Shown here: one piece after another, positions 1 through 64,000 of the stretch
Layout of the letters: every line of letters begins with the position of its first letter
Numbering within the stretch: position 1 is the first letter of the stretch
From: Dehalococcoidia bacterium
GTDB taxonomy: Bacteria; Chloroflexota; Dehalococcoidia; SM23-28-2; RBG-16-64-32
Length of the DNA stretch: 64,000 nucleotides
Direction of reading: 5' to 3'
Assembly: GCA_040877915.1 (NCBI GenBank)
Contig: JBBDNA010000013.1
Location: forward strand, 13,760 to 77,759
The notes under the pieces: model-generated
Database searches by the model: none
Told to the model about the DNA's origin: nothing
Seen by the model: the letters and a program-made list of their open reading frames with translations, nothing else
Position numbers and translations under genes: made by a program

Positions 1-641
1 GCCTCACCCCTACCGACTTCCTGGAGTGGTTTCTCAACGACCTCCGCATCTCGGCCTCCGCCGGCCGCATGGGCCGCCGTCTCTGGAACGCCTGCGGCCG
101 CCTGGACTTCGACGAGCTGAAAATCCCGCTCGCCGTCACCGCATTGGACCTCGCCAGCGGCCGCCAGGCCGTCATCCGCAGCGGCAACGTCGCCCGCGCC
201 GTCGAGGCCAGCATCCGCCCTCCCGTCGTCACCCGCCCGGTCCGCGTCAGCGGCCTCGACCTCGTCGACGGTGGCCTCCGCGATCCCGTCCCCGTGGCCG
301 TTGCCCGCAAGCTCGGCGCGACTCTCGTCATCGCCGTCCCCGTCGGCGAGCTGATCGTCCTGCCGCGACCCCTGCGGCCGCTATCGGCGCGCCTCGGCGC
401 CGCCTACCGCGCCCGCTCCTCTCGCCCCGGCGATCTCTGGAGCCAGGTCGCCTTCATGAGCGAGCTGCTCACCCGCGACCGCTCCGCCCGCGCCCGCGCC
501 GACGTCACGATCCGCCCCGACCTGCGCGGCGTCAGCGGCATGTGGCCCTGGCACATCCAGCGGGCCTACCGCCGCGGCCGCGCTGCCGCCCGCGCCGCCC
601 TGCCTGAGATCGAGCGGCTGCTGGCCGCCCGGGCCGCCTAG
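1..641 (+). CDS. Patatin-like phospholipase family protein (5' truncated by window edge)
   Basis: DFDELKIPLAVTALDLASG...VDGGLRDPVPV (patatin DGG motif); frame open from window start. Confidence 0.8.
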   Translation, partial: LTPTDFLEWFLNDLRISASAGRMGRRLWNACGRLDFDELKIPLAVTALDLASGRQAVIRSGNVARAVEASIRPPVVTRPVRVSGLDLVDGGLRDPVPVAVARKLGATLVIAVPVGELIVLPRPLRPLSARLGAAYRARSSRPGDLWSQVAFMSELLTRDRSARARADVTIRPDLRGVSGMWPWHIQRAYRRGRAAARAALPEIERLLAARAA

Positions 642-1075
642 CCTTCCCGCAACGGCAGCACCACCACCGCCTCGCCCGGCGTCGTCACGCCCTCCCGCTC
701 GTTCTCCGCCCAGACCTCAAGCCGCACGACCCCCTCGCCGTTTTCCCGCTCGAGGCCCGTCACCCTGCCCTTGCAGACCATCGTGTCGCCCGGCCGCTGC
801 TGCCGTCGCATCTCGAACGAGAGCTTGCGCAGGAACCCCGCGTCGCCCATCCAGTCCGTGACCACGCGCACCAGCGCCGCCTGCAGAAAACCCGTGTTCA
901 TGAACACGTCCTGGTGGCCGGCCTTCGCCGCGAACGCCGCGTCGTGGTGCACCGGGTACCAGTCCTGCGAGCCGCTGACCTGCAGGAACAGCCGCCGCGG
1001 CGTTATCTCCAGCGAGAACCCCTCCAGCTCGTCGCCGACGCTGACGTCCTCCCAACGGATTTGCTCCCGATTCAT
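638..1075 (-). CDS. MaoC-like hotdog-fold dehydratase
   Basis: SGSQDWYPVHHDAAFA hydratase motif; PGDTMVCKGRV. Confidence 0.8.
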   Translation of the reverse strand: MNREQIRWEDVSVGDELEGFSLEITPRRLFLQVSGSQDWYPVHHDAAFAAKAGHQDVFMNTGFLQAALVRVVTDWMGDAGFLRKLSFEMRRQQRPGDTMVCKGRVTGLERENGEGVVRLEVWAENEREGVTTPGEAVVVLPLREG

Positions 1076-1088
1076 GCGTTCGCTCCCG

Positions 1089-1181
1089 GTGGGACAGGCT
1101 TAAGCCTGTCGGCAACCTCATGTAGGTCGGGGTCTTCAGACCCCGACGAGACCGCGCGATGGTCTTCAGACGCTCGCCTAC
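1089..1181. repeat. REP-like palindromes (GTGG-GACAGGCTTAAGCCTGTC; GTAG-GTCGGGGTCTTCAGACCCCGAC)
   Basis: Intergenic hairpins with GTAG/GTGG head; the second recurs inverted at 24868-24893. Confidence 0.7.
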
Positions 1182-1208
1182 GTCGGCATTCGGTTCCCAT
1201 CGCTGCCG

Positions 1209-1757
1209 TCAGCCTGAAGGCTGACCCTCATGGGTGGCGGCGGCCGCCGCTACCTCCTCCGGCGTGCGATGCGTCAGCAGCGTGTTGCGGATCACGCAGA
1301 CAGTCTCGTCCCGCTGGTTCGTGATGATCGCCTCCGCGACGATCCACACCGCCTCCGGGTCCAGCGATATCGCTTTCTGGAACACGTCCGCCACCCGCCG
1401 CGTCACCGAGAGGTGGTCGCCCACCTTTATCCGCCCGAACCACTCCGTCTCCTGCCGCATGTTTATCAGCCGCTTCCCCGGCGTCGGCACTATCGGCAGC
1501 AGCGGCTCGAAGACGGCCGGCCACGGCCCCAGGCTGGCGAAGTACAGCGCCAGCCAGCCGGAGGGCGGGCACAGGCAGGCGCCGTGCTCGATCGCGCCGG
1601 CGTAGTCCGGGTCCAGGAACAGGGGGTTGTTATCGTCCACCATGTGGCAGTGGCGGCGGATGGCGTCGTGCTCTACCGGATAGCGGCCTCGCGCGCGGGG
1701 AATCTCAGTGCCGATGTACCTGGCGCGGACGGCCTCGATGTCGTACGGCTCGGACAT
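1209..1757 (-). CDS. MaoC dehydratase N-terminal-type (FAS1-like) hotdog protein
   Basis: VEHDAIRRHCHMVDDNNPLFLD motif; paired with the downstream MaoC gene. Confidence 0.75.
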   Translation of the reverse strand: MSEPYDIEAVRARYIGTEIPRARGRYPVEHDAIRRHCHMVDDNNPLFLDPDYAGAIEHGACLCPPSGWLALYFASLGPWPAVFEPLLPIVPTPGKRLINMRQETEWFGRIKVGDHLSVTRRVADVFQKAISLDPEAVWIVAEAIITNQRDETVCVIRNTLLTHRTPEEVAAAAATHEGQPSG

Positions 1758-1816
1758 GCCCTGCCTCCGGCGGGCAGTATAGCACGGGGGTGGCGTTTCG
1801 TTTCGCGGCGGGCCGG

Positions 1817-2272
1817 CTACTCGGAGATCAGCCGGACTACCGGCCGGTGGCGGACCTTGAAGTCCAGCTTGAAGCCGCTGTAGGCCGTCACCTCTTCCGG
1901 CGGCACGCCCTGCTCCAGCAGCTGCTCTACGAACGTCTGCGTCTCGGCCGGGTCCTCGAAGCGGTGCACCTCGGCCCCGCCATCCTTTGCCACGGAGACA
2001 AAGAACACGTCCCCCCTCGGCCGCGGCGTGGCCGGCGACGCTGTCGCGGTTGCGGCCGCCTGCTCCGGCCCCTCGTTGTCCAGGAAATCGGGACGGAACG
2101 ACATTCGCGAAGAGTCGCGTTCCTGGTCGCCGTTGCTCGGAGGGTCTTCCATCGGACTATCAGCTGTAGCGCCGCCGTTTTTGGCGGGGGCCGCAGCCCC
2201 CTTCTTCCCGGCGGCGGTTCCTGGCTCTTCCTCCTTGGTGTCTTTGCCGGACTTCGTCAGGCCGAACGGCAT
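1817..2272 (-). CDS. Hypothetical protein
   Basis: 151 aa ORF with SD (GAGG/AAGGA) and coding-like codon use. Confidence 0.6.
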   Translation of the reverse strand: MPFGLTKSGKDTKEEEPGTAAGKKGAAAPAKNGGATADSPMEDPPSNGDQERDSSRMSFRPDFLDNEGPEQAAATATASPATPRPRGDVFFVSVAKDGGAEVHRFEDPAETQTFVEQLLEQGVPPEEVTAYSGFKLDFKVRHRPVVRLISE

Positions 2273-2374
2273 CCTTTCCTCCCACCAGATAAGACGTGGC
2301 GTATCGATGCGCTGTTACAGATATGCAATTGATATTGACAGCCGAATTGACCGCCGATATGTTGAGGGCGTCCC

Positions 2375-2608
2375 ATGCTGGTCACCGTAGAGCTCAAGGG
2401 CTACCTCAACCGCTACTCCCCGGCCGGCGATCCCACCTTCCAGTTGGACGTCCCTGGCGGCGCCACCGTCCAGGCCATCGCCGGCCGCCTCAGCGTCCCC
2501 GACGAGATGGCCACCGTCGTCGTCATCAACGGCCGCAACGCCGACGTCGACGACGAACTCGCCGAGGGCGACGTCGTCACCCTCATCCCGCCGCTGTCCG
2601 GCGGCTAG
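2375..2608 (+). CDS. MoaD/ThiS family sulfur carrier protein
   Basis: 77 aa beta-grasp; VING...LAEGDVVTLIPPLSGG C-terminal GG. Confidence 0.9.
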   Translation: MLVTVELKGYLNRYSPAGDPTFQLDVPGGATVQAIAGRLSVPDEMATVVVINGRNADVDDELAEGDVVTLIPPLSGG

Positions 2609-2660
2609 TCGGGACCGCTCCAGCCCGCCTGTAACCGCTGATCCCCTCGCGCGTCTACTA

Positions 2661-2714
2661 TTGACGGCTGCCTGCGAATCCGGGATACTGCAACCGCAAT
2701 CTATTGCATCTGCA
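2661..2714 (+). promoter_or_regulatory. Sigma70 promoter (TTGACG-17-GATACT) with adjacent palindromic operator, candidate Zur box
   Basis: TGCAACC-GCAAT-CT-ATTGC-ATCTGCA inverted repeat directly after the -10, upstream of a Fur-family gene. Confidence 0.55.
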
Positions 2715-2731
2715 TCGAAAGGCGTATCGCC

Positions 2732-3166
2732 ATGAGCTGCGAAACCGAGACCGCCACCGCCCTCAAGGACGCCGGACAGAAGGTTACCCCACAGCGCATG
2801 CTCATCCTCTCCACCATCCGCCACGCCGGCGATCACCTCAACGCCTCCCGCATTCTCGCCGACGTGCACCGCTCCTACCCCTACGTCGACGCCTCCACCG
2901 TCTACCGCACCCTCGCCGCCGCCCGCGAGCTCGGTCTCGTCACCGAGACCGACATGGGCAGCGGCGACAACCAGTTCGAATGGATCGGCAAGGACCGCCA
3001 CCACCACCTCATCTGCCAGGCCTGCGGCGCCGTAGCCTCCCTGGACAACTCCTACCTGGACAGCCTCGCCTCCGCCCTCATGGACGACCGCGGCTTCCAG
3101 GCCAACCTGGAACACTTCGCCATCTTCGGGCTGTGCAAGACCTGCCGGCGCGGTGGGCGCGGCTAG
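2732..3166 (+). CDS. zur: Fur family regulator, likely Zur
   Basis: TPQR, STVYRTL, HHHLICQACG, CKTC; first gene of a Zn/Mn ABC operon. Confidence 0.8.
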   Translation: MSCETETATALKDAGQKVTPQRMLILSTIRHAGDHLNASRILADVHRSYPYVDASTVYRTLAAARELGLVTETDMGSGDNQFEWIGKDRHHHLICQACGAVASLDNSYLDSLASALMDDRGFQANLEHFAIFGLCKTCRRGGRG

Positions 3167-3182
3167 CGAGCGGCACGACGCC

Positions 3183-4232
3183 ATGCCCCCGCGCACCCTG
3201 TACGCCCTCACCGTAGCCCTGCTGGCCGTCCTCCTCGCCTTCGCTGCCTGCAACGACGATAAAAACGGCGACGGAGACGCCGGTGACGATGGCAATGGCA
3301 ATCGCCCTTCCGCTGAGGCCCTCCGAGTTCTTTCTACCGTCTCCCCCATCACCAGCATCGCCGAGAACATCGGCGGTACGAGGATCAAGCTCGAAGGCCT
3401 CGTCCCTGAGGGCGTCAACTCCCACACCTTCGAGCCGCCCGTCTCATTCGTTGCCAAGATCGCCGACGCCGACCTCATCATCCTCAACGGCCTCCAGCTG
3501 GAAGACCCCACCCTGGAGCTCGCCGAGGCCAACAAGCAGGACGACGCCGTCATCCTCCTCGTCGGCGACAACACCATCACCCCCGACGAGTACAAGTTCG
3601 ACTTTAGCTTCCCCGAGTCCGAGGGTATGCCCAACCCCCACCTCTGGCCCAACCCCCGGCTCACCGCCAACTACGCTGAACTCATCCACGAACAGCTCGT
3701 GGAGCTCGACCCCGATAACGCCGGTTACTACGACACCAACTACGATGAGCTGACGGCCCGCCTCCAGGCGCTGGACGACGCTATGGCCGAGGCCACCGCT
3801 ACCGTCCCCGAAGAGAACCGGCGCCTGCTCACCTACCACGACTCCTGGGCCTACTGGGCGGAGCTCTACGGCTTCACCGTCGTCGGCGCCATTCAGCCCT
3901 CGGACTTCGCCGAACCCTCCGCCGGCGAGGTCGCCGACCTCATCGACCAGATCAACGAGGAGCAGATCCCTGCCATCTTCGGCTCCGAGGTCTTCCCCAG
4001 CCCCGTGCTCGTGCAGATCGCCGACGAGACCGGCGCCGAGTTCATCGACGACCTCCGCGACGACGATCTCCCCGGCGAGCCCGGTGACGACCGCCACTCC
4101 TACATCGGCCTGATGGTCCAGAACATGCGGGTCATGCTCCCCGCCCTCGGCGGCGACGCCTCCGCTATGGATAGCGTCGACGCCTCCCTTGTCTTCACGG
4201 ACGGCGACAGCCCGGCGAACTATCCCCAGTAG
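3183..4232 (+). CDS. znuA: Zn/Mn ABC transporter substrate-binding lipoprotein
   Basis: Lipobox FAAC; NSHTFEP, NGLQLE, NPHLW, TYHDSWAY. Confidence 0.85.
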   Translation: MPPRTLYALTVALLAVLLAFAACNDDKNGDGDAGDDGNGNRPSAEALRVLSTVSPITSIAENIGGTRIKLEGLVPEGVNSHTFEPPVSFVAKIADADLIILNGLQLEDPTLELAEANKQDDAVILLVGDNTITPDEYKFDFSFPESEGMPNPHLWPNPRLTANYAELIHEQLVELDPDNAGYYDTNYDELTARLQALDDAMAEATATVPEENRRLLTYHDSWAYWAELYGFTVVGAIQPSDFAEPSAGEVADLIDQINEEQIPAIFGSEVFPSPVLVQIADETGAEFIDDLRDDDLPGEPGDDRHSYIGLMVQNMRVMLPALGGDASAMDSVDASLVFTDGDSPANYPQ

Positions 4233-4241
4233 AATGCGGTC

Positions 4242-5090
4242 ATGCTCCATCCTGTCCCTCATGAGATCGAGGAAGCGCGACCGGCCGTCGAACTGCGCGG
4301 CCTCACCTGCGGCTACGACGGCGTCCCCGCCCTCTCTGACGTCAATCTGACCATCGCCGCCGGCGACTTCGTCGGCCTCGTCGGCCCTAGCGGGGCCGGT
4401 AAGACCACGCTGCTCCGCGCTATCCTCGGCGCCGTCGAAGTTTACCGCGGCCAGGCCTACGTGGAAGGTAGGCCGGTCAGCGGCGGTCGCGCCCGCGCCG
4501 GCTACGTACCCCAGCTGGAGACCATCGACTGGACCTTCCCCGTAACCGTCGAGCAGGTCGTCCTCATGGGCCGCGCCGCCGACGGCTGGCTCCCCTGGAG
4601 CCCCCGCGCCGCCCGCGAGCGGGCCCAGGCCATCATGGAACGCCTGGGCATCGCGCACCTGGCCCGCCGCCACATCCGCGCCCTCTCCGGCGGCCAGCAG
4701 CAGCGCGCCTTCCTGGGCCGAGCGCTCGTCTCCAACCCCCGTCTCCTCCTCCTCGACGAGCCCACGGCCGGCGTCGACATCAAGACCCGCGACGACATCC
4801 TCCACCTGCTGGACGAACTGAACCACGAGGGCGTCACCGTGATCATGACCACCCACGAGCTCAACGCCGTCGCCGCCCACCTCCCCTGGGTCGTCTGCGT
4901 CAACCAGGAGATCATCGCCGAAGGCCCGCCCTCGGACGTGTACAAACCGGCCATCCTCAAGCGTACCTACGGCGCCGACATGGCCGTCTTCGAGTACGAA
5001 GGCATGACGCTCGTCGCCGAGACGCCTCACCGGCTGGGGCGCGCCGCCGGACCCCACAAGGCCCGCGGCCGCAACGGAGGCCAGGCCTAG
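4242..5090 (+). CDS. znuC: Zn/Mn ABC transporter ATP-binding protein
   Basis: GPSGAGKT, LSGGQQQR, LLLDEP. Confidence 0.9.
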   Translation: MLHPVPHEIEEARPAVELRGLTCGYDGVPALSDVNLTIAAGDFVGLVGPSGAGKTTLLRAILGAVEVYRGQAYVEGRPVSGGRARAGYVPQLETIDWTFPVTVEQVVLMGRAADGWLPWSPRAARERAQAIMERLGIAHLARRHIRALSGGQQQRAFLGRALVSNPRLLLLDEPTAGVDIKTRDDILHLLDELNHEGVTVIMTTHELNAVAAHLPWVVCVNQEIIAEGPPSDVYKPAILKRTYGADMAVFEYEGMTLVAETPHRLGRAAGPHKARGRNGGQA

Positions 5091-5974
5091 TGTTCGAGCC
5101 CCTGCAGTACGAGTTCTTCCAGCGCGGCCTCATCGCCGCCACGATGGTCGGCGGCCTCTGCGGCCTCATCGGCGTGTACGTCGTCCTGCGCAAGATGAGC
5201 TACATCGGCCACGGCCTCTCCCACGCCATCTTCGGCGGCGCCGTTGTCAGCTACGTCCTGTCGATAAACTTCTACCTGGGCGCCAGCGCCTGGGGCTTCC
5301 TCACCGCCCTCCTAATCAACGCCACCACCCGCCGCCGCAAGTTCATCGCCGCCGACGCCGCCATCGGCATCATCACCACCGCCAGCTTCGCCCTCGGCGT
5401 CGCCCTCATCTCCCGCTACCGCACCTTCACTCGCAGCTTCGATGCAGCTCTCTTCGGCAACATCCTCGGCGTCACCCAGAACGACCTCTACGCCCTCTAC
5501 GCCGTCAGCGCCGTGGTGCTCGTCCTCGTCCTCGCCCTGTACCGTCGCCTCCTCTTCACCACCTTCGACCCCGAAGTCGCGCCCTTCTACGGCGTCCGCA
5601 CGGAGTGGATCGACACGCTGTTCTCGCTCATCCTCGCCGGGACCATCGTCGTCTCCATGCAGGTGATGGGCGTCACCCTTATCGCCGCCTCGCTCGTCAT
5701 CCCGCCCGTCACCGCCCGCCTCCTGACCAATAGCTTCAGCCGGCTGATGGCGCTATCCGTGATCATCGGCGCGCTGTGCGGCTTCGTGGGGATGTACGCC
5801 AGCTTCTACGTAGACGTCTCGTCCGGCGCCAACATCGTCCTCGTCGCCGCCGCCGCCTTCATGCTGGCGATGCTCTACTCCGCCGTCTCGCGCCGGCTGG
5901 CCACCGCGCGCGGCCTGGCCGCTCCGCCTCTGGCGCCGTCTCCCGCGGCGCGGGAGCACGCCCTGTTCGAGTAG
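5090..5974 (+). CDS. znuB: Zn/Mn ABC transporter permease
   Basis: VVLRKMSYIGHGLSHA, LFGNIL, TFDPE; multiple TM segments. Confidence 0.9.
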   Translation: MFEPLQYEFFQRGLIAATMVGGLCGLIGVYVVLRKMSYIGHGLSHAIFGGAVVSYVLSINFYLGASAWGFLTALLINATTRRRKFIAADAAIGIITTASFALGVALISRYRTFTRSFDAALFGNILGVTQNDLYALYAVSAVVLVLVLALYRRLLFTTFDPEVAPFYGVRTEWIDTLFSLILAGTIVVSMQVMGVTLIAASLVIPPVTARLLTNSFSRLMALSVIIGALCGFVGMYASFYVDVSSGANIVLVAAAAFMLAMLYSAVSRRLATARGLAAPPLAPSPAAREHALFE

Positions 5975-5977
5975 GCG

Positions 5978-7135
5978 CTAGGGCAGGTACAGCAGCGGGT
6001 CCACCGGCGCCCCGCCGATCCACATCTCGAAGTGCAGGTGCGTCCCATCCGTGCCGATGACGTACCCCGTGTTCCCAACGCCGCCGAGCCCCTCGCCCTG
6101 GGCCACGTACTGCCCGTACCCAACCCAGATATCCGACAGGTGCGCGTACAGCGTCTCCGAGCCGTCATCGTGCCGGACGATCACGTAGTTCCCGAACGCC
6201 ACATCCTCCGCCACTACCAGCACCACCTGCCCCGCGGCCGCCGCCACGACCGGCGTCCCTGCCTGGCCGTACCCGTCGATGTCTATCCCCAGGTGGTACA
6301 CGCCCGGGCCGCGCGGCTCGCCGTAGTAGCTGGTTATCGGCCCGATGAACGGCCAGACGTACAGCCCGCCCGGCGCCGGGCTCGGCGAAGCGGGAACGGG
6401 CACCGGCTCGGGCTCAGGGGGCGGCGGTGGTGGCGGCGGCGGCGGCACCGCCCCCGGCAGCACCAGCGTCTTCCCCTCGATCAGCGCTTCCGGCGCTCCC
6501 AGCTCGTTCGGCGCGAAGTCGATAATGCTCGCCAGGTCTATCCCGTAGTAGGCCGCGATGTCCGAGATCGTGTCGCCCAGCTTCACGCGGTAGATCAGCC
6601 CGTCGATGCTCGGCACCAGTATCTCCTGGCCCGCCACTACGTAGTTCGGGTCTGAGCCCAGCTCATTGTTGTTCCACAGGATGTACTCCGGGCTGATCCC
6701 GAACGCCACCGCTATCGTATCGATCGAGTCGCCCGGCTGGATGACGTAGGTGTAGAACATCGGCGGCAGCTCCGGCACCGGCGTCGGCTCCGCCGTCGGC
6801 GCCGGCGTTGGCGTGGCCGTCGCCTCCTCTATCGGTTCCTCCGGCCGCGGCACCACGCCCGACGACGTCGACAGCACGACCGGTTGGTCCAGGTACTTCG
6901 ACTCGTCCAGGGTCACCGGCTCCGCCGTCGCCGGAGCGCCTTCGCCGCTGGCCTGCCGGAACGCCCCGCCCAGCACCATCACCGCGATCAGCGCGGCCAG
7001 CCCTATCAGCAGGCCGTGAAGCAGGAAGCGCTGGTTAGTGACGAGCGAATGCCCCGCCGCGGGACGGCGGGCGTTGTCAGCGCCTTCCCCTGCGGACCGC
7101 CGCGTCCGCCGGGGCGGAGTATGCGGGTCCCGAAT
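5978..7135 (-). CDS. LysM x2 + M23 peptidase, membrane-anchored (start uncertain: ATT at 7135 or GTG at 6982)
   Basis: YVIQPGDS and YRVKLGDT LysM repeats, Pro-rich linker, HLGID and HLHFE M23 motifs; frame open to 7135 behind GGAGG. Confidence 0.85.
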   Translation of the reverse strand: MRDPHTPPRRTRRSAGEGADNARRPAAGHSLVTNQRFLLHGLLIGLAALIAVMVLGGAFRQASGEGAPATAEPVTLDESKYLDQPVVLSTSSGVVPRPEEPIEEATATPTPAPTAEPTPVPELPPMFYTYVIQPGDSIDTIAVAFGISPEYILWNNNELGSDPNYVVAGQEILVPSIDGLIYRVKLGDTISDIAAYYGIDLASIIDFAPNELGAPEALIEGKTLVLPGAVPPPPPPPPPPEPEPVPVPASPSPAPGGLYVWPFIGPITSYYGEPRGPGVYHLGIDIDGYGQAGTPVVAAAAGQVVLVVAEDVAFGNYVIVRHDDGSETLYAHLSDIWVGYGQYVAQGEGLGGVGNTGYVIGTDGTHLHFEMWIGGAPVDPLLYLP

Positions 7136-7383
7136 AGGTCATCCTCCATCGGCCGCGGGTAGCCAACCGCTGGCCTCATCCGGCTCCCCTGTTTCCGCCA
7201 CACCCGGCTGCCCGAGTGCAGACGCGGCGTATTATAGCCCATTTGTCAAGGTTCGCACAAATTTACGTATTATTATTGACGCTTTACCGAGGTCATCGCC
7301 GAGCCCACTGGCGGCCGGCAGGTTGCACAGGGCGCAGTACGCGGCCCGGGCGTGGGGTGGGGCGTGTCAGGGGAGGGGCCGGG

Positions 7384-7695
7384 CTACGCCGTCGCCACCT
7401 TGATGTCCTCCCCCTCCACCTGCACCTTGTACGTCGGGATTGGCTCCTCCGGCGGCTCGTCCACCACCTCGCCCGTCCTCACGTCGAACCGGCCCTGGTG
7501 GTACGGACACTCCACGATTCCGTCCTCCAGGATCCCTTCGGAGAGCGGTCCGCCGCGGTGCGTGCACTCGTTCCCGAACGCCACGATCTGCCCGTCCACG
7601 TTGGCCAGCACGACGTCCTGGCCGTCCACCTGCACCAGCAGCATCTCCCCCGCCGGCACATCGCTCACGCTCGCGACCTTCTGGAAGTCCGACAT
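7384..7695 (-). CDS. Rieske-type [2Fe-2S] ferredoxin
   Basis: CTHRGGPL...CPYHQGRFDVRTG; SD GAAGGAGG before MSDFQKV. Confidence 0.9.
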   Translation of the reverse strand: MSDFQKVASVSDVPAGEMLLVQVDGQDVVLANVDGQIVAFGNECTHRGGPLSEGILEDGIVECPYHQGRFDVRTGEVVDEPPEEPIPTYKVQVEGEDIKVATA

Positions 7696-7814
7696 GAAGC
7701 CTCCTTCGTGATCTCTGCCTGCGCTCGGCCCCATGATAGCATCGCCCCATCTTGCCGGCAGCCCGACCCCGGTGGTACCATACTATCCGACAGCACGCGA
7801 ATGCGGCTGGCCAG

Positions 7815-7946
7815 CCTTTAAGCCGGTCCCGAGAGGCCGGCAAGGAGCGACAGCCCTGGACAGCGTACCCGGTCCCGGCAAGACCGCCATACCTGAATAC
7901 GAACCTGACACCAGGCCCTCTCGCCGTTGCGGCGCGAGGGTTCTTT
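7815..7946 (+). promoter_or_regulatory. PyrR-binding attenuator leader (binding stem-loop plus terminator)
   Basis: CCTTTAAGCCGGTCCCGAGAGGCCGGCAAGG resembles the PyrR site (ARUCCNGNGAGGYU); terminator CCCTCTCGCCG...CGGCGCGAGGG-TTCTTT at 7916-7946, upstream of pyrR. Confidence 0.8.
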
Positions 7947-8016
7947 GTCAAAGAGGGCTAGCCCGCCTCCCCTGTCCCTTGCCCCTAGTTCCGGGGCGGC
8001 CGCAGGGAGGCGGGCC

Positions 8017-8556
8017 GTGAAGACCATCCTCAACGCCGAGGACGTCCGCCGCGCCGTCGCCCGCATCGCCCACGAGATCGTCGAGCGCAACCGCGGCCTC
8101 GACGACGTCGTCCTCGTCGGCATGCGCACGCGCGGCGTCCCCCTGGCCGAGCGTCTGGCCTCCGCCATCCAGGAGTTCGAAGGCCGCGCTGTCCCCGTCG
8201 GCGCCCTCGACATCGGCCTCTACCGCGACGACATCCCGGCCATGGAGCTCCGAGCCCAGATCAAGCCCACCGAGCTCCCCACCGACATCGCTGGCAAGCG
8301 CGTCGTCCTCGTCGACGATGTCCTCTACACCGGCCGCAGCATCCGCGCCGCCCTCGACGCCCTCATCGACTTCGGCCGGCCCGCCAGCATCCAGCTCGCC
8401 GTCATCGTCGACCGCGGCCACCGCGAGCTCCCCATACGGCCCGACTACGTAGGCAAGAACATACCCACCGCCGCCGACGAAGACGTGCAGGTCCTGCTGG
8501 AGGAGACCGACGGCCGCGACGAGGTCGTCGTGACAGATGTGGAGGGAGAGCGATGA
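8017..8556 (+). CDS. pyrR: Bifunctional pyr operon attenuation protein/uracil phosphoribosyltransferase
   Basis: [45 protein letters not shown]; GTG after GGGAGG. Confidence 0.97.
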
Positions 8557-9560
8557 CCGAAGAACGCGCAGCCGGCGGCGTCAGCGCCGCCACCGCCGCC
8601 CTGGAGGCCCAGCCCGCCTGGACCCGCCGCCACGTCCTCGACCTCGATGACTTCTCCGTCGCCGAGATCGACGCCGTCATGGACACCACCGAGGCGATGA
8701 AGGAGGTGTTGGGTCGCGACGTCCCCCGCGTCCCCGCCCTGCGCGGCCTCACCGTCGTCACCCTCTTCTACGAGGCGTCAACCCGCACCCGCGCCTCCTT
8801 CGAGCTTGCCGCCAAGGCCCTCGGCGCAGACGTCATCAACCTCGCCGCCTCCGGTTCCAGCGTCCAGAAGGGCGAATCGCTCTACGATACGGTTCGCACG
8901 ATCCAGGCCGTGGGCGCCCAGGTCATCATCATGCGGCACGGCGCCTCCGGCGCCCCCTACCTCGTCGCCCGGCACGTCGACATGAACGTCATAAACGCCG
9001 GCGACGGCTGGCACGCCCACCCCACCCAGGGCCTCCTCGACATCTTCACCATGCGCGCCCACCTCGGCGACCTCCGCGGCAAGCGCGTCGTCATCGTCGG
9101 CGACATCGCCCACAGCCGCGTCGCCCGCTCCAACATCTGGGGACTGGCCGCCCTCGGCGCCGCCGTCACCGTCTGCGCCCCGCCCACCCTCATCCCCGCC
9201 GGCGTCGGCGCTAACGGCGAGGAGCCGCTCGCCCTACCACGAGTCGACGTCGAGACCGACCTCGACCGCGCAATCGAGGGGGCCGACGTCGTCATGGCTC
9301 TGCGTCTGCAGCTGGAGCGCATGACCTCCGGCCTCCTCCCCTCCCTCCGCGAGTACGCCCGCCTCTACCAGCTCACCGAGGAGCGCGTGGCCCGCGCCCG
9401 TCCCGGCGCGCTGGTCATGCACCCCGGCCCCATGAACGAAGGCGTGGAGATCGCCCCCGCCGTCGCCCGCTCCCTCCAGTCCACCGTCGAGGAGCAGGTC
9501 GCCAACGGCGTCGCCGTCCGCATGGCCGTCCTCTACCTCCTGGGCAGGTCCCGCGCATGA
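8553..9560 (+). CDS. pyrB: Aspartate carbamoyltransferase catalytic subunit
   Basis: [22 protein letters not shown]. Confidence 0.97.
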
Positions 9561-10915
9561 CGCCCACCCTCGCCATCCGCGGCGGCCGCGTCGTCGACCC
9601 CGCCAACGGGATCGACGCTATCGCCGACGTCCTCCTCGTCGACGGACGAGTGGCAGCGGTAGGCGTAGGCGTCGGCAAGGAAGCCGGGGAGACACTCGAC
9701 GCGAGCGGCCTTGTCGTCTGCCCCGGCCTCGTCGACATCCACACCCACCTGCGCCAGCCCGGCTTCGAGCACAAGGAGACGATAGCCAGCGGCGCCCTCG
9801 CCGCCGCCCGCGGCGGCTTCACCACCGTCTGCGCCATGCCCAACACCCTCCCCGCCGCCGACACCGCCGCCACCATCGAGTTCGTCCTCCGCACCGCCGG
9901 GGCCGAGGGCGCCGTGCGTGTCCTCCCCATCGGCTGCGTGACGAAGGAGCGGGCGGGCAAGGAGCTGGCCGAGCTGGCCGAGCTCGCCGAGGCCGGGGCG
10001 GTCGCCTTCAGCGACGACGGCGCCCCCGTCGCCGACGCCCACATCATGCGCCGCGCCCTGGAGTACGCTTCGATGCTCGGCCTGCCGGTCATCGACCACT
10101 GCGAGGACCCGTCGCTGGCCGGCGGCGTCATGCACGAGGGCTGGGTCGCCACGCGCCTGGGCCTCGAGGGCGTCCCCGCCGCCGCCGAGGAGTCGATGGT
10201 CGCCCGCGACATCGCTCTCGCCGGGCTGACCGGCTCGCACGTCCACCTTGCACACGTCAGCACCGCCGGCAGCGTCGAGCTCGTCCGCCGAGCCAAGGCC
10301 GCCGGCCTGCCTCTCACAGCCGAAGTCACCCCCCACCACCTCACCCTCACCCACGAGGCCGTCCTCCTCGGCGCGACCGTGCTCGCCGGCAGCGGCAGCG
10401 CGTCCGGCCCGCCCGGGTACGACACCGCCGCCAAGGTCAACCCGCCCCTCCGCGGCCCCGACGACGTCGCCGCCTGCGTCGCCGGCCTGCTGGACGGGAC
10501 GATCGATTGCATCGCCACCGACCACGCCCCCCACGCCGTCGAGGACAAGCTCTGCGAGTTCGACCACGCCGCCTTCGGCATCTCCGGCCTGGAGACCGCC
10601 CTCGCCCTCTGCCTCTCGCTGACGCGAGACGGGGTAGGGGCGCCGCTTGCTGCGCCCCTGCCGCTGCCGAAGCTCATCGAAAAGCTCACGATCGCCCCCG
10701 TCCGCGCCCTGGGGCTCGACCGGCGCATCGAAGGGCTCGGCACGCTCTCCGCCGGCGCTCCCGCCGACGTCGCCCTGATCGACCCCGACGCCGAATGGAC
10801 GGTGGCACCGGAGCGCTTCGCGTCGAAGGGGCGGAACACGCCGCTGGCCGGCCGCACCCTCCGCGGCCGCGTCGTCGCGACCGTCGCGGGCGGAAAGGTG
10901 GTGTGGCAGGCGTGA
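9557..10915 (+). CDS. pyrC: Dihydroorotase
   Basis: DIHTHLR, MPNT, KVNPPLR, ATDHAPH, SKGRNTP. Confidence 0.96.
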   Translation: MTPTLAIRGGRVVDPANGIDAIADVLLVDGRVAAVGVGVGKEAGETLDASGLVVCPGLVDIHTHLRQPGFEHKETIASGALAAARGGFTTVCAMPNTLPAADTAATIEFVLRTAGAEGAVRVLPIGCVTKERAGKELAELAELAEAGAVAFSDDGAPVADAHIMRRALEYASMLGLPVIDHCEDPSLAGGVMHEGWVATRLGLEGVPAAAEESMVARDIALAGLTGSHVHLAHVSTAGSVELVRRAKAAGLPLTAEVTPHHLTLTHEAVLLGATVLAGSGSASGPPGYDTAAKVNPPLRGPDDVAACVAGLLDGTIDCIATDHAPHAVEDKLCEFDHAAFGISGLETALALCLSLTRDGVGAPLAAPLPLPKLIEKLTIAPVRALGLDRRIEGLGTLSAGAPADVALIDPDAEWTVAPERFASKGRNTPLAGRTLRGRVVATVAGGKVVWQA

Positions 10916-11373
10916 GCGACGAAGCGGTTATCGCTCTCGTGGCCGTGGCGGTGTCAGGCATCGTTGGTCTCGCCACCCTCGGGTTCCATTTCTGGAACGC
11001 ATCGAGCGAGCGGCGGCAACGGTTTTCGGAGCGCAAGGAAGACAGTCGGGAGTGGTATAAGCGAACGCTGTTTGAGCGACGATTGCAGGCGATTCAGGAA
11101 GGTAGAAGGTGGCTCACTAGGCTCTGGGCCATTTACGACCCGATTGGTGGCCGCGGGAGTGCACCGATTGGCGATGCGATGGCATGGTACGAGAACAACA
11201 TCATCTACGTGCACGGAGAGATGCCGGCTAATAGTCCGATCGGCAGATTTCTATACGGTGTGGAGGAGTCCATGGCGAACGGCGCCGGTTTCCCTGACAA
11301 CTCAGAATGGGTCGCTGCAATCGACCATCTGAATGAGAAGGCGAGAGCACTGTTCGAGGAGCTAGAGCGGTGA
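10912..11373 (+). CDS. Hypothetical lower-GC protein with N-terminal TM, inserted between pyrC and carA
   Basis: GTG overlaps the pyrC stop and TGA overlaps the carA start; codon use differs from neighbours. Confidence 0.7.
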   Translation: MSDEAVIALVAVAVSGIVGLATLGFHFWNASSERRQRFSERKEDSREWYKRTLFERRLQAIQEGRRWLTRLWAIYDPIGGRGSAPIGDAMAWYENNIIYVHGEMPANSPIGRFLYGVEESMANGAGFPDNSEWVAAIDHLNEKARALFEELER

Positions 11374-12455
11374 CCGCCCTCCTCGTCCTCGAGGACGGTT
11401 CCGCCTTCCCCGGCACGCCCCTCGGCGCCAGCGGCGCCGCCCACGGCGAGGTCGTCTTCTCCACCGCCATGACCGGCTACCAGGAGATGCTCACCGACCC
11501 CTCCTACGCCGGCCAGGTCCTCGTCCTCACCTACCCCCTCGCCGGCAACTACGGCATCAACCCCGATGACGTCGAATCGAAGCGCATCCAGGTCCGCGGC
11601 CTCGTCGTCCACCAGGCCTGCGACCTCCCCTCCCACTGGCGCTCCGACATGACCCTGCACCAGTACCTCGCCTCCCAGGACATCTCCGGCATCGCCGGCG
11701 TCGACACCCGCGCCATCACCCGCCGCCTGCGCTCCGCCGGCGTCATGATGGGCACGATCACGACCGACGAAACCGCCGCAGAGGCGCTGGCCCGGCTGCG
11801 CGCCCTCCCTCCATACGGCGAGACCGACTACGTCCGCCAGGTCACCGCCGACGCGCCCTACGATTGGCCCAACGGCGGTGACGAACCCGCGCGTCATGTC
11901 ATCGTCATGGACACCGGCCTGAAATACAACATCCTCCGCCTCCTCCGCGCGAAGGGCTGTCGTGTCACCGCCGTCCCCTGCACGACGGCTGCCGACGACA
12001 TCCTCGCTCTGAAGCCGGACGGCATCGTCTTCTCCCCCGGCCCCGGCGACCCCGCCCTCCTGGAGTACGCCGTCGACACCGTGAAGTCGCTGGTCGGCAA
12101 GACGCCCGTCCTCGGCATCTGCCTCGGCCACCAGCTCCTCGGTAGGGCCTTCGGCGCGACGACCTTCAAGCTGAAGTTCGGCCACCGCGGCGCCAACCAC
12201 CCCGTGAAGGACCTGCTCAGCGGCCGTGTCCACATCACCGCCCAGAACCACGGCTACGCCCTGGACGCCGACGGCCTGCGCGGCGGCCTGGAGGTCTCCC
12301 AGACCCACCTCAACGACGGCACCGTCGAAGGCCTCCACCACCGCTCCGAGCCCCTGCTCTCCATCCAGTACCACTCGGAGGCCTCGCCCGGCCCCCTGGA
12401 CAACGTCTACGTCTTCGACCGCTTCGTCGAGATGATCGAGGAGGTTGCCCGATGA
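11370..12455 (+). CDS. carA: Carbamoyl-phosphate synthase small subunit
   Basis: GYQEMLTDPSY, SPGPGDP, GICLGHQ, QYHSEASPGP. Confidence 0.97.
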   Translation: MTALLVLEDGSAFPGTPLGASGAAHGEVVFSTAMTGYQEMLTDPSYAGQVLVLTYPLAGNYGINPDDVESKRIQVRGLVVHQACDLPSHWRSDMTLHQYLASQDISGIAGVDTRAITRRLRSAGVMMGTITTDETAAEALARLRALPPYGETDYVRQVTADAPYDWPNGGDEPARHVIVMDTGLKYNILRLLRAKGCRVTAVPCTTAADDILALKPDGIVFSPGPGDPALLEYAVDTVKSLVGKTPVLGICLGHQLLGRAFGATTFKLKFGHRGANHPVKDLLSGRVHITAQNHGYALDADGLRGGLEVSQTHLNDGTVEGLHHRSEPLLSIQYHSEASPGPLDNVYVFDRFVEMIEEVAR

Positions 12456-12904
12456 CCGAACCCACCTACCGGCAGGCCACGCCCGACGACGCGGAGGCGA
12501 TCGCCGCCGTCGGCTCGACGATCCTCGAAGAGCTGGGCGAGGGCAGCGGGCTCCCCGGCCCGCCGACGGCCGAGAACATCGCCGAGCGCCTCGCCGGCTA
12601 CGGCGACCGCGGCGCCATGTTCGTCTGCCAGTCCGGCGGCGAGGTCTGCGGTTTCGCGGCGCTGGAGCCCGAACCCGAGGAAGGCGCCGCCGTCATGGGC
12701 GTCTGGCTCCTCCCCTCGGCGCGACGCCACGGCGTCGGCCGCGAGCTCGCCCTCATGGCGCTGGAGTTCGCCCGCAACGCCGGCTGCCGCAAGGTCCGCG
12801 GCACCCTGCCCCAGGGCAACGAGGCTGCGCTCTCGTTCTTCAGCGAGATCGGCGCCCTGGCCCAGGTCGTCGGCGGCGGCATGCAGTACGAGCTGCCCCT
12901 GTGA
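12452..12904 (+). CDS. GNAT family N-acetyltransferase
   Basis: PSARRHGVGREL acetyl-CoA motif, NEAALSFF. Confidence 0.85.
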   Translation: MTEPTYRQATPDDAEAIAAVGSTILEELGEGSGLPGPPTAENIAERLAGYGDRGAMFVCQSGGEVCGFAALEPEPEEGAAVMGVWLLPSARRHGVGRELALMALEFARNAGCRKVRGTLPQGNEAALSFFSEIGALAQVVGGGMQYELPL

Positions 12905-13326
12905 GCGGCCCATCGACGGGCTCAGGGCAGGCAGGCTCGGGGCCGAGCGGGCTCCGCGTCACCTGGGCCTGGCTCTGGACGTTCCTCGCCGGCTGTCTGC
13001 TGGCCAGCGGCGCCATCGTCGTCGCCGTCATCGCCCTCAGCGGCCGCAGCGGCGGCGAGGTGGCGCTGGCCGTGCTGCTCATCGGCTTCCCGGCACTGCT
13101 CGGCGCCTTCGCCCTCGGCACGATAGCCCTGGTGATGGCGCGACCGACCGGCAAGGGCTGGCGCGCCCTGCGCCGCTGGTCGCTGGCCCTGCTGGGCAGC
13201 GTGGCCCTGATTATCGGCATCGTCACCCTGGGCGAGGGCGCCCGCGGCGCCATCCCCCTCATCGTCGCCGGCCTCACCGCGCTCGCCTTCCTGGCGTTGG
13301 ACCTGCGCCGGGGGAGGGGAGAGTGA
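12901..13326 (+). CDS. Hypothetical membrane protein (about 4 TM)
   Basis: GTG overlapping the GNAT stop; hydrophobic segments. Confidence 0.7.
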   Translation: MSGPSTGSGQAGSGPSGLRVTWAWLWTFLAGCLLASGAIVVAVIALSGRSGGEVALAVLLIGFPALLGAFALGTIALVMARPTGKGWRALRRWSLALLGSVALIIGIVTLGEGARGAIPLIVAGLTALAFLALDLRRGRGE

Positions 13327-13339
13327 GGGGGCTACTGGT

Positions 13340-13999
13340 ATGAGTGTCAGCAAGGTGCTCCGTTTTGAGGTTCTTCGCAGGGACAGGCTCACTTGCCGTT
13401 ATTGCGGTCGCACATCAGCGGAAGCCAAGCTGCACGTCGACCATCTCCACCCGACGGCATTGGGCGGCAAGGACACCTTGGACAACCTGGTGACCGCGTG
13501 TGAGGACTGCAACATCGGAAAGGCTGGCCGACTGGATGTGGCCATTCGGGGCCTTATTCAGAAGCCGCTGCCAAAGCCCGACGACGATCCGGACAGACCA
13601 GTATTGGCACACTTTGATATGCCGCCGCTGGATCTCCGGGAGCAGCTTGAGAACTTCTTCAAGCATGACTCATTATGGGTCAGCGATGGAGTAGGCCGAA
13701 AGATGTTCCTGTCGGAGCTGGGCGCTAGCGACGGGCAAATTCGGGGGGAGCCGTGGCAGGAAGATCGAGTCAACCAGCAGGAAGATTGGTTTAGGGATAT
13801 CCTTCGCCAGATTCCCGTCGATGAGAGGTGGGTGGTCGAGCGGCGAACCGGCTTGTGGACCGGAAGGTTCTACGCGCAACAATTCGCGGAGATTGGCGCT
13901 GAGCTGGGCGAGAGCGCCAATCACTCGAGAGAGTTGTATGAGCGTGGAATACTGAGACTGCGCAGACTGATCGGCTTGGAGGAATCACAGCCGTCGTGA
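13340..13999 (+). CDS. HNH endonuclease fused to a C-terminal sigma70 region-4-like HTH
   Basis: RFEVLRRDRLTCRYCG...LHVDH...GG...NLVTACEDCNIGK; C-terminal ERWVVERRTGL...FAEIGAELGESANHSRELYERGILRLRR; lower GC. Confidence 0.8.
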   Translation: MSVSKVLRFEVLRRDRLTCRYCGRTSAEAKLHVDHLHPTALGGKDTLDNLVTACEDCNIGKAGRLDVAIRGLIQKPLPKPDDDPDRPVLAHFDMPPLDLREQLENFFKHDSLWVSDGVGRKMFLSELGASDGQIRGEPWQEDRVNQQEDWFRDILRQIPVDERWVVERRTGLWTGRFYAQQFAEIGAELGESANHSRELYERGILRLRRLIGLEESQPS

Positions 14000-14061
14000 C
14001 CCCTCCCCCGCAGCGCGCCCTCACCCCGGGCTCCGGCCCCATCGTCATCGGCCAAGCCGCG
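13996..14061 (+). pseudogene. Degenerate duplicate of the carB 5' end
   Basis: Encodes MTPPPQR...[11 protein letters not shown], versus carB MTTPPQR...[11 protein letters not shown] at 14791. Confidence 0.8.
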
Positions 14062-14067
14062 TCAGCC

Positions 14068-14412
14068 CTACTCGCTGTCCCCCTCGTACACGACGCGGCC
14101 CGTGCGGATGATCTCGCGCAGGAAGGAGTGACGGCCGGGGTTATGGTACTCGCTGGACGGATAGCCGATGGGCGCGATGCGGGGGTCCGTCCCGCGGCTC
14201 AGGACGGCGAGGGTTTCCTGGCGACTGGGCATGGAAACTCCTTCGAAGTCTGGCGAAACGACCGCGACGTCGAAATCGCTCCACTCCCACGGCAGGCCCT
14301 TCACGTACGAACCGTACAAGACGATTGCTTCGACCCGGATGCCCTTGGTGAGGGCTGCGGCGAACTCTGCTATGGAGTGAGTTATCTCATCGTTTGTCGC
14401 AACTGCCCGCAT
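14068..14412 (-). CDS. Minimal nucleotidyltransferase (MNT) domain protein
   Basis: VLYGSYVKG...SDFDVAVVS (GS-x10-DxD). Confidence 0.88.
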   Translation of the reverse strand: MRAVATNDEITHSIAEFAAALTKGIRVEAIVLYGSYVKGLPWEWSDFDVAVVSPDFEGVSMPSRQETLAVLSRGTDPRIAPIGYPSSEYHNPGRHSFLREIIRTGRVVYEGDSE

Positions 14413-14750
14413 AAGCCCAATGACCTCTCGTAATATTGTAGCGCCATCGCCCGATCGTAAGTATCCCTTCCTGCGTATCGGCTTGCTATCGCCTGATTTG
14501 AAAGGCTTCGTAGGAAGTCCTCCCAGTCCGCGCTTAACAATCCAAGTTCCTGCGCAAGATCGACCAAATTGTGAGTGTATGGAGGCGGATCCTTATGGCC
14601 GCGCTCCACCCAGACGGCCTTTAGCATCTTCTCGACAGCCTGCTGGCTGTGAAACACGCAGGGCGCGTACAGGTCGCGTTCCAGGGTGGCTTGCGCCGTC
14701 TGCAAGTCTACGTCGCTCATATCAACCCATTCCCGCGTTTCCGGCTTCAT
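14382..14750 (-). CDS. HEPN domain protein (HEPN/MNT toxin-antitoxin-like pair)
   Basis: FHSQQAVEKMLKA, THNL, SRY motifs; adjacent to MNT; own promoter TTGACC-18-TAGGAT. Confidence 0.88.
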   Translation of the reverse strand: MKPETREWVDMSDVDLQTAQATLERDLYAPCVFHSQQAVEKMLKAVWVERGHKDPPPYTHNLVDLAQELGLLSADWEDFLRSLSNQAIASRYAGRDTYDRAMALQYYERSLGLCGQLRQTMR

Positions 14751-14790
14751 GGCGGCATCCTAGCCCAGCCCTCACGGGGCGGTCAATCGC

Positions 14791-17700
14791 ATGACCACTC
14801 CCCCCCAGCGCCCGGCCGGGCGCCCGCCTGGGCGCGTCCTTATCATCGGCTCCGGGCCCATCGTCATCGGCCAGGCCGCCGAGTTCGACTACTCCGGCTC
14901 CCAGGCCTGCCGCGCCCTCCGCGAAGAGGGCGTCCACACCGTCCTCGTCAACTCCAACCCCGCCACCATCATGACCGACGAGGGCACCGCCGACACCGTC
15001 TACGTCGAGCCCCTCTCCGTACCCGTCATCGCCCGAATCATCGAGCGCGAGCGCCCGGACGGTCTCCTCCCCACCCTCGGCGGCCAGACCGGCCTCAACC
15101 TCGCCGTCGCCCTCGCCGACGCCGGCGTCCTAGACCAGTACGCCGTCCGCGTCCTCGGCACGCCGATCGACACGATCCGCCGCGCCGAGGACCGAGACCT
15201 CTTCCGACAGCTCCTCCAGCAGATCGACGAGCCCCTGCCCGAGAGCGTCGCCGTCACTACCCTCGAGGGGGCGAAAGAGTTCGCCGCCGCCAACGGCCTC
15301 CCCCTCGTCGTCCGCCCCGCCTACACCCTCGGCGGCACCGGCGGCGGCATCGCCCGCACCGCCGCTGAGCTCGACCGCATCGTCCGCGCCGGCATCGCCG
15401 CCTCCCCCATCGGCCAGGTCCTGGTCGAGCGCTCCCTCCTCGGCTGGAAGGAGATCGAGTACGAGGTCATGCGGGACTCCGCCGACAACTGCATCACCGT
15501 ATGCAACATGGAGAACCTGGACCCCATGGGCGTCCACACCGGCGATAGCATCGTCGTCGCCCCCAGCCAGACGCTGAGCGACAAGGAGTACCAGATGCTC
15601 CGCTCCGCCTCGCTCAAGATCATCCGCGCCCTCGGCATCGAGGGCGGCTGCAACATCCAGTTCGCCCTCGCCCCCCGCAAGGAGATCGCCGACTGGGCGC
15701 TCCGCCCCGACGGCCGCCCGCCCTACTACGTCATCGAGGTCAACCCCCGCGTCTCCCGCAGCTCGGCCCTCGCCTCCAAGGCCACCGGCTACCCCATCGC
15801 CCGCGTCGCCGCCAAGATCGCCGCCGGCAAGCGCCTGGACGAGATCGCCAATCGCGTCACTGGCCAGACCACCGCCGCCTTCGAGCCCGCCCTCGACTAC
15901 TGCGTCGTCAAGATCCCCCGCTGGCCCTTCGACAAGTTCCCCCTGGGCGACCGCACCCTGGGCACACAGATGAAGGCCACCGGCGAGGTCATGGCCATCG
16001 ACCGCACCTTCGAGGCCGCGCTCGGCAAGGCCATTCGCTCCCTCGAGGTCGGCGGACGCTCCCTCCTCTGGGAGGACCCCGCCTGGCGCGATGTTGACCC
16101 CGCCTCCCGTCTCTCCGAACCCACCGACGAGCGCCTGTGGGCCCTCCTCGCCGCCCTCCGCCGCGGCCACACCCCGGACGAAGTCGCGAAGGAGTCCGCC
16201 GTCGACCCCTGGTTCCTCCACAAGCTCAACGGCATGGTCGCCATGGAGCAGCGCCTCCTCGCCGAGCCCCTCACCCCCCAGCTCCTGCGCGAGGCCAAGC
16301 GCCTCGGCTTCTCCGACGCCGTCATCGCCACCCTGGCCGACCGCCTCCCCGAGCAGGTCCGAGCCCTCCGCCAGGAGTGGGACGTCCGCCCCGTCTACAA
16401 GACCGTCGACACCTGCGCCGCTGAGTTCGAGGCCGAGACCCCCTACTTCTACTCGACGTACGACCAGGAGAACGAGGCCCCCGCCCTTCCCGGCGACAAG
16501 GCCCTGGTCATCGGCTCCGGCCCCATCCGCATCGCCCAGGGAATCGAGTTCGACTACTGCTCCGTTCATGCCGCCTGGGCCCTTCAGGAGGCCGGCCTTA
16601 AGGCGATCATGGCCAACTCCAACCCCGAGACCGTCTCCACCGACTTCGACACCAGCGACCGCCTCTACTTCGAGCCCCTGGACGAGGAGGCCGTCCGCGA
16701 CCTCCTGGACAACGAGACGCTGAACGGCGCCGGCCCCCCCTCCATCGTCCAGTTCGGCGGCCAGACCGCCATCAACCTGGCCACCCCCCTGCATCGCGCC
16801 AACCAGCCCATCCTCGGCTCCAGCGCCGAGGCTATCGACATCGCCGAAGACCGCGCCCGCTTCGAGGACCTGATGGGCCGGCTGGGCATCCCCCAGCCCC
16901 CGGGCGCCGCCGTCACCAACGTCGAAGACGCCCTCTCCACCGCCCAGCTCATCGGCTACCCCGTCCTCGTCCGCCCCAGCTACGTCCTCGGCGGCCGCGC
17001 CATGGAGATCGTCCAGAACGCCACCGACCTCATACGTTATGTCACCGAAGCCGTGGCCATCGGCCAGGGCAAGCCCGTCCTCATCGACAAGTACCTCGAG
17101 GGCAAGGAGGCCGAGGTCGACGCGGTCTGCGACGGCGAGGACAGCCTCATCCCCGGCGTCATGGAGCACATCGAGCGCGCCGGCGTCCACTCCGGCGACT
17201 CCATGGCTGTCTACCCCGCCCTCGGCCTCACCATGGACGAGGTCAACACCATCGTCGACTACACCCAGCGCATCGGCGCCGCCCTCAAGGTCCGCGGCCT
17301 GATGAACGTCCAGTACGTGATCATGCGCTCCTCCGGCGATGACGGCGACAGGTCCACCGTCTACGTCCTCGAGGTCAACCCCCGTGCCAGCCGCACCATA
17401 CCCTTCATCTCCAAGGTCACCGGCGTCCCCATGGTCCGCCTCGCCGTCCAGGTGATGCTCGGCAAGACCCTCGGCGACCTCGGCCGCGAGCCCGGCCTCT
17501 GGCCCAAGCGACGCCTCGTCGCCGTCAAGGCCCCTGTCTTCTCCATGTCCAAGCTCATCGGCGTCGACACCTACCTCGGCCCCGAGATGAAGTCCACCGG
17601 CGAGGTCATGGGCATCGACTACACCTTCGAGTCCGCCCTCGCCAAGGCCCTCCAGGCCTCCGACCTCGCCCTTCCCGGCCGCGGCGCCATCCTCCTCTCC

Positions 17701-18087
17701 CTCGCCGATCGCACCAAGCCCGAGGCCCTCCCCGTCGTCCGCAGCCTGGCCGACGTCGGCTACCGCATGTACGCCACCGAGGGCACCGCCGCCATGCTCG
17801 CCGCCATCGGCCTCCCCGTCGAGCAGGTCCCCAAGCGCCTCGACGAGGGCCACCCCAACGTCGTCGACGTCATCCGCGAGGGGCTCGTCGACGTCGTCAT
17901 CAACACGCCGGAGGGCGAGCGCGCCGCCACCCTGCGCGACGGCTACCAGATCCGCCGTGCCGCCGCCGAGCGCCGCATCCCCTGCTTCACCTCTATCGAT
18001 ACTGCCGCCGCCGCTGTCTCCGCCCTCGCCGGCGGCGACCGCCACTTCACAGTCCAGCCGCTACGTGACTACCTCGACCGCTCCTAG
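14791..18087 (+). CDS. carB: Carbamoyl-phosphate synthase large subunit
   Basis: [19 protein letters not shown], duplicated ATP-grasp halves, MGS domain; 1098 aa. Confidence 0.98.
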
Positions 18088-19222
18088 CGACGCCCCCGCC
18101 CCCGGCCGCCTCGCCGAGGTCGTCCGGCTGTTCGCCAAGCTCGGCGTCATCGGCTTCGGCGGTCCCACCGCCCACATCGCCCTCATGGAGGAGGAGACCG
18201 TCCGCCGCCGCCGCTGGCTCGATCACCAGCACTTCCTGGACTCCCTCGCCGTCACCAACATGCTGCCCGGCCCCAACTCCACCGAGATGGCCATCCACAC
18301 CGGCTACCTCCGCGCCGGCCTCCCCGGCGCCCTCCTGAGCGGCCTCGTCTTCATCCTCCCCGCCTTCGCCCTCATGCTCGCCCTCAGCTGGGCCTACTTC
18401 GAGCACGGCGCCTCCCTCCGCGTCGACTCGATCTTCTACGGCGTCAAGCCTGTCGTCATCGCCGTCATCGCTGCCACCGTCTGGCGCACCGGCCGTGCCG
18501 CCGTCACCGACTGGCGACTCGCTGTCGCCTTCGCCGTCGGCCTCGCCTTCACCCTCGCCCTGCCTTCCTGGGAGGCCCTCGTCCTCCTCACCGTCGGCCT
18601 CGCCGGCGTCCTCGTCTACGCCGGCCCGCCCGTCTTCCGCTCCCTGCCCGCGATCGCCGTCCTCGCCGCCGCCCCGCCCCTCCTCGCCTGGCAGGGCGAT
18701 ACGCTGGTCGACCTGACCCTCCTCTTCCTCCGCACCGGCGGCCTCCTGTTCGGCGGCGGCTTCGTCATGATCCCCCTCATCGAGCACGACGTCGTCGAGC
18801 GATTCGGCTGGCTCACCCGCGAGCAGTTCCTGGACGGCGTCGCCCTGGGCCAGTCTACCCCAGGCCCGATCGTCATCACCGCGACTTTCGTCGGCTACGC
18901 CGCCGCCGGCCTCCCGGGCGCCGTCGTCGCCACCGTTGCGATTTTCCTCCCCTCCTTTGTCTTCGCCACCGCCAGCGCCCGCTTCGTCCAGACCGTCCGT
19001 CAGTGGGAGTGGGCGCGCGCCTTCCTGAAAGCCGTCGCCGCCGCCGTCGTCGGCGCCATCCTCGCCGCCGGTATCGTCCTCGCCCGCACCGCCCTCACCG
19101 ACGCCCTTACCGTTGCCGTCCTCGTCGTCGCCCTGATCGCCCTCGTCCGCTTCCGCGTCGATGTCACCTACCTGCTGGTCGGCGGTGGCCTCCTCGGCTT
19201 CGTCGTTAAGGAGGCGCTATAG
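18065..19222 (+). CDS. chrA: Chromate efflux transporter (CHR family)
   Basis: [29 protein letters not shown]. Confidence 0.9.
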
Positions 19223-20022
19223 TGCAGCTCGAGTCCGCCCGAGTCGTCTCTCAGGAGCTCGTCTACGAGGACACCTTCCTCATGTGGCTGGACTGCCCGG
19301 AGGTGGCGAAAGGCGCCGCGCCCGGCCGCTTCCTCATGATCCACTGCGCCGACGGCTACGACCCCCTCCTGCCACGTCCCATGAGCTTCCACCGCTTCCG
19401 CCCGGACGGGCGGGCGTCTGCCCGCGACTCTGGAGGCCGCCAGTTCGCCATCCTCTACGACGTTCGTGGCCGCGGCACCGCCTGGCTCTCCGAACGCCAG
19501 GCTGGCGACTCCCTCACCGTCTTCGGTCCTCTGGGGCGCGGCTTCCAGGTCGACGCCGGCGCCCACAACCTTCTGCTTGTCGCCGGCGGCCTCGGCGTCG
19601 CCGCCCTCGTCTCCCTCGCCGAAGACGCTCTCGCCCGCCCCCACGGAGCTGCCGTCACCCTCCTCCAGGGCGCCCGTCGCGCCTCCAAACTCTTCCCCGT
19701 CGACCGGCTCCCCGGCGACGTCGAGGTCCTCTCCGCCACCGACGACGGCTCCGTCGGCCACCATGGCCAGGTCACCGAGCTTCTCGCCGATCACCTCGCC
19801 TGGGCCGACCAGGTCTTCGCCTGCGGACCGAACCCCATGTTCCGCTCCATGGCCGCTGTCCTCCGAAGCGCCCGCACCCGCAAGCCCGTCCAGGCGCTGC
19901 TGGAAGAGCGCATGGGCTGCGGCACCGGCGTCTGCTACGGCTGCGCCGTGTTCGCCCGCCGCGGCGTCAAGCTCGTCTGCCGCGACGGCCCCCGCTTCGA
20001 GCTGAGGGACGTATTTCGCTAG
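19222..20022 (+). CDS. pyrK: Dihydroorotate dehydrogenase electron transfer subunit
   Basis: RPMS, GPLGRGF, AGGLG, ACGP, MGCGTGVCYGC...VCRDGP. Confidence 0.93.
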   Translation: MQLESARVVSQELVYEDTFLMWLDCPEVAKGAAPGRFLMIHCADGYDPLLPRPMSFHRFRPDGRASARDSGGRQFAILYDVRGRGTAWLSERQAGDSLTVFGPLGRGFQVDAGAHNLLLVAGGLGVAALVSLAEDALARPHGAAVTLLQGARRASKLFPVDRLPGDVEVLSATDDGSVGHHGQVTELLADHLAWADQVFACGPNPMFRSMAAVLRSARTRKPVQALLEERMGCGTGVCYGCAVFARRGVKLVCRDGPRFELRDVFR

Positions 20023-20034
20023 CCCGAAGCTGCC

Positions 20035-20218
20035 TGTCATGCTGAGCGCCGACAACGGTCTGGCGCGGCCGTACGCATCTCCGCGAAGGTATCTGGGGAG
20101 GGGCCAGCGCTGGCACGTCGGCGGCACTCTCCCCTGTCATTCTGAGCGGCCACCACGCCCGCTCGGCAGAGGACGATGTTCGCGAAGGCCTGTCCTGAGC
20201 CTGTCGAAGGGAATCTGG
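20035..20218 (+). repeat. Two tandem family-A repeats (TGTCATTCTGAGCG-N33/34-GCGAAGGAATCT); the second carries a nested family-B unit
   Basis: Copies start at 20035 and 20135; same arms at 21240, 55710, 56667 and 58614. Confidence 0.85.
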
Positions 20219-20357
20219 TATTGGGCCGACGCCCGCCGCGGGACGCTCTACCCGGCTTGCCGTTTCAACCCGCAGACAGCAGCCGCCCCTTGACACCGAC
20301 CCCGCGAAACCCGTATTCGTTATCTCATTGCACCAGCGCAGCTTGAAGGAGGCTCCC

Positions 20358-21173
20358 ATGCCTGACAGGATCACCGTAGGCAACGTCGAGATCATAGCGC
20401 TCCTGGACACCCCCATGAACTTCCCCTGGGCCGCATTCTTCCCCGCCATCGACCAGGCGGAGTTCGAGCCCTACCGCGACCTCTATCCCGATAGCTTCAA
20501 CCCCAACGGCACCTTCCAGACCTACGCCCAGTGCTCCGCCTTGCGCTCCGGCGGCAAGGTCGTCCTCGTGGACACCGGCGTCGGTCCGGGGATGAACGGT
20601 AAGCTGCTGGAGGACATGAACGGCAAGGGTGTTCCCGCGGCGTCCGTCGATCTCGTCGTCTTCACCCACCTCCACCCCGACCACGTGGGCTGGAACATCA
20701 TGCCGGACAAGACCCCCGCCTTCCCCAAGGCCCGCTACCTCGTCCCCCAGGCGGACTGGGACGCCGCGGTCGGCGGCAACCCCGCCGTCGCCGGCCCTCA
20801 CTTCAGCGGCCAGGTCCAGCCGCTCCAGGACGTGGACCGGCTCGACCTCTTCTCCGGCGAGCACGCCGTCACCGACGACATCACGGCGGTCCCCACCCCC
20901 GGCCACACGCCCGGACACAGCAGCTTCGTGGTCGCCTCCGCAGGCGAGAAGGCGATCATCACCGGCGACCTCGCCCACCACCCCGCCCAGGTCGATCGCC
21001 CTGAGTGGTGCTCCGGTTTCGACAGCGATCCCCAGACGGCGATAGCCAGCCGTACGAAGGTACTCGACCAACTGGAGTCGGAGGGTGTCGTCGCCCGGAT
21101 AAACCACTTCCCGCCGCCGGGCCTCGGCAAGATCGTGAGGCTGGAAGGTAAGCGCGTCTTCCAGGCGCTCTGA
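20358..21173 (+). CDS. MBL-fold metallo-hydrolase
   Basis: VDTG, THLHPDHVG, PGHTPGH, GDLAH; SD AAGGAGG. Confidence 0.92.
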   Translation: MPDRITVGNVEIIALLDTPMNFPWAAFFPAIDQAEFEPYRDLYPDSFNPNGTFQTYAQCSALRSGGKVVLVDTGVGPGMNGKLLEDMNGKGVPAASVDLVVFTHLHPDHVGWNIMPDKTPAFPKARYLVPQADWDAAVGGNPAVAGPHFSGQVQPLQDVDRLDLFSGEHAVTDDITAVPTPGHTPGHSSFVVASAGEKAIITGDLAHHPAQVDRPEWCSGFDSDPQTAIASRTKVLDQLESEGVVARINHFPPPGLGKIVRLEGKRVFQAL

Positions 21174-21239
21174 CGCCGGCAATGACAGGGGGGACGTACC
21201 TTCGGGTTACACAACTCGCGGCTACGTCTTTGCCCCTCA

Positions 21240-21307
21240 TGTCATTCTGAGCGGCTACGCGGTTGTGCGTGGGCAGGCGTATCTCCGCGAAGGAATCTGG
21301 GGTGGGG
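21240..21307 (+). repeat. Family-A repeat copy
   Basis: TGTCATTCTGAGCG-33 nt-GCGAAGGAATCTGGGGTGGGG. Confidence 0.85.
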
Positions 21308-21426
21308 TTAACGCGCGGGCGTAAGCATAGCTGCGGGTTTTACTCCGCAGGGGGCAAAGAGTCCCGCCGGGGGCAAACAGTAGCGAGGGCTGAAGCCCTC
21401 AGCTTTGAGAGCGATTCTGCAGGGCG

Positions 21427-22509
21427 CTAGCTCGCCGCCGCCGTCTCCGCGAAGAAGTGCTGCACGCTCGTCTTCGCCGCCACCTTCTGCGCGATCTCCC
21501 CAATCGCCACCGACACCGGCGACTCCGGCTCGCTGACCACGATGGGCGTGCCCGCGTCCGCCCCCTCGCGCACCCGCACGTCCAGCGGGATCTCGCCCAG
21601 GAAGTCCAGCCCCAGCTCCTCCGCCGCCTCCCGCGCGCCACCGTGCCCGAAGATGTCCGTCCGCTCGCCGCAGTGCGGGCAGGCGAAGAAGCTCATGTTC
21701 TCCACCACGCCGAACACCGGCACCTGCAGCTTCTCGAACATCGTCACCGCCTTCATGGCGTCCTCCAGCGACACCGCGTTTGGTGTCGTGACGATGACCG
21801 TCCCCGCGATCGGCGCCTCCTGCGCCATGCTCATCGAGGCGTCGCTCGTCCCCGGCGGCAGGTCGATTATCAGGTAATCCAGCTCGCCGTCCTCGCCCCA
21901 GGGCAGGTCGTGCAGCAGCTGCCGCACCCCCGTCCCGATCATCGGGCCGCGCCAGACCACCGCCAGCCCCTTCTTCAATACAAACCCGATCGAGGCCAGC
22001 TTTATCCCGTAGCGCTCGATGATCGCCAGGCCGGAGTCTGCCTGGAAGCCGGCGCCCACGCCCAGCATCGTCGGAACGTTAGGGCCGGTCAGGTCCGCGT
22101 CGCACAGCCCCACCCGCGCCCCGAACCCCTTCAGCGCCAGCGCCAGGTTCACCGCCACCGTGGATTTCCCCACGCCCCCCTTGTTCGACGCCACGGCGAT
22201 GATGTTGCGCACCCCATCCACCGGCCGCTGCCCGCGCATCGCCGTCTGCCGCACCTCCGCGTCCATGGTTACCTCGGCCCGCTCCACGCCGGGAATAGCC
22301 AGCAGCAGCTCCTCCGCCTCCCGCTTCATCTGCTCGCGTACCGGACAGGCCGGCGTCGTCAGCACGATCCGCACCGACACGCTGTCGCCGTCGATGACGA
22401 TCTCCTCCTCCTTGACGAACCCCAGGCTCACGATGTCGCGGTGCAGGTCCGGGTCCTGAATCTTGCTCAGCGCCGAAAGTATCGCTTCGCGGCTGACCTC
22501 GCTGGCCAT
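21427..22509 (-). CDS. apbC: Mrp/NBP35 Fe-S cluster carrier ATPase
   Basis: N-terminal DPDLHRDIVSLG/TTPACP, KGGVGKST, VWRGPM, DLPPGT, ENMS-CPHC. Confidence 0.93.
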   Translation of the reverse strand: MASEVSREAILSALSKIQDPDLHRDIVSLGFVKEEEIVIDGDSVSVRIVLTTPACPVREQMKREAEELLLAIPGVERAEVTMDAEVRQTAMRGQRPVDGVRNIIAVASNKGGVGKSTVAVNLALALKGFGARVGLCDADLTGPNVPTMLGVGAGFQADSGLAIIERYGIKLASIGFVLKKGLAVVWRGPMIGTGVRQLLHDLPWGEDGELDYLIIDLPPGTSDASMSMAQEAPIAGTVIVTTPNAVSLEDAMKAVTMFEKLQVPVFGVVENMSFFACPHCGERTDIFGHGGAREAAEELGLDFLGEIPLDVRVREGADAGTPIVVSEPESPVSVAIGEIAQKVAAKTSVQHFFAETAAAS

Positions 22510-23165
22510 TATCTGCCTCCCTTTCGGTCGCCATCTGCCTTCACGATGAAACAGCAGGACTGCGCCCCCTTGCTCATGAACTGGCTGCACTGCACGTCCC
22601 CGCCCAGCAGCCCGCTGAGCAGTGACAGGTGCCAGTCGCACAGGTCCGAGTCCAGCTCCGCCACGCGGCGGTACACGCAATTGTAGTCCGTGATCTCGAA
22701 GCCGCCGTCCACTGCCCGCCACTCCGCGAACCCGCCCTCATCGTCCAGCATCTTTGCTACCGCCGCTACCCGCTCCGGTAGCGCTCGTCCCTCTAGCCGC
22801 GACCCGTATCGCGTCTGCAGCTGGCCGGCCATCTTCTCGAACAGCAACCCCTTCTTCTGCGCCGGCGTCAACCCGGCGATCTCCTCCGCCTCCAGCCGCG
22901 ACACCTCGTCCAGGAGCAGCCCGGCCAGCCGGTCGTAGCGCTTGGGGAACGTCTCCTCGCCGCGGTCGGTCAGGTTGTACACCAGGTGCGGCCGGCCCGT
23001 GGCCCGCCTCACCTGGTGCGATTGCACGAAGCCGTCGCGTTCCAGCACCGCCAGGTGCTGTCGCACCGTCATCTTCGCAACGCCGATACCCTCCGCCAGC
23101 TTAGCGATGGAGCTCCCGCCGCTCCGCTTCAGGCTGGCCAGAATCGCGCTTTTCGTCGTCTGCAT
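22509..23165 (-). CDS. HTH transcriptional regulator, SufR-like/ArsR family
   Basis: TVRQHLAVLERDG, GRP-YNLT, FPKRY, NC-x12-C...CC; coupled to apbC. Confidence 0.82.
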   Translation of the reverse strand: MQTTKSAILASLKRSGGSSIAKLAEGIGVAKMTVRQHLAVLERDGFVQSHQVRRATGRPHLVYNLTDRGEETFPKRYDRLAGLLLDEVSRLEAEEIAGLTPAQKKGLLFEKMAGQLQTRYGSRLEGRALPERVAAVAKMLDDEGGFAEWRAVDGGFEITDYNCVYRRVAELDSDLCDWHLSLLSGLLGGDVQCSQFMSKGAQSCCFIVKADGDRKGGR

Positions 23166-23253
23166 GCTAACTTTCGGCCCTTGTGGCCGTTATAAGTATA
23201 CACAAGCGAAGGGCGACAAGTAATGCGTTTCACAATTATATACAGAATAAACC

Positions 23254-23282
23254 TTGACACCTCTTTCAAACGGACATATAAT
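23254..23282 (+). promoter_or_regulatory. Perfect consensus sigma70 promoter
   Basis: TTGACA-17 nt-TATAAT in an AT-rich divergent intergenic region. Confidence 0.8.
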
Positions 23283-23361
23283 CCGAAGTCCTTCGTTGTA
23301 ACGTATACAGCTTAGGACACATCCTACAGAGAAAGGAATCCGAATCCAGGAGGTGGCAGTG

Positions 23362-23700
23362 ATGGGTAAGGCGGCAGTCAGAGAACGGCCGAAGAGCGCC
23401 GCCCCCGAGACCAACGGCCACGCGCCCGCCGAAAACGGCGCCGTGGCGGTTCAGACCGGTGGCTGCGTACACCACTGGCTCATCGATACCCCCAGAGGCT
23501 CGATGAGCTCCGGGCGCTGCAAGCGCTGCGGCGAGGTCCGCGAGTTCCGCAACTCCGCGACCGACTACATCTGGGACGACGACTCCTCGTCCGGATACCA
23601 CAGCTGGGGCGGTATGCGCTCCGCTCCCAAGGCAGCTTCCGACGACGAGGACGGCATCGCCGCCGCGCCTTCCGGCGCGGCAGTCGCCATCGCCGTCTAG
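23362..23700 (+). CDS. Small hypothetical zinc-ribbon protein
   Basis: CVHHW...CKRC; SD AGGAGG. Confidence 0.75.
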   Translation: MGKAAVRERPKSAAPETNGHAPAENGAVAVQTGGCVHHWLIDTPRGSMSSGRCKRCGEVREFRNSATDYIWDDDSSSGYHSWGGMRSAPKAASDDEDGIAAAPSGAAVAIAV

Positions 23701-23803
23701 CTTCCGTTCGAGCACAGGCAGCGGCGGCACGGGACGCGACCACGCGTCCCGTGCCGCCGTTCGCTATCCTCGGCGACGGCTCGCCCCGTATAATCGGAGC
23801 GGA

Positions 23804-24739
23804 GTGAACCTCAGCGTAGACCTCGCCGCCGGACGCAAGACCGCACTCTCCCTTTCCAACCCCGTCATGACCGCCTCCGGCACCTTCGCCAACGGCCTGG
23901 AGTACGCCCGCGTCTTCGATATCCAGAGACTCGGCGCCATCGTCAGCAAGGCCGTCACTCTCAAGCCCCGCCGCGGCAACGTCCAGCCCCGCATCGCCGA
24001 GACCGCCGCCGGCATGATCAACTCCATCGGCCTCCAGAATATCGGCCTCGAGGCCATCCTCCGCGACGTCGCCCCCGTCTGGGACACCTGGACAGTCCCC
24101 GTCGTCGCCAACATCGCCGGCGAGACCGTCGCCGACTACGCCGCGCTGGCCCGCCGCCTGGACGGCGTCCCCGGCGTCGCCGCGCTCGAGATGAACATCA
24201 GCTGCCCCAACGTCGACGAGGGCCTGGAGTTCGGCTCCAGCCCTCGCGCCGCCGCCGAGGTCGTCGAAGCCACCCGCCGCTCGACGACTCTGCCCCTCAT
24301 CGTCAAGCTCACGCCCAACGCCGCCGACATCGTCGCCGTCGCCCGCGCCGTCGCCGACGCCGGCGCCGACGCCCTCACCGTCATCAACACCTTCCCCGCC
24401 GTGCGCATCGACGTCGAATCCCGGCGTCCCGCCCTGGGCTGGGGGTCCGGCGGCCTCTCCGGGCCCGCCCTCAAGCCCATCGCCGTCAAGATGGTCTACG
24501 AAGTCGCCTCCGCCGTCGTCGTCCCCGTCATCGGCTGCGGCGGCATCGAGACCGGCGAGGACGCCGTCGAGTACCTCATGGCCGGCGCCACCTCCGTCCA
24601 GGTCGGCACCGCCACCTTCCGCAACCCCCGCGCCCCCCTCGACGTCCTGGAGGGGTTCGAAGCCTGGATGCGCGACCACGCCGTCGAGGACGTCCGCGAG
24701 ATCATCGGCGCCGCCCAGCCCGCCGAAAACCCCGCGTAG
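23804..24739 (+). CDS. pyrD: Dihydroorotate dehydrogenase (family 1B) catalytic subunit
   Basis: NPVMTASGT, NSIGLQN, NISCPN, VKLTPN, GGLSGP. Confidence 0.96.
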   Translation: MNLSVDLAAGRKTALSLSNPVMTASGTFANGLEYARVFDIQRLGAIVSKAVTLKPRRGNVQPRIAETAAGMINSIGLQNIGLEAILRDVAPVWDTWTVPVVANIAGETVADYAALARRLDGVPGVAALEMNISCPNVDEGLEFGSSPRAAAEVVEATRRSTTLPLIVKLTPNAADIVAVARAVADAGADALTVINTFPAVRIDVESRRPALGWGSGGLSGPALKPIAVKMVYEVASAVVVPVIGCGGIETGEDAVEYLMAGATSVQVGTATFRNPRAPLDVLEGFEAWMRDHAVEDVREIIGAAQPAENPA

Positions 24740-24749
24740 GCTCCCGCGC

Positions 24750-24893
24750 GTAGGGGCGACCTTCAGGTCGCCCGTTGGGTGGGGCTCGTAGCTGCAGGGC
24801 TTCAGCCCTGGATAGGCTGACGAAGGCCGCAATGTAGGCGGGTAGCTTCAGCTGCCCGCAACAGCGTGTCGGGGTCTCAAGACCCCGACCTAC
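24750..24893. repeat. Cluster of four GTAG-headed REP-like palindromes
   Basis: GTAGGGGCGACCTTCAGGTCGCCC, GTAGCTGCAGGGCTTCAGCCCTG, GTAGGCGGGTAGCTTCAGCTGCCCGC and inverted GTCGGGGTCTCAAGACCCCGACCTAC. Confidence 0.8.
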
Positions 24894-24936
24894 ATCCGCT
24901 CATCCTGGGCGCACCTTCCCTCAGTGCGGCAATACC

Positions 24937-25410
24937 TCACGCCTCCGGCGTCGCCTCTTCCGGCGCACTACCTTCCGGCGTCGCGCTACCCTCCCCCTCC
25001 TCCGGCGTCGTCTCTCCCGTCGCCGCCGCGCCCGGCCTCCGCTCCGGCGATATCTTGCACGCCCCCGATTCCAGCGGCTCGCAGCTCTCTACCCGCGCCC
25101 TCGACCCCGGCGCGTCCGGCACCCGCATCACCACCACTATATCCTGCGACTCGAAGCAGATGGGGCACACGCACTCGGCCTTCCACTCCCCGCTCGCCCC
25201 GTCGAACTCCACGGCCTCGCACGCCGACTTCTCGCCCAGCCCCTTCGCCACGCCGATCAGGTGCTCTTTGGCTAGCGCCTTGATTTGCGATTCAGCCTGC
25301 TGCGGCGTCGCCTCGCTCGCGGGCGAACCCGTGCCGCCGTCGTCCGATTCGCAGGCCAGCGCCAGCAGCGCCACGGCGATCACGGCGGCGCATACGAACC
25401 ACGTCTTCAC
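24937..25410 (-). CDS. Putative lipoprotein
   Basis: Signal peptide with LALAC lipobox; Cys-rich core, PEG/ATP-rich tail. Confidence 0.7.
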   Translation of the reverse strand: MKTWFVCAAVIAVALLALACESDDGGTGSPASEATPQQAESQIKALAKEHLIGVAKGLGEKSACEAVEFDGASGEWKAECVCPICFESQDIVVVMRVPDAPGSRARVESCEPLESGACKISPERRPGAAATGETTPEEGEGSATPEGSAPEEATPEA

Positions 25411-25485
25411 GCCCTCGATTATATTCGAACGCAGGCCAGGTTCGTTTGACCCCCTGCTCGCCTCGGCCCTAAGATTGAAGCCGGA

Positions 25486-25563
25486 CGGGGTGTAGCTCAG
25501 TCAGGTTAGAGCGCCTGGTTTGGGGCCAGGAGGCCGGCGGTTCGAATCCGCCCACCCCGACCA
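25486..25563 (+). tRNA. tRNA-Pro(TGG)
   Basis: CGGGGTG/CACCCCG acceptor stem, CCTGG-TTTGGGG-CCAGG anticodon arm, GGTTCGAATCC T-loop, encoded CCA. Confidence 0.97.
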
Positions 25564-25570
25564 TCCTAAG

Positions 25571-25975
25571 TCACTCCCCCGCCAGCTGTTCCGCCCCCGT
25601 CACCCGCCAGCTCAGGTCCTCCCGCAGCTCCAGCGTCAGCTCCCAGCGCTCTGCTTCGCCCTTCCGGATCACCTCGATCGTCCCGCTCGTGTCCTCAAAC
25701 TCCCCGGTCGAAAAGTAGATACACACCTTCCCCCTCGCCTCCAGCGAGTCCTCGGTCGCCTCGCAGCCCAGCGGATCGCTCATCTGGTACGCCCTCCCGT
25801 CCAGCCCCCCGCCCGTCACGTAGTCGACGATCGCCGCTGTCGACGATTGCTTCTCGCCCGGCTCCGGCGTCGGTTGCGGGGAAGCGCTGGGCGAACCGCT
25901 GCCGCCGCACGCCGCGGCCAGGAGCGCGACCGCGACGATGAGCCCCGCCGGCCCGGATATCCTGCACATCGCCAT
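25571..25975 (-). CDS. Putative lipoprotein
   Basis: LLAAAC lipobox, Pro/Ser linker. Confidence 0.65.
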   Translation of the reverse strand: MAMCRISGPAGLIVAVALLAAACGGSGSPSASPQPTPEPGEKQSSTAAIVDYVTGGGLDGRAYQMSDPLGCEATEDSLEARGKVCIYFSTGEFEDTSGTIEVIRKGEAERWELTLELREDLSWRVTGAEQLAGE

Positions 25976-26040
25976 CCATTCTACCAACCGTTCCCGCCCC
26001 GGCGCTTGACCCCCCGCCACGCCCGCCGTAGCCTGACGCC

Positions 26041-26724
26041 GTGACCGTCAGCAAGATCATCGCCGACCGCCGCCGCGTCCGCCGTCTCGTCACCTTCGTC
26101 AAACCCCGCGCCTCCGACCGCGTCCTCGACGTCGGCACCGGCATGCTCGCCTTCGCCTTCGCTCCCAAAGCCCGCGAGGTCCACGCCCTGGAGTGGGACC
26201 TGCGACCCCGTCGCCCCGCCAACGTCATCCTCGAGCCCGGCGACGCCCACGAGCTCCGCTACCCCGACGACTGCTTCGACCTCGTCGTCTGCGGACCCTC
26301 CTTTCACCACCTCACCCACCCCCGCCTCGTCGTCAAGCAGATGGGCCGCGTCGCCGTCCCCGGCGGCCGCATCGTCATCGAGGACATCATCGCCTCCGAG
26401 CAGGCCGCCCGCGCCCGCTACCAGGACCGGCTGGAGCGCCTGCGCGACCGCTCCCACCCCGGCTACCTCCGCCTCAGCCAGATCATCGCCTACTGCGGCG
26501 AAGCCGGCCTCCGCGTCCGCTCCATCCAGGTCCACGACCTGCCCCGCGAGTTCAATGAGTGGCTCGTCGGCCATCGCTCCTCCCCCGCCCGCATCGAGCA
26601 CATCCGCCGCCTCATGGTCGGCGGCGCCGAGGCCGACCTCGCCGGCCTCGAAGTCCGCCCCGTGGACGACACGATTATCTTCACCCAGCAGATCGCCTCC
26701 CTCGTCGCCGAGAAGCGCGAGTAG
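26041..26724 (+). CDS. Class I SAM-dependent methyltransferase
   Basis: VLDVGTG, GDAHEL-DDCFDLV, SFHH, PGG. Confidence 0.85.
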   Translation: MTVSKIIADRRRVRRLVTFVKPRASDRVLDVGTGMLAFAFAPKAREVHALEWDLRPRRPANVILEPGDAHELRYPDDCFDLVVCGPSFHHLTHPRLVVKQMGRVAVPGGRIVIEDIIASEQAARARYQDRLERLRDRSHPGYLRLSQIIAYCGEAGLRVRSIQVHDLPREFNEWLVGHRSSPARIEHIRRLMVGGAEADLAGLEVRPVDDTIIFTQQIASLVAEKRE

Positions 26725-27057
26725 CGCACCGGCGGCCCCCTGTAGGCGTGTGTATTAGCGGCCTTCATAGCCTGCTGCCCTGAGCCTGCCGAAGGGTCGA
26801 TGGGACGAGCCCCTGCTGACCCTCGCCACCGCCACCTCGTCCACGAGACGCCGGAAGGGTAACTTTTCCAGCGTTCACCCCGTCTACAGGTGCAGACGGA
26901 AGGTCTACACTTTACCTACAGACATGGCTACAAGACAGAGCGGACCCCGCAGACGCCCGGCCCCTCCCCACGTCCAGGAGAACGCCAAGCGCGCTCGCGC
27001 CCGCCCCTCCGAGCGCGCCCGGCCCCCTAACCAGCCGCGGCGAGGAGGCAAGCGCTC

Positions 27058-27987
27058 GTGACCCTCCCCATCCGCCCCGGCTGGCCCACCTTCTTCGGCG
27101 CGCCCCCCGCCGAGGACCCCGAAGCCGTCCGCGCCGACGTCGCCGTCCTCGGCATCCCCTTCGACGCCGGCACGAACGACCGGCCCGGCGCCCGCTTCGG
27201 CCCCCTGGGCGTCCGCGAAGCCTCCATGCGCCTCGCGCCCGTCAACGGCGACGATGGCGCTGGCTGGCTCGACGCCGAGTCCGGCCAGACGCTCCTCCGC
27301 GGCGTCTCCATCGTCGACGCCGGCGACGTCGACATCCGCACCATCAGCCTGGAGGACAACTTCGGCCGCATCACGGAGGCCGCCGCCTTCCTCCGCTCCC
27401 GCTGCCGCCTACCCGTCTTCGTCGGCGGCGACCATGCCGTCACCTTCCCCCTCGTCCGCGCCTTCGAGAACGGCCCCCTCACCGTCGTCCAGTTCGACGC
27501 CCACCAGGACTACACCGACGACAAGTACGGACAGCGCTTCTCCCACGACAACCAGATGCGCCGCATCAGCGAGCTCACCTTCGTCCAGCGCATCGTCCAG
27601 GTCGGCCTGCGCGGCGCCCTGGAGCACGCCGAGCCCTACCGCGCGGCGGTCCGCGACGGCGTCCAGACCGTCACCAGCGAGCGCATCGTCCGCGACGGCG
27701 TCGAGCTGGCTCTCGCAGATGTCCACCCCGAGGGCGACACCTACGTCACGATCGACATCGACATCCTCGATCCGGCGACCGCTCCCGGCACCGGCTTCCC
27801 GGAGCCGGGCGGCATCGGCTATTACCAGCTGAAGGACGCGCTGCTCCTCATCGCCCGCCGCTCCCGCGTCATCGCCTTCGACCTCTGCGAGGTCAACCCC
27901 ACCTACGACTCCGCCGGCGTCACCGCCCGCATCGCCTCGCGGTTGATGCTCGACCTCATGGGAGCGATAATTCCCTCTGTGGAGTAG
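27058..27987 (+). CDS. speB: Agmatinase/ureohydrolase family protein
   Basis: RPGARFGP, GGDH, DAHQD, TIDIDILDP-APGTG-PEPGG. Confidence 0.85.
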   Translation: MTLPIRPGWPTFFGAPPAEDPEAVRADVAVLGIPFDAGTNDRPGARFGPLGVREASMRLAPVNGDDGAGWLDAESGQTLLRGVSIVDAGDVDIRTISLEDNFGRITEAAAFLRSRCRLPVFVGGDHAVTFPLVRAFENGPLTVVQFDAHQDYTDDKYGQRFSHDNQMRRISELTFVQRIVQVGLRGALEHAEPYRAAVRDGVQTVTSERIVRDGVELALADVHPEGDTYVTIDIDILDPATAPGTGFPEPGGIGYYQLKDALLLIARRSRVIAFDLCEVNPTYDSAGVTARIASRLMLDLMGAIIPSVE

Positions 27988-28002
27988 AGCTCCAGGGAGG
28001 AT

Positions 28003-28209
28003 ATGGAAGACAGCCCGCCGCCGCCGGAACCGGAAGTCCCGTTCTACATCATCATCGCCCGAATCCTTATCGTCTCCGTCATGTCCTTCGCCGGCGCCGC
28101 CGCCATCTTCTTCTTCGTCGGAGGCGTCTGGCAGGTCGGCCTGCCCGCCCTCGGCCTGTGCCTCGTGTTCATGGGCCTCATGTTCCTCGTCGAACGCGCC
28201 GCCGCCTGA
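28003..28209 (+). CDS. Small 2-TM membrane protein
   Basis: SD GGGAGG; hydrophobic 68 aa. Confidence 0.7.
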   Translation: MEDSPPPPEPEVPFYIIIARILIVSVMSFAGAAAIFFFVGGVWQVGLPALGLCLVFMGLMFLVERAAA

Positions 28210-28259
28210 CGCTGCGCGGTGTGGTAAGCTGATTGCAGAGACCCAACGGAGGCGATGAT

Positions 28260-28472
28260 ATGCCGTTCCTGATATTCCAGAGCCTCGGCGCGCCCGAGCT
28301 CCTCATCATCCTGGGGATAGTCGTCGTGCTGTTCGGCGCCAGCCGTATCGGCGATATCGGCGGCTCCATCGGCCGCGGCATCCGCGAGTTCCGCCGCGAG
28401 GTCAAGGAAGGCGAGAAGGAACCCGGCGACGACAAGTCCGCCGCTGAGACCTCCGGAGAGAAGAAAGCCTGA
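28260..28472 (+). CDS. tatA: Twin-arginine translocase TatA/E subunit
   Basis: GAPELLIILGIVVVLFG...GRGIREF. Confidence 0.93.
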   Translation: MPFLIFQSLGAPELLIILGIVVVLFGASRIGDIGGSIGRGIREFRREVKEGEKEPGDDKSAAETSGEKKA

Positions 28473-28490
28473 ACCTGGGGCGCAAACGCG

Positions 28491-28523
28491 AAGGCCGGCC
28501 GTTACGCAACGGCCGGCCTTTTT
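28491..28523 (+). terminator. Intrinsic terminator
   Basis: AAGGCCGGCCGTT-loop-AACGGCCGGCCTTTTT. Confidence 0.85.
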
Positions 28524-28539
28524 CGATGTCCGTTAATCG

Positions 28540-29349
28540 TTACGCCGGCTGGACCACCACGTCCTCTATCGTCAGCGGCTGGGCCAGGTCGTCCTCCGCC
28601 TGGCAGCCGCCGGCATCCGGCGTCTGCGTCCCGAAGCACGGCCGCCGCTCACCCAGCGATTGCAGGATCTCCTGCCCCTCGCTCACCAGGCCGATCACCG
28701 TGCCCTCGAAGTCGCCGTCTTCGCTCATGGCGATGACGAACTGGCTTCCGTGCACCTGGTCCCCGCCCGCTACGGTTACCGGCGCTATCACGGCCCACTG
28801 GCCGCCCGGCGCCCCTTCGCCCTCCTTGGCCAGCGTGTAGCCCGGGCCGCCCACGCCGCTGCAGGAGAACTCCTCGTTGTCCACGCACGTCGGGTCACCC
28901 GCCTGCGCGTCGAATCCGGGTATCACCCAGAAAAACTCCTGTCCGTCGTAATAGTTCTGGCCGGCCAGGAACGCGAAGCTGTTCGCCGTCTCTGGCGCGT
29001 TCGCCGTGTCCAGCTCCAGGACTATCGGCCCCTGATCGGTGGTTATCGTCGCCGTGTACCCGCGGCCGATGTCTATCGTGTCCTGGGGGCTTTCGAACGT
29101 CGGCAGTCCCTCCGGTGTCGGGCTCGCTTCTGCCACGTCCTCGTCCACCGGCACGCCGGTGCTATTGTTGCGGCCGCTCCCCAGGCTCGGCGCTAGGCCC
29201 ACGGCAGCCAGGCTCAGGATCATAACCATCATGAACGCCAGGTAAAAGAACTTGACGTTCCAGATCAGGTTGACCGGAAACGGCGGCTTCGCCCGGCGGG
29301 CTGCCGGCTCTCCCCGTAACGCCCTTCGTCTTCGCTGTCGTCTGGGCAG
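28540..29349 (-). CDS. Membrane-anchored cyclophilin-like protein (probable CTG start)
   Basis: ATITTDQGPIVLEL, APETANSF, YYDG, AGDP, GGPGY, GSQF; frame open to CTG 29349 behind GAGGTG. Confidence 0.8.
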   Translation of the reverse strand: MPRRQRRRRALRGEPAARRAKPPFPVNLIWNVKFFYLAFMMVMILSLAAVGLAPSLGSGRNNSTGVPVDEDVAEASPTPEGLPTFESPQDTIDIGRGYTATITTDQGPIVLELDTANAPETANSFAFLAGQNYYDGQEFFWVIPGFDAQAGDPTCVDNEEFSCSGVGGPGYTLAKEGEGAPGGQWAVIAPVTVAGGDQVHGSQFVIAMSEDGDFEGTVIGLVSEGQEILQSLGERRPCFGTQTPDAGGCQAEDDLAQPLTIEDVVVQPA

Positions 29350-29487
29350 CGCGAATCACCTCGCTAGTCTCGATGGGTGCTTTCAGTATATCAAGGCCTG
29401 TATCGGACGGCTATCGGCTGTAACATCGCCAGGGCCAAAGCATCCTTATATTGACCAAGTGGCACGACAGAGAAAGGTTTACTAATT

Positions 29488-29754
29488 ATGACGACGGCCC
29501 AACGCTCGCACCCGGAGGCTACCGACGCCTGGTCAGACCTCTCCGGACGCTGGTTCTTCGCCTGGCGCATGGCCGCCGCCTGTGAGAGCGCTCTCAGAGA
29601 GGTTCACTCCGCCATGGGCCAGCAGGAAGACCCGCGGCGGGTGCAGGCCCTGGAAAAGGCCAGCCTCCTCTTGCGCCGTGAGCTCGTTCGCTGGCTCCAC
29701 CGCGGCGAGGCCCTGGACATCATCGTGGAGCGGCTGCCCCGCGCCCCCGCCTAA
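29488..29754 (+). CDS. Hypothetical protein
   Basis: 88 aa ORF followed by a terminator hairpin. Confidence 0.55.
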   Translation: MTTAQRSHPEATDAWSDLSGRWFFAWRMAAACESALREVHSAMGQQEDPRRVQALEKASLLLRRELVRWLHRGEALDIIVERLPRAPA

Positions 29755-29777
29755 CCACCACCCCAGAAAAATACGCG

Positions 29778-29802
29778 AGGCCCCCTATCGAGGGGGCCTT
29801 TC
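29778..29802. terminator. Terminator between convergent genes
   Basis: AGGCCCCCT-ATCG-AGGGGGCCT-TTC. Confidence 0.75.
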
Positions 29803-29821
29803 TTCGTCTGTCCGGTCGGAC

Positions 29822-30697
29822 CTACTCCTCGACAGCGCTCGCCGTCCCCACTACCACCTTCGTGCCGTCCGGCTTCTCGCACCAGACCTCCGCCCGCGCC
29901 CGTTGCGCCCGCCCCTCCACTGTCCGTTCGACGATGCGGCCCCTGCAGGCCAGCCGGTCGCTCTGCCAGACCACGTTCACCAGCGCCACGTTCATTCGCC
30001 CGCCCACGTACCAGCCCGCCCCGAACCGCTCCGTCATCATCTGCGATAGGAAGCACAGCGTCATCATCCCCTGCACCACGATGTCCGGGAACCCCAGCTT
30101 TTTCGCCGCCTCCACGTCGTTGTGGTAGTTCACCGCCGGCCCGGAGAACGCCTTGCACATCGCCAGCGTCACTTCCTTCTCCAGCGCCGCTATCTCCTCC
30201 AGCGCCTCACCCTCGCCCGCCTCGAACCGGCGGTCGCTCCGTTTCTCCCGCTCCTTGTCCACGACCAGCCCCGTCCGGCTCTTGTCCAGCAGGAAGCTCT
30301 GGTGCGTCCGCCCCCGGTTCAGCAGCCGCCCGTCCGCCCCGTAGCACGACACCTCCTTGACGATGAAGTCGCGGTCCCGCTTCACGTACCGGTCGACGAT
30401 GAGTGAGCGCGTGGTCACCCTATCGCCGACCATGATCGGATGGAACAGCTCCCACTCTTGCCGCGCGTGCAGGTTGCCGTACAGGTTTGGCAGGTACCAC
30501 GACAGGTCCTTGTAGCACTCCGAGTGCAGGATCAGGGCCGGCGCGACGGCACCGCCGAACGGCGAGTCGCCGCTGTACCAGGCGTTGTCGTCCGCTGTCC
30601 CCTCAGCGTAGCCGCGAACGAGCTCCGGCGTTACGTGGACTTCGCGGCCCGGGTAGTCCCGCCCGACATACCGCTCTTCCGGCTTCGCCACCGCCAT
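29822..30697 (-). CDS. Double hotdog MaoC-family dehydratase
   Basis: Two MaoC-like halves; NYHND-AAKKLGF-VVQG. Confidence 0.8.
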   Translation of the reverse strand: MAVAKPEERYVGRDYPGREVHVTPELVRGYAEGTADDNAWYSGDSPFGGAVAPALILHSECYKDLSWYLPNLYGNLHARQEWELFHPIMVGDRVTTRSLIVDRYVKRDRDFIVKEVSCYGADGRLLNRGRTHQSFLLDKSRTGLVVDKEREKRSDRRFEAGEGEALEEIAALEKEVTLAMCKAFSGPAVNYHNDVEAAKKLGFPDIVVQGMMTLCFLSQMMTERFGAGWYVGGRMNVALVNVVWQSDRLACRGRIVERTVEGRAQRARAEVWCEKPDGTKVVVGTASAVEE

Positions 30698-30699
30698 CC

Positions 30700-32130
30700 C
30701 TAGACCGCGGCCGGCACGCCCTTCGGCCAGGCGTCGTTCCAGGGCCGCTCCTGCTCGTAGGCGCGGGCCAGCTGGAAGATCAGGTCCTCGCGGTGTCGCG
30801 GCGCCACGATCTGCAGCCCGCAGGGCAGCCCCGCGTCCGTCAGCCCCGCCCGGACGCTGGCCGCCGGATGGCCCGTCAGGTTGAACGGGTAAGTGAATAC
30901 CACCGCCATCAGCGGGTTCTCTATCTTCGTGCCGTTTATCTTCTCCGGCCACTTTCCCCGCGCGTCGAACGCCTCAGTGGGTAGCGTCGGCGTCAGCAGA
31001 GCATCGTACTTCTCGAAGAAGTGCCACATGTCGTTGACCAGCCGCGCTCGCACCCGCTGAGCCTTCCCGTACCGGTCCGGCGTCAGCCTGCGCGCTCGCT
31101 CCACGCCCTTCAGGAACGATCGACCGAAGTCCTCGCGGTGGTCCTCTATCCTCTCGTAGATCTTGGCGTAGGTCTCCGCGCCCGAGACCCGCATCCACTC
31201 GATCCCCGGGTCACCCTCGATGACGCGCTCCACCTCGTCGATGTCGTGCCCCAGCTTCTCGAACACCTTGACCGCCGCCGTCACCTCCCGCAGGACGTCG
31301 CTCTGGATCGTCGCGTACCCGAACGTCGGGCTGAACGCGATCCGCAGCTTCCCCGGATCGCGCTCCATCACGTCAACGTACGAGTACCCCGGGTGCGGCA
31401 GCGAGTCCGGGTCCGCCTCGTGCGCCCCCACCACCGCGTCCATGAACAGCGCCCCGTCCTGCACCGTCCGCGTTATCGGTCCGTACACGGCGGTGTCGTT
31501 CCAGCCCAGCATCTCGAACGGCCCCTTCGGTATCCGTCCATAGCTGGGCTTGAGCCCGAAACAGCCCGTGTAGCACGCCGGTATCCGCACCGATCCGCCC
31601 CCGTCCGACCCCGTGGCGATCGGCACCATCCCCGACGCTATAGCCGCCGAGGTGCCGCCGCTGGACCCTCCTGGCGTCCGCTCCGGGTTCCAGGGGTTCC
31701 GCGTGATCCCGAACAGCAGGTTCTTCGTGAACGCCGTGTACCCGAACTCCGGCGAGTTCGTCTTCCCGATCAGTATCGCCCCCGCCTGCTTCAGCCGCTC
31801 CACCTGCGTCGAGTCCTGATCCGGGTAGTCGTCCTTGTACGGCACCGAGGCGTGGGTGGAGGGAAAGCCCTCTGCGTCCTCCAGCTCCTTCACCCCGAAC
31901 GGCAGCCCGGCCAGTATCCCCGCCTCCTCGCCCGCGGCGATCCGTCTTTCCAGCTCCCGCGCCTCCGCCACCGACTCTTCCTTCGGACGCAAGGCGTTGA
32001 ACGCGTTCAGCACCGGGTTCGTCTCCTCGATGCGCTCGTAGCACGCCTCCATCAGCTCCACCGGTGACAGCTGCCTGGAGCGGACGGCGGCGGCGAGCTC
32101 GTAAGCGGACTTGAACCACAGATCGGACAT
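30700..32130 (-). CDS. Amidase signature family protein
   Basis: GLPFGVKE, GKTN, PGGSSGG, GSDGGGSVRIPA. Confidence 0.95.
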   Translation of the reverse strand: MSDLWFKSAYELAAAVRSRQLSPVELMEACYERIEETNPVLNAFNALRPKEESVAEARELERRIAAGEEAGILAGLPFGVKELEDAEGFPSTHASVPYKDDYPDQDSTQVERLKQAGAILIGKTNSPEFGYTAFTKNLLFGITRNPWNPERTPGGSSGGTSAAIASGMVPIATGSDGGGSVRIPACYTGCFGLKPSYGRIPKGPFEMLGWNDTAVYGPITRTVQDGALFMDAVVGAHEADPDSLPHPGYSYVDVMERDPGKLRIAFSPTFGYATIQSDVLREVTAAVKVFEKLGHDIDEVERVIEGDPGIEWMRVSGAETYAKIYERIEDHREDFGRSFLKGVERARRLTPDRYGKAQRVRARLVNDMWHFFEKYDALLTPTLPTEAFDARGKWPEKINGTKIENPLMAVVFTYPFNLTGHPAASVRAGLTDAGLPCGLQIVAPRHREDLIFQLARAYEQERPWNDAWPKGVPAAV

Positions 32131-32214
32131 AGGTAACTCTCCCTGCTAGCTTCGTGCTGGCATGATACACGAAAGGGCGCGGGTTCGGAAGGTTGGCTGA
32201 AGCCCGCCGGGCGC

Positions 32215-33189
32215 TTAGTCCAGCGGTGAGGGCGGGTAGCTCGGTTCCGGCGGCGGCCGCACCGCGAACGGCACGTGAGCCCCCTCCCGCACGCGGAACC
32301 AGATCTCAACCGCCGCGTACACAAACAGCGTCACCAGGACGCCCGCCGCCAGGTCCACCAGGTAGTGCTCACCCGCGTAAACCAGCGAGAACGCCATCGC
32401 CAGGTTGTACAGCAGCGCGCACACGCCCAGGAAGATGTTCACCCGGAACGCGATGAGCAGGACGGCCACGCTCACGGCCATGTGTATCGAAGGCATCGCC
32501 GCTACCGGGTTCGAGTCTCGTATTCGGCCCTCGAAGTACGTGTAAATGTTGACGTTGAGCTCGCTGCCCACTTCGGTCACTATCTTGTACGTCGGGTCCA
32601 GCTGGCCGCTCAGCGAAGCCACCCAGGGCGGCGCCGCCGGGAAGATCAAGTAGATCAGCAGCCCCACCGCCAGTATGCCCACGAACAGGTACACGTAGCG
32701 CTGAAACAGATCACGGTGCCCGAAGAACAGGTGCATCGCGAACAGGTGCGGCAGCGCGAAGTACGACCAGTGGACGTACGTTGCCATCCGGTCCAGCCAG
32801 GTGATGTCCGTCGGGTTAAACAGCTTCCCCTGCAGCCAGACAGTCGGCACCGTCCCGAACGTCAGCGCCTTCTCCGCCTGCACAAGGTCACCGATGTGCG
32901 TGGGCACTCCCGTCTCGTCCGTGAAAGATCGCAGCAGGCTGAACAGGGCGAACCCGCCGATGTACAACGCCCACAGCCCGTACGCCCCCCGGCTCCGCGC
33001 CGACGCCCAGGTCAGCACCGCCAGCGTCACCACCAGCCCCCCGTACATCAGCGGCTCCTTGGACGGCGTCCGCTCCAGCAGCAGGAACAGCGTCAGCAGG
33101 ACGACGATGGGCGGTGCGGCAACATCCAGCGCGTGGGAAAGGAATCCCAGGCGGCCCTGCAACAGTCCTGCCTCTAGTCGTATTCTCAT
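32215..33189 (-). CDS. PAP2 superfamily membrane protein (AUR1/IPC synthase-like)
   Basis: PAAPPW, AAMPSIH, GEHYLVD. Confidence 0.85.
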   Translation of the reverse strand: MRIRLEAGLLQGRLGFLSHALDVAAPPIVVLLTLFLLLERTPSKEPLMYGGLVVTLAVLTWASARSRGAYGLWALYIGGFALFSLLRSFTDETGVPTHIGDLVQAEKALTFGTVPTVWLQGKLFNPTDITWLDRMATYVHWSYFALPHLFAMHLFFGHRDLFQRYVYLFVGILAVGLLIYLIFPAAPPWVASLSGQLDPTYKIVTEVGSELNVNIYTYFEGRIRDSNPVAAMPSIHMAVSVAVLLIAFRVNIFLGVCALLYNLAMAFSLVYAGEHYLVDLAAGVLVTLFVYAAVEIWFRVREGAHVPFAVRPPPEPSYPPSPLD

Positions 33190-33359
33190 ACAGAATTCGG
33201 GGACCGGCCTTCCGCACTCCCTCCCAAGCCGCCACCGCGCTCACTTCTTCTCGGGGGAACGAAGGCGGGTTGCCTGCCTCCTTATTGTGCAAAAAAGTAG
33301 CACTGCCAGCGGTTACGGTCAATCCGTAGGGCCGCGCTAGTTACAGCCTTCACACGCCG

Positions 33360-33851
33360 TTAATCGGCCAGGCCCAGCGCCTCCCGCGCCATAACCAGCA
33401 GCTCCTGGACGCCCCGCCCCAGCTCCGCCGCCCGTTTCGCGTCCATCTCCCCGGCAAGCTCCTGCTCCATCTGCAAGACCTCATTGCACAGCGTTATCTT
33501 CAGCGGCGCGTTCACCTCTTGTAGCGGCCCGTCGATGTCGTGCGTCAGGTCGTGCGCCGACGAGAAGAACACCTCCGTTGCCCCAACCAGATCGTCCGCC
33601 TCCGCCAGCTCGATAGTCCGCGCCACGCCCTCGTCCGCCGCCGCGAACGACTCCGCCGTCGGCGCGTCCGCCGTCAGCGGCGGCAGCACCGACGCGCAGG
33701 CCCCCAGCGGCGTCGGCGCTGGGTCCAGCTCGAACCCGCCCTCGTCGCTCGACGAATCCCCGCTTCCGCCGCACGCCGCCAGGAGAGCCACGACTGCGAT
33801 CAGCCCCACCCCTGCCGCGCGCCAGGCCATCCTCATCGGCGTTTCAGACAT
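33360..33851 (-). CDS. Putative lipoprotein
   Basis: LLAAC lipobox. Confidence 0.65.
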   Translation of the reverse strand: MSETPMRMAWRAAGVGLIAVVALLAACGGSGDSSSDEGGFELDPAPTPLGACASVLPPLTADAPTAESFAAADEGVARTIELAEADDLVGATEVFFSSAHDLTHDIDGPLQEVNAPLKITLCNEVLQMEQELAGEMDAKRAAELGRGVQELLVMAREALGLAD

Positions 33852-33943
33852 GGCGAGAGTATATCACCGCCCTGCCCGGTTCCCCGCCTCTTCTGTGGTA
33901 TATTCGTCGCGCGTTCGCTGCGCCACTCCCGGAAAGGAGACCC

Positions 33944-34831
33944 ATGGCCTCCCTCGAGCTTGTCCTCCTGGGCACCGGCAGCCCCGTTCACGCCGCCCAC
34001 CGATTCGGGCCCTCCCAGGTCATTACCGATGGCGCTTCCCGCATCCTCGTCGACACCGGCTGGTCCTCCACCCTCCGCCTCTACCAGGCCGCCCTCAACC
34101 CCCAGACCATCGATGCCGTATTCTTCACCCACCTCCACTCCGACCACACGACAGACCTGGCCGACTTCCTGGTCATGCGCTGGGTCGGCGGTGTCAGCCA
34201 CCCGATCCCCATCTACGGCCCCGCCGGCACGGCGCGCATGGTCAACGGCTTCCAGGAGGCCATGGCCGCCGATACGAAGTTCCGGCTCGATCACCACGGC
34301 GACAAGCTCTGGGCCGGCGGTCTCGCCGCCGACGTCACCGAGTTCGAGGCCGGCGACGACCCTGTCCAGGTCGCCCGCATCGGCGACATCGCCGTCAAGG
34401 CCTACGAGGTCGACCATCGCCCCGTCAAGCCCGCCTACGGCTTCCGCTTCGAGAACGGCGGTCGCACCATCGCCGTCTCCGGCGACACCAACCCCTGCCC
34501 CGGCCTCCTCAACGGCGCCCGCGACGCCGACATCCTCGTCTGCGATTCCATGAACGTCGAGATGATGAAGACCCTCGAGGGCCAGCTGCGTTCCATCGGC
34601 AACAACGTCCAGGCCGATCTCCTGGAGGACGCCCACACCTACCACGCCGGCATCGGTGATATGGCCGCCGTGGCCCAGCAGGCCGCGGTCAAACACCTCG
34701 TCCTCTCCCACCTCCTGCCGGCCGTCCCCGAGCAGGGCCCGCAGGCGGACGCCTTCGTCGCTGGCCTGGACAAGATATTCGAGGGCCCCATCACCATCGG
34801 CCGCGACCTCCAGCGTTTCCCATTGGAGTAG
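33944..34831 (+). CDS. RNase Z/arylsulfatase-like MBL-fold hydrolase
   Basis: LLGTGSP, THLHSDH, SGDT, LVLSH. Confidence 0.88.
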   Translation: MASLELVLLGTGSPVHAAHRFGPSQVITDGASRILVDTGWSSTLRLYQAALNPQTIDAVFFTHLHSDHTTDLADFLVMRWVGGVSHPIPIYGPAGTARMVNGFQEAMAADTKFRLDHHGDKLWAGGLAADVTEFEAGDDPVQVARIGDIAVKAYEVDHRPVKPAYGFRFENGGRTIAVSGDTNPCPGLLNGARDADILVCDSMNVEMMKTLEGQLRSIGNNVQADLLEDAHTYHAGIGDMAAVAQQAAVKHLVLSHLLPAVPEQGPQADAFVAGLDKIFEGPITIGRDLQRFPLE

Positions 34832-34837
34832 CTCGCG

Positions 34838-36505
34838 TCAACCCCGGCGGAAGGCCATCATCCGCGACACCGCCTCGAGGTACGAACCGATTTGCCGCTC
34901 GGTCTCCTCGCCGTCCCAGCCCAGCGCCTTCGCCATGTGCCGCGCTGCTGCCGACGCCGCGGCCGGGCTGCCGCCCTCCCCGAACAGCATCAGGTCCGTC
35001 CGCCGCCGCATGAAGTCCTCCAGCGTTACCGCCATCTCCTGCTCCGCCGCGTTCACCGCCTCCACCGCCAGCACCGGCGACCCCTCCGCCAGTGGCTCCA
35101 GCAGCTCCGGGTTCCGCGCCGCCGGCGCCAGCGCCCGCACGTGCTCCGTTCCGTACGTGTCGACCAGGCGGTTCGCCGCAGCCTCCGTCAGCCCCCAGCC
35201 GCCCCCCAGCGCCGCCACCGCCGAGCGGCGATAGTTCTTGAAGTCCGCCGTCGCACCCGGCAGCGGCGCCCGCGCCGTCCGCGACCGCCGCGGCCGTACC
35301 GAGAAGCGCTCGCCCTCCCGTTCCACGACCTGGCTCACGATCTGCTCCGCCATCGACCGGAAGCTCGTCAGCTTGCCGCCGCAGATCGTGTACAGGCCTG
35401 GTGGTCCGTCCAGGATGTCGTAGTCCCGCGACACCTCGGACGGCGTCCCCTCGTCGGCCAGCAGCGGCCGCAGGCCCGCCCAGGCCCCGACGATGTCTCC
35501 CACCTCCAGCCCCGTCGAGAAGCTGGCGTTGGTCGCCTCCAGCACGTACTCCACGTCCTCCGATTCCGTCTCCACGCTCCCGGGATCGCCCTGCCAGTCC
35601 GTGTCCGTAGTCCCAATGTATGTGTGCTCGTCGTGCGGCACCGCGAACAGCAGCCGTTCGCCGTAGTAGAACGCGACCGCCGCGTTCACCGGCAGCCTCT
35701 CCCGCCGCACGACGAGGTGCACGCCCTTCGTCGGACGCAGGATGGCGCGCTGGCCCAGCGTCTCCCGTAGCTGGTCTGTCCAGGGACCCGCCGCGCTCAC
35801 CACCACCCGCGCCCGCACCGTCCCCTCCGCATCGCCCGCCGCGTCGCGGAAGTTGATCCCCGTCACCCGCTCGCCCGTGCGCTCCAGCCCCACGGCCTTC
35901 GCGTAGTTCAGCGCCACCGCCCCCGCCCTCGCCGCCGAAAGCGCAACCGAAAGCGTCAGCCGCGCGTCGTCCGTCGTCGCGTCGAAATAGCGAAAGCCGG
36001 CCTTCAGCCCCTCGCTGCGCAGGCTCGGCTCGGCCTCTAGCAGCCGCTCCCGCGACAGCCCCCTGTGCCGGCCGATGCCCAGCGTCCCCGCCAGCACGTC
36101 GTAGCCCGTCAGCCCCAGCCGCAGCAGCAGCGGCCCGTCGCGGCTGTCCTCCCACACCGGCATCACGAAGGCCAGCGGCCGCACCAGATGCGGCGCCAGC
36201 CGCAGCAGCAGCCCCCGCTCGTGCAGACCCTCGCGCACCAGCCCCAGGTGCCCGTAGCGCAGGTAGCGCAGGCCGCCGTGGATCAGCCTCGACGAGCGGC
36301 TGCTCGTCCCCGAGGCGAAGTCCCCCTGCTCCACCAGCGCTACCGAGAGCCCCCGCAGCGCCGCGTCCCGCGCCACCCCCGCCCCCGTTATCCCGCCGCC
36401 GATTATCGCCAGGTCGAACGTCTCCCGCTCCAACCGCTCCAGCATCGCCGCACGAGTGGCCACGGCCGGCAGCGCCTGTCCGGGTTCCTCGTCGCCGCCT
36501 ATCAC
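34838..36505 (-). CDS. glpD: FAD-dependent glycerol-3-phosphate dehydrogenase/oxidase
   Basis: IGGGITG, GTSSRSSRLIHGGLRYL, AGLRPL, GGKLT. Confidence 0.9.
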   Translation of the reverse strand: MIGGDEEPGQALPAVATRAAMLERLERETFDLAIIGGGITGAGVARDAALRGLSVALVEQGDFASGTSSRSSRLIHGGLRYLRYGHLGLVREGLHERGLLLRLAPHLVRPLAFVMPVWEDSRDGPLLLRLGLTGYDVLAGTLGIGRHRGLSRERLLEAEPSLRSEGLKAGFRYFDATTDDARLTLSVALSAARAGAVALNYAKAVGLERTGERVTGINFRDAAGDAEGTVRARVVVSAAGPWTDQLRETLGQRAILRPTKGVHLVVRRERLPVNAAVAFYYGERLLFAVPHDEHTYIGTTDTDWQGDPGSVETESEDVEYVLEATNASFSTGLEVGDIVGAWAGLRPLLADEGTPSEVSRDYDILDGPPGLYTICGGKLTSFRSMAEQIVSQVVEREGERFSVRPRRSRTARAPLPGATADFKNYRRSAVAALGGGWGLTEAAANRLVDTYGTEHVRALAPAARNPELLEPLAEGSPVLAVEAVNAAEQEMAVTLEDFMRRRTDLMLFGEGGSPAAASAAARHMAKALGWDGEETERQIGSYLEAVSRMMAFRRG

Positions 36506-36672
36506 GCGCCTCCCGCCGAGTGGCCCCTGATCGCCTTACGCTGAACCATGAAGCCCATGTTCTACGTGTCGCTACTTCCGCGCAAGCCGACGACAGCTAT
36601 CTGGCCCGCTGCCCCGCCTCGCTGTAAAGTGACCATTGTTGGCCGCAAGACGATCCAGGGCGCGGGCGTAGA

Positions 36673-37500
36673 GTGGAGCTCCTCGAGCTCCTGGGCCTCG
36701 CCGCCCTCGGCTTTGCAGTCGGCGCCTACGGCACCACCGTCGGCCTCGGCGGCGGCTTCATCCTCATCCCCATCCTCATTCTCCTCTACCCGGACTATGA
36801 TCCCGAGGACCTCACCGCCATCTCCCTGGCCGTCGTCTGGGCCAACGCCACCTCCGGCGCCATAGCCTACGCCCGCCGGCTCCGCATCGATTACGTGACC
36901 GGCCTGCTGCTGGCCGCGGCGTCACTCCCCGGCGTCATCGCCGGCGTCTTCCTCGTCGGCTACCTGCCGGAGCGCCTGTTCACCCTCCTTTTCGCCGTCC
37001 TGCTCCTCGTCGTCGCCGGAATCGCCCTGCGAGGCCCACCCCGCGGCATCCGGCAGCCGCTGTCCGGCCCCGGCGTCCTCCGTCGCGCCCAGCCCGCCCC
37101 CGAAGGCACCTACCGCTACGCCTACCGTGTCTGGCAGGCCGTAGCGATCAGCGCCGGCGTGGGTCTGGTATCCAGCCTGTTCGGCATCGGCGGTGGCGCC
37201 TTCCACGTGCCCGCCATGATCTTCATCCTCCACGTCCCCGTCCAGTTCGCCGTCGCCACCTCCACCTTCATCCTGATCTTCATGAGCGGCGGCGCCACCA
37301 TCGTCCACCTGGCCCAGGGCACCCTCAGCGGCGACGTCCTGCTTCAGGCCGTGGCGCTGGGCGCCGGCACCATCCCCGGCGCCCAGCTCGGCGCCCGCAT
37401 CGCCGGCGTGCTGCGGCCCCGGCACACCCTGGCCCTGCTCGCCGTCTCCCTCGCCTTCCTCTCGGCCAGGATGCTCGTCGCCGCCCTCCTCGACGTCTGA
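36673..37500 (+). CDS. TauE/SafE sulfite exporter family protein
   Basis: GLGGG...P and GIGGG...VP repeats; multiple TM. Confidence 0.88.
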   Translation: MELLELLGLAALGFAVGAYGTTVGLGGGFILIPILILLYPDYDPEDLTAISLAVVWANATSGAIAYARRLRIDYVTGLLLAAASLPGVIAGVFLVGYLPERLFTLLFAVLLLVVAGIALRGPPRGIRQPLSGPGVLRRAQPAPEGTYRYAYRVWQAVAISAGVGLVSSLFGIGGGAFHVPAMIFILHVPVQFAVATSTFILIFMSGGATIVHLAQGTLSGDVLLQAVALGAGTIPGAQLGARIAGVLRPRHTLALLAVSLAFLSARMLVAALLDV

Positions 37501-37534
37501 CCGCCTCGTGCGAGACGGGTTAGAGCCGGGCAGC

Positions 37535-37567
37535 GAGAGGGGGCCGGAGCGGATCCGGCCCCCTCTC
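37535..37567. terminator. Hairpin between convergent genes
   Basis: GAGAGGGGGCCGGA-GCGGA-TCCGGCCCCCTCTC. Confidence 0.75.
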
Positions 37568-37585
37568 TTCAGCAGCCGCTACGCG

Positions 37586-38233
37586 CTACGCTTCGCTGCC
37601 CTCGGACTCCTCGCTGGGCCTGCCGTGGAACCCCCGGAACCCCAGGCCGCCCTCGGCGTCCAGGGCGCTGTCCACCTTCTCCTCCAGGCTGCCGTTGACT
37701 TCGTCGAACTTCTCCTGCGTGATCTCGCCGGTGTCCAACCGCGCCTGAAGGTCAGCGCTGACGTTCTCCAGGAGCGCCGACCGGAACTCTTCCCGGCTCA
37801 TCCCCTGCCCCTCGGCGATCTCGGCCAGCGTCTGGCCGTCCCGCAAGGACTCTCGCAGCTCGTCCTCGCCGATGCCGAGCACCTCGGCCGCCGCCGCCTT
37901 CAACAGGTGGCCGCCTGCGCATCCGGTCGTCGTGGCGTCCTCATTCGCCTCGCCGTCCCCGGATGCGTCGGCGTCGTCACCCGCTGCGTCCTCGCCCGTC
38001 GAGTCATCGCCGGCTGCGTCCTCGTCCGCCGTGCCCTCATCTGACTCCTCGCTCGCGTCCGGCGTCGGCGTAGGGGTCTCGTCCGTCGGCTCCCCGGTCG
38101 CGGTGGGGGTGGGCGTTGGCGTCGCTTCGTCGCCGGTCTGGGCGGACGTCATTGCCCCTGTGGTCAGCAGCGCGGCGGCCGCCAGCGCCAGGGCGGCGAT
38201 TGCCGCCATCGTTATCGTCTGGACCTTCGTCAT
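37586..38233 (-). CDS. Secreted acidic hypothetical protein
   Basis: Signal peptide, TP/ED-rich linker, AAEVLG...LRDGQTLAEIAE helical repeat; SD AAGGAG. Confidence 0.75.
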   Translation of the reverse strand: MTKVQTITMAAIAALALAAAALLTTGAMTSAQTGDEATPTPTPTATGEPTDETPTPTPDASEESDEGTADEDAAGDDSTGEDAAGDDADASGDGEANEDATTTGCAGGHLLKAAAAEVLGIGEDELRESLRDGQTLAEIAEGQGMSREEFRSALLENVSADLQARLDTGEITQEKFDEVNGSLEEKVDSALDAEGGLGFRGFHGRPSEESEGSEA

Positions 38234-38798
38234 TTCAGCTCCTTGCTTGGAATCGAATCTCGCGTGGCGTCGGTATCGCTACGCGGCTCTCTTCATGCTC
38301 ATCGCGCCTCCTCCTCTTTTCGCTCTGCCGGTTACGGCTGGTCTTGAATCGCTGTCGCCTCCGCGGGCCGGCGGCCTGAATGCGTTCCCGTTCGAGCTGC
38401 TCCGGCGAATCAATGTCCGCTGATTGGCACACTAATCCGCCGTCATTAGAGCGACGTTGGAGAGAGGCTAGAGTTCTCTAAGGGAAACAGAGCGACAGGG
38501 AGGGCGCTCGCTGCGCGCGGCGATCCGCCGCCGCATGCCGGCGCACCGGGCGGTGGCGCCGTAACACGGATTTCCCGCGCCGGTAACACGCCGGTAACCC
38601 GCCTGCGCGCGATTGAGAGCAGTATGGGCCACGGAAGTCGTGTGGCGTGGCTTCCGAACCCACTCCCTTTGGCTTAGGGGCGAGGATCAGAACAGTCCTC
38701 GCCCCTGCGCTTATCTACGAGGGTCGGCTGACAGCTGGAAGCCCGATAGGTCCAGCTTCCGCGTCGGGTCCGCCTCGCCCAGCGAGCCGATGCGTAGC

Positions 38799-39152
38799 TT
38801 ATATCGGCTTCGCGACGCCGCTGAAATCCAGCATGGTCACCGGCTCGTCTCCCACAACCCAGCCGTCATGCCCAGCCGGAATCGTTGCGATATCTCCTGC
38901 CCTCAGGTCGAGCTCCTCGCCATCCGAGAAGACGAGGTGAAGTTGTCCCGCGGCGATGTATACGAAGTGTGGCGCCTCGCAATAATCGCCACCCTCAACA
39001 ACGGGCTTCTCGTGCTCGGACCACTTCCATCCAGGCTCGAACGTCGCCCGCCCGACCCCACCTCCCGCGATCTCCACGATGTCGATCTTCCCACGCTCCA
39101 TCTTCAGAACCTGATCGGGAGAGTCGAGGGACTTCTTTTGCGATCCAGCCAT
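38799..39152 (-). CDS. Cupin domain protein
   Basis: PGWKWS, C-x3-H, IPAGHDGWVVG. Confidence 0.88.
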   Translation of the reverse strand: MAGSQKKSLDSPDQVLKMERGKIDIVEIAGGGVGRATFEPGWKWSEHEKPVVEGGDYCEAPHFVYIAAGQLHLVFSDGEELDLRAGDIATIPAGHDGWVVGDEPVTMLDFSGVAKPI

Positions 39153-39197
39153 GTGGAGCCTCCATGCTTATCTACACTTATCTACGAGGGTCGCCGG

Positions 39198-39728
39198 CTA
39201 GAAGGGGTAGCCCTTCGCGCCCTGCAACCCCTTCAGGCACGATATCTCGCCGCAGTGCGCGTTCACGTGCCAGGCCAGGACGTTCGACAGGAACCAGCTC
39301 ACAGACTGCTTTCCCAGGTTGAAGGCCGACAGGTCCAGCTCCCGCTCCAGGCCCGCCTCGTCCAGCGAGCCGACGTACTCGTCGGTGCTCGCGAACACGG
39401 CCTTGCCGTATTCGCTCAGCGCGCCCAGATCGATCTCCACGGAGCTTGCCCAGTCCGCCCAGCCTCCGGCACTCGGCGCCGGTGGCGGCGAGCTCATCCC
39501 CGTCTTGCCCGCGAACGTGGTCGCGAACAGAGGCGGCCCGCCCTTCACGAACCCGTTCACCAGCATGTCTTCGCTCGTCACTATGTGGGCGAGCTGCGCC
39601 CCCACAGGCGTCGCCTTGCCCGGCGGCGACCAGTGCGCCTGCTCGCTCGTCACGTCCTGAATCGTCAGGTTCAGGATGTTGTGCGCGTTATCGAACTCAC
39701 CGCGAATGAAGGCGGCCAGGTTCTCCAT
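39198..39728 (-). CDS. DinB family protein
   Basis: AHIVTSED and WHVNAHCGEI His motifs; SD AAGGAGG. Confidence 0.82.
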   Translation of the reverse strand: MENLAAFIRGEFDNAHNILNLTIQDVTSEQAHWSPPGKATPVGAQLAHIVTSEDMLVNGFVKGGPPLFATTFAGKTGMSSPPPAPSAGGWADWASSVEIDLGALSEYGKAVFASTDEYVGSLDEAGLERELDLSAFNLGKQSVSWFLSNVLAWHVNAHCGEISCLKGLQGAKGYPF

Positions 39729-39799
39729 CGTCTCCTCCTTCTGTTCCGCCGTTGGGGCTGCTGGTCGGCCCCCGACCTTCTCGGCGAAGCGAGGTCTGT

Positions 39800-40015
39800 C
39801 TAGTCTCCGCCCTCGTACTTGAACGACACCTTCACCTTCGCCCGGTATGCCCGCACCTTCCCGTCCTCCAGCTGCATGTCCAGCTCCACGACCTCGGCGA
39901 TCCGCAGGTCCCGCAGCGATCCCGCCGCCCGCTGCACCGCCGCCGTCGCCGCCTTCTCCCACGATTCGCTGCTCGTACCCACCAGCTCGATTACCTTGTA
40001 CACGCTCTCCGGCAT
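39800..40015 (-). CDS. Dodecin family protein
   Basis: VYKVIELVGTS-SWE-A...YRAKVKVSFKY. Confidence 0.92.
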   Translation of the reverse strand: MPESVYKVIELVGTSSESWEKAATAAVQRAAGSLRDLRIAEVVELDMQLEDGKVRAYRAKVKVSFKYEGGD

Positions 40016-40229
40016 TTTGCGATTCCTCCTTGGGATATGATGGGGCGACCGTCAGGCTCGGGGCGGCCCCCTGAACGAAAGGGTGCGTCTACGTTAGCCG
40101 TCTAACCGGCATCCGTCAACGCGTTGACAACGAACGGCTGGCGCCCCCGGCAAGAGACGCCCCGAAGGGCGCTCGTCTGGGCGAACAGCGGCGAGGTATA
40201 ATCTCGGCGACTAGCTGAGGAGGCCGCCC

Positions 40230-40655
40230 ATGCCGGTAAACCCGACGGTCCGCAAGTTTTTCTCGCGGGCACACACCTTTGCCTATCGCGCCACGGGTGG
40301 AAAGCTGGGAAGTTCCATGCGGGGTGTGCCAATCGTCCTGCTCACCACCACCGGCCGGTCTTCGGGTCGCCCGCGGACTACGCCGCTACAGAGCATCGAG
40401 GACGGCGAAAACACCATCGTCATCGCATCCAACGGCGGCCATAGGGTTGATCCCGAGTGGTGGCTGAACCTGAAGAGGGACCCCGAAGCCACTCTGCGCA
40501 TCGGCCGGCGCGACCAGCGCATACACGCGGAAGAGGCGGTGGGCGACGAGCGTGAACGGCTCTGGACGAAGGCGCTCAAGCAATTCCCCGGCTACGCTAG
40601 CTACGAGAAGACCGCGGAACGCCAGCTACCCGTCGTCATCCTGAGGCCGGGCTAG
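40230..40655 (+). CDS. F420-dependent (Ddn-like) nitroreductase family protein
   Basis: LLTTTGRSSG-PRTTPL, ASNGG-P-WWLNL, Y-R-LPVVIL. Confidence 0.9.
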   Translation: MPVNPTVRKFFSRAHTFAYRATGGKLGSSMRGVPIVLLTTTGRSSGRPRTTPLQSIEDGENTIVIASNGGHRVDPEWWLNLKRDPEATLRIGRRDQRIHAEEAVGDERERLWTKALKQFPGYASYEKTAERQLPVVILRPG

Positions 40656-41467
40656 CCGTCGCGGCTCCCCGGTCGCCGCCCCTTGGCCGCCCAGGCCCTG
40701 GCGATCAGATGGATCGACCCGTCATCGTCGCGGGGTAGGGTCGGCTCGATTCGCTCTCGCAGCTCGGACCGCCGCTCCTCGCTCAGCGAGGCCACGTACG
40801 TCGGCGCGGCCCCCTGACCCCCCAGGAACGGGCTCCAGTAGTCGTCGAAGTCCGCGAATACCGTCGGAACGTCTATGGCGCGGACGCCCACGCCCTCCAG
40901 ACCGGCGCCCTGAAACAGGCTCAGCAGCCCGTCCGGGTGGCAGATCGGGAATCGCTCTGCCTCGTCCAGGTCCGAACTTTCCGGATCAAGCGATGCCACC
41001 GCGTCCCAAAAGTAGCGCAACATCTGCATCTCGCCCGCGTAGTCCCATACGTACACCCCTACCGTACCCTCCGGCCTGGCCACCCGCGAGAACTCTGCCA
41101 GGGCGATTCCCGGGCTCGGCACGAAGTTGAGCACGAGTCCGGCGACGACCGCGTCGTAGCTCGTCGAGTCCTCCGCGATCGCCACGGCATCACCCCTCGC
41201 GAACGTCGCCCGCTTGTCCTTCAGATTCTTCCCTGCGAACGATATGAATCCGTCCGAAGGGTCGATACCCTTGACCGACTCGGGATCGGCTAGGGCCAGG
41301 ATCGTTTCCGTGAGAGCCCCCGTGCCGCATCCCACGTCCAGCCATCGACTGCCAGTGGAGACGCCCAGCCACCGGATGAACTCGCGAGCCACGCCGCGGC
41401 TCCATCGCCCCACGTAGGGCTCGTAGGCCTCACCAACCTCCCACCTGTCGCTCGGGTGCTCCACCAT
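40652..41467 (-). CDS. Class I SAM-dependent methyltransferase
   Basis: YEPYVGRWS, WLDVGCGTG, LVLNF, YVWDY. Confidence 0.88.
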   Translation of the reverse strand: MVEHPSDRWEVGEAYEPYVGRWSRGVAREFIRWLGVSTGSRWLDVGCGTGALTETILALADPESVKGIDPSDGFISFAGKNLKDKRATFARGDAVAIAEDSTSYDAVVAGLVLNFVPSPGIALAEFSRVARPEGTVGVYVWDYAGEMQMLRYFWDAVASLDPESSDLDEAERFPICHPDGLLSLFQGAGLEGVGVRAIDVPTVFADFDDYWSPFLGGQGAAPTYVASLSEERRSELRERIEPTLPRDDDGSIHLIARAWAAKGRRPGSRDG

Positions 41468-41511
41468 CAGCCAGCGTCCGCCGTCTACGGCTCAGGAGCC
41501 GAAAATAGTCG

Positions 41512-41587
<76 letters not shown>

Positions 41588-41693
41588 TCCGCACCATCTT
41601 ATTCCCGCCGCACTCCCCCATCAAGACGCCCGTCCGCACCCTCGGTTGACAGCCCGCGCCGCCATCCCCCATCCTGAACCCGGCCCCCCGATC

Positions 41694-43223
41694 ATGTCCG
41701 AACTCGAACACCCGCATAGCCCCAGGATCGACAGCCTCCAGGACCTCTGCCGTCAGATGCTGGCCGAGCGCCGCCTCATCATCGCCAGCAACCGCGGCCC
41801 AATCGAGTTCAACGTCGAGGACGACGGCTCCCTGACCAGCCAGCGCGGCGGCGGTGGCATGGTCACCGCCCTCCTGGCCGCCACCAGCTTCGTCCCCGCC
41901 ACCTGGATCGCCACCGCCATGACCGAGGGCGACCGCCGCGCCGCCGAAGAGGCCAACGGCCACTCCATCAAGGTTCCCGAAAACGAGATATACGTCCGCT
42001 TCGTCGTCGTCCCCGGCCCCGTGTACCAGCGTCACTACTACGTCTTCTGCAACCCTCTCCTCTGGTTCGTCCAGCACTACATGTGGAACACCCCCCGCAC
42101 GCCCAACATCGGCCGCGCCGTTTACGACGCCTGGGAGAACGGCTACATCCCCGTCAACGAGGCCATCGCCGACGCCATCGCCGACGAGTGCGCCGCCGAC
42201 AAGCAGCCGCCGTACGTCCTCCTCCAGGACTACCATCTCTACCACGCCACCGCTCGCGTCCGAGAGAAGCTCCCCGAAGCCACCCTCCTCCACTTCACCC
42301 ACATCCCCTGGCCCGGCCCCCGCTACTGGAAGATCCTCCCTGAGTTCATGCGGCACGCCATCCACGAGGACATGTGCACTGCCGACATCGTCGGCCTCCA
42401 GACCAGGAGCGACGTCGTCAACTTCCTCCACTGCTGCGAGTCCATGCTCAAGGACGCCACGATAGACTTCCAGCAGCGCAACGTCACCTACCGCGGCCGC
42501 ACTACCGCCATCCGCAGCTACCCCATCTCCATCGACGCCCCCGGCCTCCTGGCCTTCGCCCAGACCGGCGAGGTCAAGCGCTACGCCGAACAGATCCGCG
42601 CCCGCGTCAAAGGCCAGGCCATCGTCCGCGTCGACCGCTCCGAGCCCAGCAAGAACGTCCTTCGCGGCCTCCGCGTTTTCGAGCTCCTGCTGGAGCGCTT
42701 CTCCGACCTCCGCGGCCGCGTCACCCTCCTCCAGTTCCTCGTCCCCTCCCGCAGCGAGCTCGGCGTCTACCAGACCTACACCGACGAAGCCTTCGAGATA
42801 ATCGAATCCATCAACGACGAGTACGGCGACGTCGACTGGCAGCCCGTCCACGTCTTCTACGAGAACAACTACGCCCAGGCCATCGCCGGCATGTCTCTCT
42901 ACGACGTCCTGTTCGTCAACCCCGTCATCGACGGCATGAACCTCGTCTCCAAAGAGGGCCCCCTGGTCAACGAGAACGACGGCGTCCTCGTCCTCTCCGA
43001 GCTCGCCGGCTCCTACGAGCAGCTCTCAGAGCACGCCCTCGGCGTCACCCCCACCGACCTGGAGGGCAGCGTCCGCGCCCTTTACAAGGCCCTGGTCATG
43101 CCCCGGGACGAGCGGCGCCGCCGCGCCGCCACCCTCAAGCGGCTGATCCAGGAGGAGGACATCGTCCACTGGCTGGAGCGCCAGCTCCACGACCTCATGA
43201 CCGCCTCCACGGGAGCCCTCTAG
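41694..43223 (+). CDS. otsA: Trehalose-6-phosphate synthase (GT20)
   Basis: SNRGP, GGMVTAL, QDYH, HIPWP, RVDR-K, DGMNLV-KE. Confidence 0.92.
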   Translation: MSELEHPHSPRIDSLQDLCRQMLAERRLIIASNRGPIEFNVEDDGSLTSQRGGGGMVTALLAATSFVPATWIATAMTEGDRRAAEEANGHSIKVPENEIYVRFVVVPGPVYQRHYYVFCNPLLWFVQHYMWNTPRTPNIGRAVYDAWENGYIPVNEAIADAIADECAADKQPPYVLLQDYHLYHATARVREKLPEATLLHFTHIPWPGPRYWKILPEFMRHAIHEDMCTADIVGLQTRSDVVNFLHCCESMLKDATIDFQQRNVTYRGRTTAIRSYPISIDAPGLLAFAQTGEVKRYAEQIRARVKGQAIVRVDRSEPSKNVLRGLRVFELLLERFSDLRGRVTLLQFLVPSRSELGVYQTYTDEAFEIIESINDEYGDVDWQPVHVFYENNYAQAIAGMSLYDVLFVNPVIDGMNLVSKEGPLVNENDGVLVLSELAGSYEQLSEHALGVTPTDLEGSVRALYKALVMPRDERRRRAATLKRLIQEEDIVHWLERQLHDLMTASTGAL

Positions 43224-43239
43224 GCCCCTCCACCCCAAC

Positions 43240-43436
43240 GTAGGGGGCGATCTTCTGAGCCTGTCGTGAGCATCGCCATCCCAATGTAGGGGCGACCTTC
43301 AGGTCGCCCGCAGAGCCTGCCCTGAGCTTGTCGAAGGGCGAGGCCCGCCAGCCCCGCTCGTCCTGAGCCCATCGAAGGGCGAGGCCCGCTAGCCCTGCTC
43401 GTCCTGAGCCTGTCGAAGGGCGAGGCCCGCTAGCCC
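43240..43436. repeat. REP cluster: two GTAG REPs plus three tandem family-B units of about 40 bp
   Basis: CCTGAGC-N3-TCGAAGGGCGAGGCCCGC x3; GTAGGGGCGACCTTCAGGTCGCCC at 43286. Confidence 0.85.
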
Positions 43437-44230
43437 CCCGCGTCCAGGGCCTGCGCTATCTCCCCCAGCAGCCACTCCACCCCCTCCGGCGCGATCCAGT
43501 AGTCCGCGGCCCCCATCACCTCCGGCGCCGCCTCCGCGCTCGCCACCGCGACCGTTACGGCTTCGACGCCCCGCAGCGCCACCGCCGCCCGGAACATGTC
43601 GATGTCCGTCACGTCGTCGCCCAGGCAGACCGCCGCCGCCAGCCCCAGCCGCTCCGTCAGCGCGGCCAGCGCCGTCCCCTTGTCCGCAGCTATCGGCGGC
43701 CGCAGCTCCACCACCATCCGCCCCTCTCGCACCTCGAACCGTCTCGCTGCCTCCGACCGCTCGATCGCCGCCAGGATCGCCTCTCGCGCGCCCTCTGGCT
43801 CGACCGCGTTGCGGTAGTGCACCGCCAGCAATGCCCCCGTGTTCTCGATCTGCACTCCGGGCGCCGACCCGGCGAGATCCGCCAGCTCCCGTTCGGTCGC
43901 CAGCGCCAGCGGCTCGTACTCCGCCAGCCCCGGCGCGCTCTCCCGCTTTCCCTCCACCCACAGCGTTAGCCCGTGGTCCGTCGCGTACGCCACTCCCTCC
44001 ACCCCCACCATCCGTCGCGCCGTTTCCAGCGGCCGTCCCGTGATCGCCGCCACCCGCACCCCCTTCGCGAGCAGCTCCCGCAGCAGCGACCGCACCGGCT
44101 CCGGCACCGTCGCCTTCTCCGGCCTGGCCACGATCGGCGCCAGCGTCCCGTCGATGTCCGACATCACGCCCAGCGGCCGCTGTCGGATGATCGGCAGCAG
44201 AGGCTCTATTCCCGTCAGCTCCTTCGCCAT
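43430..44230 (-). CDS. otsB: Trehalose-6-phosphate phosphatase
   Basis: DIDGTL, ITGR, VHYR, ELRP-DKG, GDDVTD. Confidence 0.93.
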   Translation of the reverse strand: MAKELTGIEPLLPIIRQRPLGVMSDIDGTLAPIVARPEKATVPEPVRSLLRELLAKGVRVAAITGRPLETARRMVGVEGVAYATDHGLTLWVEGKRESAPGLAEYEPLALATERELADLAGSAPGVQIENTGALLAVHYRNAVEPEGAREAILAAIERSEAARRFEVREGRMVVELRPPIAADKGTALAALTERLGLAAAVCLGDDVTDIDMFRAAVALRGVEAVTVAVASAEAAPEVMGAADYWIAPEGVEWLLGEIAQALDAGG

Positions 44231-44346
44231 CGAACGCGAGTCTAGCACAGCGGCGCGGGCGAGCGTCAGGCGGCCCGCCGCGCTTGACAAACCCTTCCCC
44301 TCTGCCTATATTGCGCCCCAAACGCGGCCGCAGTAGGAGGAACACA

Positions 44347-45021
44347 ATGCGCCGGTTCATCGTCGCTGCCCTGCTCGCTCTCGTCGCCTCGCTGGCCCTG
44401 TTCATGCCCACCGGTGGCAACAGCACCAGCGCCAGCCACGTCGATCCCATCCTGTTCGTCCACGGCTACACCAGCAACGCCAGCGCCTGGAACACGATGA
44501 TCTCGCGCTTCCAGACCGACGGCTGGGAGTCCAACCGGCTGTTCGCCTACACCTTCAGCAGCACCCAGTCCAACGCCACCGTCGCCCAGGCCGTCAAGAC
44601 CAGGGTCGACCAGATCCGCGCCCAAACCGGCGCCGCCAAGGTGGACATCATCACCCACTCCATGGGTGGCCTGTCCAGCCGCTACTACCTCAAGAACCTG
44701 GGGGGCGCGGCCGTGACCGACGAGTGGGTTTCTCTGGGCGGCCCCAACCACGGCACCACCTGGGCCTACGCCTGCTTCTTCTTCTCGCCCTGCAACCAGA
44801 TGATACCGGGTTCCAGCTTTCTCAACGCCCTCAACTCCGGCGACGAGACCCCCGGCGCCGTGCGCTACGGCGCCTGGTGGTCGCCTTGCGACGAGCTGAT
44901 AAACCCCGACACCAGCACCATCCTCAGCGGCGCCACCAACACCCAAACGGCCTGCATGAGCCACTCCGCCCTTCGGACGGACGCCACCGTCTACGGCCAG
45001 GTGCGAGAGTTCGTCCGCTAA
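44347..45021 (+). CDS. Secreted triacylglycerol lipase (Bacillus/Streptomyces type)
   Basis: Signal peptide, FVHGY, THSMG nucleophile elbow, GGPNHG. Confidence 0.88.
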   Translation: MRRFIVAALLALVASLALFMPTGGNSTSASHVDPILFVHGYTSNASAWNTMISRFQTDGWESNRLFAYTFSSTQSNATVAQAVKTRVDQIRAQTGAAKVDIITHSMGGLSSRYYLKNLGGAAVTDEWVSLGGPNHGTTWAYACFFFSPCNQMIPGSSFLNALNSGDETPGAVRYGAWWSPCDELINPDTSTILSGATNTQTACMSHSALRTDATVYGQVREFVR

Positions 45022-45043
45022 CGGGCGCCGGTCGCCAATCGTC

Positions 45044-45067
45044 GTAGGGGCGACCTTCAGGTCGCCC
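45044..45067 (+). repeat. GTAG REP
   Basis: GTAGGGGCGACCTTCAGGTCGCCC identical to 24750 and 43286. Confidence 0.85.
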
Positions 45068-45095
45068 GCTTGGCGCGGCCTCAGCTGCGCGTCGT

Positions 45096-45890
45096 TCAGA
45101 CCAGCGGCGTAAACCGCTGCATGATTTCGGCTACGCGAACGCCGATGCCGCCCAGTGTTTGCAGGACTGGCCTCCCCGCACCTAGCCCTTTGTCGTAAAA
45201 CGCTACATCGAATCTGACATCGCTCTGCGCGTACACGTCCAATTCGGGGCCGGGGAGGATGCGGAACCGCGCGACCTCTGCCTGACTTTCGAATGTGCCG
45301 TAAGTGACGCTGACTTGCTCAAATCGTGCCGCGGCCTCACTTGGTGTGAAGTTGTGGAAGCTTGCATTCGTGATGACGCTTGTCAGGTGGATGAATTGGT
45401 GCCTGTCGAAGTTAGACAGGCGGTAAAGGAGCCAGAGAGGGTCGTCCTCCGGCCTTCCGTGCCGTCCCTGAAACGGCTGCTCGTCCTCGATGACTGCTTG
45501 GTGATCCGGTCGCAGAAGGCGAATGCGCTTCTCTACAGCCCCCGTCAAGTTCCCGGTCACAGGATTTCGGAACTTGTCTCGTTCGAGAAAGATCGGGAAC
45601 TCTACGTGGTCATCAACGACTTGCTCGTTGTATCTCGCCAGATCGCAGGCCATGTAATCAAGAGCGGCTCTTTGGTGGTAGAGGGTTTCCCCAATGAGGC
45701 CGCTGCAACTGGGCGGTGGCTCGCTGTGGGAGAACGCTCTCACGATCAGATAGCCCGGCTCCGATGTGAAGTCATTAACAACACCATTCGCCTTTCCTTT
45801 AAGGAACCGCTCGATCGTCCTGTGCAGAGCCTTGAGGTGCGTTGTGGCCCGCGTCAGTTTGTACGCGATGGCGTAATCAGTGTCCGTCAT
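45096..45890 (-). CDS. Lower-GC hypothetical protein (possibly HEPN-like)
   Basis: 264 aa; KL-RA-H, RAALDY, FPI, L-LSNFDRH. Confidence 0.7.
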   Translation of the reverse strand: MTDTDYAIAYKLTRATTHLKALHRTIERFLKGKANGVVNDFTSEPGYLIVRAFSHSEPPPSCSGLIGETLYHQRAALDYMACDLARYNEQVVDDHVEFPIFLERDKFRNPVTGNLTGAVEKRIRLLRPDHQAVIEDEQPFQGRHGRPEDDPLWLLYRLSNFDRHQFIHLTSVITNASFHNFTPSEAAARFEQVSVTYGTFESQAEVARFRILPGPELDVYAQSDVRFDVAFYDKGLGAGRPVLQTLGGIGVRVAEIMQRFTPLV

Positions 45891-45956
45891 GGGGTACTCA
45901 CACTATGGCCGGCGCGTTGGGGGATAGGGGGGTGAAACAACCGTCTGCGCTTTCGA

Positions 45957-47480
45957 TTACAGCCGCCGGCGGTACTGCAGCGCCTCCGCCAGCTGCGAGC
46001 TCGTGATCACCTCCGAGCCGCTCAGGTCGGCGATCGTCCGCGCCAGCTTCAGCACCCGGTGGAACGCCCTCGCCGACAGGCTCAGCTGGTTCATCGCCAT
46101 CCGCAGCAGCGACTTCGCCGGCTCGTCCAGGTTGCGCTGGCAGAACTCCCGCACCGCCACCGGCCCCATCTCTGAATTGCACACCAGGTGCGACTCCGAG
46201 AACCGCAGCCGCTGCCGCTCCCGGCTCGCCTCCACCCGCGCCCGCACGTCGGCCGAATCCTCGGCGAAGGCGTCGTCGGTCAGCTTCTCGTACTCCACCC
46301 GTGGCACGTCCACGAAGATGTCGATCCGGTCCAGCAGCGGCCCCGATATCCGGTGCTGGTAGCGAGTGACGGCGGAAGGTGAGCAGACGCACTGCTTCGT
46401 CGAGTCGCCGTGAAAGCCGCACGGGCAGGGGTTCATCGCCGCCACCATCGTGAAGTTCGCCGGGAACGTCACCGTCCCCTGCGCCCGGCTCACCGTCACC
46501 TCCCCGTCCTCCATCGGCTGCCGGATAGACTCCAGCACCGAGTGCGGGAACTCCGGCAGCTCGTCCAGGAACAGCACCCCGCGATGGCTCAGCGTGATCT
46601 CGCCCGGCCGCGGCTGCCGCCCTCCCCCCACCAGACCCGCGTGCGAGATCGTGTGGTGCGGCGCCCGGAACGGCCGCTGCCGCACCAGCGGCGTCTCCGG
46701 CCGCAGCAGCCCCGCCACGCTGTATATCTTCGTGACCTCCAGCGCCTCCGTCGCACTCGTCGACGGCAGGATACCCGGCATCGCCCGCGCCAGCAGCGTC
46801 TTCCCCGCCCCCGGCGGCCCCGACATCAGCACGTTGTGCCCGCCCGCCGCCGCCACCTCCAGCGCCCGCTTTACGTGCTCCTGGCCCCGGATGTCCCGGA
46901 AGTCCACGACATGCGTGTCCGGCGGCGCCTCCGGCCGCTCCCTGGCTGCCGCCACGAACGGCGCGATCGGTTGCAGCGATCGCAAGTGCGAAGCCAGCTG
47001 GCCCAGATCGGCGACCGGCATCACCTGCACCCCGTCGATGAGCGACGCCTCCCCCGCGTCGTCCGATGGCACGTACACCGCCTGGAATCCCCGGTCGCGC
47101 GCCAGCGCCACCATCGGCAACACCCCCTGCGTATGCCGCACCTTCCCGTCCAGCGAGAGCTCGCCCAGGAAGACCGCCCGCTCATCCGTCGCCTCAACCT
47201 GCCCGGACGCCATCAGGATGCCCATCGCTATCGGCAGGTCGTACGCCGGCCCCTCCTTGCGCAGGTCCGCCGGCGCCAGGTTCACCGTGATGCGCTTCAT
47301 CGGGAAGGCGTGCCCGGAGTTCCGCACCGCCGAACGCACCCGCTCCTTCGCCTCCTGCACCGCCGTGTCCGGCAGCCCCACTATGGCGAACGCGGGCAGC
47401 CCCTGGCTTATGTCGACTTCAACTTCGACGACTTCGCCGCCCAAACCAACGACGGCGCAACTGCTAACCTTGGCGAGCAT
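45957..47480 (-). CDS. comM: YifB/ComM Mg-chelatase-like AAA+ ATPase
   Basis: VGLPD-AVQE, NLAPADL-KEG, GPPGAGKT, FRAPHH, LFLDE, NPCPCG, EALQYR. Confidence 0.95.
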   Translation of the reverse strand: MLAKVSSCAVVGLGGEVVEVEVDISQGLPAFAIVGLPDTAVQEAKERVRSAVRNSGHAFPMKRITVNLAPADLRKEGPAYDLPIAMGILMASGQVEATDERAVFLGELSLDGKVRHTQGVLPMVALARDRGFQAVYVPSDDAGEASLIDGVQVMPVADLGQLASHLRSLQPIAPFVAAARERPEAPPDTHVVDFRDIRGQEHVKRALEVAAAGGHNVLMSGPPGAGKTLLARAMPGILPSTSATEALEVTKIYSVAGLLRPETPLVRQRPFRAPHHTISHAGLVGGGRQPRPGEITLSHRGVLFLDELPEFPHSVLESIRQPMEDGEVTVSRAQGTVTFPANFTMVAAMNPCPCGFHGDSTKQCVCSPSAVTRYQHRISGPLLDRIDIFVDVPRVEYEKLTDDAFAEDSADVRARVEASRERQRLRFSESHLVCNSEMGPVAVREFCQRNLDEPAKSLLRMAMNQLSLSARAFHRVLKLARTIADLSGSEVITSSQLAEALQYRRRL

Positions 47481-47620
47481 CGCCCTCCTGTGGCGCTACG
47501 TAGGCTTCGTCGCCCCCGCTGTGCGTTCCCCGGTCTGCTGGCGCGTTCCGCTCAGCCGAGCCTATGCTCCCTCGTCGGGAGAGTCAACAATTACGTGACA
47601 CGCTCGAGTCGCCAGCGATG

Positions 47621-48196
47621 CTATTGCGTGCCGCGTGCCATCCACTCGGTTCCAAGGTAGCCTGACGAATTTGTCTTGGCCTTGTAGTGGAAAGAGCTCG
47701 GCTGAACCCCACGGGAGAAGTCCGGCCAAACGTTGTTTTCGATGTGTCCGGTTTCCCCGTTCGTTAGCTCCTCGCCAAGGAGGACATTTGCCGAGGAGAG
47801 GGACTCCCCGTAGTTGATTTGAACAATCTGCCAAGAGTTGGCCGGGAAGCCCCAGAACAGGGACGCTGCGTCGATCTCGACAAGCACAGCCGAACTGGTA
47901 AGCGGATCGCGCGACACCTGGGCCGGCGTTAGAAGGTCGCTGATGTCGTGAGGCGCTGGGCAACTGTAGACGCCCTCTCCGTCCGACGCCGTGAACTCCA
48001 AGGGGCAAGTCACCGTCTTGTCCGGTAGCTCAAACTCTTTTCCGTCAGTCGTCACGACCGTCATATCGAAAAAGCGTCCTTGGACCGACTGCGGCAAGGC
48101 GTCCGCCGGCTCTGAGAAGGTGGCTTGCGACAGCAGAATTGCGAGAAGGCCTGCCGCTAGAACCGTGCCGGTCACGATAACTGAGATCGTCTTCAT
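47621..48196 (-). CDS. Secreted hypothetical protein (lower GC)
   Basis: SD AGGAGGAG before MKTISV; signal peptide. Confidence 0.65.
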   Translation of the reverse strand: MKTISVIVTGTVLAAGLLAILLSQATFSEPADALPQSVQGRFFDMTVVTTDGKEFELPDKTVTCPLEFTASDGEGVYSCPAPHDISDLLTPAQVSRDPLTSSAVLVEIDAASLFWGFPANSWQIVQINYGESLSSANVLLGEELTNGETGHIENNVWPDFSRGVQPSSFHYKAKTNSSGYLGTEWMARGTQ

Positions 48197-48371
48197 GTCT
48201 CCTCCTAGTACACTGCAAAAGTCTTCTTGGCTTGACAATCGTTGATGAAGAGGAAGGGGGGCATCACCCAAACGGGTGAAAGAAGTGTGAAGACATACGT
48301 GAATTCGCTTATTGACAGACTTATTGACAGCAATTAAGTTGGCGATACTTGGTTGTAGGGGGGGTCCAGTT

Positions 48372-49484
48372 TTGAGGCAGGGCGAGTGGCCGCTTACTAT
48401 TCGAGAGGCCCGGATCGCGCAGCTCGTTGTGCGCGGGCTCTCGAACTCCGAGATCGCTGAAGATCTCCTCGTCAGCGGCGACACGGTCAAGAGCCACCTG
48501 AAGAACGTCTACCGCAAGTGCGGTGTTCGGAACAGGGCCGGCTTGGTTAGATGGTGGTTCGAGCAACTCGATCGGAGCGTTAGGAGCACCGTTCGAAGCA
48601 GCGCGGCGCATCAGACGAAGGTCGGACAGAGCGTGGCTACACGGCTGTTGGTCGCGCTACTGCTGCTTACCACCCTGGCAGTCGTCGGCCACGGAAGCAG
48701 CGGCCTCTTGGCTACCGAGGCTTTCGTTAACGTTGAGTCGCTTCAGGTTGCGCGAACTCGCTGGGTGGACGCTCCCGTGGATCGGAGCCTTGGTGTTGGC
48801 CTGGGCTGTGCCTCGGCCTCGAGTACCGCTCGGTCAGGCGAGCGCTGCGTCGCAGCGGAGGCAGGGGCGCAGGAGTTTCCCACGGTGGGTGTCGTTTCTC
48901 CACTAGACGGCGGGCAGGTCGTCGGTCCCACCGTGGAGATTCAGGTCGAGGTCACAGATTTCAATTTGGCCCCGCCCTCTGGAACCGGTGCAACACCTGG
49001 ACAGGGCCATATCGTCTACTACCTGGATTTTGAACCAGCCTTCGTGCCGGGCCAGTCGGCTATCCCTGAAGATCCCGACGTCGCATACGCGCCGACGCAT
49101 CTGCTCGCCCACACTTTCGGGATGGTGGCCCCAGGGCCACACCAGGTGTTCGTGCTCCTCGTCCATGGCGATCACACGCCGATCATTCCGCCAACGATTC
49201 ACTCTGTGAACTTCACCGTGCTACCGCCGGGTGAGACAGCGGTGCCTCCGCCCGACCAGCCCCAGACGGAGGTCGGAAGGACCGTCGCTGTGGACAAGAC
49301 GCCGGTGGCTGGCGAGGCGCCAGACAGTGCCGTGCTACCCGCCGTCCTTCCGGTCGTGGGAGAGCACTCCGATGAAGGGCGCATATGGTCCACCGAGTCG
49401 TGGTGGCTCGTGGCAGGTGTGGCGTTCCTGGCAGGCAGTGGACTGGTTGCCCTAGCCTTTAGGTACGGCCGGCACCGTCACTAA
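48372..49484 (+). CDS. LuxR HTH - TM - extracellular Ig-like domain - C-terminal anchor fusion (start approximate)
   Basis: LTIREARIAQLVVRGLSNSEIAEDL-VSGDTVKSHLKNVYRK; TM; GHIVYYLD...PGPHQV; LPVVG + TM + RHRH. Confidence 0.72.
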   Translation: MRQGEWPLTIREARIAQLVVRGLSNSEIAEDLLVSGDTVKSHLKNVYRKCGVRNRAGLVRWWFEQLDRSVRSTVRSSAAHQTKVGQSVATRLLVALLLLTTLAVVGHGSSGLLATEAFVNVESLQVARTRWVDAPVDRSLGVGLGCASASSTARSGERCVAAEAGAQEFPTVGVVSPLDGGQVVGPTVEIQVEVTDFNLAPPSGTGATPGQGHIVYYLDFEPAFVPGQSAIPEDPDVAYAPTHLLAHTFGMVAPGPHQVFVLLVHGDHTPIIPPTIHSVNFTVLPPGETAVPPPDQPQTEVGRTVAVDKTPVAGEAPDSAVLPAVLPVVGEHSDEGRIWSTESWWLVAGVAFLAGSGLVALAFRYGRHRH

Positions 49485-49506
49485 CGCGCCGCCCGGTCGG
49501 GCGACC

Positions 49507-51705
49507 TCACCCCTTCTTCGGCGCGCCCTCCAGCCGCCGACCCACGGACAGTACACCGCGGATCGCCTCCAGCTTGTTCAGCATCCGCGTCAGCTGCTCG
49601 ATGCCCGTCGTCTCCAGCGTCACGAAGATCGTGATCAGGCCGTCCTCCTGCTCCTGCGTGTGTACGCCCACCATGTTCACCCGCTCCTCCGCCACCGTCG
49701 TGCTCACGTCCCGCAGCAACCCCACCCGGTCCCACGCCTCGATGCGCACCGCCACCGGGTACAGGTGCCCCCGCTGCCCCCACTCCACGTCCACCAGCCG
49801 CTCCCGCTCGTCCTCGTTGATAACGTTGCCACAGTCCGTCCGGTGCACCGTCACCCCCTCACCGCGCGTCACGTAGCCGATGATCTCGTCACCCGGCACG
49901 GGGTTGCAGCAGCGAGCCAGCCGCGTCAGCAGGTCGCCGGTCCCCAGCACGTGAATGCTCGTCGTGTAGGTGCGGCCCGGCGGCGCCTGCGCCCGCTCCA
50001 CCGCCACCTCCTCCGGCTGCAGCGGCGGCGCCAGCTTCGTCGCGATGTGGTGGGTACTGATCTCCCCGTAACCCACCCGCAGCAGGAAGTCCTCCATCTC
50101 CTCGAATCCGAACAGCTTCAGCAGATCCTTCTCCACCGACGATAGGTTTACCCCCAGCCTGTGCAGCTCCTTCTCCAGCATCTCCCGTCCCCGCGCGATG
50201 TTCTCCTCGCGCTCCAGCCGCTTGAACCAGCCCCGGATCTTCGCCCGTGCGTGGCTCGTCCGCACGTACCCCAAGCTGGCGTTCAGCCAGTCCCGCGACG
50301 GCCCCTTCGACGACTTGCTGGTCATGATCTCGACGACGTCGCCGTTCTTCAGCTCCGTGTTCAGCGATACCAGACGCGCGTTCACCCGAGCCCCCACGCA
50401 CAGGTGGCCCAGGTCCGTGTGGATCCTGTACGCGAAGTCGATGGGCGTCGCCCCCGTGGGCAGGTCCTTCACCTCACCCTTCGGCGTGAACACGAACACC
50501 TGGTCCTGGAAGATGTCCGACTTCACCGCCTCCACCAGCTCCTCCGCCTGCGCGATCTCCCGGTGCCACTCCAGCAGCTGTCGCAGCCAGGCCAGCCGCT
50601 CCTCGTAGTGCTGGTCCCGCTTGGAGCGCTCCTTGTACCGCCAGTGCGCCGCCACTCCGTACTCAGCGCTCCGGTGCATTTCGTACGTCCGGATCTGCAC
50701 CTCCAGCGGCCGAGCGTCCACGCTCATCACCGTTGTGTGCAGCGATTGGTACATGCTCTCCTTCGGGCTGGCTATGTAATCGTCGAACGTATTAGGCAGC
50801 GGCCGCCACAGCCCGTGCACCGTGCCCAGTGCGCTGTAGCAGTCCGTCACAGTGTCCACCAGGATGCGCACGGCAACCAGGTCGTATATCTCCGTCGCCC
50901 CGCGGCTGACCGCCGCATACTTTTCGATCTTCTCCGCGATGCTGTAGATGTGCTTCGCCCGGCCCTGGATCTCCGCCCGTATCCCCTGCGCCGAGAGCTC
51001 CCGCGTCAGGATATCCTTCACCCGCGCCACGTAGCGCTCCCGCGCCTCCCGTTTCGCGTCCAGCATCCCCGCTATCTGCTTGTACCGGTCCGGCTCCAGG
51101 TAGCGGAACCCCAGGTCCTCCAGCTGCCACTTCATCTCCCAGATGCCCAGCCGCGAGGCCAGCGGCGCGTAGATCTCCATCGTCTCCCGCGAGATGCGGA
51201 CCTGGTCCGGCGGCGCCAGCGCGCTCAGCGTCTGCATGTTGTGCAGCCGGTCGGCCAGCTTGATGATGACCACTCGCAGGTCCTGGGCCATGGCCAGGAA
51301 CATCTTGCGCAGGTTCTCGGCGTGGATCTGGTCGTCCCCCCGCAGCGTCTCCGTGGCCTGCCAGGGGATGCGGCCCAGCTTCGTCACGCCCTCCACAAGC
51401 TTCGCCACCTCGGCCCCGAACTTCTTGGCGATGTCGGCGTTCGTGACCCCGCAGTCCTCTTGCACGTCGTGCAGCAGCGCCGCCGCCACCGTGTCCGCGT
51501 CCAGTTGCAGCGCCGCGATCGACTGCGCCGCCGCCAGGGGGTGCGTTATTACCGGAGCGCCGGAGCGCCGCAACTGCCCCGCGTGCTGCTCCGCCGCGAA
51601 CTCGTACGCCGCCCGCACCTTCTCCACCGCCTTGGGCGGCAGGTACTCGCGCGCCTTCTCCAGCAGCGGCTCTGCTAGCTCCAGTTGCACCTGTTCGAGA
51701 GCCAT
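49507..51705 (-). CDS. rel: Bifunctional (p)ppGpp synthetase/hydrolase RelA/SpoT
   Basis: HD domain (LLHDVQED), KLADRLHNM, YQSLHT, EVQIRT, TGS and ACT domains. Confidence 0.97.
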   Translation of the reverse strand: MALEQVQLELAEPLLEKAREYLPPKAVEKVRAAYEFAAEQHAGQLRRSGAPVITHPLAAAQSIAALQLDADTVAAALLHDVQEDCGVTNADIAKKFGAEVAKLVEGVTKLGRIPWQATETLRGDDQIHAENLRKMFLAMAQDLRVVIIKLADRLHNMQTLSALAPPDQVRISRETMEIYAPLASRLGIWEMKWQLEDLGFRYLEPDRYKQIAGMLDAKREARERYVARVKDILTRELSAQGIRAEIQGRAKHIYSIAEKIEKYAAVSRGATEIYDLVAVRILVDTVTDCYSALGTVHGLWRPLPNTFDDYIASPKESMYQSLHTTVMSVDARPLEVQIRTYEMHRSAEYGVAAHWRYKERSKRDQHYEERLAWLRQLLEWHREIAQAEELVEAVKSDIFQDQVFVFTPKGEVKDLPTGATPIDFAYRIHTDLGHLCVGARVNARLVSLNTELKNGDVVEIMTSKSSKGPSRDWLNASLGYVRTSHARAKIRGWFKRLEREENIARGREMLEKELHRLGVNLSSVEKDLLKLFGFEEMEDFLLRVGYGEISTHHIATKLAPPLQPEEVAVERAQAPPGRTYTTSIHVLGTGDLLTRLARCCNPVPGDEIIGYVTRGEGVTVHRTDCGNVINEDERERLVDVEWGQRGHLYPVAVRIEAWDRVGLLRDVSTTVAEERVNMVGVHTQEQEDGLITIFVTLETTGIEQLTRMLNKLEAIRGVLSVGRRLEGAPKKG

Positions 51706-51788
51706 GTTTTCACGCCAAGTTTAGCACCTCCTCCCCAGCTTTGCGCGTAGCGATGCCCTTCCTGTATGCTCGCCCAAGCGAGGAACCA

Positions 51789-53051
51789 ATGGCCAAGCAG
51801 TACAGGGCCCCCAGGGGCACCACAGACGTCCTCCCCCAGGACCAGCCCTACTGGGACCGCATCCGCGAGGCCGCCGCTCGCACATCCGCCCTCTTCGGCT
51901 ACGGACGCATCGAGATGCCGCTGTTCGAAGAGGCCGGCCTGTTCGCCCGCACCACCGGCGAGGCCACCGACATCGTCCAGAAGGAGATGTACGTCTTCGA
52001 GGACCGCGGCGGCCTTCAGCTCGCCCTCCGCCCTGAGGGCACACCCTCCGTCTGCCGCGCCTACCTGGAGCACGGCATGAGCAACCTGCCCCAGCCCGTC
52101 CGCCTCTGGTACTGGGGCTCCACCTTCCGCTACGACCGGCCCCAGGCCGGACGCTACCGCCAGTTCACCCAGTTCGGCTGCGAGGTCATCGGGGAACCCG
52201 ACGCCTCCGTCGACGCCGAGGTTATCGAGCTGCTGGTCCGCCTCTACGAGGACCTCGGTATCGGCGACCTCACCCTCTACCTCAACAGCATCGGCGACGG
52301 CGCCTGCCGTCCCGCCTACATCGAGGCCCTCCGCGCCTACTACGCCGGCAAACTCGATCGCGTCTGCGACGACTGCCGCGCCCGCTACGACCGCAACCCC
52401 CTCCGACTCCTCGACTGCAAGGTGGAGCGTTGCCAGCCCATCATCGCCGAAGCTCCCGCGGTCACCGACCACCTATGCGACCCCTGCGCCGGGCAGTTCG
52501 CCCGTCTCCAGGCCCTCCTCTCGGAGGTCGGCGTCGAATACGTCCACAACCCCCGCCTCGTCCGCGGGCTGGACTACTACACCCGCGCCGTCTTCGAGTT
52601 CCAGCCGAAGGACGAAGGCGCCCAGAGCACCGTGGGCGCCGGCGGCCGCTACGACGGCCTCATCGAGCTGCTGGGCGGCCGGCCCACCCCCGGCACCGGC
52701 TTCGCCACCGGCATCGAGCGCATCATCGCCAACATGAAACGTCTGGACCTTCCCGCCAACGACCCCCCGCGCCCCCGCGTCTACGTCGCCGTCCAGACCG
52801 ACGCCGCGCGCGCCGCCGCCTTCCGCCTCGCCTCCGACCTCCGACGTCAGGGCATCGCCGCCGTCGTCGCCTCCGGCGGACGCTCCCTCAAGGCCCAGAT
52901 GCGCCACGCCGACGCCCTCGGCGCCGAGTACGCCGCCATCATCGGCGAACGCGAGCTCGCCGACGCTACCGTCACCTCCCGCCGCCTCGCCGACGGCCAC
53001 CAGGAGACCGTCCCGATGGTGGACGCCGTGGCCCGGCTGACGCTGGACTAG
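51789..53051 (+). CDS. hisS: Histidine--tRNA ligase
   Basis: LRPEGT, RPQAGRYRQF, RGLDYY, GGRYDGL. Confidence 0.98.
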   Translation: MAKQYRAPRGTTDVLPQDQPYWDRIREAAARTSALFGYGRIEMPLFEEAGLFARTTGEATDIVQKEMYVFEDRGGLQLALRPEGTPSVCRAYLEHGMSNLPQPVRLWYWGSTFRYDRPQAGRYRQFTQFGCEVIGEPDASVDAEVIELLVRLYEDLGIGDLTLYLNSIGDGACRPAYIEALRAYYAGKLDRVCDDCRARYDRNPLRLLDCKVERCQPIIAEAPAVTDHLCDPCAGQFARLQALLSEVGVEYVHNPRLVRGLDYYTRAVFEFQPKDEGAQSTVGAGGRYDGLIELLGGRPTPGTGFATGIERIIANMKRLDLPANDPPRPRVYVAVQTDAARAAAFRLASDLRRQGIAAVVASGGRSLKAQMRHADALGAEYAAIIGERELADATVTSRRLADGHQETVPMVDAVARLTLD

Positions 53052-53216
53052 CGGGGGACTAGCGCGGGACTCGGCCGTCGGTGGGTGTTGGTGCGGCTAA
53101 TCTCAGACTAAACCCACAGACGCGTGGCGCATTTCAGTAGCAATGCGAACTTATGTTGTTGACCTTGTTTAGGCCGCATGCTATCATGGCACAAAATTAT
53201 TCCGAGGAGATGCCGC

Positions 53217-53924
53217 ATGCCGCCCAAAGCAATATTTCCAGCGTTTCCGGTGAACGAGGCGAGGAAGCTGGCTGACGTTATCGCCCAAAAGAACGCGGGG
53301 CAGCCCATGCGCCGCCTTGACGTCTTTCATGAACTTGGGAAGTCTCCAACGAGTGGTCCCAGCCGACAACTTGTAACGGCCTCGGGGGCATATGGCTTCA
53401 CGACGGGGAGTTACAACGCTGACAAGCTTGCGCTGACCGCCCTCGGCCGCAAGTTGGCTGTCGACGGGGACGCCGCAGGTATGATAGATGCGGTGCTGAA
53501 CGTTGACGTATTCAAGCGGTTCTTCGAGAAGTACAAGAACAACATGGTTCCAGCGGAAGTTGCTGCGAAGAGCTTCTTCGCAGACGAGGGGGTCCCTGCT
53601 GAGCGCACCCACGTGTGTTGGGAACTCGCCCTTGCCAATGGTCGCGCGACAGGATTGATTGAGAACGTTTCAGGTAGCGAACGTATCCTCACGCCCGATC
53701 ACGCTCTCGAGAAGAAGATGTCTGGGCCTCCAGCGGGTGCGAAAGAGAAAAGAAGCGAGCGGAACGCGCCGTCGTCAAAGGATGGTTCCAAGGAGGCAGA
53801 CCAGCCTCCCCAGCCGTCCTTTCACGTTGACATACAAATCCATATCGACTCCAGCGCCTCGGCGGAACAGATCGAGCAGGTCTTCGCCAGCATGGCTCGG
53901 CATATCTACCGGCGTGAGGGATGA
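53217..53924 (+). CDS. Lower-GC hypothetical protein (predicted wHTH-like N-terminus, PSFHVDIQIHI C-terminal domain)
   Basis: SD GAGGAG; coupled by ATGA to the next gene. Confidence 0.75.
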   Translation: MPPKAIFPAFPVNEARKLADVIAQKNAGQPMRRLDVFHELGKSPTSGPSRQLVTASGAYGFTTGSYNADKLALTALGRKLAVDGDAAGMIDAVLNVDVFKRFFEKYKNNMVPAEVAAKSFFADEGVPAERTHVCWELALANGRATGLIENVSGSERILTPDHALEKKMSGPPAGAKEKRSERNAPSSKDGSKEADQPPQPSFHVDIQIHIDSSASAEQIEQVFASMARHIYRREG

Positions 53925-54460
53925 GGAGTATCCCTGGGATCGAGGTCGGCACTGCAGCCGTCCAAGGGATTAGGGCCGCCGTTGTTGGCGTCGGTCTTCA
54001 CCGATCGCGCTCTGACGTTCCCGATACCCTCCAACTTGGGCCCATGCACCTATACGACGAGCTGATCACTGAGAGTGGGCTTCGAGAGGTTAGCCGCAGC
54101 CTGTTCGAAGATGGTCATTTCGCCCGCGCCGTGGAAGAAGCCTATAAGTTCCTAAACAACGAGGTGAAAAGGAGAGCTGGTTCAAATAAGGACGGTCCGG
54201 ACCTGATGCATCACGCTTTCAGTGAGGAAAAACCACTGCTAAAGCTGAACGCTCTACGGTCTACCTCAGAGAGAGACGAGCAGGCCGGCTACAGGTTCAT
54301 GTTCGCTGGTAGCATGTCGGGCGTTAGAAATCCGCGTGCGCACGAGCACGATCTTCGGGATCGGCGGGACGCAGCCCTAGAGCTGCTTGTGGCGGCGAAT
54401 CACTTACTCAGGATCCTGGGCAAGGCCAAGCGTGCCCGTCCGAGACGCGGCGGAGCCTGA
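53921..54460 (+). CDS. TIGR02391 (Ymh)-like protein with HEPN-type RxxxxH motif
   Basis: LF-DGHF-AVEEA-K, DG-DLM-AFS, S-RDEQ-G-MF-G-RNPRAHE. Confidence 0.85.
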   Translation: MRSIPGIEVGTAAVQGIRAAVVGVGLHRSRSDVPDTLQLGPMHLYDELITESGLREVSRSLFEDGHFARAVEEAYKFLNNEVKRRAGSNKDGPDLMHHAFSEEKPLLKLNALRSTSERDEQAGYRFMFAGSMSGVRNPRAHEHDLRDRRDAALELLVAANHLLRILGKAKRARPRRGGA

Positions 54461-54574
54461 TACGCTTCGCTTCGTGCTATAATCCTATCGGCCCCCATCC
54501 GGGGGCTTCCGCACGTAATGCGCCAGCCTTCCCCGACGGGCCCGTCCGGGCAGGCTGGGGTGGAGCGAACAGCC

Positions 54575-55648
54575 ATGTTCGATAAACTCGCCGCAATCCA
54601 GGCCCGATACGAAGAGCTAGAGCGCGAGATGGCCTCTCCCGAGGTCGTCGGCGACTTCGATCGCCTCCAGGCCCTCGCCCGCGAGCACTCCTCGCTCGAG
54701 GACACCGTCGCCATGTACCGCGAGCACCAGCGCCTGACGAAGGCCATCGAGGAGGCCCGCGCCATCGTCGCCGAGGGTGGCGACGATGAGTTCGTATCCC
54801 TCGCCCGCGACGAGATCGCCGAAAGCCAGTCCCGCATCGAGGAGCTGGAGGAGAAGCTGCGACTCGCCCTCGTCCCCAAAGACCCCTTCGCCGACAAAGA
54901 CGTCATCGTCGAGATCCGCGCCGCCGCCGGCGGCGACGAGGCGTCTCTGTTCGCCGGCGACCTCTACCGCATGTACACCCGCTACGCCGAGCGCCGCGGC
55001 TGGAGCGTTGAGCTCCTCAACTCCCACGAAAGCGATCTCGGCGGCTTCAAGGAGATCGTCTTCGAACTCCACGGCAAGGGCGCCTACTCCCGGCTCAAGT
55101 TCGAAAGCGGCGTCCACCGCGTCCAGCGCGTCCCCGTCACCGAGGCCTCCGGCCGCATCCACACCTCTACCGCCACCGTCGCCGTCCTCCCCGAGGCCGA
55201 CGACGTCGACGTCAAGATCGACGACAAGGACCTCCGTATCGACATCTTCAACGCCAGCGGCCACGGCGGCCAGAGCGTCCAGAAGAACGCCACCGCCATC
55301 CGTATCACCCACCTCCGCACCGGCATCGTCGCCGTCTGCCAGGACGAGCGCTCCCAGCTCAAGAACCGCAACAAGGCCATGGCCGTCCTCCGCGCCCGCC
55401 TCCTCGACCTCGAGCAGCGCAAGGCCCGCGAAGAGTTGGACTCCACCCGCCGCTCGCAGGTCGGCTCCGGCGAGCGCGCCGAGAAGATCCGCACCTACAA
55501 CGTCCCCCAGGACCGCGTCACCGACCACCGCATCGGCTACACCCGCCACAACCTCCCCTCCCTCCTGGACGGTGACATCGACGACATCATCGACGCCCTC
55601 CGGGAGGACGAGCAGTCCCGCGGCCTTCAGGATGGCGAAGCCGCGTAG
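54575..55648 (+). CDS. prfA: Peptide chain release factor 1
   Basis: HRVQRVPVTE (PxT), GGQ, RTYN-PQ-RVTDHRI. Confidence 0.97.
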   Translation: MFDKLAAIQARYEELEREMASPEVVGDFDRLQALAREHSSLEDTVAMYREHQRLTKAIEEARAIVAEGGDDEFVSLARDEIAESQSRIEELEEKLRLALVPKDPFADKDVIVEIRAAAGGDEASLFAGDLYRMYTRYAERRGWSVELLNSHESDLGGFKEIVFELHGKGAYSRLKFESGVHRVQRVPVTEASGRIHTSTATVAVLPEADDVDVKIDDKDLRIDIFNASGHGGQSVQKNATAIRITHLRTGIVAVCQDERSQLKNRNKAMAVLRARLLDLEQRKAREELDSTRRSQVGSGERAEKIRTYNVPQDRVTDHRIGYTRHNLPSLLDGDIDDIIDALREDEQSRGLQDGEAA

Positions 55649-55703
55649 GGGTGGCCTTTAGGTCGCCCGCCCCGGGTGCCCTGAGCGCCTCGAACCACGC
55701 GCC

Positions 55704-56654
55704 ATGGTCCGTCATTCTGAGCGATTCCGAGGTACCTTCGAGAAGCGCATGATATCTCTGAGCGAAGAATCTCGGCGAATCGCAGATCACCCCGCCCGGA
55801 GTGAGGGCCATCCCACCATCCGCCAGACCCTCCGCGACGCCGCCGACGCCCTCGCCGCCATCGGCTCGGATGAAGCCACCCTCGAGGCCGAGCTCCTCCT
55901 CGCCCACGCCCTCCACACGGACCGCGCCCACCTCTACCAGCGCCTCGCCGAGGATCTGGCCGAGGAGGCCGCCCGCGCCTTCGACGCCCTCCTCGCCCGG
56001 CGCCTCGTGCGCGAGCCCACCGCCTACATCCTGGGCCGCCGCGAGTTCTACGGCCTCGAACTTGAAGTTATCCCCGCCGCCATCATCCCCCGCCCCGACA
56101 CCGAGACCCTCGTCGACCTCGTCCTCGATTTCGCCCGTGGGCGCGGCGCCGTCTCCATCGCCGACGTCGGCACTGGCTCCGGCGCCATCGCCATCGCTCT
56201 GGCCGTCAACCTCCCGCAAGCCGAGATCACCGCCATCGACGTCTCCCCGGACGCCCTCGCCCTCGCCCGCCGCAACGCCCAGCGCCACGGCGTCGCCGAA
56301 CGCATCCGCTTCCTGGAGGGCGACCTGCTCGCCCCACTGGACGGTCGGGCCGACGTCATCGCCGCCAACCTCCCCTACGTCCCCAGCGCCGAGCTCCAGG
56401 CCGGTCCGCCCGAGATCCGCGAGCACGAGCCCCGCCTCGGTCTGGACGGCGGCCCCGACGGCCTCCGCCTCATCGAGCGCCTCGTCCGGCAGACCCCCGC
56501 CCGCCTCCGCCCCGGCGGCGCCCTGTTCGCCGAGATCGGCGACACCCAGGGCCCCGCCGTCCTCGCCCTCGCCCGCGCGGCCTTCCCCGCCGCCCGCGCC
56601 GAAGTTGCGCGAGACCTTGCCGGCCTCGACCGCGTCCTCGTCGTCGGCCTGTAG
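55704..56654 (+). CDS. prmC: Release factor glutamine methyltransferase (start uncertain)
   Basis: EP-AYILG-REFYG, IPRPDTE, DVGTGSG, ANLPY, LDGG-DGL; follows prfA. Confidence 0.93.
   Translation: MVRHSERFRGTFEKRMISLSEESRRIADHPARSEGHPTIRQTLRDAADALAAIGSDEATLEAELLLAHALHTDRAHLYQRLAEDLAEEAARAFDALLARRLVREPTAYILGRREFYGLELEVIPAAIIPRPDTETLVDLVLDFARGRGAVSIADVGTGSGAIAIALAVNLPQAEITAIDVSPDALALARRNAQRHGVAERIRFLEGDLLAPLDGRADVIAANLPYVPSAELQAGPPEIREHEPRLGLDGGPDGLRLIERLVRQTPARLRPGGALFAEIGDTQGPAVLALARAAFPAARAEVARDLAGLDRVLVVGL
55710..55776 (+). repeat. Family-A repeat, subfamily 2
   Basis: GTCATTCTGAGCGA-33 nt-CTGAGCGAAGAATCTCGGC. Confidence 0.85.
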
Positions 56655-56666
56655 CCCCACCTCAAC

Positions 56667-56733
56667 TGTCATTCTGAGCGATTCCGGACCACATCCGATG
56701 TTGGTGCAGCAGTACTGAGCGAAGAATCTCGGC
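56667..56733 (+). repeat. Family-A repeat, subfamily 2
   Basis: TGTCATTCTGAGCGA-33 nt-CTGAGCGAAGAATCTCGGC. Confidence 0.85.
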
Positions 56734-56767
56734 GCTCCCACAGACTACGCGGGCCTCTGCCACATCC

Positions 56768-56932
56768 CACCTCCTGCCGCGCTACCAGAAGTTCTACCGC
56801 GGCGCCTACGCCCCCGAGTACTACACCCGGCAGGTCATCGACAAGGTGAACGAGCTGCGCGACAAGTGGGGCCTCACCGCCCCCCGTCTCGCCGACCGGC
56901 CTCGCGCCGGCCAGCTACGTCTGGCGATGTGA
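56768..56932 (+). pseudogene. Orphan 3' gene fragment, resembling the C-terminus of a Rv2578c/SplB-like radical SAM protein
   Basis: HLLPRYQKFYRGAYAPEYY...LRDKWGL...GQLRLAM*; host-like codons, no start codon. Confidence 0.55.
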
Positions 56933-57989
56933 TCTCGGCGGGCGCGCCAGCGCCAGCACGAACCCGACGACGGTGACGGCGGTGAAAAACAGCACGGCCA
57001 TCCGCAGCAAGCGGGGGCGCGGGGGTGTCCCCCGCGTAGCCCGGCATGGCCTAGAACGTGGCGGCTAGTTGGGCTCCCATGCCGCCGAATAGAAGTAGGA
57101 CGCCTGTACCGAACACTGCGGCGCGTAGGCGATCCGGGCCTGCGAGCAGCTTATGGGCGAGTTGTGCGACGAATCGTGCGACGGCGTAAGACGCAACCAT
57201 ACTGCCTACAGTAGCCAAGGTAATTGGAAGACTCGGCGCGGCCAGCACCCGACCAGCAATTCGAGCGGTCCTACCACCCAACAAAGTCACAGCGTACCCA
57301 AGCGGCAGCATCAAACCGCTTACTCCTATGACTACGATCAAGGGCACGGCCGCTAGCGGCCCCCACAGCAGTGAAATGGCAATCGTAATTGCAGTAGTCA
57401 ACAAAATGATACCCACGAACTCGGCAAGTCGGGCGGGCCATCCGCCCTTTGACCAGTCGGGTGCGAGATATGGAAGAAACCGGCCGACAATGTAGCGCTC
57501 TGACACGGGGGCTGATCCGGCTGCTGGCGCAAGCAGGCGCTCCAAGCGCTTCTCAGCGTTGAAGATCCTCTCAATGCCTATGATTTCGGGTGCGATCAAG
57601 AGAAACGAAATGGCTTCCGCTATTATGCCGCCCCGGTTGGCCCACTCGGCGTCCATGGGCCGGATGGTAGGGGCGCCCGTGCCAGTAGGTCAATACAGCG
57701 GTAGCGCTTGCCGTACCTTGGGCGGTGAGGCGGGGCCACGGAACGCCGCGCGCGGCGCGAGGAACAGCTCGAAGAACGTCCTATCGTCGCCGAACCGATG
57801 GTGAACCCTCCCCAGCGGACAGTCGCCCCCGTTCGCCGCGAGGACCGCGCCCTCCACCAGCAGCGCCCCGCTCGCCGCTACGAGAATCGGGCCGCGCTTG
57901 CGCGCCAGGGCCGCGTAGTACACGTACGACAGGCAGCTGAGGAAGAAGACCGAGAACAGTGAGTGGAGGGCCCGGACGGCCAGTACCAT
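56915..57989 (-). pseudogene. Small membrane protein gene split by an insertion (5' part about 57745-57989, 3' part 56915-57004)
   Basis: ...NGGDCPL...FFELFLAPRAA // RMAVLFFTAVTVVGFVLALARP. Confidence 0.55.
57051..57656 (-). CDS. Lower-GC membrane protein with its own promoter
   Basis: 201 aa multi-TM; TTGACC-18-TACCAT just upstream of ATG. Confidence 0.7.
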   Translation of the reverse strand: MDAEWANRGGIIAEAISFLLIAPEIIGIERIFNAEKRLERLLAPAAGSAPVSERYIVGRFLPYLAPDWSKGGWPARLAEFVGIILLTTAITIAISLLWGPLAAVPLIVVIGVSGLMLPLGYAVTLLGGRTARIAGRVLAAPSLPITLATVGSMVASYAVARFVAQLAHKLLAGPDRLRAAVFGTGVLLLFGGMGAQLAATF

Positions 57990-58012
57990 GCCCGGGCGCG
58001 CGGGCTCAGAGC

Positions 58013-58405
58013 CTACGACCAGAACGCGTCGGTTTTCTGCGCGTCCTCGCTGAACGACCAGAACTCCGTGACCTTCCCGTCCTTCATGTGGTACACGTCG
58101 ACGTCGGCGGAGTCCAGCGTCCGGCCCTCGCGGCTCCCCTTCGCCCGCGTCAGCGATACGGTGTGGTCGTCGTTCGCCACCACATCGTGCACCTCTATAT
58201 TGAACGAGCCGCCGGTCAGCTCAACCGTCTTCGCGAATATCGCGAACACTGCGTCGCGGCCCTTATGCGTTCCTGCCAGCTGGTTGTTGCCGGACGCGTG
58301 CCACACCACGTCCTCCGCAAACAGGTTCGTCAGCGTCGCCATATCGCCCTTGGCGAACGCGGCGTAGCCGTCCTTCAGCAGCTTGGCGTTGGGATGATCA
58401 GCCAT
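58013..58405 (-). CDS. SnoaL/NTF2-like protein
   Basis: YAAFAKGD...LFAEDVVWH-G...DGKVTEFW; SD AAGGAGG. Confidence 0.9.
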   Translation of the reverse strand: MADHPNAKLLKDGYAAFAKGDMATLTNLFAEDVVWHASGNNQLAGTHKGRDAVFAIFAKTVELTGGSFNIEVHDVVANDDHTVSLTRAKGSREGRTLDSADVDVYHMKDGKVTEFWSFSEDAQKTDAFWS

Positions 58406-58559
58406 AGCGGGGCCTCCTTCTTGTTTCGGGTGGATACTGATGCGATAAGCTTAGCGACTCGCGGAAGCGCCTGTCTACGGCTCGTGCCCCTCGCCCGCTC
58501 GCTCTAACCGCTATCTAACCGCGGCCCCCGGTCTCATCGTGGGGGAAGAGCCTCGTCGC

Positions 58560-58747
58560 CTACCGCGACAGCTGGTAGACCTTCCCCTCGGTCTTTATCG
58601 ACGGCGCCACTGATGTCATTCTGAGCGTCGACGACGGTCGCTTGAGGCATCGAGGATTGCCGCGAAGGAATCTGGGGTGGGGAAGACTCGCGCGACGGGA
58701 ACGAAGGGCGCCTAGCGGGACAGCTGGTAGACCTTGCCCTCGGTCTT
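58560..58747 (-). repeat. Twice-repeated 36-bp gene 3' end (KTEGKVYQLSR*), att-like, flanking a family-A repeat (58614-58682)
   Basis: 58560-58595 vs 58712-58747: 33/36 identical, all three differences synonymous. Confidence 0.8.
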
Positions 58748-58873
58748 ATGAAAGGAAAAAGGTCGCGTTCCGTGCGGTGGTAGCGGCGTGAGGCCCATGA
58801 CGTTCACCCTTGCCGCCGCCAGCGCCGCGCCGAGCGCTACACCCGCTGAGCACGTCCCTGGGAGGCGCTGGCT

Positions 58874-59224
58874 GTGAAACCTACCCAACCCCCCGCCGAA
58901 GGCTCTGGCGACCCCAGATTTATCCCCACGAAGCCTCGACGCGCCCTGGGCAAGAAAGCGGCGGATAGGCGGTACGCCGAGATGCTGGACGGCCATGATC
59001 TGCCCGCCTGGAAGCGCCGGATGCTCCGTGTCGTGGCGAGGAAGATGGTTCACGCCGAGAACCTCAGCAACGCCCTCTTCTACGAGGGCGAGCTTCGCCA
59101 GGACGGCGAGCCGAAGATGGCGCTGGCCAAGCTCCATGACCTCACCAAAGAGGTGCGGGCAGACCTGGCATTCATCTTCGAGGGCGAGACCGATGATCCC
59201 TTCGCAGACCTCCACGGACGTTGA
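58874..59224 (+). CDS. Hypothetical protein, candidate terminase small subunit
   Basis: 116 aa helical protein directly upstream of and overlapping terL; C-terminal DDPFA; SD GGAGG. Confidence 0.5.
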   Translation: MKPTQPPAEGSGDPRFIPTKPRRALGKKAADRRYAEMLDGHDLPAWKRRMLRVVARKMVHAENLSNALFYEGELRQDGEPKMALAKLHDLTKEVRADLAFIFEGETDDPFADLHGR

Positions 59225-60641
59225 GCGCGCCCTGGCCTTCCTGGGCCAGCTAGTCCTGCCCTCCGGCCGGACGCTAGGCAGCAGCTTCGAGACAGACCCC
59301 TGGCTCGTGGACTCCGTACTGGCCCCCGCCCTGGCGAGGGACGGCGAGGCGAGGCCCCTACACCGCCGCCTGTGGTGGGAGGACGTGAAGGGCGCTGGCA
59401 AGACAAGCCTGCTGGGAGCGTTGGGCTTCACCGAGTGCGCCCTAGAGCCTGGCCTCCAGTGCTACATCGTGGCCGGCGACGCCGAGCAAGCGGGCTTGGT
59501 GCTGGAGGCCCTGAGCGGACTGCTGGCGCACTCGCCGAGCCTTCGCCGAGCCGTGCGTCAGACCTCCGCGCGGTTCACTCTCAGCAACGGCTCGTTCCTC
59601 AAGGTAATGAGCGCCGACAGCGAGACCTTCCACGGCGTCGGCACGGGCCGCAGGCAGCTATACCTCCTGGACGAGCTCACCAACTGGCCCGACACCCCGC
59701 GCCATGAGTCCCTGTACCACGCCGTGATGTCCAGCCTGGCCAAGACGCCGAGCGCCGCCATCCGCATCGCCGCCAACCCTGGCGTGGCCGGCAGCTGGCA
59801 GGCCGAAGCGAAGGAGAAGCTCGCGGCGGCGGGGGCCTGTATGTACGACGCCCCGCCTGGCCGACTGCCCTCCTGGGTGAGCCGTGAGGACGTGGAGGCC
59901 CTCCGCCTTGTCCTCCCGGAACCGCTGTGGGCGCGATACTACGGCGGGCGCTGGGTGAGCGAGGTTACGGGGCAGGCCATCTCCACCGAGGCCTGGGATG
60001 CCTGCCACGCCGAGCTTCCGCCGCTGGACGCGAGGACGCCCCTGGTCGTGGGCATCGACGCGGGCGTCACGCACGACTGCTTCGCCATCGTGGTCGTGGC
60101 GAAGTACCTACCGCCACGCGGCGAGCCTGCGTACGTACACTCGGAGCTCATCAGCCTACAGCTCCCGCCCAGGGCGTCGGAGGCGGAGGTGTGGGTGCGG
60201 GCCGTTGGAGTCTGGGAGCCCCAAGGCGTGCCCCTGGACTTCGGCGAGCCGCGCCGCTGGCTGGCCGAGTTCGTCCGGGAGCATCGCGTGGTCTGTATAG
60301 CCTACGACCCCTACCAGCTTCACAGCTGGGCTACCGACTTCGGACGCGATCACGGCGTCTGGATGGCGGAGTTCTCACAACAAGGGGCGCGGGCGCAGGC
60401 CGACGCCGACCTTGTGGCGTTGGTGAGGGCGGGGCGGCTACGCCACGACGGCGATGAGGTTCTACGGAGTCATGCCCTCGGCGCAGCGTTCAGGGTCAGC
60501 ACCGACGGGCGAGCGCGATTCGTCAAGGCGCACGGCTCGAAGAAGATAGACGCCCTGGTCGCGCTCTCGATGGCGTCGGCGCAGGGGATGTACCTGAACC
60601 TGCCCATCATTCGGGAGCGAGCGGGTCTTGACCAGGTGTAA
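59193..60641 (+). CDS. terL: Phage terminase large subunit
   Basis: Walker A KGAGKTS, Walker B LYLLDE, nuclease VVGIDAG-x3-DCFA, AYDPYQ, KIDALVALSMA. Confidence 0.88.
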   Translation: MIPSQTSTDVERALAFLGQLVLPSGRTLGSSFETDPWLVDSVLAPALARDGEARPLHRRLWWEDVKGAGKTSLLGALGFTECALEPGLQCYIVAGDAEQAGLVLEALSGLLAHSPSLRRAVRQTSARFTLSNGSFLKVMSADSETFHGVGTGRRQLYLLDELTNWPDTPRHESLYHAVMSSLAKTPSAAIRIAANPGVAGSWQAEAKEKLAAAGACMYDAPPGRLPSWVSREDVEALRLVLPEPLWARYYGGRWVSEVTGQAISTEAWDACHAELPPLDARTPLVVGIDAGVTHDCFAIVVVAKYLPPRGEPAYVHSELISLQLPPRASEAEVWVRAVGVWEPQGVPLDFGEPRRWLAEFVREHRVVCIAYDPYQLHSWATDFGRDHGVWMAEFSQQGARAQADADLVALVRAGRLRHDGDEVLRSHALGAAFRVSTDGRARFVKAHGSKKIDALVALSMASAQGMYLNLPIIRERAGLDQV

Positions 60642-60903
60642 TCCGGTAGATGCCCGCTCCTATGACGAACGCAATGGCACCCGTTAACCCTAGGACGAAG
60701 TTCAATACCCAGGCAGAGAAACCACCCATCAGTGCGCCTAGTGGAATGCCCAAGATTATCCCAAGTATGATCCCCATCTCGTCAACCAATGCTACGGTCG
60801 TGCTCACTAGAACGCCAACGAAAGTAGCCCACATCAGAATCGTAGTTACGATGTTCCAAATGAAGGCTAGGGCTAGACCAGTGTACAGGACGATGCGTTT
60901 CAT
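60607..60903 (-). CDS. Small membrane protein (element cargo)
   Basis: Hydrophobic, low GC, SD GAGGG. Confidence 0.7.
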   Translation of the reverse strand: MKRIVLYTGLALAFIWNIVTTILMWATFVGVLVSTTVALVDEMGIILGIILGIPLGALMGGFSAWVLNFVLGLTGAIAFVIGAGIYRITPGQDPLAPE

Positions 60904-60926
60904 AATGCCCCTCTCTCCCCCTATTG

Positions 60927-61406
60927 TCATTCATCGACGAGCAAGCGGCGGGCAGTTGCGATATCGATGTCGCCATACGAATACTCGGCGAGCAATCGCA
61001 CTGCAAGACGTGTCTGGTCGTTGGCTGCCCCCTGTTCGGTTACGTACTCGCTTGCCTCAAACTCTCTAAGTGATTCGTATTCCCACTTCAGACTAACGCC
61101 TGGGCAGGCCATTTCCAGCTCGTACGTGTCAGGTTCGTCCTCCCCGAATCCACCACTAAGGGTCACACTTTCGATGACGCTTCCCTTGTACTTCACTTCG
61201 TCGCGTCCACAGATGGCGGCGATGAACCCGCCTATGGTGAAGGGGTCGTCACAGAAGTCTTGGACTTCCTCGTCTGCACACGTCCACGTCTCAGACGAAT
61301 CGTTTATGAAGGGGTAGACGCATTGATAGAACAAGAGCCCAGCCATAATGGCAGCCGCTACGATTCCCGCCAGCACGCCACCGACTCTTGAAGCCCATTC
61401 GTTCAT
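60927..61406 (-). CDS. Membrane-anchored acidic hypothetical protein (element cargo)
   Basis: N-terminal TM, Cys-containing outer domain. Confidence 0.65.
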   Translation of the reverse strand: MNEWASRVGGVLAGIVAAAIMAGLLFYQCVYPFINDSSETWTCADEEVQDFCDDPFTIGGFIAAICGRDEVKYKGSVIESVTLSGGFGEDEPDTYELEMACPGVSLKWEYESLREFEASEYVTEQGAANDQTRLAVRLLAEYSYGDIDIATARRLLVDE

Positions 61407-61409
61407 GCC

Positions 61410-61811
61410 CTACTCGCAACCGAGCCCGTCGTTATCCGCGTCTAGGCCGAACACGTCCGGCCCGACCACCTGCACCGGCCCCGTGTACAGCGGCCCGTCC
61501 CCGCTCCCTCCGAGGCAGTCATAGTCCGATGCGTTCGGGTCTAGGCAGGTCCCAGCATAGGAGGGGTGGCAGGCTTGGCCAGGCTCATCCTGCACGGGCG
61601 GCGGGATGATGGGCGCCAGCGTCGGCAGGGGCGTTGGGGTCGGTGCCTCGGTTGGTTGGGGAGTAGCCGTAGGTGTGGGCTCCGGGGCCTCGGTGGCCTC
61701 CAAGACGGCGGCTGGCTCGTCGTCCCCACAGCCCGCCGCCGCAGCTGCGGCTACTACGACAATGAAGGCGACTACGCCGAGGATCGGCCCCTTCCACCAC
61801 GACAGCCACAT
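61410..61811 (-). CDS. Lipoprotein with Pro/Thr linker and Excalibur-like Ca-binding C-terminal domain
   Basis: AAGC lipobox; CHPSY-C...DYDC-GG-G-GP...LDADNDGLGCE. Confidence 0.75.
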   Translation of the reverse strand: MWLSWWKGPILGVVAFIVVVAAAAAAGCGDDEPAAVLEATEAPEPTPTATPQPTEAPTPTPLPTLAPIIPPPVQDEPGQACHPSYAGTCLDPNASDYDCLGGSGDGPLYTGPVQVVGPDVFGLDADNDGLGCE

Positions 61812-62301
61812 CTGATGCTACCCCCTCCCTAGCAGTATGGGGAGTCTAGAGCGGGCGCGGCTAGGTTGTCAAGCTCGACCTTTCCCCTCCATTATTCGTA
61901 GGAATAACAGGCCTCCAATTATCACCTTTTGGGCGCTAAAGGATTAATTCGCGTCAAAATAGGCGTCCCGCCCCCTTTACTTCTCCCCCCCAGACGATTA
62001 ATATGAATCTAGAGGCCATTAGAGATCGCGTAGCAGCCACAAGTCCGACCCAACCACTGAAGCTGAGGCCGTCGCTGGCCACGCCGCCTCCATCGATCAC
62101 ATCACCATCTGCTTCGGCCCCGACGATGAGGCCGACTTCTTCCCCGAGACGCTAGACCCTGAGCGCTTAGCGCGTCGCCTGAGAGCGCTCGTCGCTCTGC
62201 TAGCCACCAATCCCACGCTAATCGCCTGTGCCGCTGGCGCACATGAAAATAGCCCTCCGCCTGATGACTCGGAGGGCTACGTCTGAAGAACGGAGGTCGC
62301 G

Positions 62302-64000
62302 ATGACAACCTCAGGGTTAACGATAACGCTCCCGCCTGCCGGTGACAATGAGCAGCGGCTGCGAGCGTTGATAGACAAGCTGCTGGAAAAGCGAGCCGAC
62401 CCGCCCGCGCCGAGCGTCAGCGGGGGCGAGGTTTACCTCTGGTGCCCGTTCCATGACGACGGTAATCGGCCCAACCTCCGCCTGAACGCTGCCAAGGCGG
62501 TATGGTACTGCGACGTCTGCACCCAGGGCGGCTCGTTCGCCGATCTCGAACGTCGTCTCGGGCTGAACGGCCACGACACTAAGGGCTTCATCAGGCTGGA
62601 TGACCCCTGGCTGTTCTTCGAGCAGCGGGGTCTGCCGCGCGAGTTCGTCACGCAGCAAGGCGTGGGGCTGACGACCGTGCGCGACGGCAAGCCTGCCTTC
62701 GAGTTCAACAGCGGCAAAGTGCGGCCCCTGGGAGAGCGCTACTTTTGGCGGCAGGAACCCGCCCTCCGACCCCCGTTCTGGCCAATCCCGCCGTCGGCTG
62801 GTGAGACCGACACCACCATCATCCTTACCGCAGGGGAGACGGACTGCCTCACGACCCGCTACGCAGGGTTCGAGAACGCCTACGCCGTCACCAAGGGCGA
62901 GGGCACGGTGCCCTGGCCGTCCGCCTTCCGTGCACTACGGGTTTTGGGATACACCGAGGCCGTAGTTCTGTTCGACCTCGACGACGCGGGTGAAGTGGGA
63001 GCGCCGAAGGTCGCCGAAGCCGCCGCCCGTGCCGGCCTGCCGGCGAAAGTCGCGAAGCTGAAGGACGCAGTCGCCCTTCGCGGGGGCAAGGACGTGAGCG
63101 ACCTGTTCCGGCTGTTGCGCTTCGACCGCGACAAGCTGCGGCACGCCATCAGCAACGCCGTCGAGGGGGCAGTCGAGGTTTCCGTTTCCTTTTCGCCCCC
63201 TTATAGAGAAAAAAAGGAAATAGAAACAGAGCCGACCGCCTGGCAACCCTTGGCCGTAACCGAAGGCGGCGGAGAAGGTGCAGACGTCGCCTGGCTGTGG
63301 GGCGAGGGGGAACACGGCCTGCTGGCGGCGGGCCAACTAACCGACGTGACGGGGTTTTGGAAGTCCGGAAAGACCACCCTCATCAGCTCCTACCTGGCTC
63401 TCCTCCGCGACGGCGGCTCCCTGGCCGGTATGCCCGTAAAGCCTGGCCGTGCGCTCGTGGTGACGGAGGAATCATCCAAGCGCTGGAGCCGCAGGGCGGA
63501 GGAGATGCAGATCCCTGCCGAGGTGGTGGATAAGATTTGCCGACCGTTCCGGCGCAAGCCTTCTTGGGACGATTGGTACGCATTCGTAGAACATGCAGCC
63601 GCGCTACAGGTCGAGCGTCGTTACGACGTAATCGTCGCCGATGCCCTGCCCCACCTGTGGCCGGTCGTGAACGAGAACGACAGCATGGAAGTCTTGCGGG
63701 CGGTACAGCCGCTGCACACGTGGGCGGAGGCCGGAGCCGCCGTGCTCCTGGTACGCCACCCGCGCAAGACGGGCGGCGAGGAGGCTACGGCGGGGCGCGG
63801 CAGCGGGTCGCTGGCCGCATTCGTGGACGTTGTCGTAGAATTCCGCCGCTACGTCCCCAAAGTTATCGTAGACACCCGCCGCGTCATCACGGTGTATTCC
63901 CGCGAGGAGCCGTTTGAGGTCGTAGTGGACTGGGATGGGGCCGTTGGCTACGAGGTCGTGGGCGCACGGGATGAGGTGCGCCGTGCCGACAGGCTGTCCG
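62302..64000 (+). CDS. Primase-helicase: CHC2 zinc finger + TOPRIM + RecA-type AAA domain (3' truncated; missing from ORF track)
   Basis: SD GGAGG; CPFHDD...WYCDVC; LTAGETD, FDLDDAG, GKDVSD; GFWKSGKTT, VTEE, HPRK, RGSGSL. Confidence 0.88.
   Translation, partial: MTTSGLTITLPPAGDNEQRLRALIDKLLEKRADPPAPSVSGGEVYLWCPFHDDGNRPNLRLNAAKAVWYCDVCTQGGSFADLERRLGLNGHDTKGFIRLDDPWLFFEQRGLPREFVTQQGVGLTTVRDGKPAFEFNSGKVRPLGERYFWRQEPALRPPFWPIPPSAGETDTTIILTAGETDCLTTRYAGFENAYAVTKGEGTVPWPSAFRALRVLGYTEAVVLFDLDDAGEVGAPKVAEAAARAGLPAKVAKLKDAVALRGGKDVSDLFRLLRFDRDKLRHAISNAVEGAVEVSVSFSPPYREKKEIETEPTAWQPLAVTEGGGEGADVAWLWGEGEHGLLAAGQLTDVTGFWKSGKTTLISSYLALLRDGGSLAGMPVKPGRALVVTEESSKRWSRRAEEMQIPAEVVDKICRPFRRKPSWDDWYAFVEHAAALQVERRYDVIVADALPHLWPVVNENDSMEVLRAVQPLHTWAEAGAAVLLVRHPRKTGGEEATAGRGSGSLAAFVDVVVEFRRYVPKVIVDTRRVITVYSREEPFEVVVDWDGAVGYEVVGARDEVRRADRLS

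Follow-up and report, generated by a model that had tools for sequence, protein, structure and literature searches.

REP/REPIN sequences and their RAYT transposases are among the closest described counterparts of the repeats analysed here. In two reports (PMC3116915, PMC3337134), they correspond to high-copy extragenic hairpins formed by imperfect palindromes, with conserved ends and a less conserved middle of constant length. A single-copy enzyme gene is located between inverted copies of the same hairpins, and enzyme subfamilies are matched to repeat families with which they persist across related genomes; in a third report (PMC3733652), a GTAG/CGTC tetranucleotide tag at the hairpin foot serves as a REP criterion. 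These features, except for the tag, recur in the repeats of a 2.14-Mb Dehalococcoidia genome, six of which are found in the 64,000-nt stretch of DNA that was analysed as a whole (the window). Unlike REPs, the latter carry neither GTAG nor CGTC on their arms, contain G·A mismatches at two neighbouring stem positions and flank a gene encoding a roughly 95-aa GIY-YIG nuclease instead of an HUH tyrosine transposase, while the RAYT of this genome is tied to another hairpin family.

Other known elements share part of this description. The MITEs that fold as hairpins, among them Correia/NEMIS, ERIC and RUP, are also small, non-autonomous and insertion-polymorphic repeats with inverted ends, frequently co-transcribed and situated close to the ends of genes. 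Here, the arms are imperfect inverted repeats as well, but neither a DDE-transposase parent nor short target duplications were seen, the unit measures 65-95 nt with short forms made of a single 25-nt hairpin, and the sole related gene-bearing unit found carries GIY-YIG. Likewise, the ends of IS200/IS605 elements and integron attC sites are recognised as folded single strands having mismatches, an extrahelical base and a variable terminal structure, and their insertion beside sequences resembling their own ends has a parallel in the copies nested here after CGAAG. They differ in their unrelated consensus, in their TnpA or IntI partner and in that the present copies are dispersed and do not form cassette arrays. 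The attC core sites R''/L''-L'/R' read RYYYAAC...GTTRRRY, and none of this type occurs in the sequences of the six window copies; the neighbouring genes also speak against integron cassettes. Finally, GNA-triloop DNA mini-hairpins were reportedly studied by Hirao and colleagues for their stability as oligonucleotides. The short forms found here similarly close a C-G pair around G-N-A, in which N can be any base (GAA, GCA, GGA and GTA all occur), but they are genomic repeats, and the long-loop copies of the window have no triloop.

On the enzyme side, a review (PMC7017083) assigns YhbQ to the same family as Slx1, a structure-selective nuclease. The hairpin-flanked protein described below matches the UPF0213 structures 1ZG2 and 1YWL; in contrast to the Slx1/YhbQ/YazA group, the proteins found here have no additional domain. 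Literature searches returned neither a tie of this group to dispersed repeats nor an assigned function for stand-alone UPF0213/YhbQ-type GIY-YIG nucleases, and NCBIfam contains no family for either GIY-YIG protein. Structures of UPF0213 members have been obtained in structural-genomics projects. We propose to group the repeats as GIY-YIG-associated tandem-G·A hairpin repeats: both a CUGAG...CGAAG core with a covarying outer stem and a UPF0213-type gene bracketed by the same hairpins were found, and binding and cleavage by the nuclease are predicted.

Elements of the window

A preliminary description of the window reported six same-strand copies of a repeat with conserved arms around a variable core. 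All six (6/6) were recovered on the + strand by searching for the pattern GTCATKCTGAGCG-N20-50-GCGAAG (Table 1), which had no match in 100 shuffled versions of the window (0/100), and all of them display the CUGAG...CGAAG stem core. The core lengths given for subfamily 1 (34, 33, 33 and 34 nt) were confirmed, as was the layout of subfamily 2, in which a 33-nt core is flanked by two CTGAGCGA. In subfamily 1, the element continues for ca. 30 nt beyond the right arm and includes a tail rich in G (GGGGnGGGG) that is 80-90% conserved. In copy 2, GCGAAG and GGAATCT are separated by a short hairpin of 22 nt nested in the right arm (20188-20209).

Table 1. Location and main characteristics of the hairpin elements found in the window.
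Element	Position	Strand	Start of pattern match	Characteristics
Copy 1	20035..20120	+	20036	Type A (subfamily 1); 34-nt loop; G-rich tail
Copy 2	20135..20245	+	20136	Type A; 33-nt loop; nested hairpin within right arm
Copy 3	21240..21331	+	21241	Type A; 33-nt loop
Copy 4	55710..55777	+	55711	Type B (subfamily 2); between prfA (RF-1) and prmC
Copy 5	56667..56734	+	56668	Type B; begins 13 nt past prmC stop
Copy 6	58614..58705	+	58615	Type A; 34-nt loop
Sister-family short hairpin	26772..26802	+		CTGAG-N5-CGAAG; covarying outer stem
Three tandem sister-family short hairpins	43314..43426	+		Period 41 nt; between convergent trehalose-phosphate synthase and phosphatase genes

Using a crude GC3-based gene caller, copy 1 was found to start 13 nt past the stop of a PyrK-like gene and copy 3 to lie 67 nt past that of a gene encoding a metallo-beta-lactamase fold, copy 6 being the sole one of the six that has no co-oriented called gene directly upstream. 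In copy 1, a G at stem position 6 of the left arm faces the right arm GGTATCT, giving a G·U pair. The stem of copy 4 is that of type A minus the bulged G, with a loop that begins with TTCCGA and a CTCGGCG tail. The neighbours of the window copies are housekeeping genes (pyr, prfA, prmC and the like). A search of the whole window against Rfam 15 detected two tRNAs at gathering score and nothing else, and nothing relevant was obtained for positions 19900-21500 with E values up to 10.

Stem, loop and hairpin superfamily

Pairing of the left arm AUUCUGAGCG with CGCGAAG[G]GAAU, the right arm, yields a 10-bp stem in which two G·A mismatches lie next to each other and one G is bulged; what had been called the core (33-35 nt) is the terminal loop of this hairpin. 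Comparison of 174 copies revealed compensatory arm variants at four stem positions. At 6/9', T/A is replaced by C/G (about 10 copies), G/C (3) or G/T (2), while C/G becomes G/C at 7/7' in 2 copies, A/T becomes G/C at 4/11' in 2 copies and T/A becomes C/G at 8/6' in a single one. Since these changes are compensatory, it is the pairing that is preserved and not the sequence. The arms had been regarded as nearly invariant and the cores as free in sequence, neither of which holds at the genome scale: the left arm is variant in 13 of the 62 near-full-length genomic copies retrieved by profile search, and the first 9 nt of the core (SCGACCACG) are 50-80% conserved among 146 copies. Ahead of GTCAT, the position profile comprises just T(-1) and C(-2).

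RNAalifold predicted the arm helix and no other structure from 73 copies, and mutual information calculated from 75 copies gave a signal at the arm pair only. Counting against the hairpin reading, the minimum-energy fold includes the arm helix in just 9 of 146 copies. When folded alone, the cores of the same number of copies had a mean z of +0.08 relative to shuffles. A conserved core fold or a core-tail pseudoknot is ruled out by mutual information, duplex energies, z-scores and RNAalifold, and comparing own with swapped duplex energies revealed no complementarity specific to a copy among its flank, core and tail (148 copies, all p above 0.25). Several pairings drawn by eye were thus left unsupported (GGGAAC with GUUCUC, a 9-bp core-tail match in copy L019, and the left arm with CGCUCGG), and that between the C-rich upstream flank and the G-rich tail is generic (-18.6 versus -18.6 kcal/mol for own and swapped pairs). 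For the CUGA...GAA motif, hammerhead, K-turn and box C/D were discarded by reasoning on the order of motifs, which is wrong for all three, and for lack of an Rfam match; protein coding was discarded because the core length is not divisible by three.

Overall, the genome contains 69 left arms together with 158 short hairpins of the form CTGAG-N5-6-CGAAG with covarying outer stems, and the spacing between CTGAG and CGAAG has a second peak at N36-38 (74 hairpins). The stems of 86 short hairpins have 53 G·T against 10 A·C, an excess that points to a folding single strand. Within a hairpin superfamily built on an invariant CUGAG...CGAAG core, which occurs in at least two phyla (the Chloroflexota searched and one Acidobacteriaceae genome), the window elements form a long-loop branch specific to their lineage. 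The core-less repeat mentioned in the preliminary description does exist, with 4 copies here and 104 in an Acidobacteriaceae MAG. Core length is 33-35 nt in 140 of 169 cores and is a property of the lineage, loops ranging from 3 to 38 nt in sister hairpins that share the stem; in a pair of orthologous copies the cores differ at 1 of 34 positions. The sampling took in 41 relatives, 251 members of the class and 4 additional genomes to which loci led, one of the latter from another phylum. Literature searches with two exact arm strings returned unrelated primer matches only. Several of the hairpin arrays terminate in N gaps and, in practice, such hairpins give rise to spurious ORF tails and interrupt assemblies.

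Genomic placement and linkage to GIY-YIG genes

According to the same GC3-based gene calls, most copies of the long-loop family (62/69) are intergenic; 49 follow a gene of their own strand and 12 one of the opposite strand. A similar orientation was observed for 106 intergenic short hairpins, 73 being sense and 33 antisense to the upstream gene. A DNA nuclease by itself would not lead one to expect such a sense bias downstream of genes, which may reflect a role at the RNA level. Contigs with ca. 90% identity exist in which copies 1-3 are missing; in them, the window intervals 20018-20308 and 21174-21423 are each spanned by 35-40 different letters. Neither a clean target-site duplication nor an exact empty-site boundary was found at these sites, at which the exact insertion boundaries are unrecoverable because the entire intergenic stretch differs. 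Nested 22-nt hairpins are located directly after CGAAG in 4 of the 4 strict cases of the genome, and flanking gene ends are duplicated over long stretches at two loci.

The expectation that any partner would act from outside the window was supported, and the suggested search for a GIY-YIG nuclease yielded a hairpin-flanked gene, G000:C6:194290-194616. This gene, the sole one of the matching (alpha) subfamily in this genome, is preceded by a forward hairpin and, after the latter, a G-rich stretch resembling the type A tail; a reverse hairpin overlaps its 3' end. Across 30 GIY-YIG loci from diverse Dehalococcoidia, 56 hairpins occur within 300 nt of the gene (2.96/kb) versus 11 in the more distant flanks of the same loci (0.16/kb), a ca. 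19-fold difference in density, and 26 of the loci have at least one adjoining hairpin. The ratio of forward to reverse hairpins is 20:4 upstream and 10:22 downstream. When nuclease genes were typed by motif (n=19), GTCAT-type hairpins were found beside 6/6 alpha genes and 0/13 beta genes, 12 of the 13 beta genes having the sister hairpin family instead. In genome G006 the gene is bracketed by long-loop type A elements themselves, and the Acidobacteriaceae MAG, which has 104 solo hairpins, possesses one small GIY-YIG gene that they flank in inverted orientation. Four further genes are alpha-like by homology, one with a related but different hairpin, one with a degenerate hairpin and two with none within 250 nt. 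Among 41 relatives, which are kin and not independent, an alpha-like gene (E at most 1e-20) was detected in 11 of the 15 that carry type A copies and in 8 of the 26 that lack them; the 4 misses are 71-89% complete.

We give slightly better than even chances to the interpretation that the window copies belong to a repeat system of the REP/RAYT kind, whose GIY-YIG partner acts in trans. Each copy would be a strand-specific hairpin repeat having as putative cognate partner a small stand-alone UPF0213/YhbQ-type nuclease, whose gene is bracketed by the same hairpins inverted. The nuclease would recognise the folded strand and would probably cut at the 3' foot of the stem, immediately past CGAAG. 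Repair or copying could then seed solo hairpins at new sites, preferentially behind genes, where they would persist because the stem is under selection while the loop drifts. A broader proposal, which we hold tentatively and rate a little below even, is that UPF0213/YhbQ nucleases may be the cognate enzymes of the two-G·A hairpin class in at least two phyla, as a second, HUH-independent REP/RAYT-like system in which each subfamily would maintain its own family, cut after CGAAG and seed hundreds of solo copies. If true, this would provide a widespread family of small nucleases with a testable function, would represent a second independent and long-lived enzyme-plus-repeat partnership of the REP/RAYT kind, and would explain why the short sequence GTCATTCTGAGCG...GCGAAGAATC recurs in the Chloroflexota searched and in one Acidobacteriaceae genome.

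Other possible origins of the repeats

The sense orientation behind genes (49 versus 12 for long-loop copies, 73 versus 33 for short ones), the occurrence of copy 4 within the prfA-prmC operon and the tolerance of G·U pairs would also be expected of an RNA hairpin selected by the host at mRNA 3' ends as a stabiliser, a processing site or a terminator-like structure. The nuclease genes would then have no causal tie to the repeats, being merely located among abundant intergenic hairpins or using them as insulators. Activity within transcripts is known for REP, ERIC and Correia elements, and REPs as 3'UTR regulators are the subject of a 2026 bioRxiv preprint. We nevertheless consider this explanation unlikely. 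Hairpins that follow GIY-YIG genes are antisense for the most part (10:22), as inverted terminal repeats would be and sense 3' hairpins would not, and the nuclease subfamily tracks the hairpin family (6/6 versus 0/13). The density next to these genes is ca. 13 times the intergenic average of this genome, itself rich in hairpins, derived from 106 hairpins in roughly 470 kb, and no Rfam family matches. Moreover, the GNA triloop, like sheared G·A pairs in adjacent positions, characterises unusually stable hairpins of DNA and not of RNA. Mobilisation of classical REPs by the single RAYT of the genome (a Y1/HUH transposase; one Y1_Tnp gene, G000:C12:112238-112567) would fit high-copy extragenic hairpins, but is improbable given that this gene is flanked by different, GTAG-tagged hairpins (GTAGGGACAG..., GGGACAG) and not by GTCAT or CTGAG...CGAAG, and that the arms bear no such tag.

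Two readings put forward in the preliminary description fare worse. A dimeric protein bound to two half-sites of duplex DNA about three helical turns apart would account for conserved arms and for the narrow spacing of 140/169 cores, but the arm changes are compensatory, G·T (53) far exceeds A·C (10) in the 86 stems, and loops of 3 to 20 nt occur in sister hairpins sharing these arms, so that a fixed spacing is not required; as formulated, this reading is very improbable. A guide or repeat-spacer-repeat cassette, the variable core being an acquired sequence that directs a trans-acting effector, was suggested by cores of fixed length and variable sequence between arms conserved across genera. 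It is now largely refuted and the least probable of all: left and right arms are different repeats, the complementary strands of one stem and not direct repeats, the 5' part of the core is common by descent, the cores of one orthologous pair differ at 1 of 34 positions and loop length is fixed within the lineage only. In addition, no core matched phages or plasmids, 13-mer matches to the own genome were not in excess (45/48 versus 41.6/48 for shuffled cores) and the 53 window ORFs scanned comprised no cas gene and no Cas, integrase or transposase domain, removing a tempting CRISPR-like reading of the repeat as unsupported. The scenario of an ordinary decayed MITE/REP, which had been opposed to this cassette, came near the truth in that the repeats are MITE/REP-like, but their arms are not decaying and are kept by the constraint on the stem.

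Copies and genomic setting

The repeat family is real. A search for GTCATKCTGAGCG-N20-50-GCGAAG gave six matches on the + strand of the window and none in 100 shuffles, and both the core lengths and the duplication of CTGAGCGA in subfamily 2 (type B) agree with the preliminary description. In copy 2, the right arm holds a nested 22-nt short hairpin. The source genome (2.14 Mb in 21 contigs, 68% G+C) contains 69 left arms, corresponding to 47 long-loop type A copies with a G-rich tail, 12 type B copies in which the loop begins with YYCCGAAC and the tail is CTCGGCG, 4 core-less type C copies and 6 others. Near-full-length type A copies detected by a profile search number 62, and in 13 the left arm is a variant form.

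Repeat features located in the window
Feature	Position	Strand	Basis or setting
Copy 1 (type A)	20036	+	GTCATKCTGAGCG-N20-50-GCGAAG, pattern search
Copy 2 (type A)	20136	+	same pattern
Copy 3 (type A)	21241	+	same pattern
Copy 4 (type B)	55711	+	same pattern
Copy 5 (type B)	56668	+	same pattern
Copy 6 (type A)	58615	+	same pattern
GTAG-tagged REP copy	~21381-21404		
Three tandem short hairpins, period 41 nt	43314-43426		between convergent trehalose-phosphate synthase and phosphatase genes

Housekeeping genes adjoin the window copies (pyr operon, RF-1, PrmC, Mrp, RelA/SpoT and HisRS) and, as had been noted from the sequence, no cas, integrase or transposase domain occurs among the 53 ORFs scanned. 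Based on gene calls from a crude GC3 caller, 62 of the 69 copies in the source genome are intergenic and the gene upstream of a copy points the same way in 49 cases versus 12, the corresponding figures being 73 versus 33 for the short hairpins. This preference for the sense orientation behind genes may stem from an additional function at the RNA level or from a reliance on read-through transcription. A 548-aa ORF shortly after copy 6 (58995-60641) encodes a terminase large-subunit nuclease domain and may be a prophage remnant.

The insertions are polymorphic. Copies 1 to 3 are absent from ca. 90% identical contigs of other metagenomes, in which 20018 is joined to 20308, and 21174 to 21423, by only 35-40 different letters. 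Two loci show ca. 30-60 nt of a gene end duplicated on either side of the inserted block. Tandem arrays of ca. 155-nt units are found in source contigs C6 (113722-114240) and C12 (197332-197640); both contain N gaps and their copy number is uncertain. The C6 unit is composed of a type A element, a duplicated ribosome-binding site and the ca. 13 first codons of the downstream gene.

The paired arms and the core

The arms pair as a stem. Both are canonical in 137 of 174 copies from the source genome and fetched loci, and the variants are for the most part compensatory: at position 6/9' (unprimed for the left arm, primed for the right), T/A is replaced by C/G in about 10 copies, by G/C in 3 and by G/T in 2; C/G becomes G/C at 7/7' and A/T becomes G/C at 4/11' in 2 copies each, and T/A becomes C/G at 8/6' in one. 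Uncompensated single changes occur in about 10 copies. The compensatory variants fix the pairing register, whose outer half is formed by A4-U11', U5-A10', U6-A9', C7-G7' and U8-A6' with G8' bulged, and whose remainder consists of two mismatches (G9·A5' and A10·G4') followed by G11-C3', C12-G2' and G13-C1'. RNAalifold applied to 73 copies returned the arm helix and no other. Nearest-neighbour folding, however, counts against the stem, since the arm helix is part of the minimum-energy structure in no more than 9 of 146 copies, a result that we attribute to the mismatches and the size of the loop.

The core measures 33-35 nt in 140 of 169 unique copies, its first 9 nt being semi-conserved and its last 12-15 nearly random, and the preliminary description had proposed a guide or spacer cassette. 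This reading is rejected because phage and plasmid collections gave zero matches to window 20030-20230, 13-mer matches of cores elsewhere in the source genome show no excess (45/48 versus 41.6/48 for shuffles) and the cores of one orthologous pair are nearly identical. In this pair, from two species of one genus, 1 of 34 core, 0 arm and 6 tail positions differ while the flanking coding sequence is ca. 5% different; in this single comparison, hypervariability of the core is not apparent. The predicted folding of cores does not exceed that of shuffled sequences (mean z +0.08), and a mutual-information analysis of 75 copies reveals no core helix. In no region was pairing with the partner from the same copy stronger than with one swapped in from another (148 copies, p 0.25-0.75). 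The core is the loop between the paired arms, and a guide role is largely refuted.

Its fixed length is a founder trait of a single lineage. In 59 loci picked for GIY-YIG genes and not for loop length, hairpins with GTCAT in the left arm (GTCAT-type) have loops of 3, 5 (n=9), 11, 15, 20 (n=3) and 37-38 nt (n=4), and all four of the longest come from genomes of the source organism's family. One copy in an Anaerolineaceae MAG combines canonical arms with a 34-nt loop rich in A+T; the base composition of loops may track that of the host genome.

The hairpin superfamily

CTGAG...CGAAG pairs at most 60 nt apart total 573 in the source genome versus ca. 335 expected, with spacing peaks at N5-6 (158 hairpins) and N36-38 (74). 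In the former, outer stems around the invariant core vary yet stay complementary (GCTCGTC...GGCGAGC, GCA...TGC, GTCATT...AATC, GTCACC...GGTC). Since G·T outnumber A·C pairs in 86 short hairpins (53 versus 10), the folding strand is the one reading CTGAG...CGAAG. The motif of a sister family of short hairpins is present in 29 of 41 relatives and the type A pattern in 15 (13/24 of the same family, 1/16 of other families; 0 for a reversed-pattern control). Nested 22-nt hairpins lie directly 3' of the host-arm CGAAG in all 4 strict genome cases and in one from the loci. At source contig C9 (35672-35743), three 24-nt short hairpins (GCCTGTCCTGAGCGAAGTCGAAGG) occur head-to-tail without spacer, which would fit repeated insertion after CGAAG.

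GIY-YIG and Y1_Tnp genes

The source genome yields three GIY-YIG hits and one Y1_Tnp hit. One 98-aa GIY-YIG gene (locus L104) has sister-family hairpins inverted on its flanks; its product matches the UPF0213 structures 1ZG2 and 1YWL, with homologues in 72 of 251 Dehalococcoidia genomes. Hairpins are linked to such genes: in the best 30 GIY-YIG loci, 56 are situated no more than 300 nt from the gene (2.96/kb) versus 11 in the other 70 kb (0.16/kb), at least one is found near the gene in 26 loci, and forward:reverse orientation is 20:4 upstream and 10:22 downstream. The intergenic average in the source genome, derived from gene calls and short-hairpin counts, is roughly 0.23/kb.

When 19 nucleases were typed by sequence motif as alpha (YYVYIMTN...NPxWxDL) or beta (YVYILRC...GHTDDL), GTCAT-type hairpins adjoined 6/6 alpha and 0/13 beta genes, and sister-family hairpins 12/13 beta genes. 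This match is weakened by four further alpha-like genes, identified by homology, of which one has a related hairpin pair (GTCATTGCGAG), one a degenerate hairpin and two none. The alpha gene of the source genome (C6:194290-194616) is accompanied by a GTCAT hairpin in forward orientation, behind which comes a G-rich stretch similar to the type A tail; a second hairpin, in reverse orientation, overlaps the 3' end of the gene. In another genome (G006), long-loop type A elements bracket a GIY-YIG gene. In an Acidobacteriaceae MAG, short GTCAT hairpins with G-N-A loops number 104, and the single small GIY-YIG gene has forward and reverse hairpin flanks with a further 17 nt in common. Of the relatives (n=41), genomes with type A carry an alpha-like gene in 11/15 cases and those without in 8/26.

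The hairpins form a REP-like system, apparently with a GIY-YIG nuclease as its partner. By analogy with the REP/RAYT partnership of repeat and transposase, and given that YhbQ-type proteins are related to the structure-selective nuclease Slx1 (PMC7017083) and that nesting is constantly after CGAAG, the nuclease would recognise and cut the hairpin, which would spread by repair or copying. In the literature, consulted mainly at abstract level, no report was found linking GIY-YIG proteins (COG2827/UPF0213/YhbQ) to REP, RAYT, MITE or palindromic repeats.

The third GIY-YIG gene (region C6:250350-251250) has tRNA-Ser(GCU) copies on both sides. The one upstream, not called by ARAGORN, has a 23-nt hairpin inserted in its T-loop; beyond an N gap there is another, partial copy containing this insert, and a degenerate type A element lies ca. 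320 nt upstream. In genome G022 (contig C2), an alpha-like GIY-YIG gene has on its flanks yet another hairpin family, GTCATTGCGAGC...GCGA(A/C)GCAATC, which also adjoins a type A copy in source contig C12 near 298,300.

Finally, the Y1_Tnp (RAYT-like) gene lies outside the window (C12:112238-112567) and is flanked by GTAG-tagged hairpins (GTAGGGACAG..., TGAA/TTTA loops) unrelated to the arm hairpins of the window copies. These constitute a separate REP family, copies of which also adjoin several type A elements.

Follow-up and report, generated by a model that had tools for sequence, protein, structure and literature searches.

A phage-derived insert in a Dehalococcoidia contig carries an HK97-type large terminase and a primase-helicase and may be the left end of a satellite-like element

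Results

A terminase, antisense envelope genes and a replicase at the right edge of the window

We find that the last 5.4 kb (58.6–64.0 kb) of a 64-kb stretch of DNA from a Dehalococcoidia bacterium, here called the window and comprising all 64,000 nucleotides analysed, is a phage-derived insert that we read as the left end of an element, in which a small-terminase-like gene, an HK97-type terL, an antisense trio of envelope genes and a primase-helicase gene follow one another from left to right. The reading that we prefer, with a probability of roughly 0.4, is that of a helper-dependent satellite-like element with a terminase of its own that would use a helper's capsids. The genes on the left flank are housekeeping genes (relA/spoT, hisS, prfA and prmC), and the contig from which the window comes measures 82,820 nt, with between 264 nt and 18.8 kb lying to the right of the window, outside the sequence analysed. 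The features of the insert and its left margin are as follows.

58557..58595, no strand: direct repeat copy 1, 39 nt
58709..58747, no strand: second copy of the direct repeat, with 92% identity to the first
58874..59224, plus strand: conserved 116-aa helical protein, putative small terminase (predicted fold resemblance)
59193..60641, plus strand: HK97-type large terminase (TerL) of 482 aa, seemingly intact (PHROG, Pfam, profile alignment)
60607..60930, minus strand: polytopic membrane protein, 107 aa (98 aa from an internal ATG), GC 0.52 (membrane prediction)
60927..61406, minus strand: 159-aa protein, membrane anchor at the N-terminus, acidic body with five Cys, GC 0.55
61410..61811, minus strand: 133-aa lipoprotein with signal peptide, lipobox, Pro/Thr-rich linker and Excalibur-like C-terminal end
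61812..62301, no strand: intergenic, low GC, with promoter-like sites in divergent orientation and small ORFs
62302..64000, plus strand, running off the window: fused primase-helicase (CHC2 Zn ribbon, TOPRIM, AAA_25/RepA-like)

No portal, capsid, protease or integrase gene was detected across the 64-kb window, in a scan for structural genes and integrases that covered 16 ORFs between 40 and 57 kb and 45 ORFs between 1 and 40 kb, and a tyrosine-integrase HMM run against all six-frame ORFs of the window likewise returned no integrase. Within the visible 5.4 kb, Pfam and PHROGs reveal no head or tail genes, and an AlpA/MerR/Stl-type regulator together with an integrase at one end is not seen. All large genes of the element are full length, with no truncated phage gene in its visible part. 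A preliminary description of this DNA, which had reported terL followed by antisense ORFs and then a zinc finger–TOPRIM–AAA replication gene, with no portal or capsid after terL, is borne out on all of these points for the visible part; its three antisense envelope genes are also present, with low GC holding for two of them only.

The large terminase is intact and belongs to a well-supported clade

The terL ORF extends from 58995 to 60641, with the ATG at 59193 the likely true start, and this start is overlapped by the gene for the 116-aa protein. Among PHROGs, TerL matches phrog_9 ('terminase large subunit') at 3.9e-39, and in Pfam it matches TerL_nuclease at 2.7e-08; when 16 relatives are combined into a profile, the profile can be aligned to HK97 gp2 across 440 columns with 99.2% probability. 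Walker A (KGAGKT), Walker B (LLDE) and the nuclease residues D289, D372 and D453 all occupy invariant columns of the 16-row alignment, and the window protein retains every invariant column of its family. GC3 lies between 0.80 and 0.95 throughout the gene, with a strong codon-position bias. At its C-terminus, TerL carries a tail of 12 residues that extends past the end of its relatives, 13 of 15 of which stop within 0–2 residues; the drop in GC described below begins at this tail.

A TerL phylogeny, suggested in the preliminary description, places the window protein in a 16-row clade with support of 100/100; this clade stands apart from that of the TerLs of compact elements found in other Chloroflexota. 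An AU test rejects the joining of the window clade with nine labelled compact TerLs (p 4.6e-44), and since this group was chosen after the tree had been seen and omits four sequences nested in the compact clade (L011, L016, L018 and P0040), the test is post hoc and incomplete and adds little to the tree.

The upstream gene encodes a putative small terminase

The 116-aa gene has a GGGAGG 8 nt upstream of its GTG start at 58874, and the nearest two full-length relatives of its product likewise start with MKP. Exhaustive phmmer searching yields 51 relatives of 62–181 aa, whereas a word-based search returned only the window's own 80-aa version of the protein. The AlphaFold (AF2) model has a pLDDT of 87.4 and contains helices at residues 27–38, 45–71 and 82–101. 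A Foldseek comparison with viral models (BFVD) gives 31 rows at E<1, of which 20 bear the name small terminase, with no row at E<=0.001, and against the PDB the HK97 TerS (6z6e_A) appears at rank 22 with a TMq of 0.42. An Atlas feature search returns viral clusters at 0.92 and, as a lead, a cluster at 0.89 with Terminase_4 in 16% of its members. On the strength of this modelled fold, we annotate the protein as a putative small terminase.

A sequence-level tie to terminases was also sought and dropped. Neither Pfam nor PHROGs returns a family for the protein itself or a terminase family for any of the 39 aligned members of its family, one of which reaches an unnamed phrog at 0.009; the PDB profile search gives nothing below E 0.06, and hhalign against HK97 gp1 gives a probability of 2.7%. 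The terS-like ORF of the preliminary description is thus upheld as a conserved, intact gene with a small-terminase-like predicted fold, and falls short of a terminase family match in sequence. A predicted complex of TerL with the small protein scored 0.00 in both runs and is used neither way.

A compositionally distinct envelope cassette adjoins terL

The three envelope ORFs are tightly packed and antisense to terL. The gene at 60607–60930 and terL have convergent 3' ends that overlap by 35 nt, and the stop codon of the gene for the 159-aa protein shares the tetranucleotide ATGA with the start codon of its neighbour. GC falls from 0.68 to 0.50–0.55 across the first two envelope genes (60607–60930 and 60927–61406), which puts a junction in base composition at the terL 3' end, and the lipoprotein gene has a GC3 of 0.75–0.90. 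The lipoprotein carries the lipobox AAGC at residues 25–28, and its Pfam Excalibur match (E 0.0083, 16.9 bits) lies under the 22-bit cut-off. Beyond this sub-threshold match, the envelope genes match nothing in Pfam, PHROG, PADLOC or NCBIfam, and the 159-aa protein has no usable Atlas match. A holin/spanin-type lysis cassette was considered for these genes and dropped, with no endolysin and no family support.

The intergenic region that separates the cassette from the primase-helicase gene contains a promoter-like site on the minus strand (61872–61843; 10 of 12 matches) and another on the plus strand (61866–61895). One or two putative small ORFs, at 62003–62155 and, in another frame, 62023–62286, are ambiguous as to coding frame and match no family.

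The primase-helicase combines three replication domains

The gene that begins at ATG 62302, 5 nt downstream of a GGAGG, ends about 260 nt past the window, and the gene-caller version of its product (P0043) is 631 aa long. Pfam identifies AAA_25 (1.2e-15), Toprim_4 (8e-05) and Zn_ribbon_DnaG (0.0033), and the protein also matches PHROG primase/helicase families. The AAA_25/RepA-like domain is common to relatives with various N-terminal domains. Against cultured phages the protein gives one match, of 47 residues in the Zn ribbon, and against plasmids none.

Genome contigs were searched for related loci. With the primase-helicase, 270 pattern matches were obtained, none of which encodes a relative, and a scan with the TerL alignment found distant TerLs only, at no more than 42% identity over short segments; neither scan yielded a gene neighbourhood for another member of the window's TerL clade. 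The close relatives of TerL (P0002–P0018) are 53–39% identical to it, and the longest of their contigs measures 59,404 nt. Relatives of TerL and relatives of the primase-helicase have no contigs of matching size, and the linkage of the two genes is thus seen in this window only. Relatives of the small protein likewise share no same-size contigs with those of TerL or the primase-helicase, a comparison that is uninformative, as the protein sets were clustered differently.

The direct repeat lies on one side of the element

The two copies of the 39-nt repeat are the only ones in the 64 kb, 152 nt apart, and 0 of 100 shuffles gave two matches. Copy 2 is the repeat that the preliminary description had taken for an attachment site, with the terminase pair starting about 130 bp from it. 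The distance is right, at a measured 127 nt, and the assignment is not confirmed: both copies lie to the left of the terS-like gene with nothing visible flanked by them, and no Rfam family, tRNA included, is found at the repeat region. Between the copies, at 58615–58633, sits a degenerate form of a host repeat motif (GTCATTCTGAGCG), which also occurs at 55711 and 56668.

Other Chloroflexota harbor compact TerL elements with defined ends

Four elements in other Chloroflexota (L020, L013, L022 and L017) measure 8420, 8293, 8474 and 8448 nt and are bounded by direct repeats, and two of them sit at tRNA-Leu and tRNA-Pro; in L020 the att, located in tRNA-Leu, is a perfect 52-nt repeat. Their joint gene set comprises an integrase, a Zn-ribbon/TOPRIM primase, an AAA_25 helicase, TerL and a small protein, and in these four elements head genes have neither a match nor room. 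Mini-elements that carry TerL and no capsid genes thus do occur in Chloroflexota. The small protein, located before terL, bears a KGNQNAVKHGG motif, and a conserved 250-aa protein, all-alpha in its AF2 model, follows terL. A role of the latter as capsid or scaffold was considered and set aside, given the all-alpha model, uninformative PDB sequences and a BFVD TMq of at most 0.31. We found no published description of 8.3–8.5 kb TerL elements from Chloroflexota in the literature text accessible to us.

The window element resembles these compact elements in phylum, in the presence of a small protein, TerL and the Zn-ribbon/TOPRIM and AAA_25 domains, and in having no visible head genes. The differences are nonetheless extensive. 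The replication domains are split between two proteins in the compact elements and fused into one in the window; primase and helicase lie upstream of terL there, in a gene order unlike the window's; and the compact elements have their own TerL clade, a different small protein and the additional 250-aa protein, with an integrase and attachment sites demonstrated, whereas the window element displays neither of the last two in its visible part. The two small proteins align by hhalign with a probability of 0.1%, and HMMs of the compact small and 250-aa proteins find nothing below E 0.67 among the six-frame ORFs of the window; by TerL clade and by these two proteins, then, the window element falls outside the compact group. 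A unit as long as the compact elements, about 8.4 kb, would have its right end near 67 kb, past the edge of the window.

Comparison with known phages and satellites

The TerL of the window is homologous over its whole length to that of HK97-type temperate phages, with weak tblastn matches, and on both sides a small gene lies directly upstream of terL. In those phages, however, portal, protease/scaffold and capsid genes follow terL, where we find antisense envelope genes and a replicase. The portal gene comes directly after terL in all three reference phages (HK97, Thermobifida P318 and Streptomyces Success), as the preliminary description had held to be normal, and in L007-type prophages of Chloroflexota as well. 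The large terminase expected of a tailed prophage (Caudoviricetes) is present in the window.

In the accessible part of de Sousa et al. 2023 (PMC10085698), PICIs are defined as having terS only and cfPICIs as having terL plus head genes, which agrees with the preliminary description, and the cfPICI head genes form the same module as terL. The window element is like a cfPICI, as far as the accessible text of PMC10085698 and PMC10690885 describes these, in being a chromosomal island with a primase-replicase and its own TerS and TerL, the window terS resting on fold resemblance only; it differs in that the capsid, protease, portal and head-tail adaptor/connector that define cfPICIs in the same text are not found in the visible 5.4 kb. 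Classical PICIs/SaPIs and PICI-like tycheposons are likewise described, in the portions of the literature accessible to us, as small and integrative, combining a primase-helicase and a packaging gene with accessory cargo; they carry terS or a capsid-like gene and no terL and use the helper's large terminase. The primase-replicase of a PICI is present in the window as Zn ribbon, TOPRIM and AAA_25, whereas the full-length TerL departs from the PICI pattern.

With P4-like satellites and VEIMEs, the window element shares a primase-helicase as replication gene. P4 relies on its helper's terminase, while the window element carries TerL, and among the six visible proteins there is no PHROG or Pfam match to Sid, Psu or Delta. 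VEIMEs mostly have no capsid genes, and some have terS homologues or 'motor-like ATPases', according to the accessible part of 10.1101/2022.07.26.501625, in which we found no description of an HK97-type TerL in a VEIME. The routes by which satellites are known to be packaged, again from accessible portions of the literature, are to rely on the large terminase of the helper (P4, SaPIs, PLEs), to redirect it via a TerS of their own, or to bring a whole head (cfPICIs, MulchRoom/MiniFlayer).

Discussion

The preliminary description proposed a satellite with its own packaging motor and replicase; the gene content and the non-canonical order on which it drew are real, and neither an integrase nor flanking att sites are seen. 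The satellite-like reading is strengthened by the occurrence of bounded, capsid-less TerL elements in other Chloroflexota. We consider it plausible and not settled, because the sequence stops, the repeat copies are one-sided, no integrase is visible, the scans gave no second gene neighbourhood for the window's TerL clade and as much as 18.8 kb of contig lies to the right of the window, where head and tail genes could be located.

That stretch of contig is also what makes room for a complete temperate phage of unconventional order, with the terminase by the left attachment site, a moron cassette, replication, and head and tail genes beyond the window. The intact HK97-type TerL would suit such a phage, as would cargo genes that are foreign in composition, as morons are, and the 12-residue TerL tail, which would mark a recombination junction at that point. 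The portal directly after terL in the reference phages and L007-type prophages argues against it, however, and portal, protease/scaffold, capsid, connectors, tail, lysis, regulation and integrase would all have to fit into at most 18.5 kb. A replication gene between terL and portal would also be unusual for tailed phages in general. We judge a complete phage unlikely.

We also think it improbable that the insert is an immobile, defective mosaic remnant, in which head genes were deleted or replaced by the low-GC cassette and the terminase came to stand beside an unrelated replication gene. The full length of every large gene and the lack of a truncated phage gene speak against decay, as do the invariant columns and strong codon-position bias kept by TerL and the intact small partner gene with its good ribosome-binding site. 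Several observations nevertheless point the other way: the compositional junction at the terL stop and the aberrant C-terminal tail of TerL, the adjacent repeat copies with a host motif between them, which suggest past rearrangement, the small ORFs upstream of the primase-helicase, whose frame is ambiguous or shifted, and the lack of same-size contigs for TerL and primase-helicase relatives. Very improbable, by comparison, is the co-option of a terminase-like pair by the host or a non-viral element, for defence or plasmid-like maintenance, such that nothing is packaged. Head genes are indeed not visible, and the AAA_25/RepA-like domain does occur in relatives with various N-terminal domains, but TerL keeps the ATPase and nuclease motifs of packaging enzymes, the primase-helicase has no plasmid match and the six element proteins match no PADLOC defence family save for an 18-bit Zn-ribbon match.

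On the satellite-like reading, a related HK97-like phage would provide the trigger, through either induction or infection, upon which the element would be replicated by its own primase-helicase. Its TerS–TerL would recognise a site on the element, a candidate for which is the pair of repeats that precedes terS, dock onto the helper's portal and load element DNA into helper-made capsids. The envelope genes would be cargo expressed in the lysogen, serving, for example, to block superinfection, and the integrase and second att copy would lie beyond the right edge of the window.

It is possible, though in our judgement doubtful, that the window element and, independently, the compact elements represent an undescribed kind of satellite that combines TerS, TerL and a replicase with no portal or capsid. 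The motor of such a satellite would dock on the helper portal and out-compete the helper for procapsids at the level of the motor, not by capsid remodelling. TerS and TerL without a portal would then place the satellite midway between PICI and cfPICI and would open to experiment the question of how specific terminase–portal contacts are. Satellites would thereby also become known from Chloroflexota, for which few phages are in culture. Should head genes lie to the right, the finding would shrink to a prophage in which morons and a replication gene are inserted after terL.

A possible coding signal in the 39-nt repeat

The repeat was also considered as a folded RNA or terminator and rejected as such (z-score 0.83, no Rfam match). 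Its two copies differ at three positions, 58563, 58566 and 58584, and these differences are silent only in the minus-strand frame KTEGKVYQLSR-stop, a pattern that could mark a gene 3' end that has been displaced. When three substitutions are placed at random, at least one of the six frames leaves them silent in 14% of cases, which makes the silent pattern (p ~0.14) weak evidence for such an origin, and no parent gene ending in the repeat-encoded C-terminus was found in the window or the fetched loci. GC3 is locally raised in the frames that match the silent-difference pattern.

Gene content of the element

We find that the gene order proposed in the preliminary description, a terS-like gene, terL, membrane cargo and a primase-helicase, with no portal or capsid gene after terL in the window, is borne out by gene annotation, and at a probability of roughly 0.4 we regard the element, of which the first 5.4 kb are in view, as satellite-like. 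Its genes are:

58874-59224 (+), 116-aa small protein, putative small terminase
59193-60641 (+), terL, large terminase, 482 aa
60607-60930 (-), polytopic membrane protein
60927-61406 (-), protein anchored once at its N-terminus, with five Cys in an acidic body
61410-61811 (-), lipoprotein (lipobox AAGC) with a linker rich in Pro/Thr and an Excalibur-like end that scores below threshold
62302 to window end (+), primase-helicase with CHC2 Zn ribbon, TOPRIM and AAA_25/RepA-like ATPase; GGAGG 5 nt before ATG

The terminase pair

TerL matches phrog_9 (3.9e-39) as well as the TerL nuclease domain, and its alignment with HK97 gp2 covers 440 columns (99.2% probability); among 177,635 distinct PDB sequences, the single match below E 0.001 is a terminase large subunit (6z6d_A, E 7e-21). 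The frame is open from 58995, and ATG 59193 is the plausible start: it gives a 32-nt overlap with the end of the upstream gene, and the alignment of relatives begins at that Met. The Walker A Lys, Walker B Glu and three nuclease Asp are invariant in TerL and 15 relatives (41-52% identity), third-position GC is 0.80-0.95 along the whole gene, and the protein looks functional. We find 41 related proteins besides the window's own, 17 of them at 39-54% identity and all 17 of these from metagenomes or MAGs; the best identity to a cultured phage is 24%, and neither scan of representative genomes returned a close relative. In a tree of 60 TerLs, from which one related database protein (P0041) was excluded for its long branch, the window TerL falls in a 16-row clade with support of 100/100.

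The 116-aa protein starts at a GTG with GGGAGG 8 nt upstream. It has no family match in Pfam, PHROGs, PADLOC or NCBIfam, and a word-indexed search returns only the window's own copy; exhaustive phmmer finds 51 relatives. Their common core spans approximately residue 19 to residue 115, so that the 116-aa form must be the real one and not the 80-aa form of the gene caller; the call stored in the database thus starts later than this evidence implies (window 58874-58981). An AlphaFold2 model built from the relatives' alignment is confident and has three helices (pLDDT 87.4, pTM 0.73). Foldseek with this model returns nothing at E<=0.001; the viral models with E<1 number 31, and 20 of these are annotated as small terminase, some of the P27/COG3747 kind, and the solved HK97 small terminase ranks 22 in the PDB search. 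The terS-like assignment thus draws on position, conservation and predicted fold, for which a small terminase is the best reading, but sequence-level tests against terminases give no link.

The terL 3' junction, envelope genes and replication gene

TerL carries a C-terminal extension of 12 residues (60606-60641); in 13 of 15 relatives the point where it starts is no more than 0-2 residues from the C-terminus. The extension coincides with the antisense-gene overlap and with a drop in GC that sets in at the end of terL, from 0.68-0.72 in terL to 0.52-0.55 in 60607-60930 and 60927-61406. The extra residues and the change in composition mark a recombination junction at the terL 3' end, the site of either an insertion or a deletion. 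The three envelope genes are packed like an operon, the spacing being first 3 nt and then an overlap in an ATGA, and a promoter-like site (10/12 matches) lies just upstream of the first of them.

A 490-nt low-GC spacer with divergent promoter-like sites precedes the primase-helicase. Within it, at 62003-62286, a 50-aa ORF begins at ATG 62003, and a longer open frame, protein-like but lacking any ATG, GTG or TTG to start from, overlaps it in a different frame. Together they may represent a small gene with a frameshift ahead of the primase-helicase; the small ORFs there have no family match and their codon-position signal is ambiguous. The primase-helicase extends past the window, and its database copy is 631 aa; the database call begins at a TTG 22 codons past the ATG with the strong GGAGG (window 62302-62367), which by this evidence is too late. 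What its 17 relatives have in common is mainly the ATPase half, and their N-terminal domains vary among winged helix, Prim-Pol and TOPRIM, as is common in the replication proteins that mobile elements encode.

Host setting and the 39-nt repeat

Window GC is approximately 66%, and all annotated genes left of 58.5 kb are chromosomal. The 45 ORFs scanned in 1-40 kb include the pyr operon, carA/carB, metal transport, a Fur-family regulator, ApbC, agmatinase, amidase, RNase Z and glycerol-3-phosphate dehydrogenase; the 16 scanned in 40-57 kb include trehalose synthesis genes, a ComM-like ATPase, relA/spoT, hisS, prfA and prmC, and to the right of these genes lie a pair of small membrane ORFs and then a SnoaL-like gene (58013-58405). 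Neither set contains a phage structural gene or integrase, and a local HMM trained on seven tyrosine integrases that come from related loci finds no match in any six-frame window ORF. By their source names, relatives of the element's proteins come from Dehalococcoidia, Chloroflexota and Thermoflexus, consistent with a Chloroflexota host, as are the titles of 19 of the 25 TerL-related loci.

Two islets interrupt the chromosomal genes. One lies between carA and carB (13340-14750) and holds an IscB/Cas9-like HNH domain ORF (13340-13996), an MntA-like antitoxin (14068-14409) and one further small ORF. The other sits between hisS and prfA (53178-54460), comprises two genes and has a lower GC (0.58); its second gene encodes a Hypoth_Ymh protein with additional matches to the PD-Lambda-3_B and Aga HEPN defence models.

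The 39-nt repeat at 58557-58595 and 58709-58747, far above chance, had been described as att-like. Our results do not confirm an att site: the window holds only these two copies, 152 nt apart and both left of terS, and they match no tRNA or Rfam family and have no unusual fold. The three differences between the copies are silent in one minus-strand frame (p ~0.14 for this pattern alone), and GC3 nearby is elevated in the frames that match. The copies would be consistent with a gene 3' end displaced twice, by successive integrations, although no parent gene was found; equally possible is a candidate binding site for the terminase or integrase. Between the copies lies a degenerate instance (58615-58633) of a dispersed host motif, beginning GTCATTCTGAGCG, that flanks prmC at 55711-55729 and 56668-56686. 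A second repeat family of 41-50 nt occurs near 43.3 kb (43286-43451, with 45044 and 55645 listed among the dispersed repeats).

Interpretation of the element

A satellite is the most economical reading of an insert whose edge carries an intact terminase pair and whose next genes are cargo and a replicase. Such an element would replicate by its own primase-helicase, and its own TerS-TerL would load its DNA into the capsids of a helper. A complete prophage whose head genes have been displaced is less likely; at most 18.8 kb of the contig lies beyond the window. The portal directly follows terL, starting within 15 nt of its stop, in the phages HK97, Thermobifida P318 and Streptomyces Success, whereas here opposite-strand genes follow. 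The recombination junction at the end of terL is what a mosaic remnant might leave, and this reading, set against a terminase pair that appears intact, is about as likely as the prophage. The satellite reading would possibly add a variant to phage satellites.

Compact elements of other Chloroflexota

We annotated 17 of the 25 distant TerL-bearing loci (leaving out L005, L006, L008 (near copies of L007), L009, L012, L015, L021 and L024), comparing 138 proteins with PHROGs and 53 with Pfam. Head-related matches occur within 6 kb after terL in four of the 17 (L002, L007, L019, L025). A well-supported TerL clade of Chloroflexota loci only unites nine compact loci with L011, L016, L018 and one database protein. 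The compact layout comprises a Zn-ribbon/TOPRIM primase and AAA_25 helicase (or a Prim-Pol type), then a conserved ~130-aa protein, a TerL of 544-613 aa, a conserved ~250-aa protein (8 loci) and an integrase. These integrative elements of Chloroflexota MAGs measure 8.3-8.5 kb; their boundaries are readable in four loci, and the family also occurs in L010, L014, L015, L023 and L024.

Extents of compact elements
L020, 5107-13578: perfect 52-nt repeats 8420 nt apart, one inside tRNA-Leu
L013, 5182-13520: perfect 46-nt repeats 8293 nt apart, at tRNA-Pro, integrase alongside
L022, 5578-14070: 19-nt repeats 8474 nt apart
L017, 55-8802: two tandem units, 8448 nt apart

The compact elements contain no head genes. 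A confident model shows the ~250-aa protein as all-alpha, hence it is not an HK97-fold capsid protein, and the listed genes already fill the 8.4 kb, leaving no room for a head module. These bounded ~8.4-kb units establish that capsid-less integrative elements with a large terminase and replicase exist in Chloroflexota; our literature searches turned up no description of such elements.

The window's element has in common with them a small protein, TerL and Zn-ribbon/TOPRIM and AAA_25 functions. However, its TerL lies in a different clade, its small protein is unrelated to the ~130-aa protein, it lacks the ~250-aa protein, and its replication gene follows terL rather than preceding it; no other protein of the window has a match in the compact loci. 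It is not a member of the compact family. The compact elements raise the prior for the satellite reading of the window's element without testing it, and the bounded 8.4-kb elements are themselves the firmer lead.

In L023 (12753-15196) and L010 (12884-13549) the element adjoins a truncated ComM-like gene (Mg-chelatase family); the L023 fragment lies directly against a serine integrase, an arrangement that points to integration into comM. At L018, three 29-nt repeats with 61-nt spacing (11952-12102), resembling a CRISPR array, come right after the integrase that follows terL, where the locus ends.
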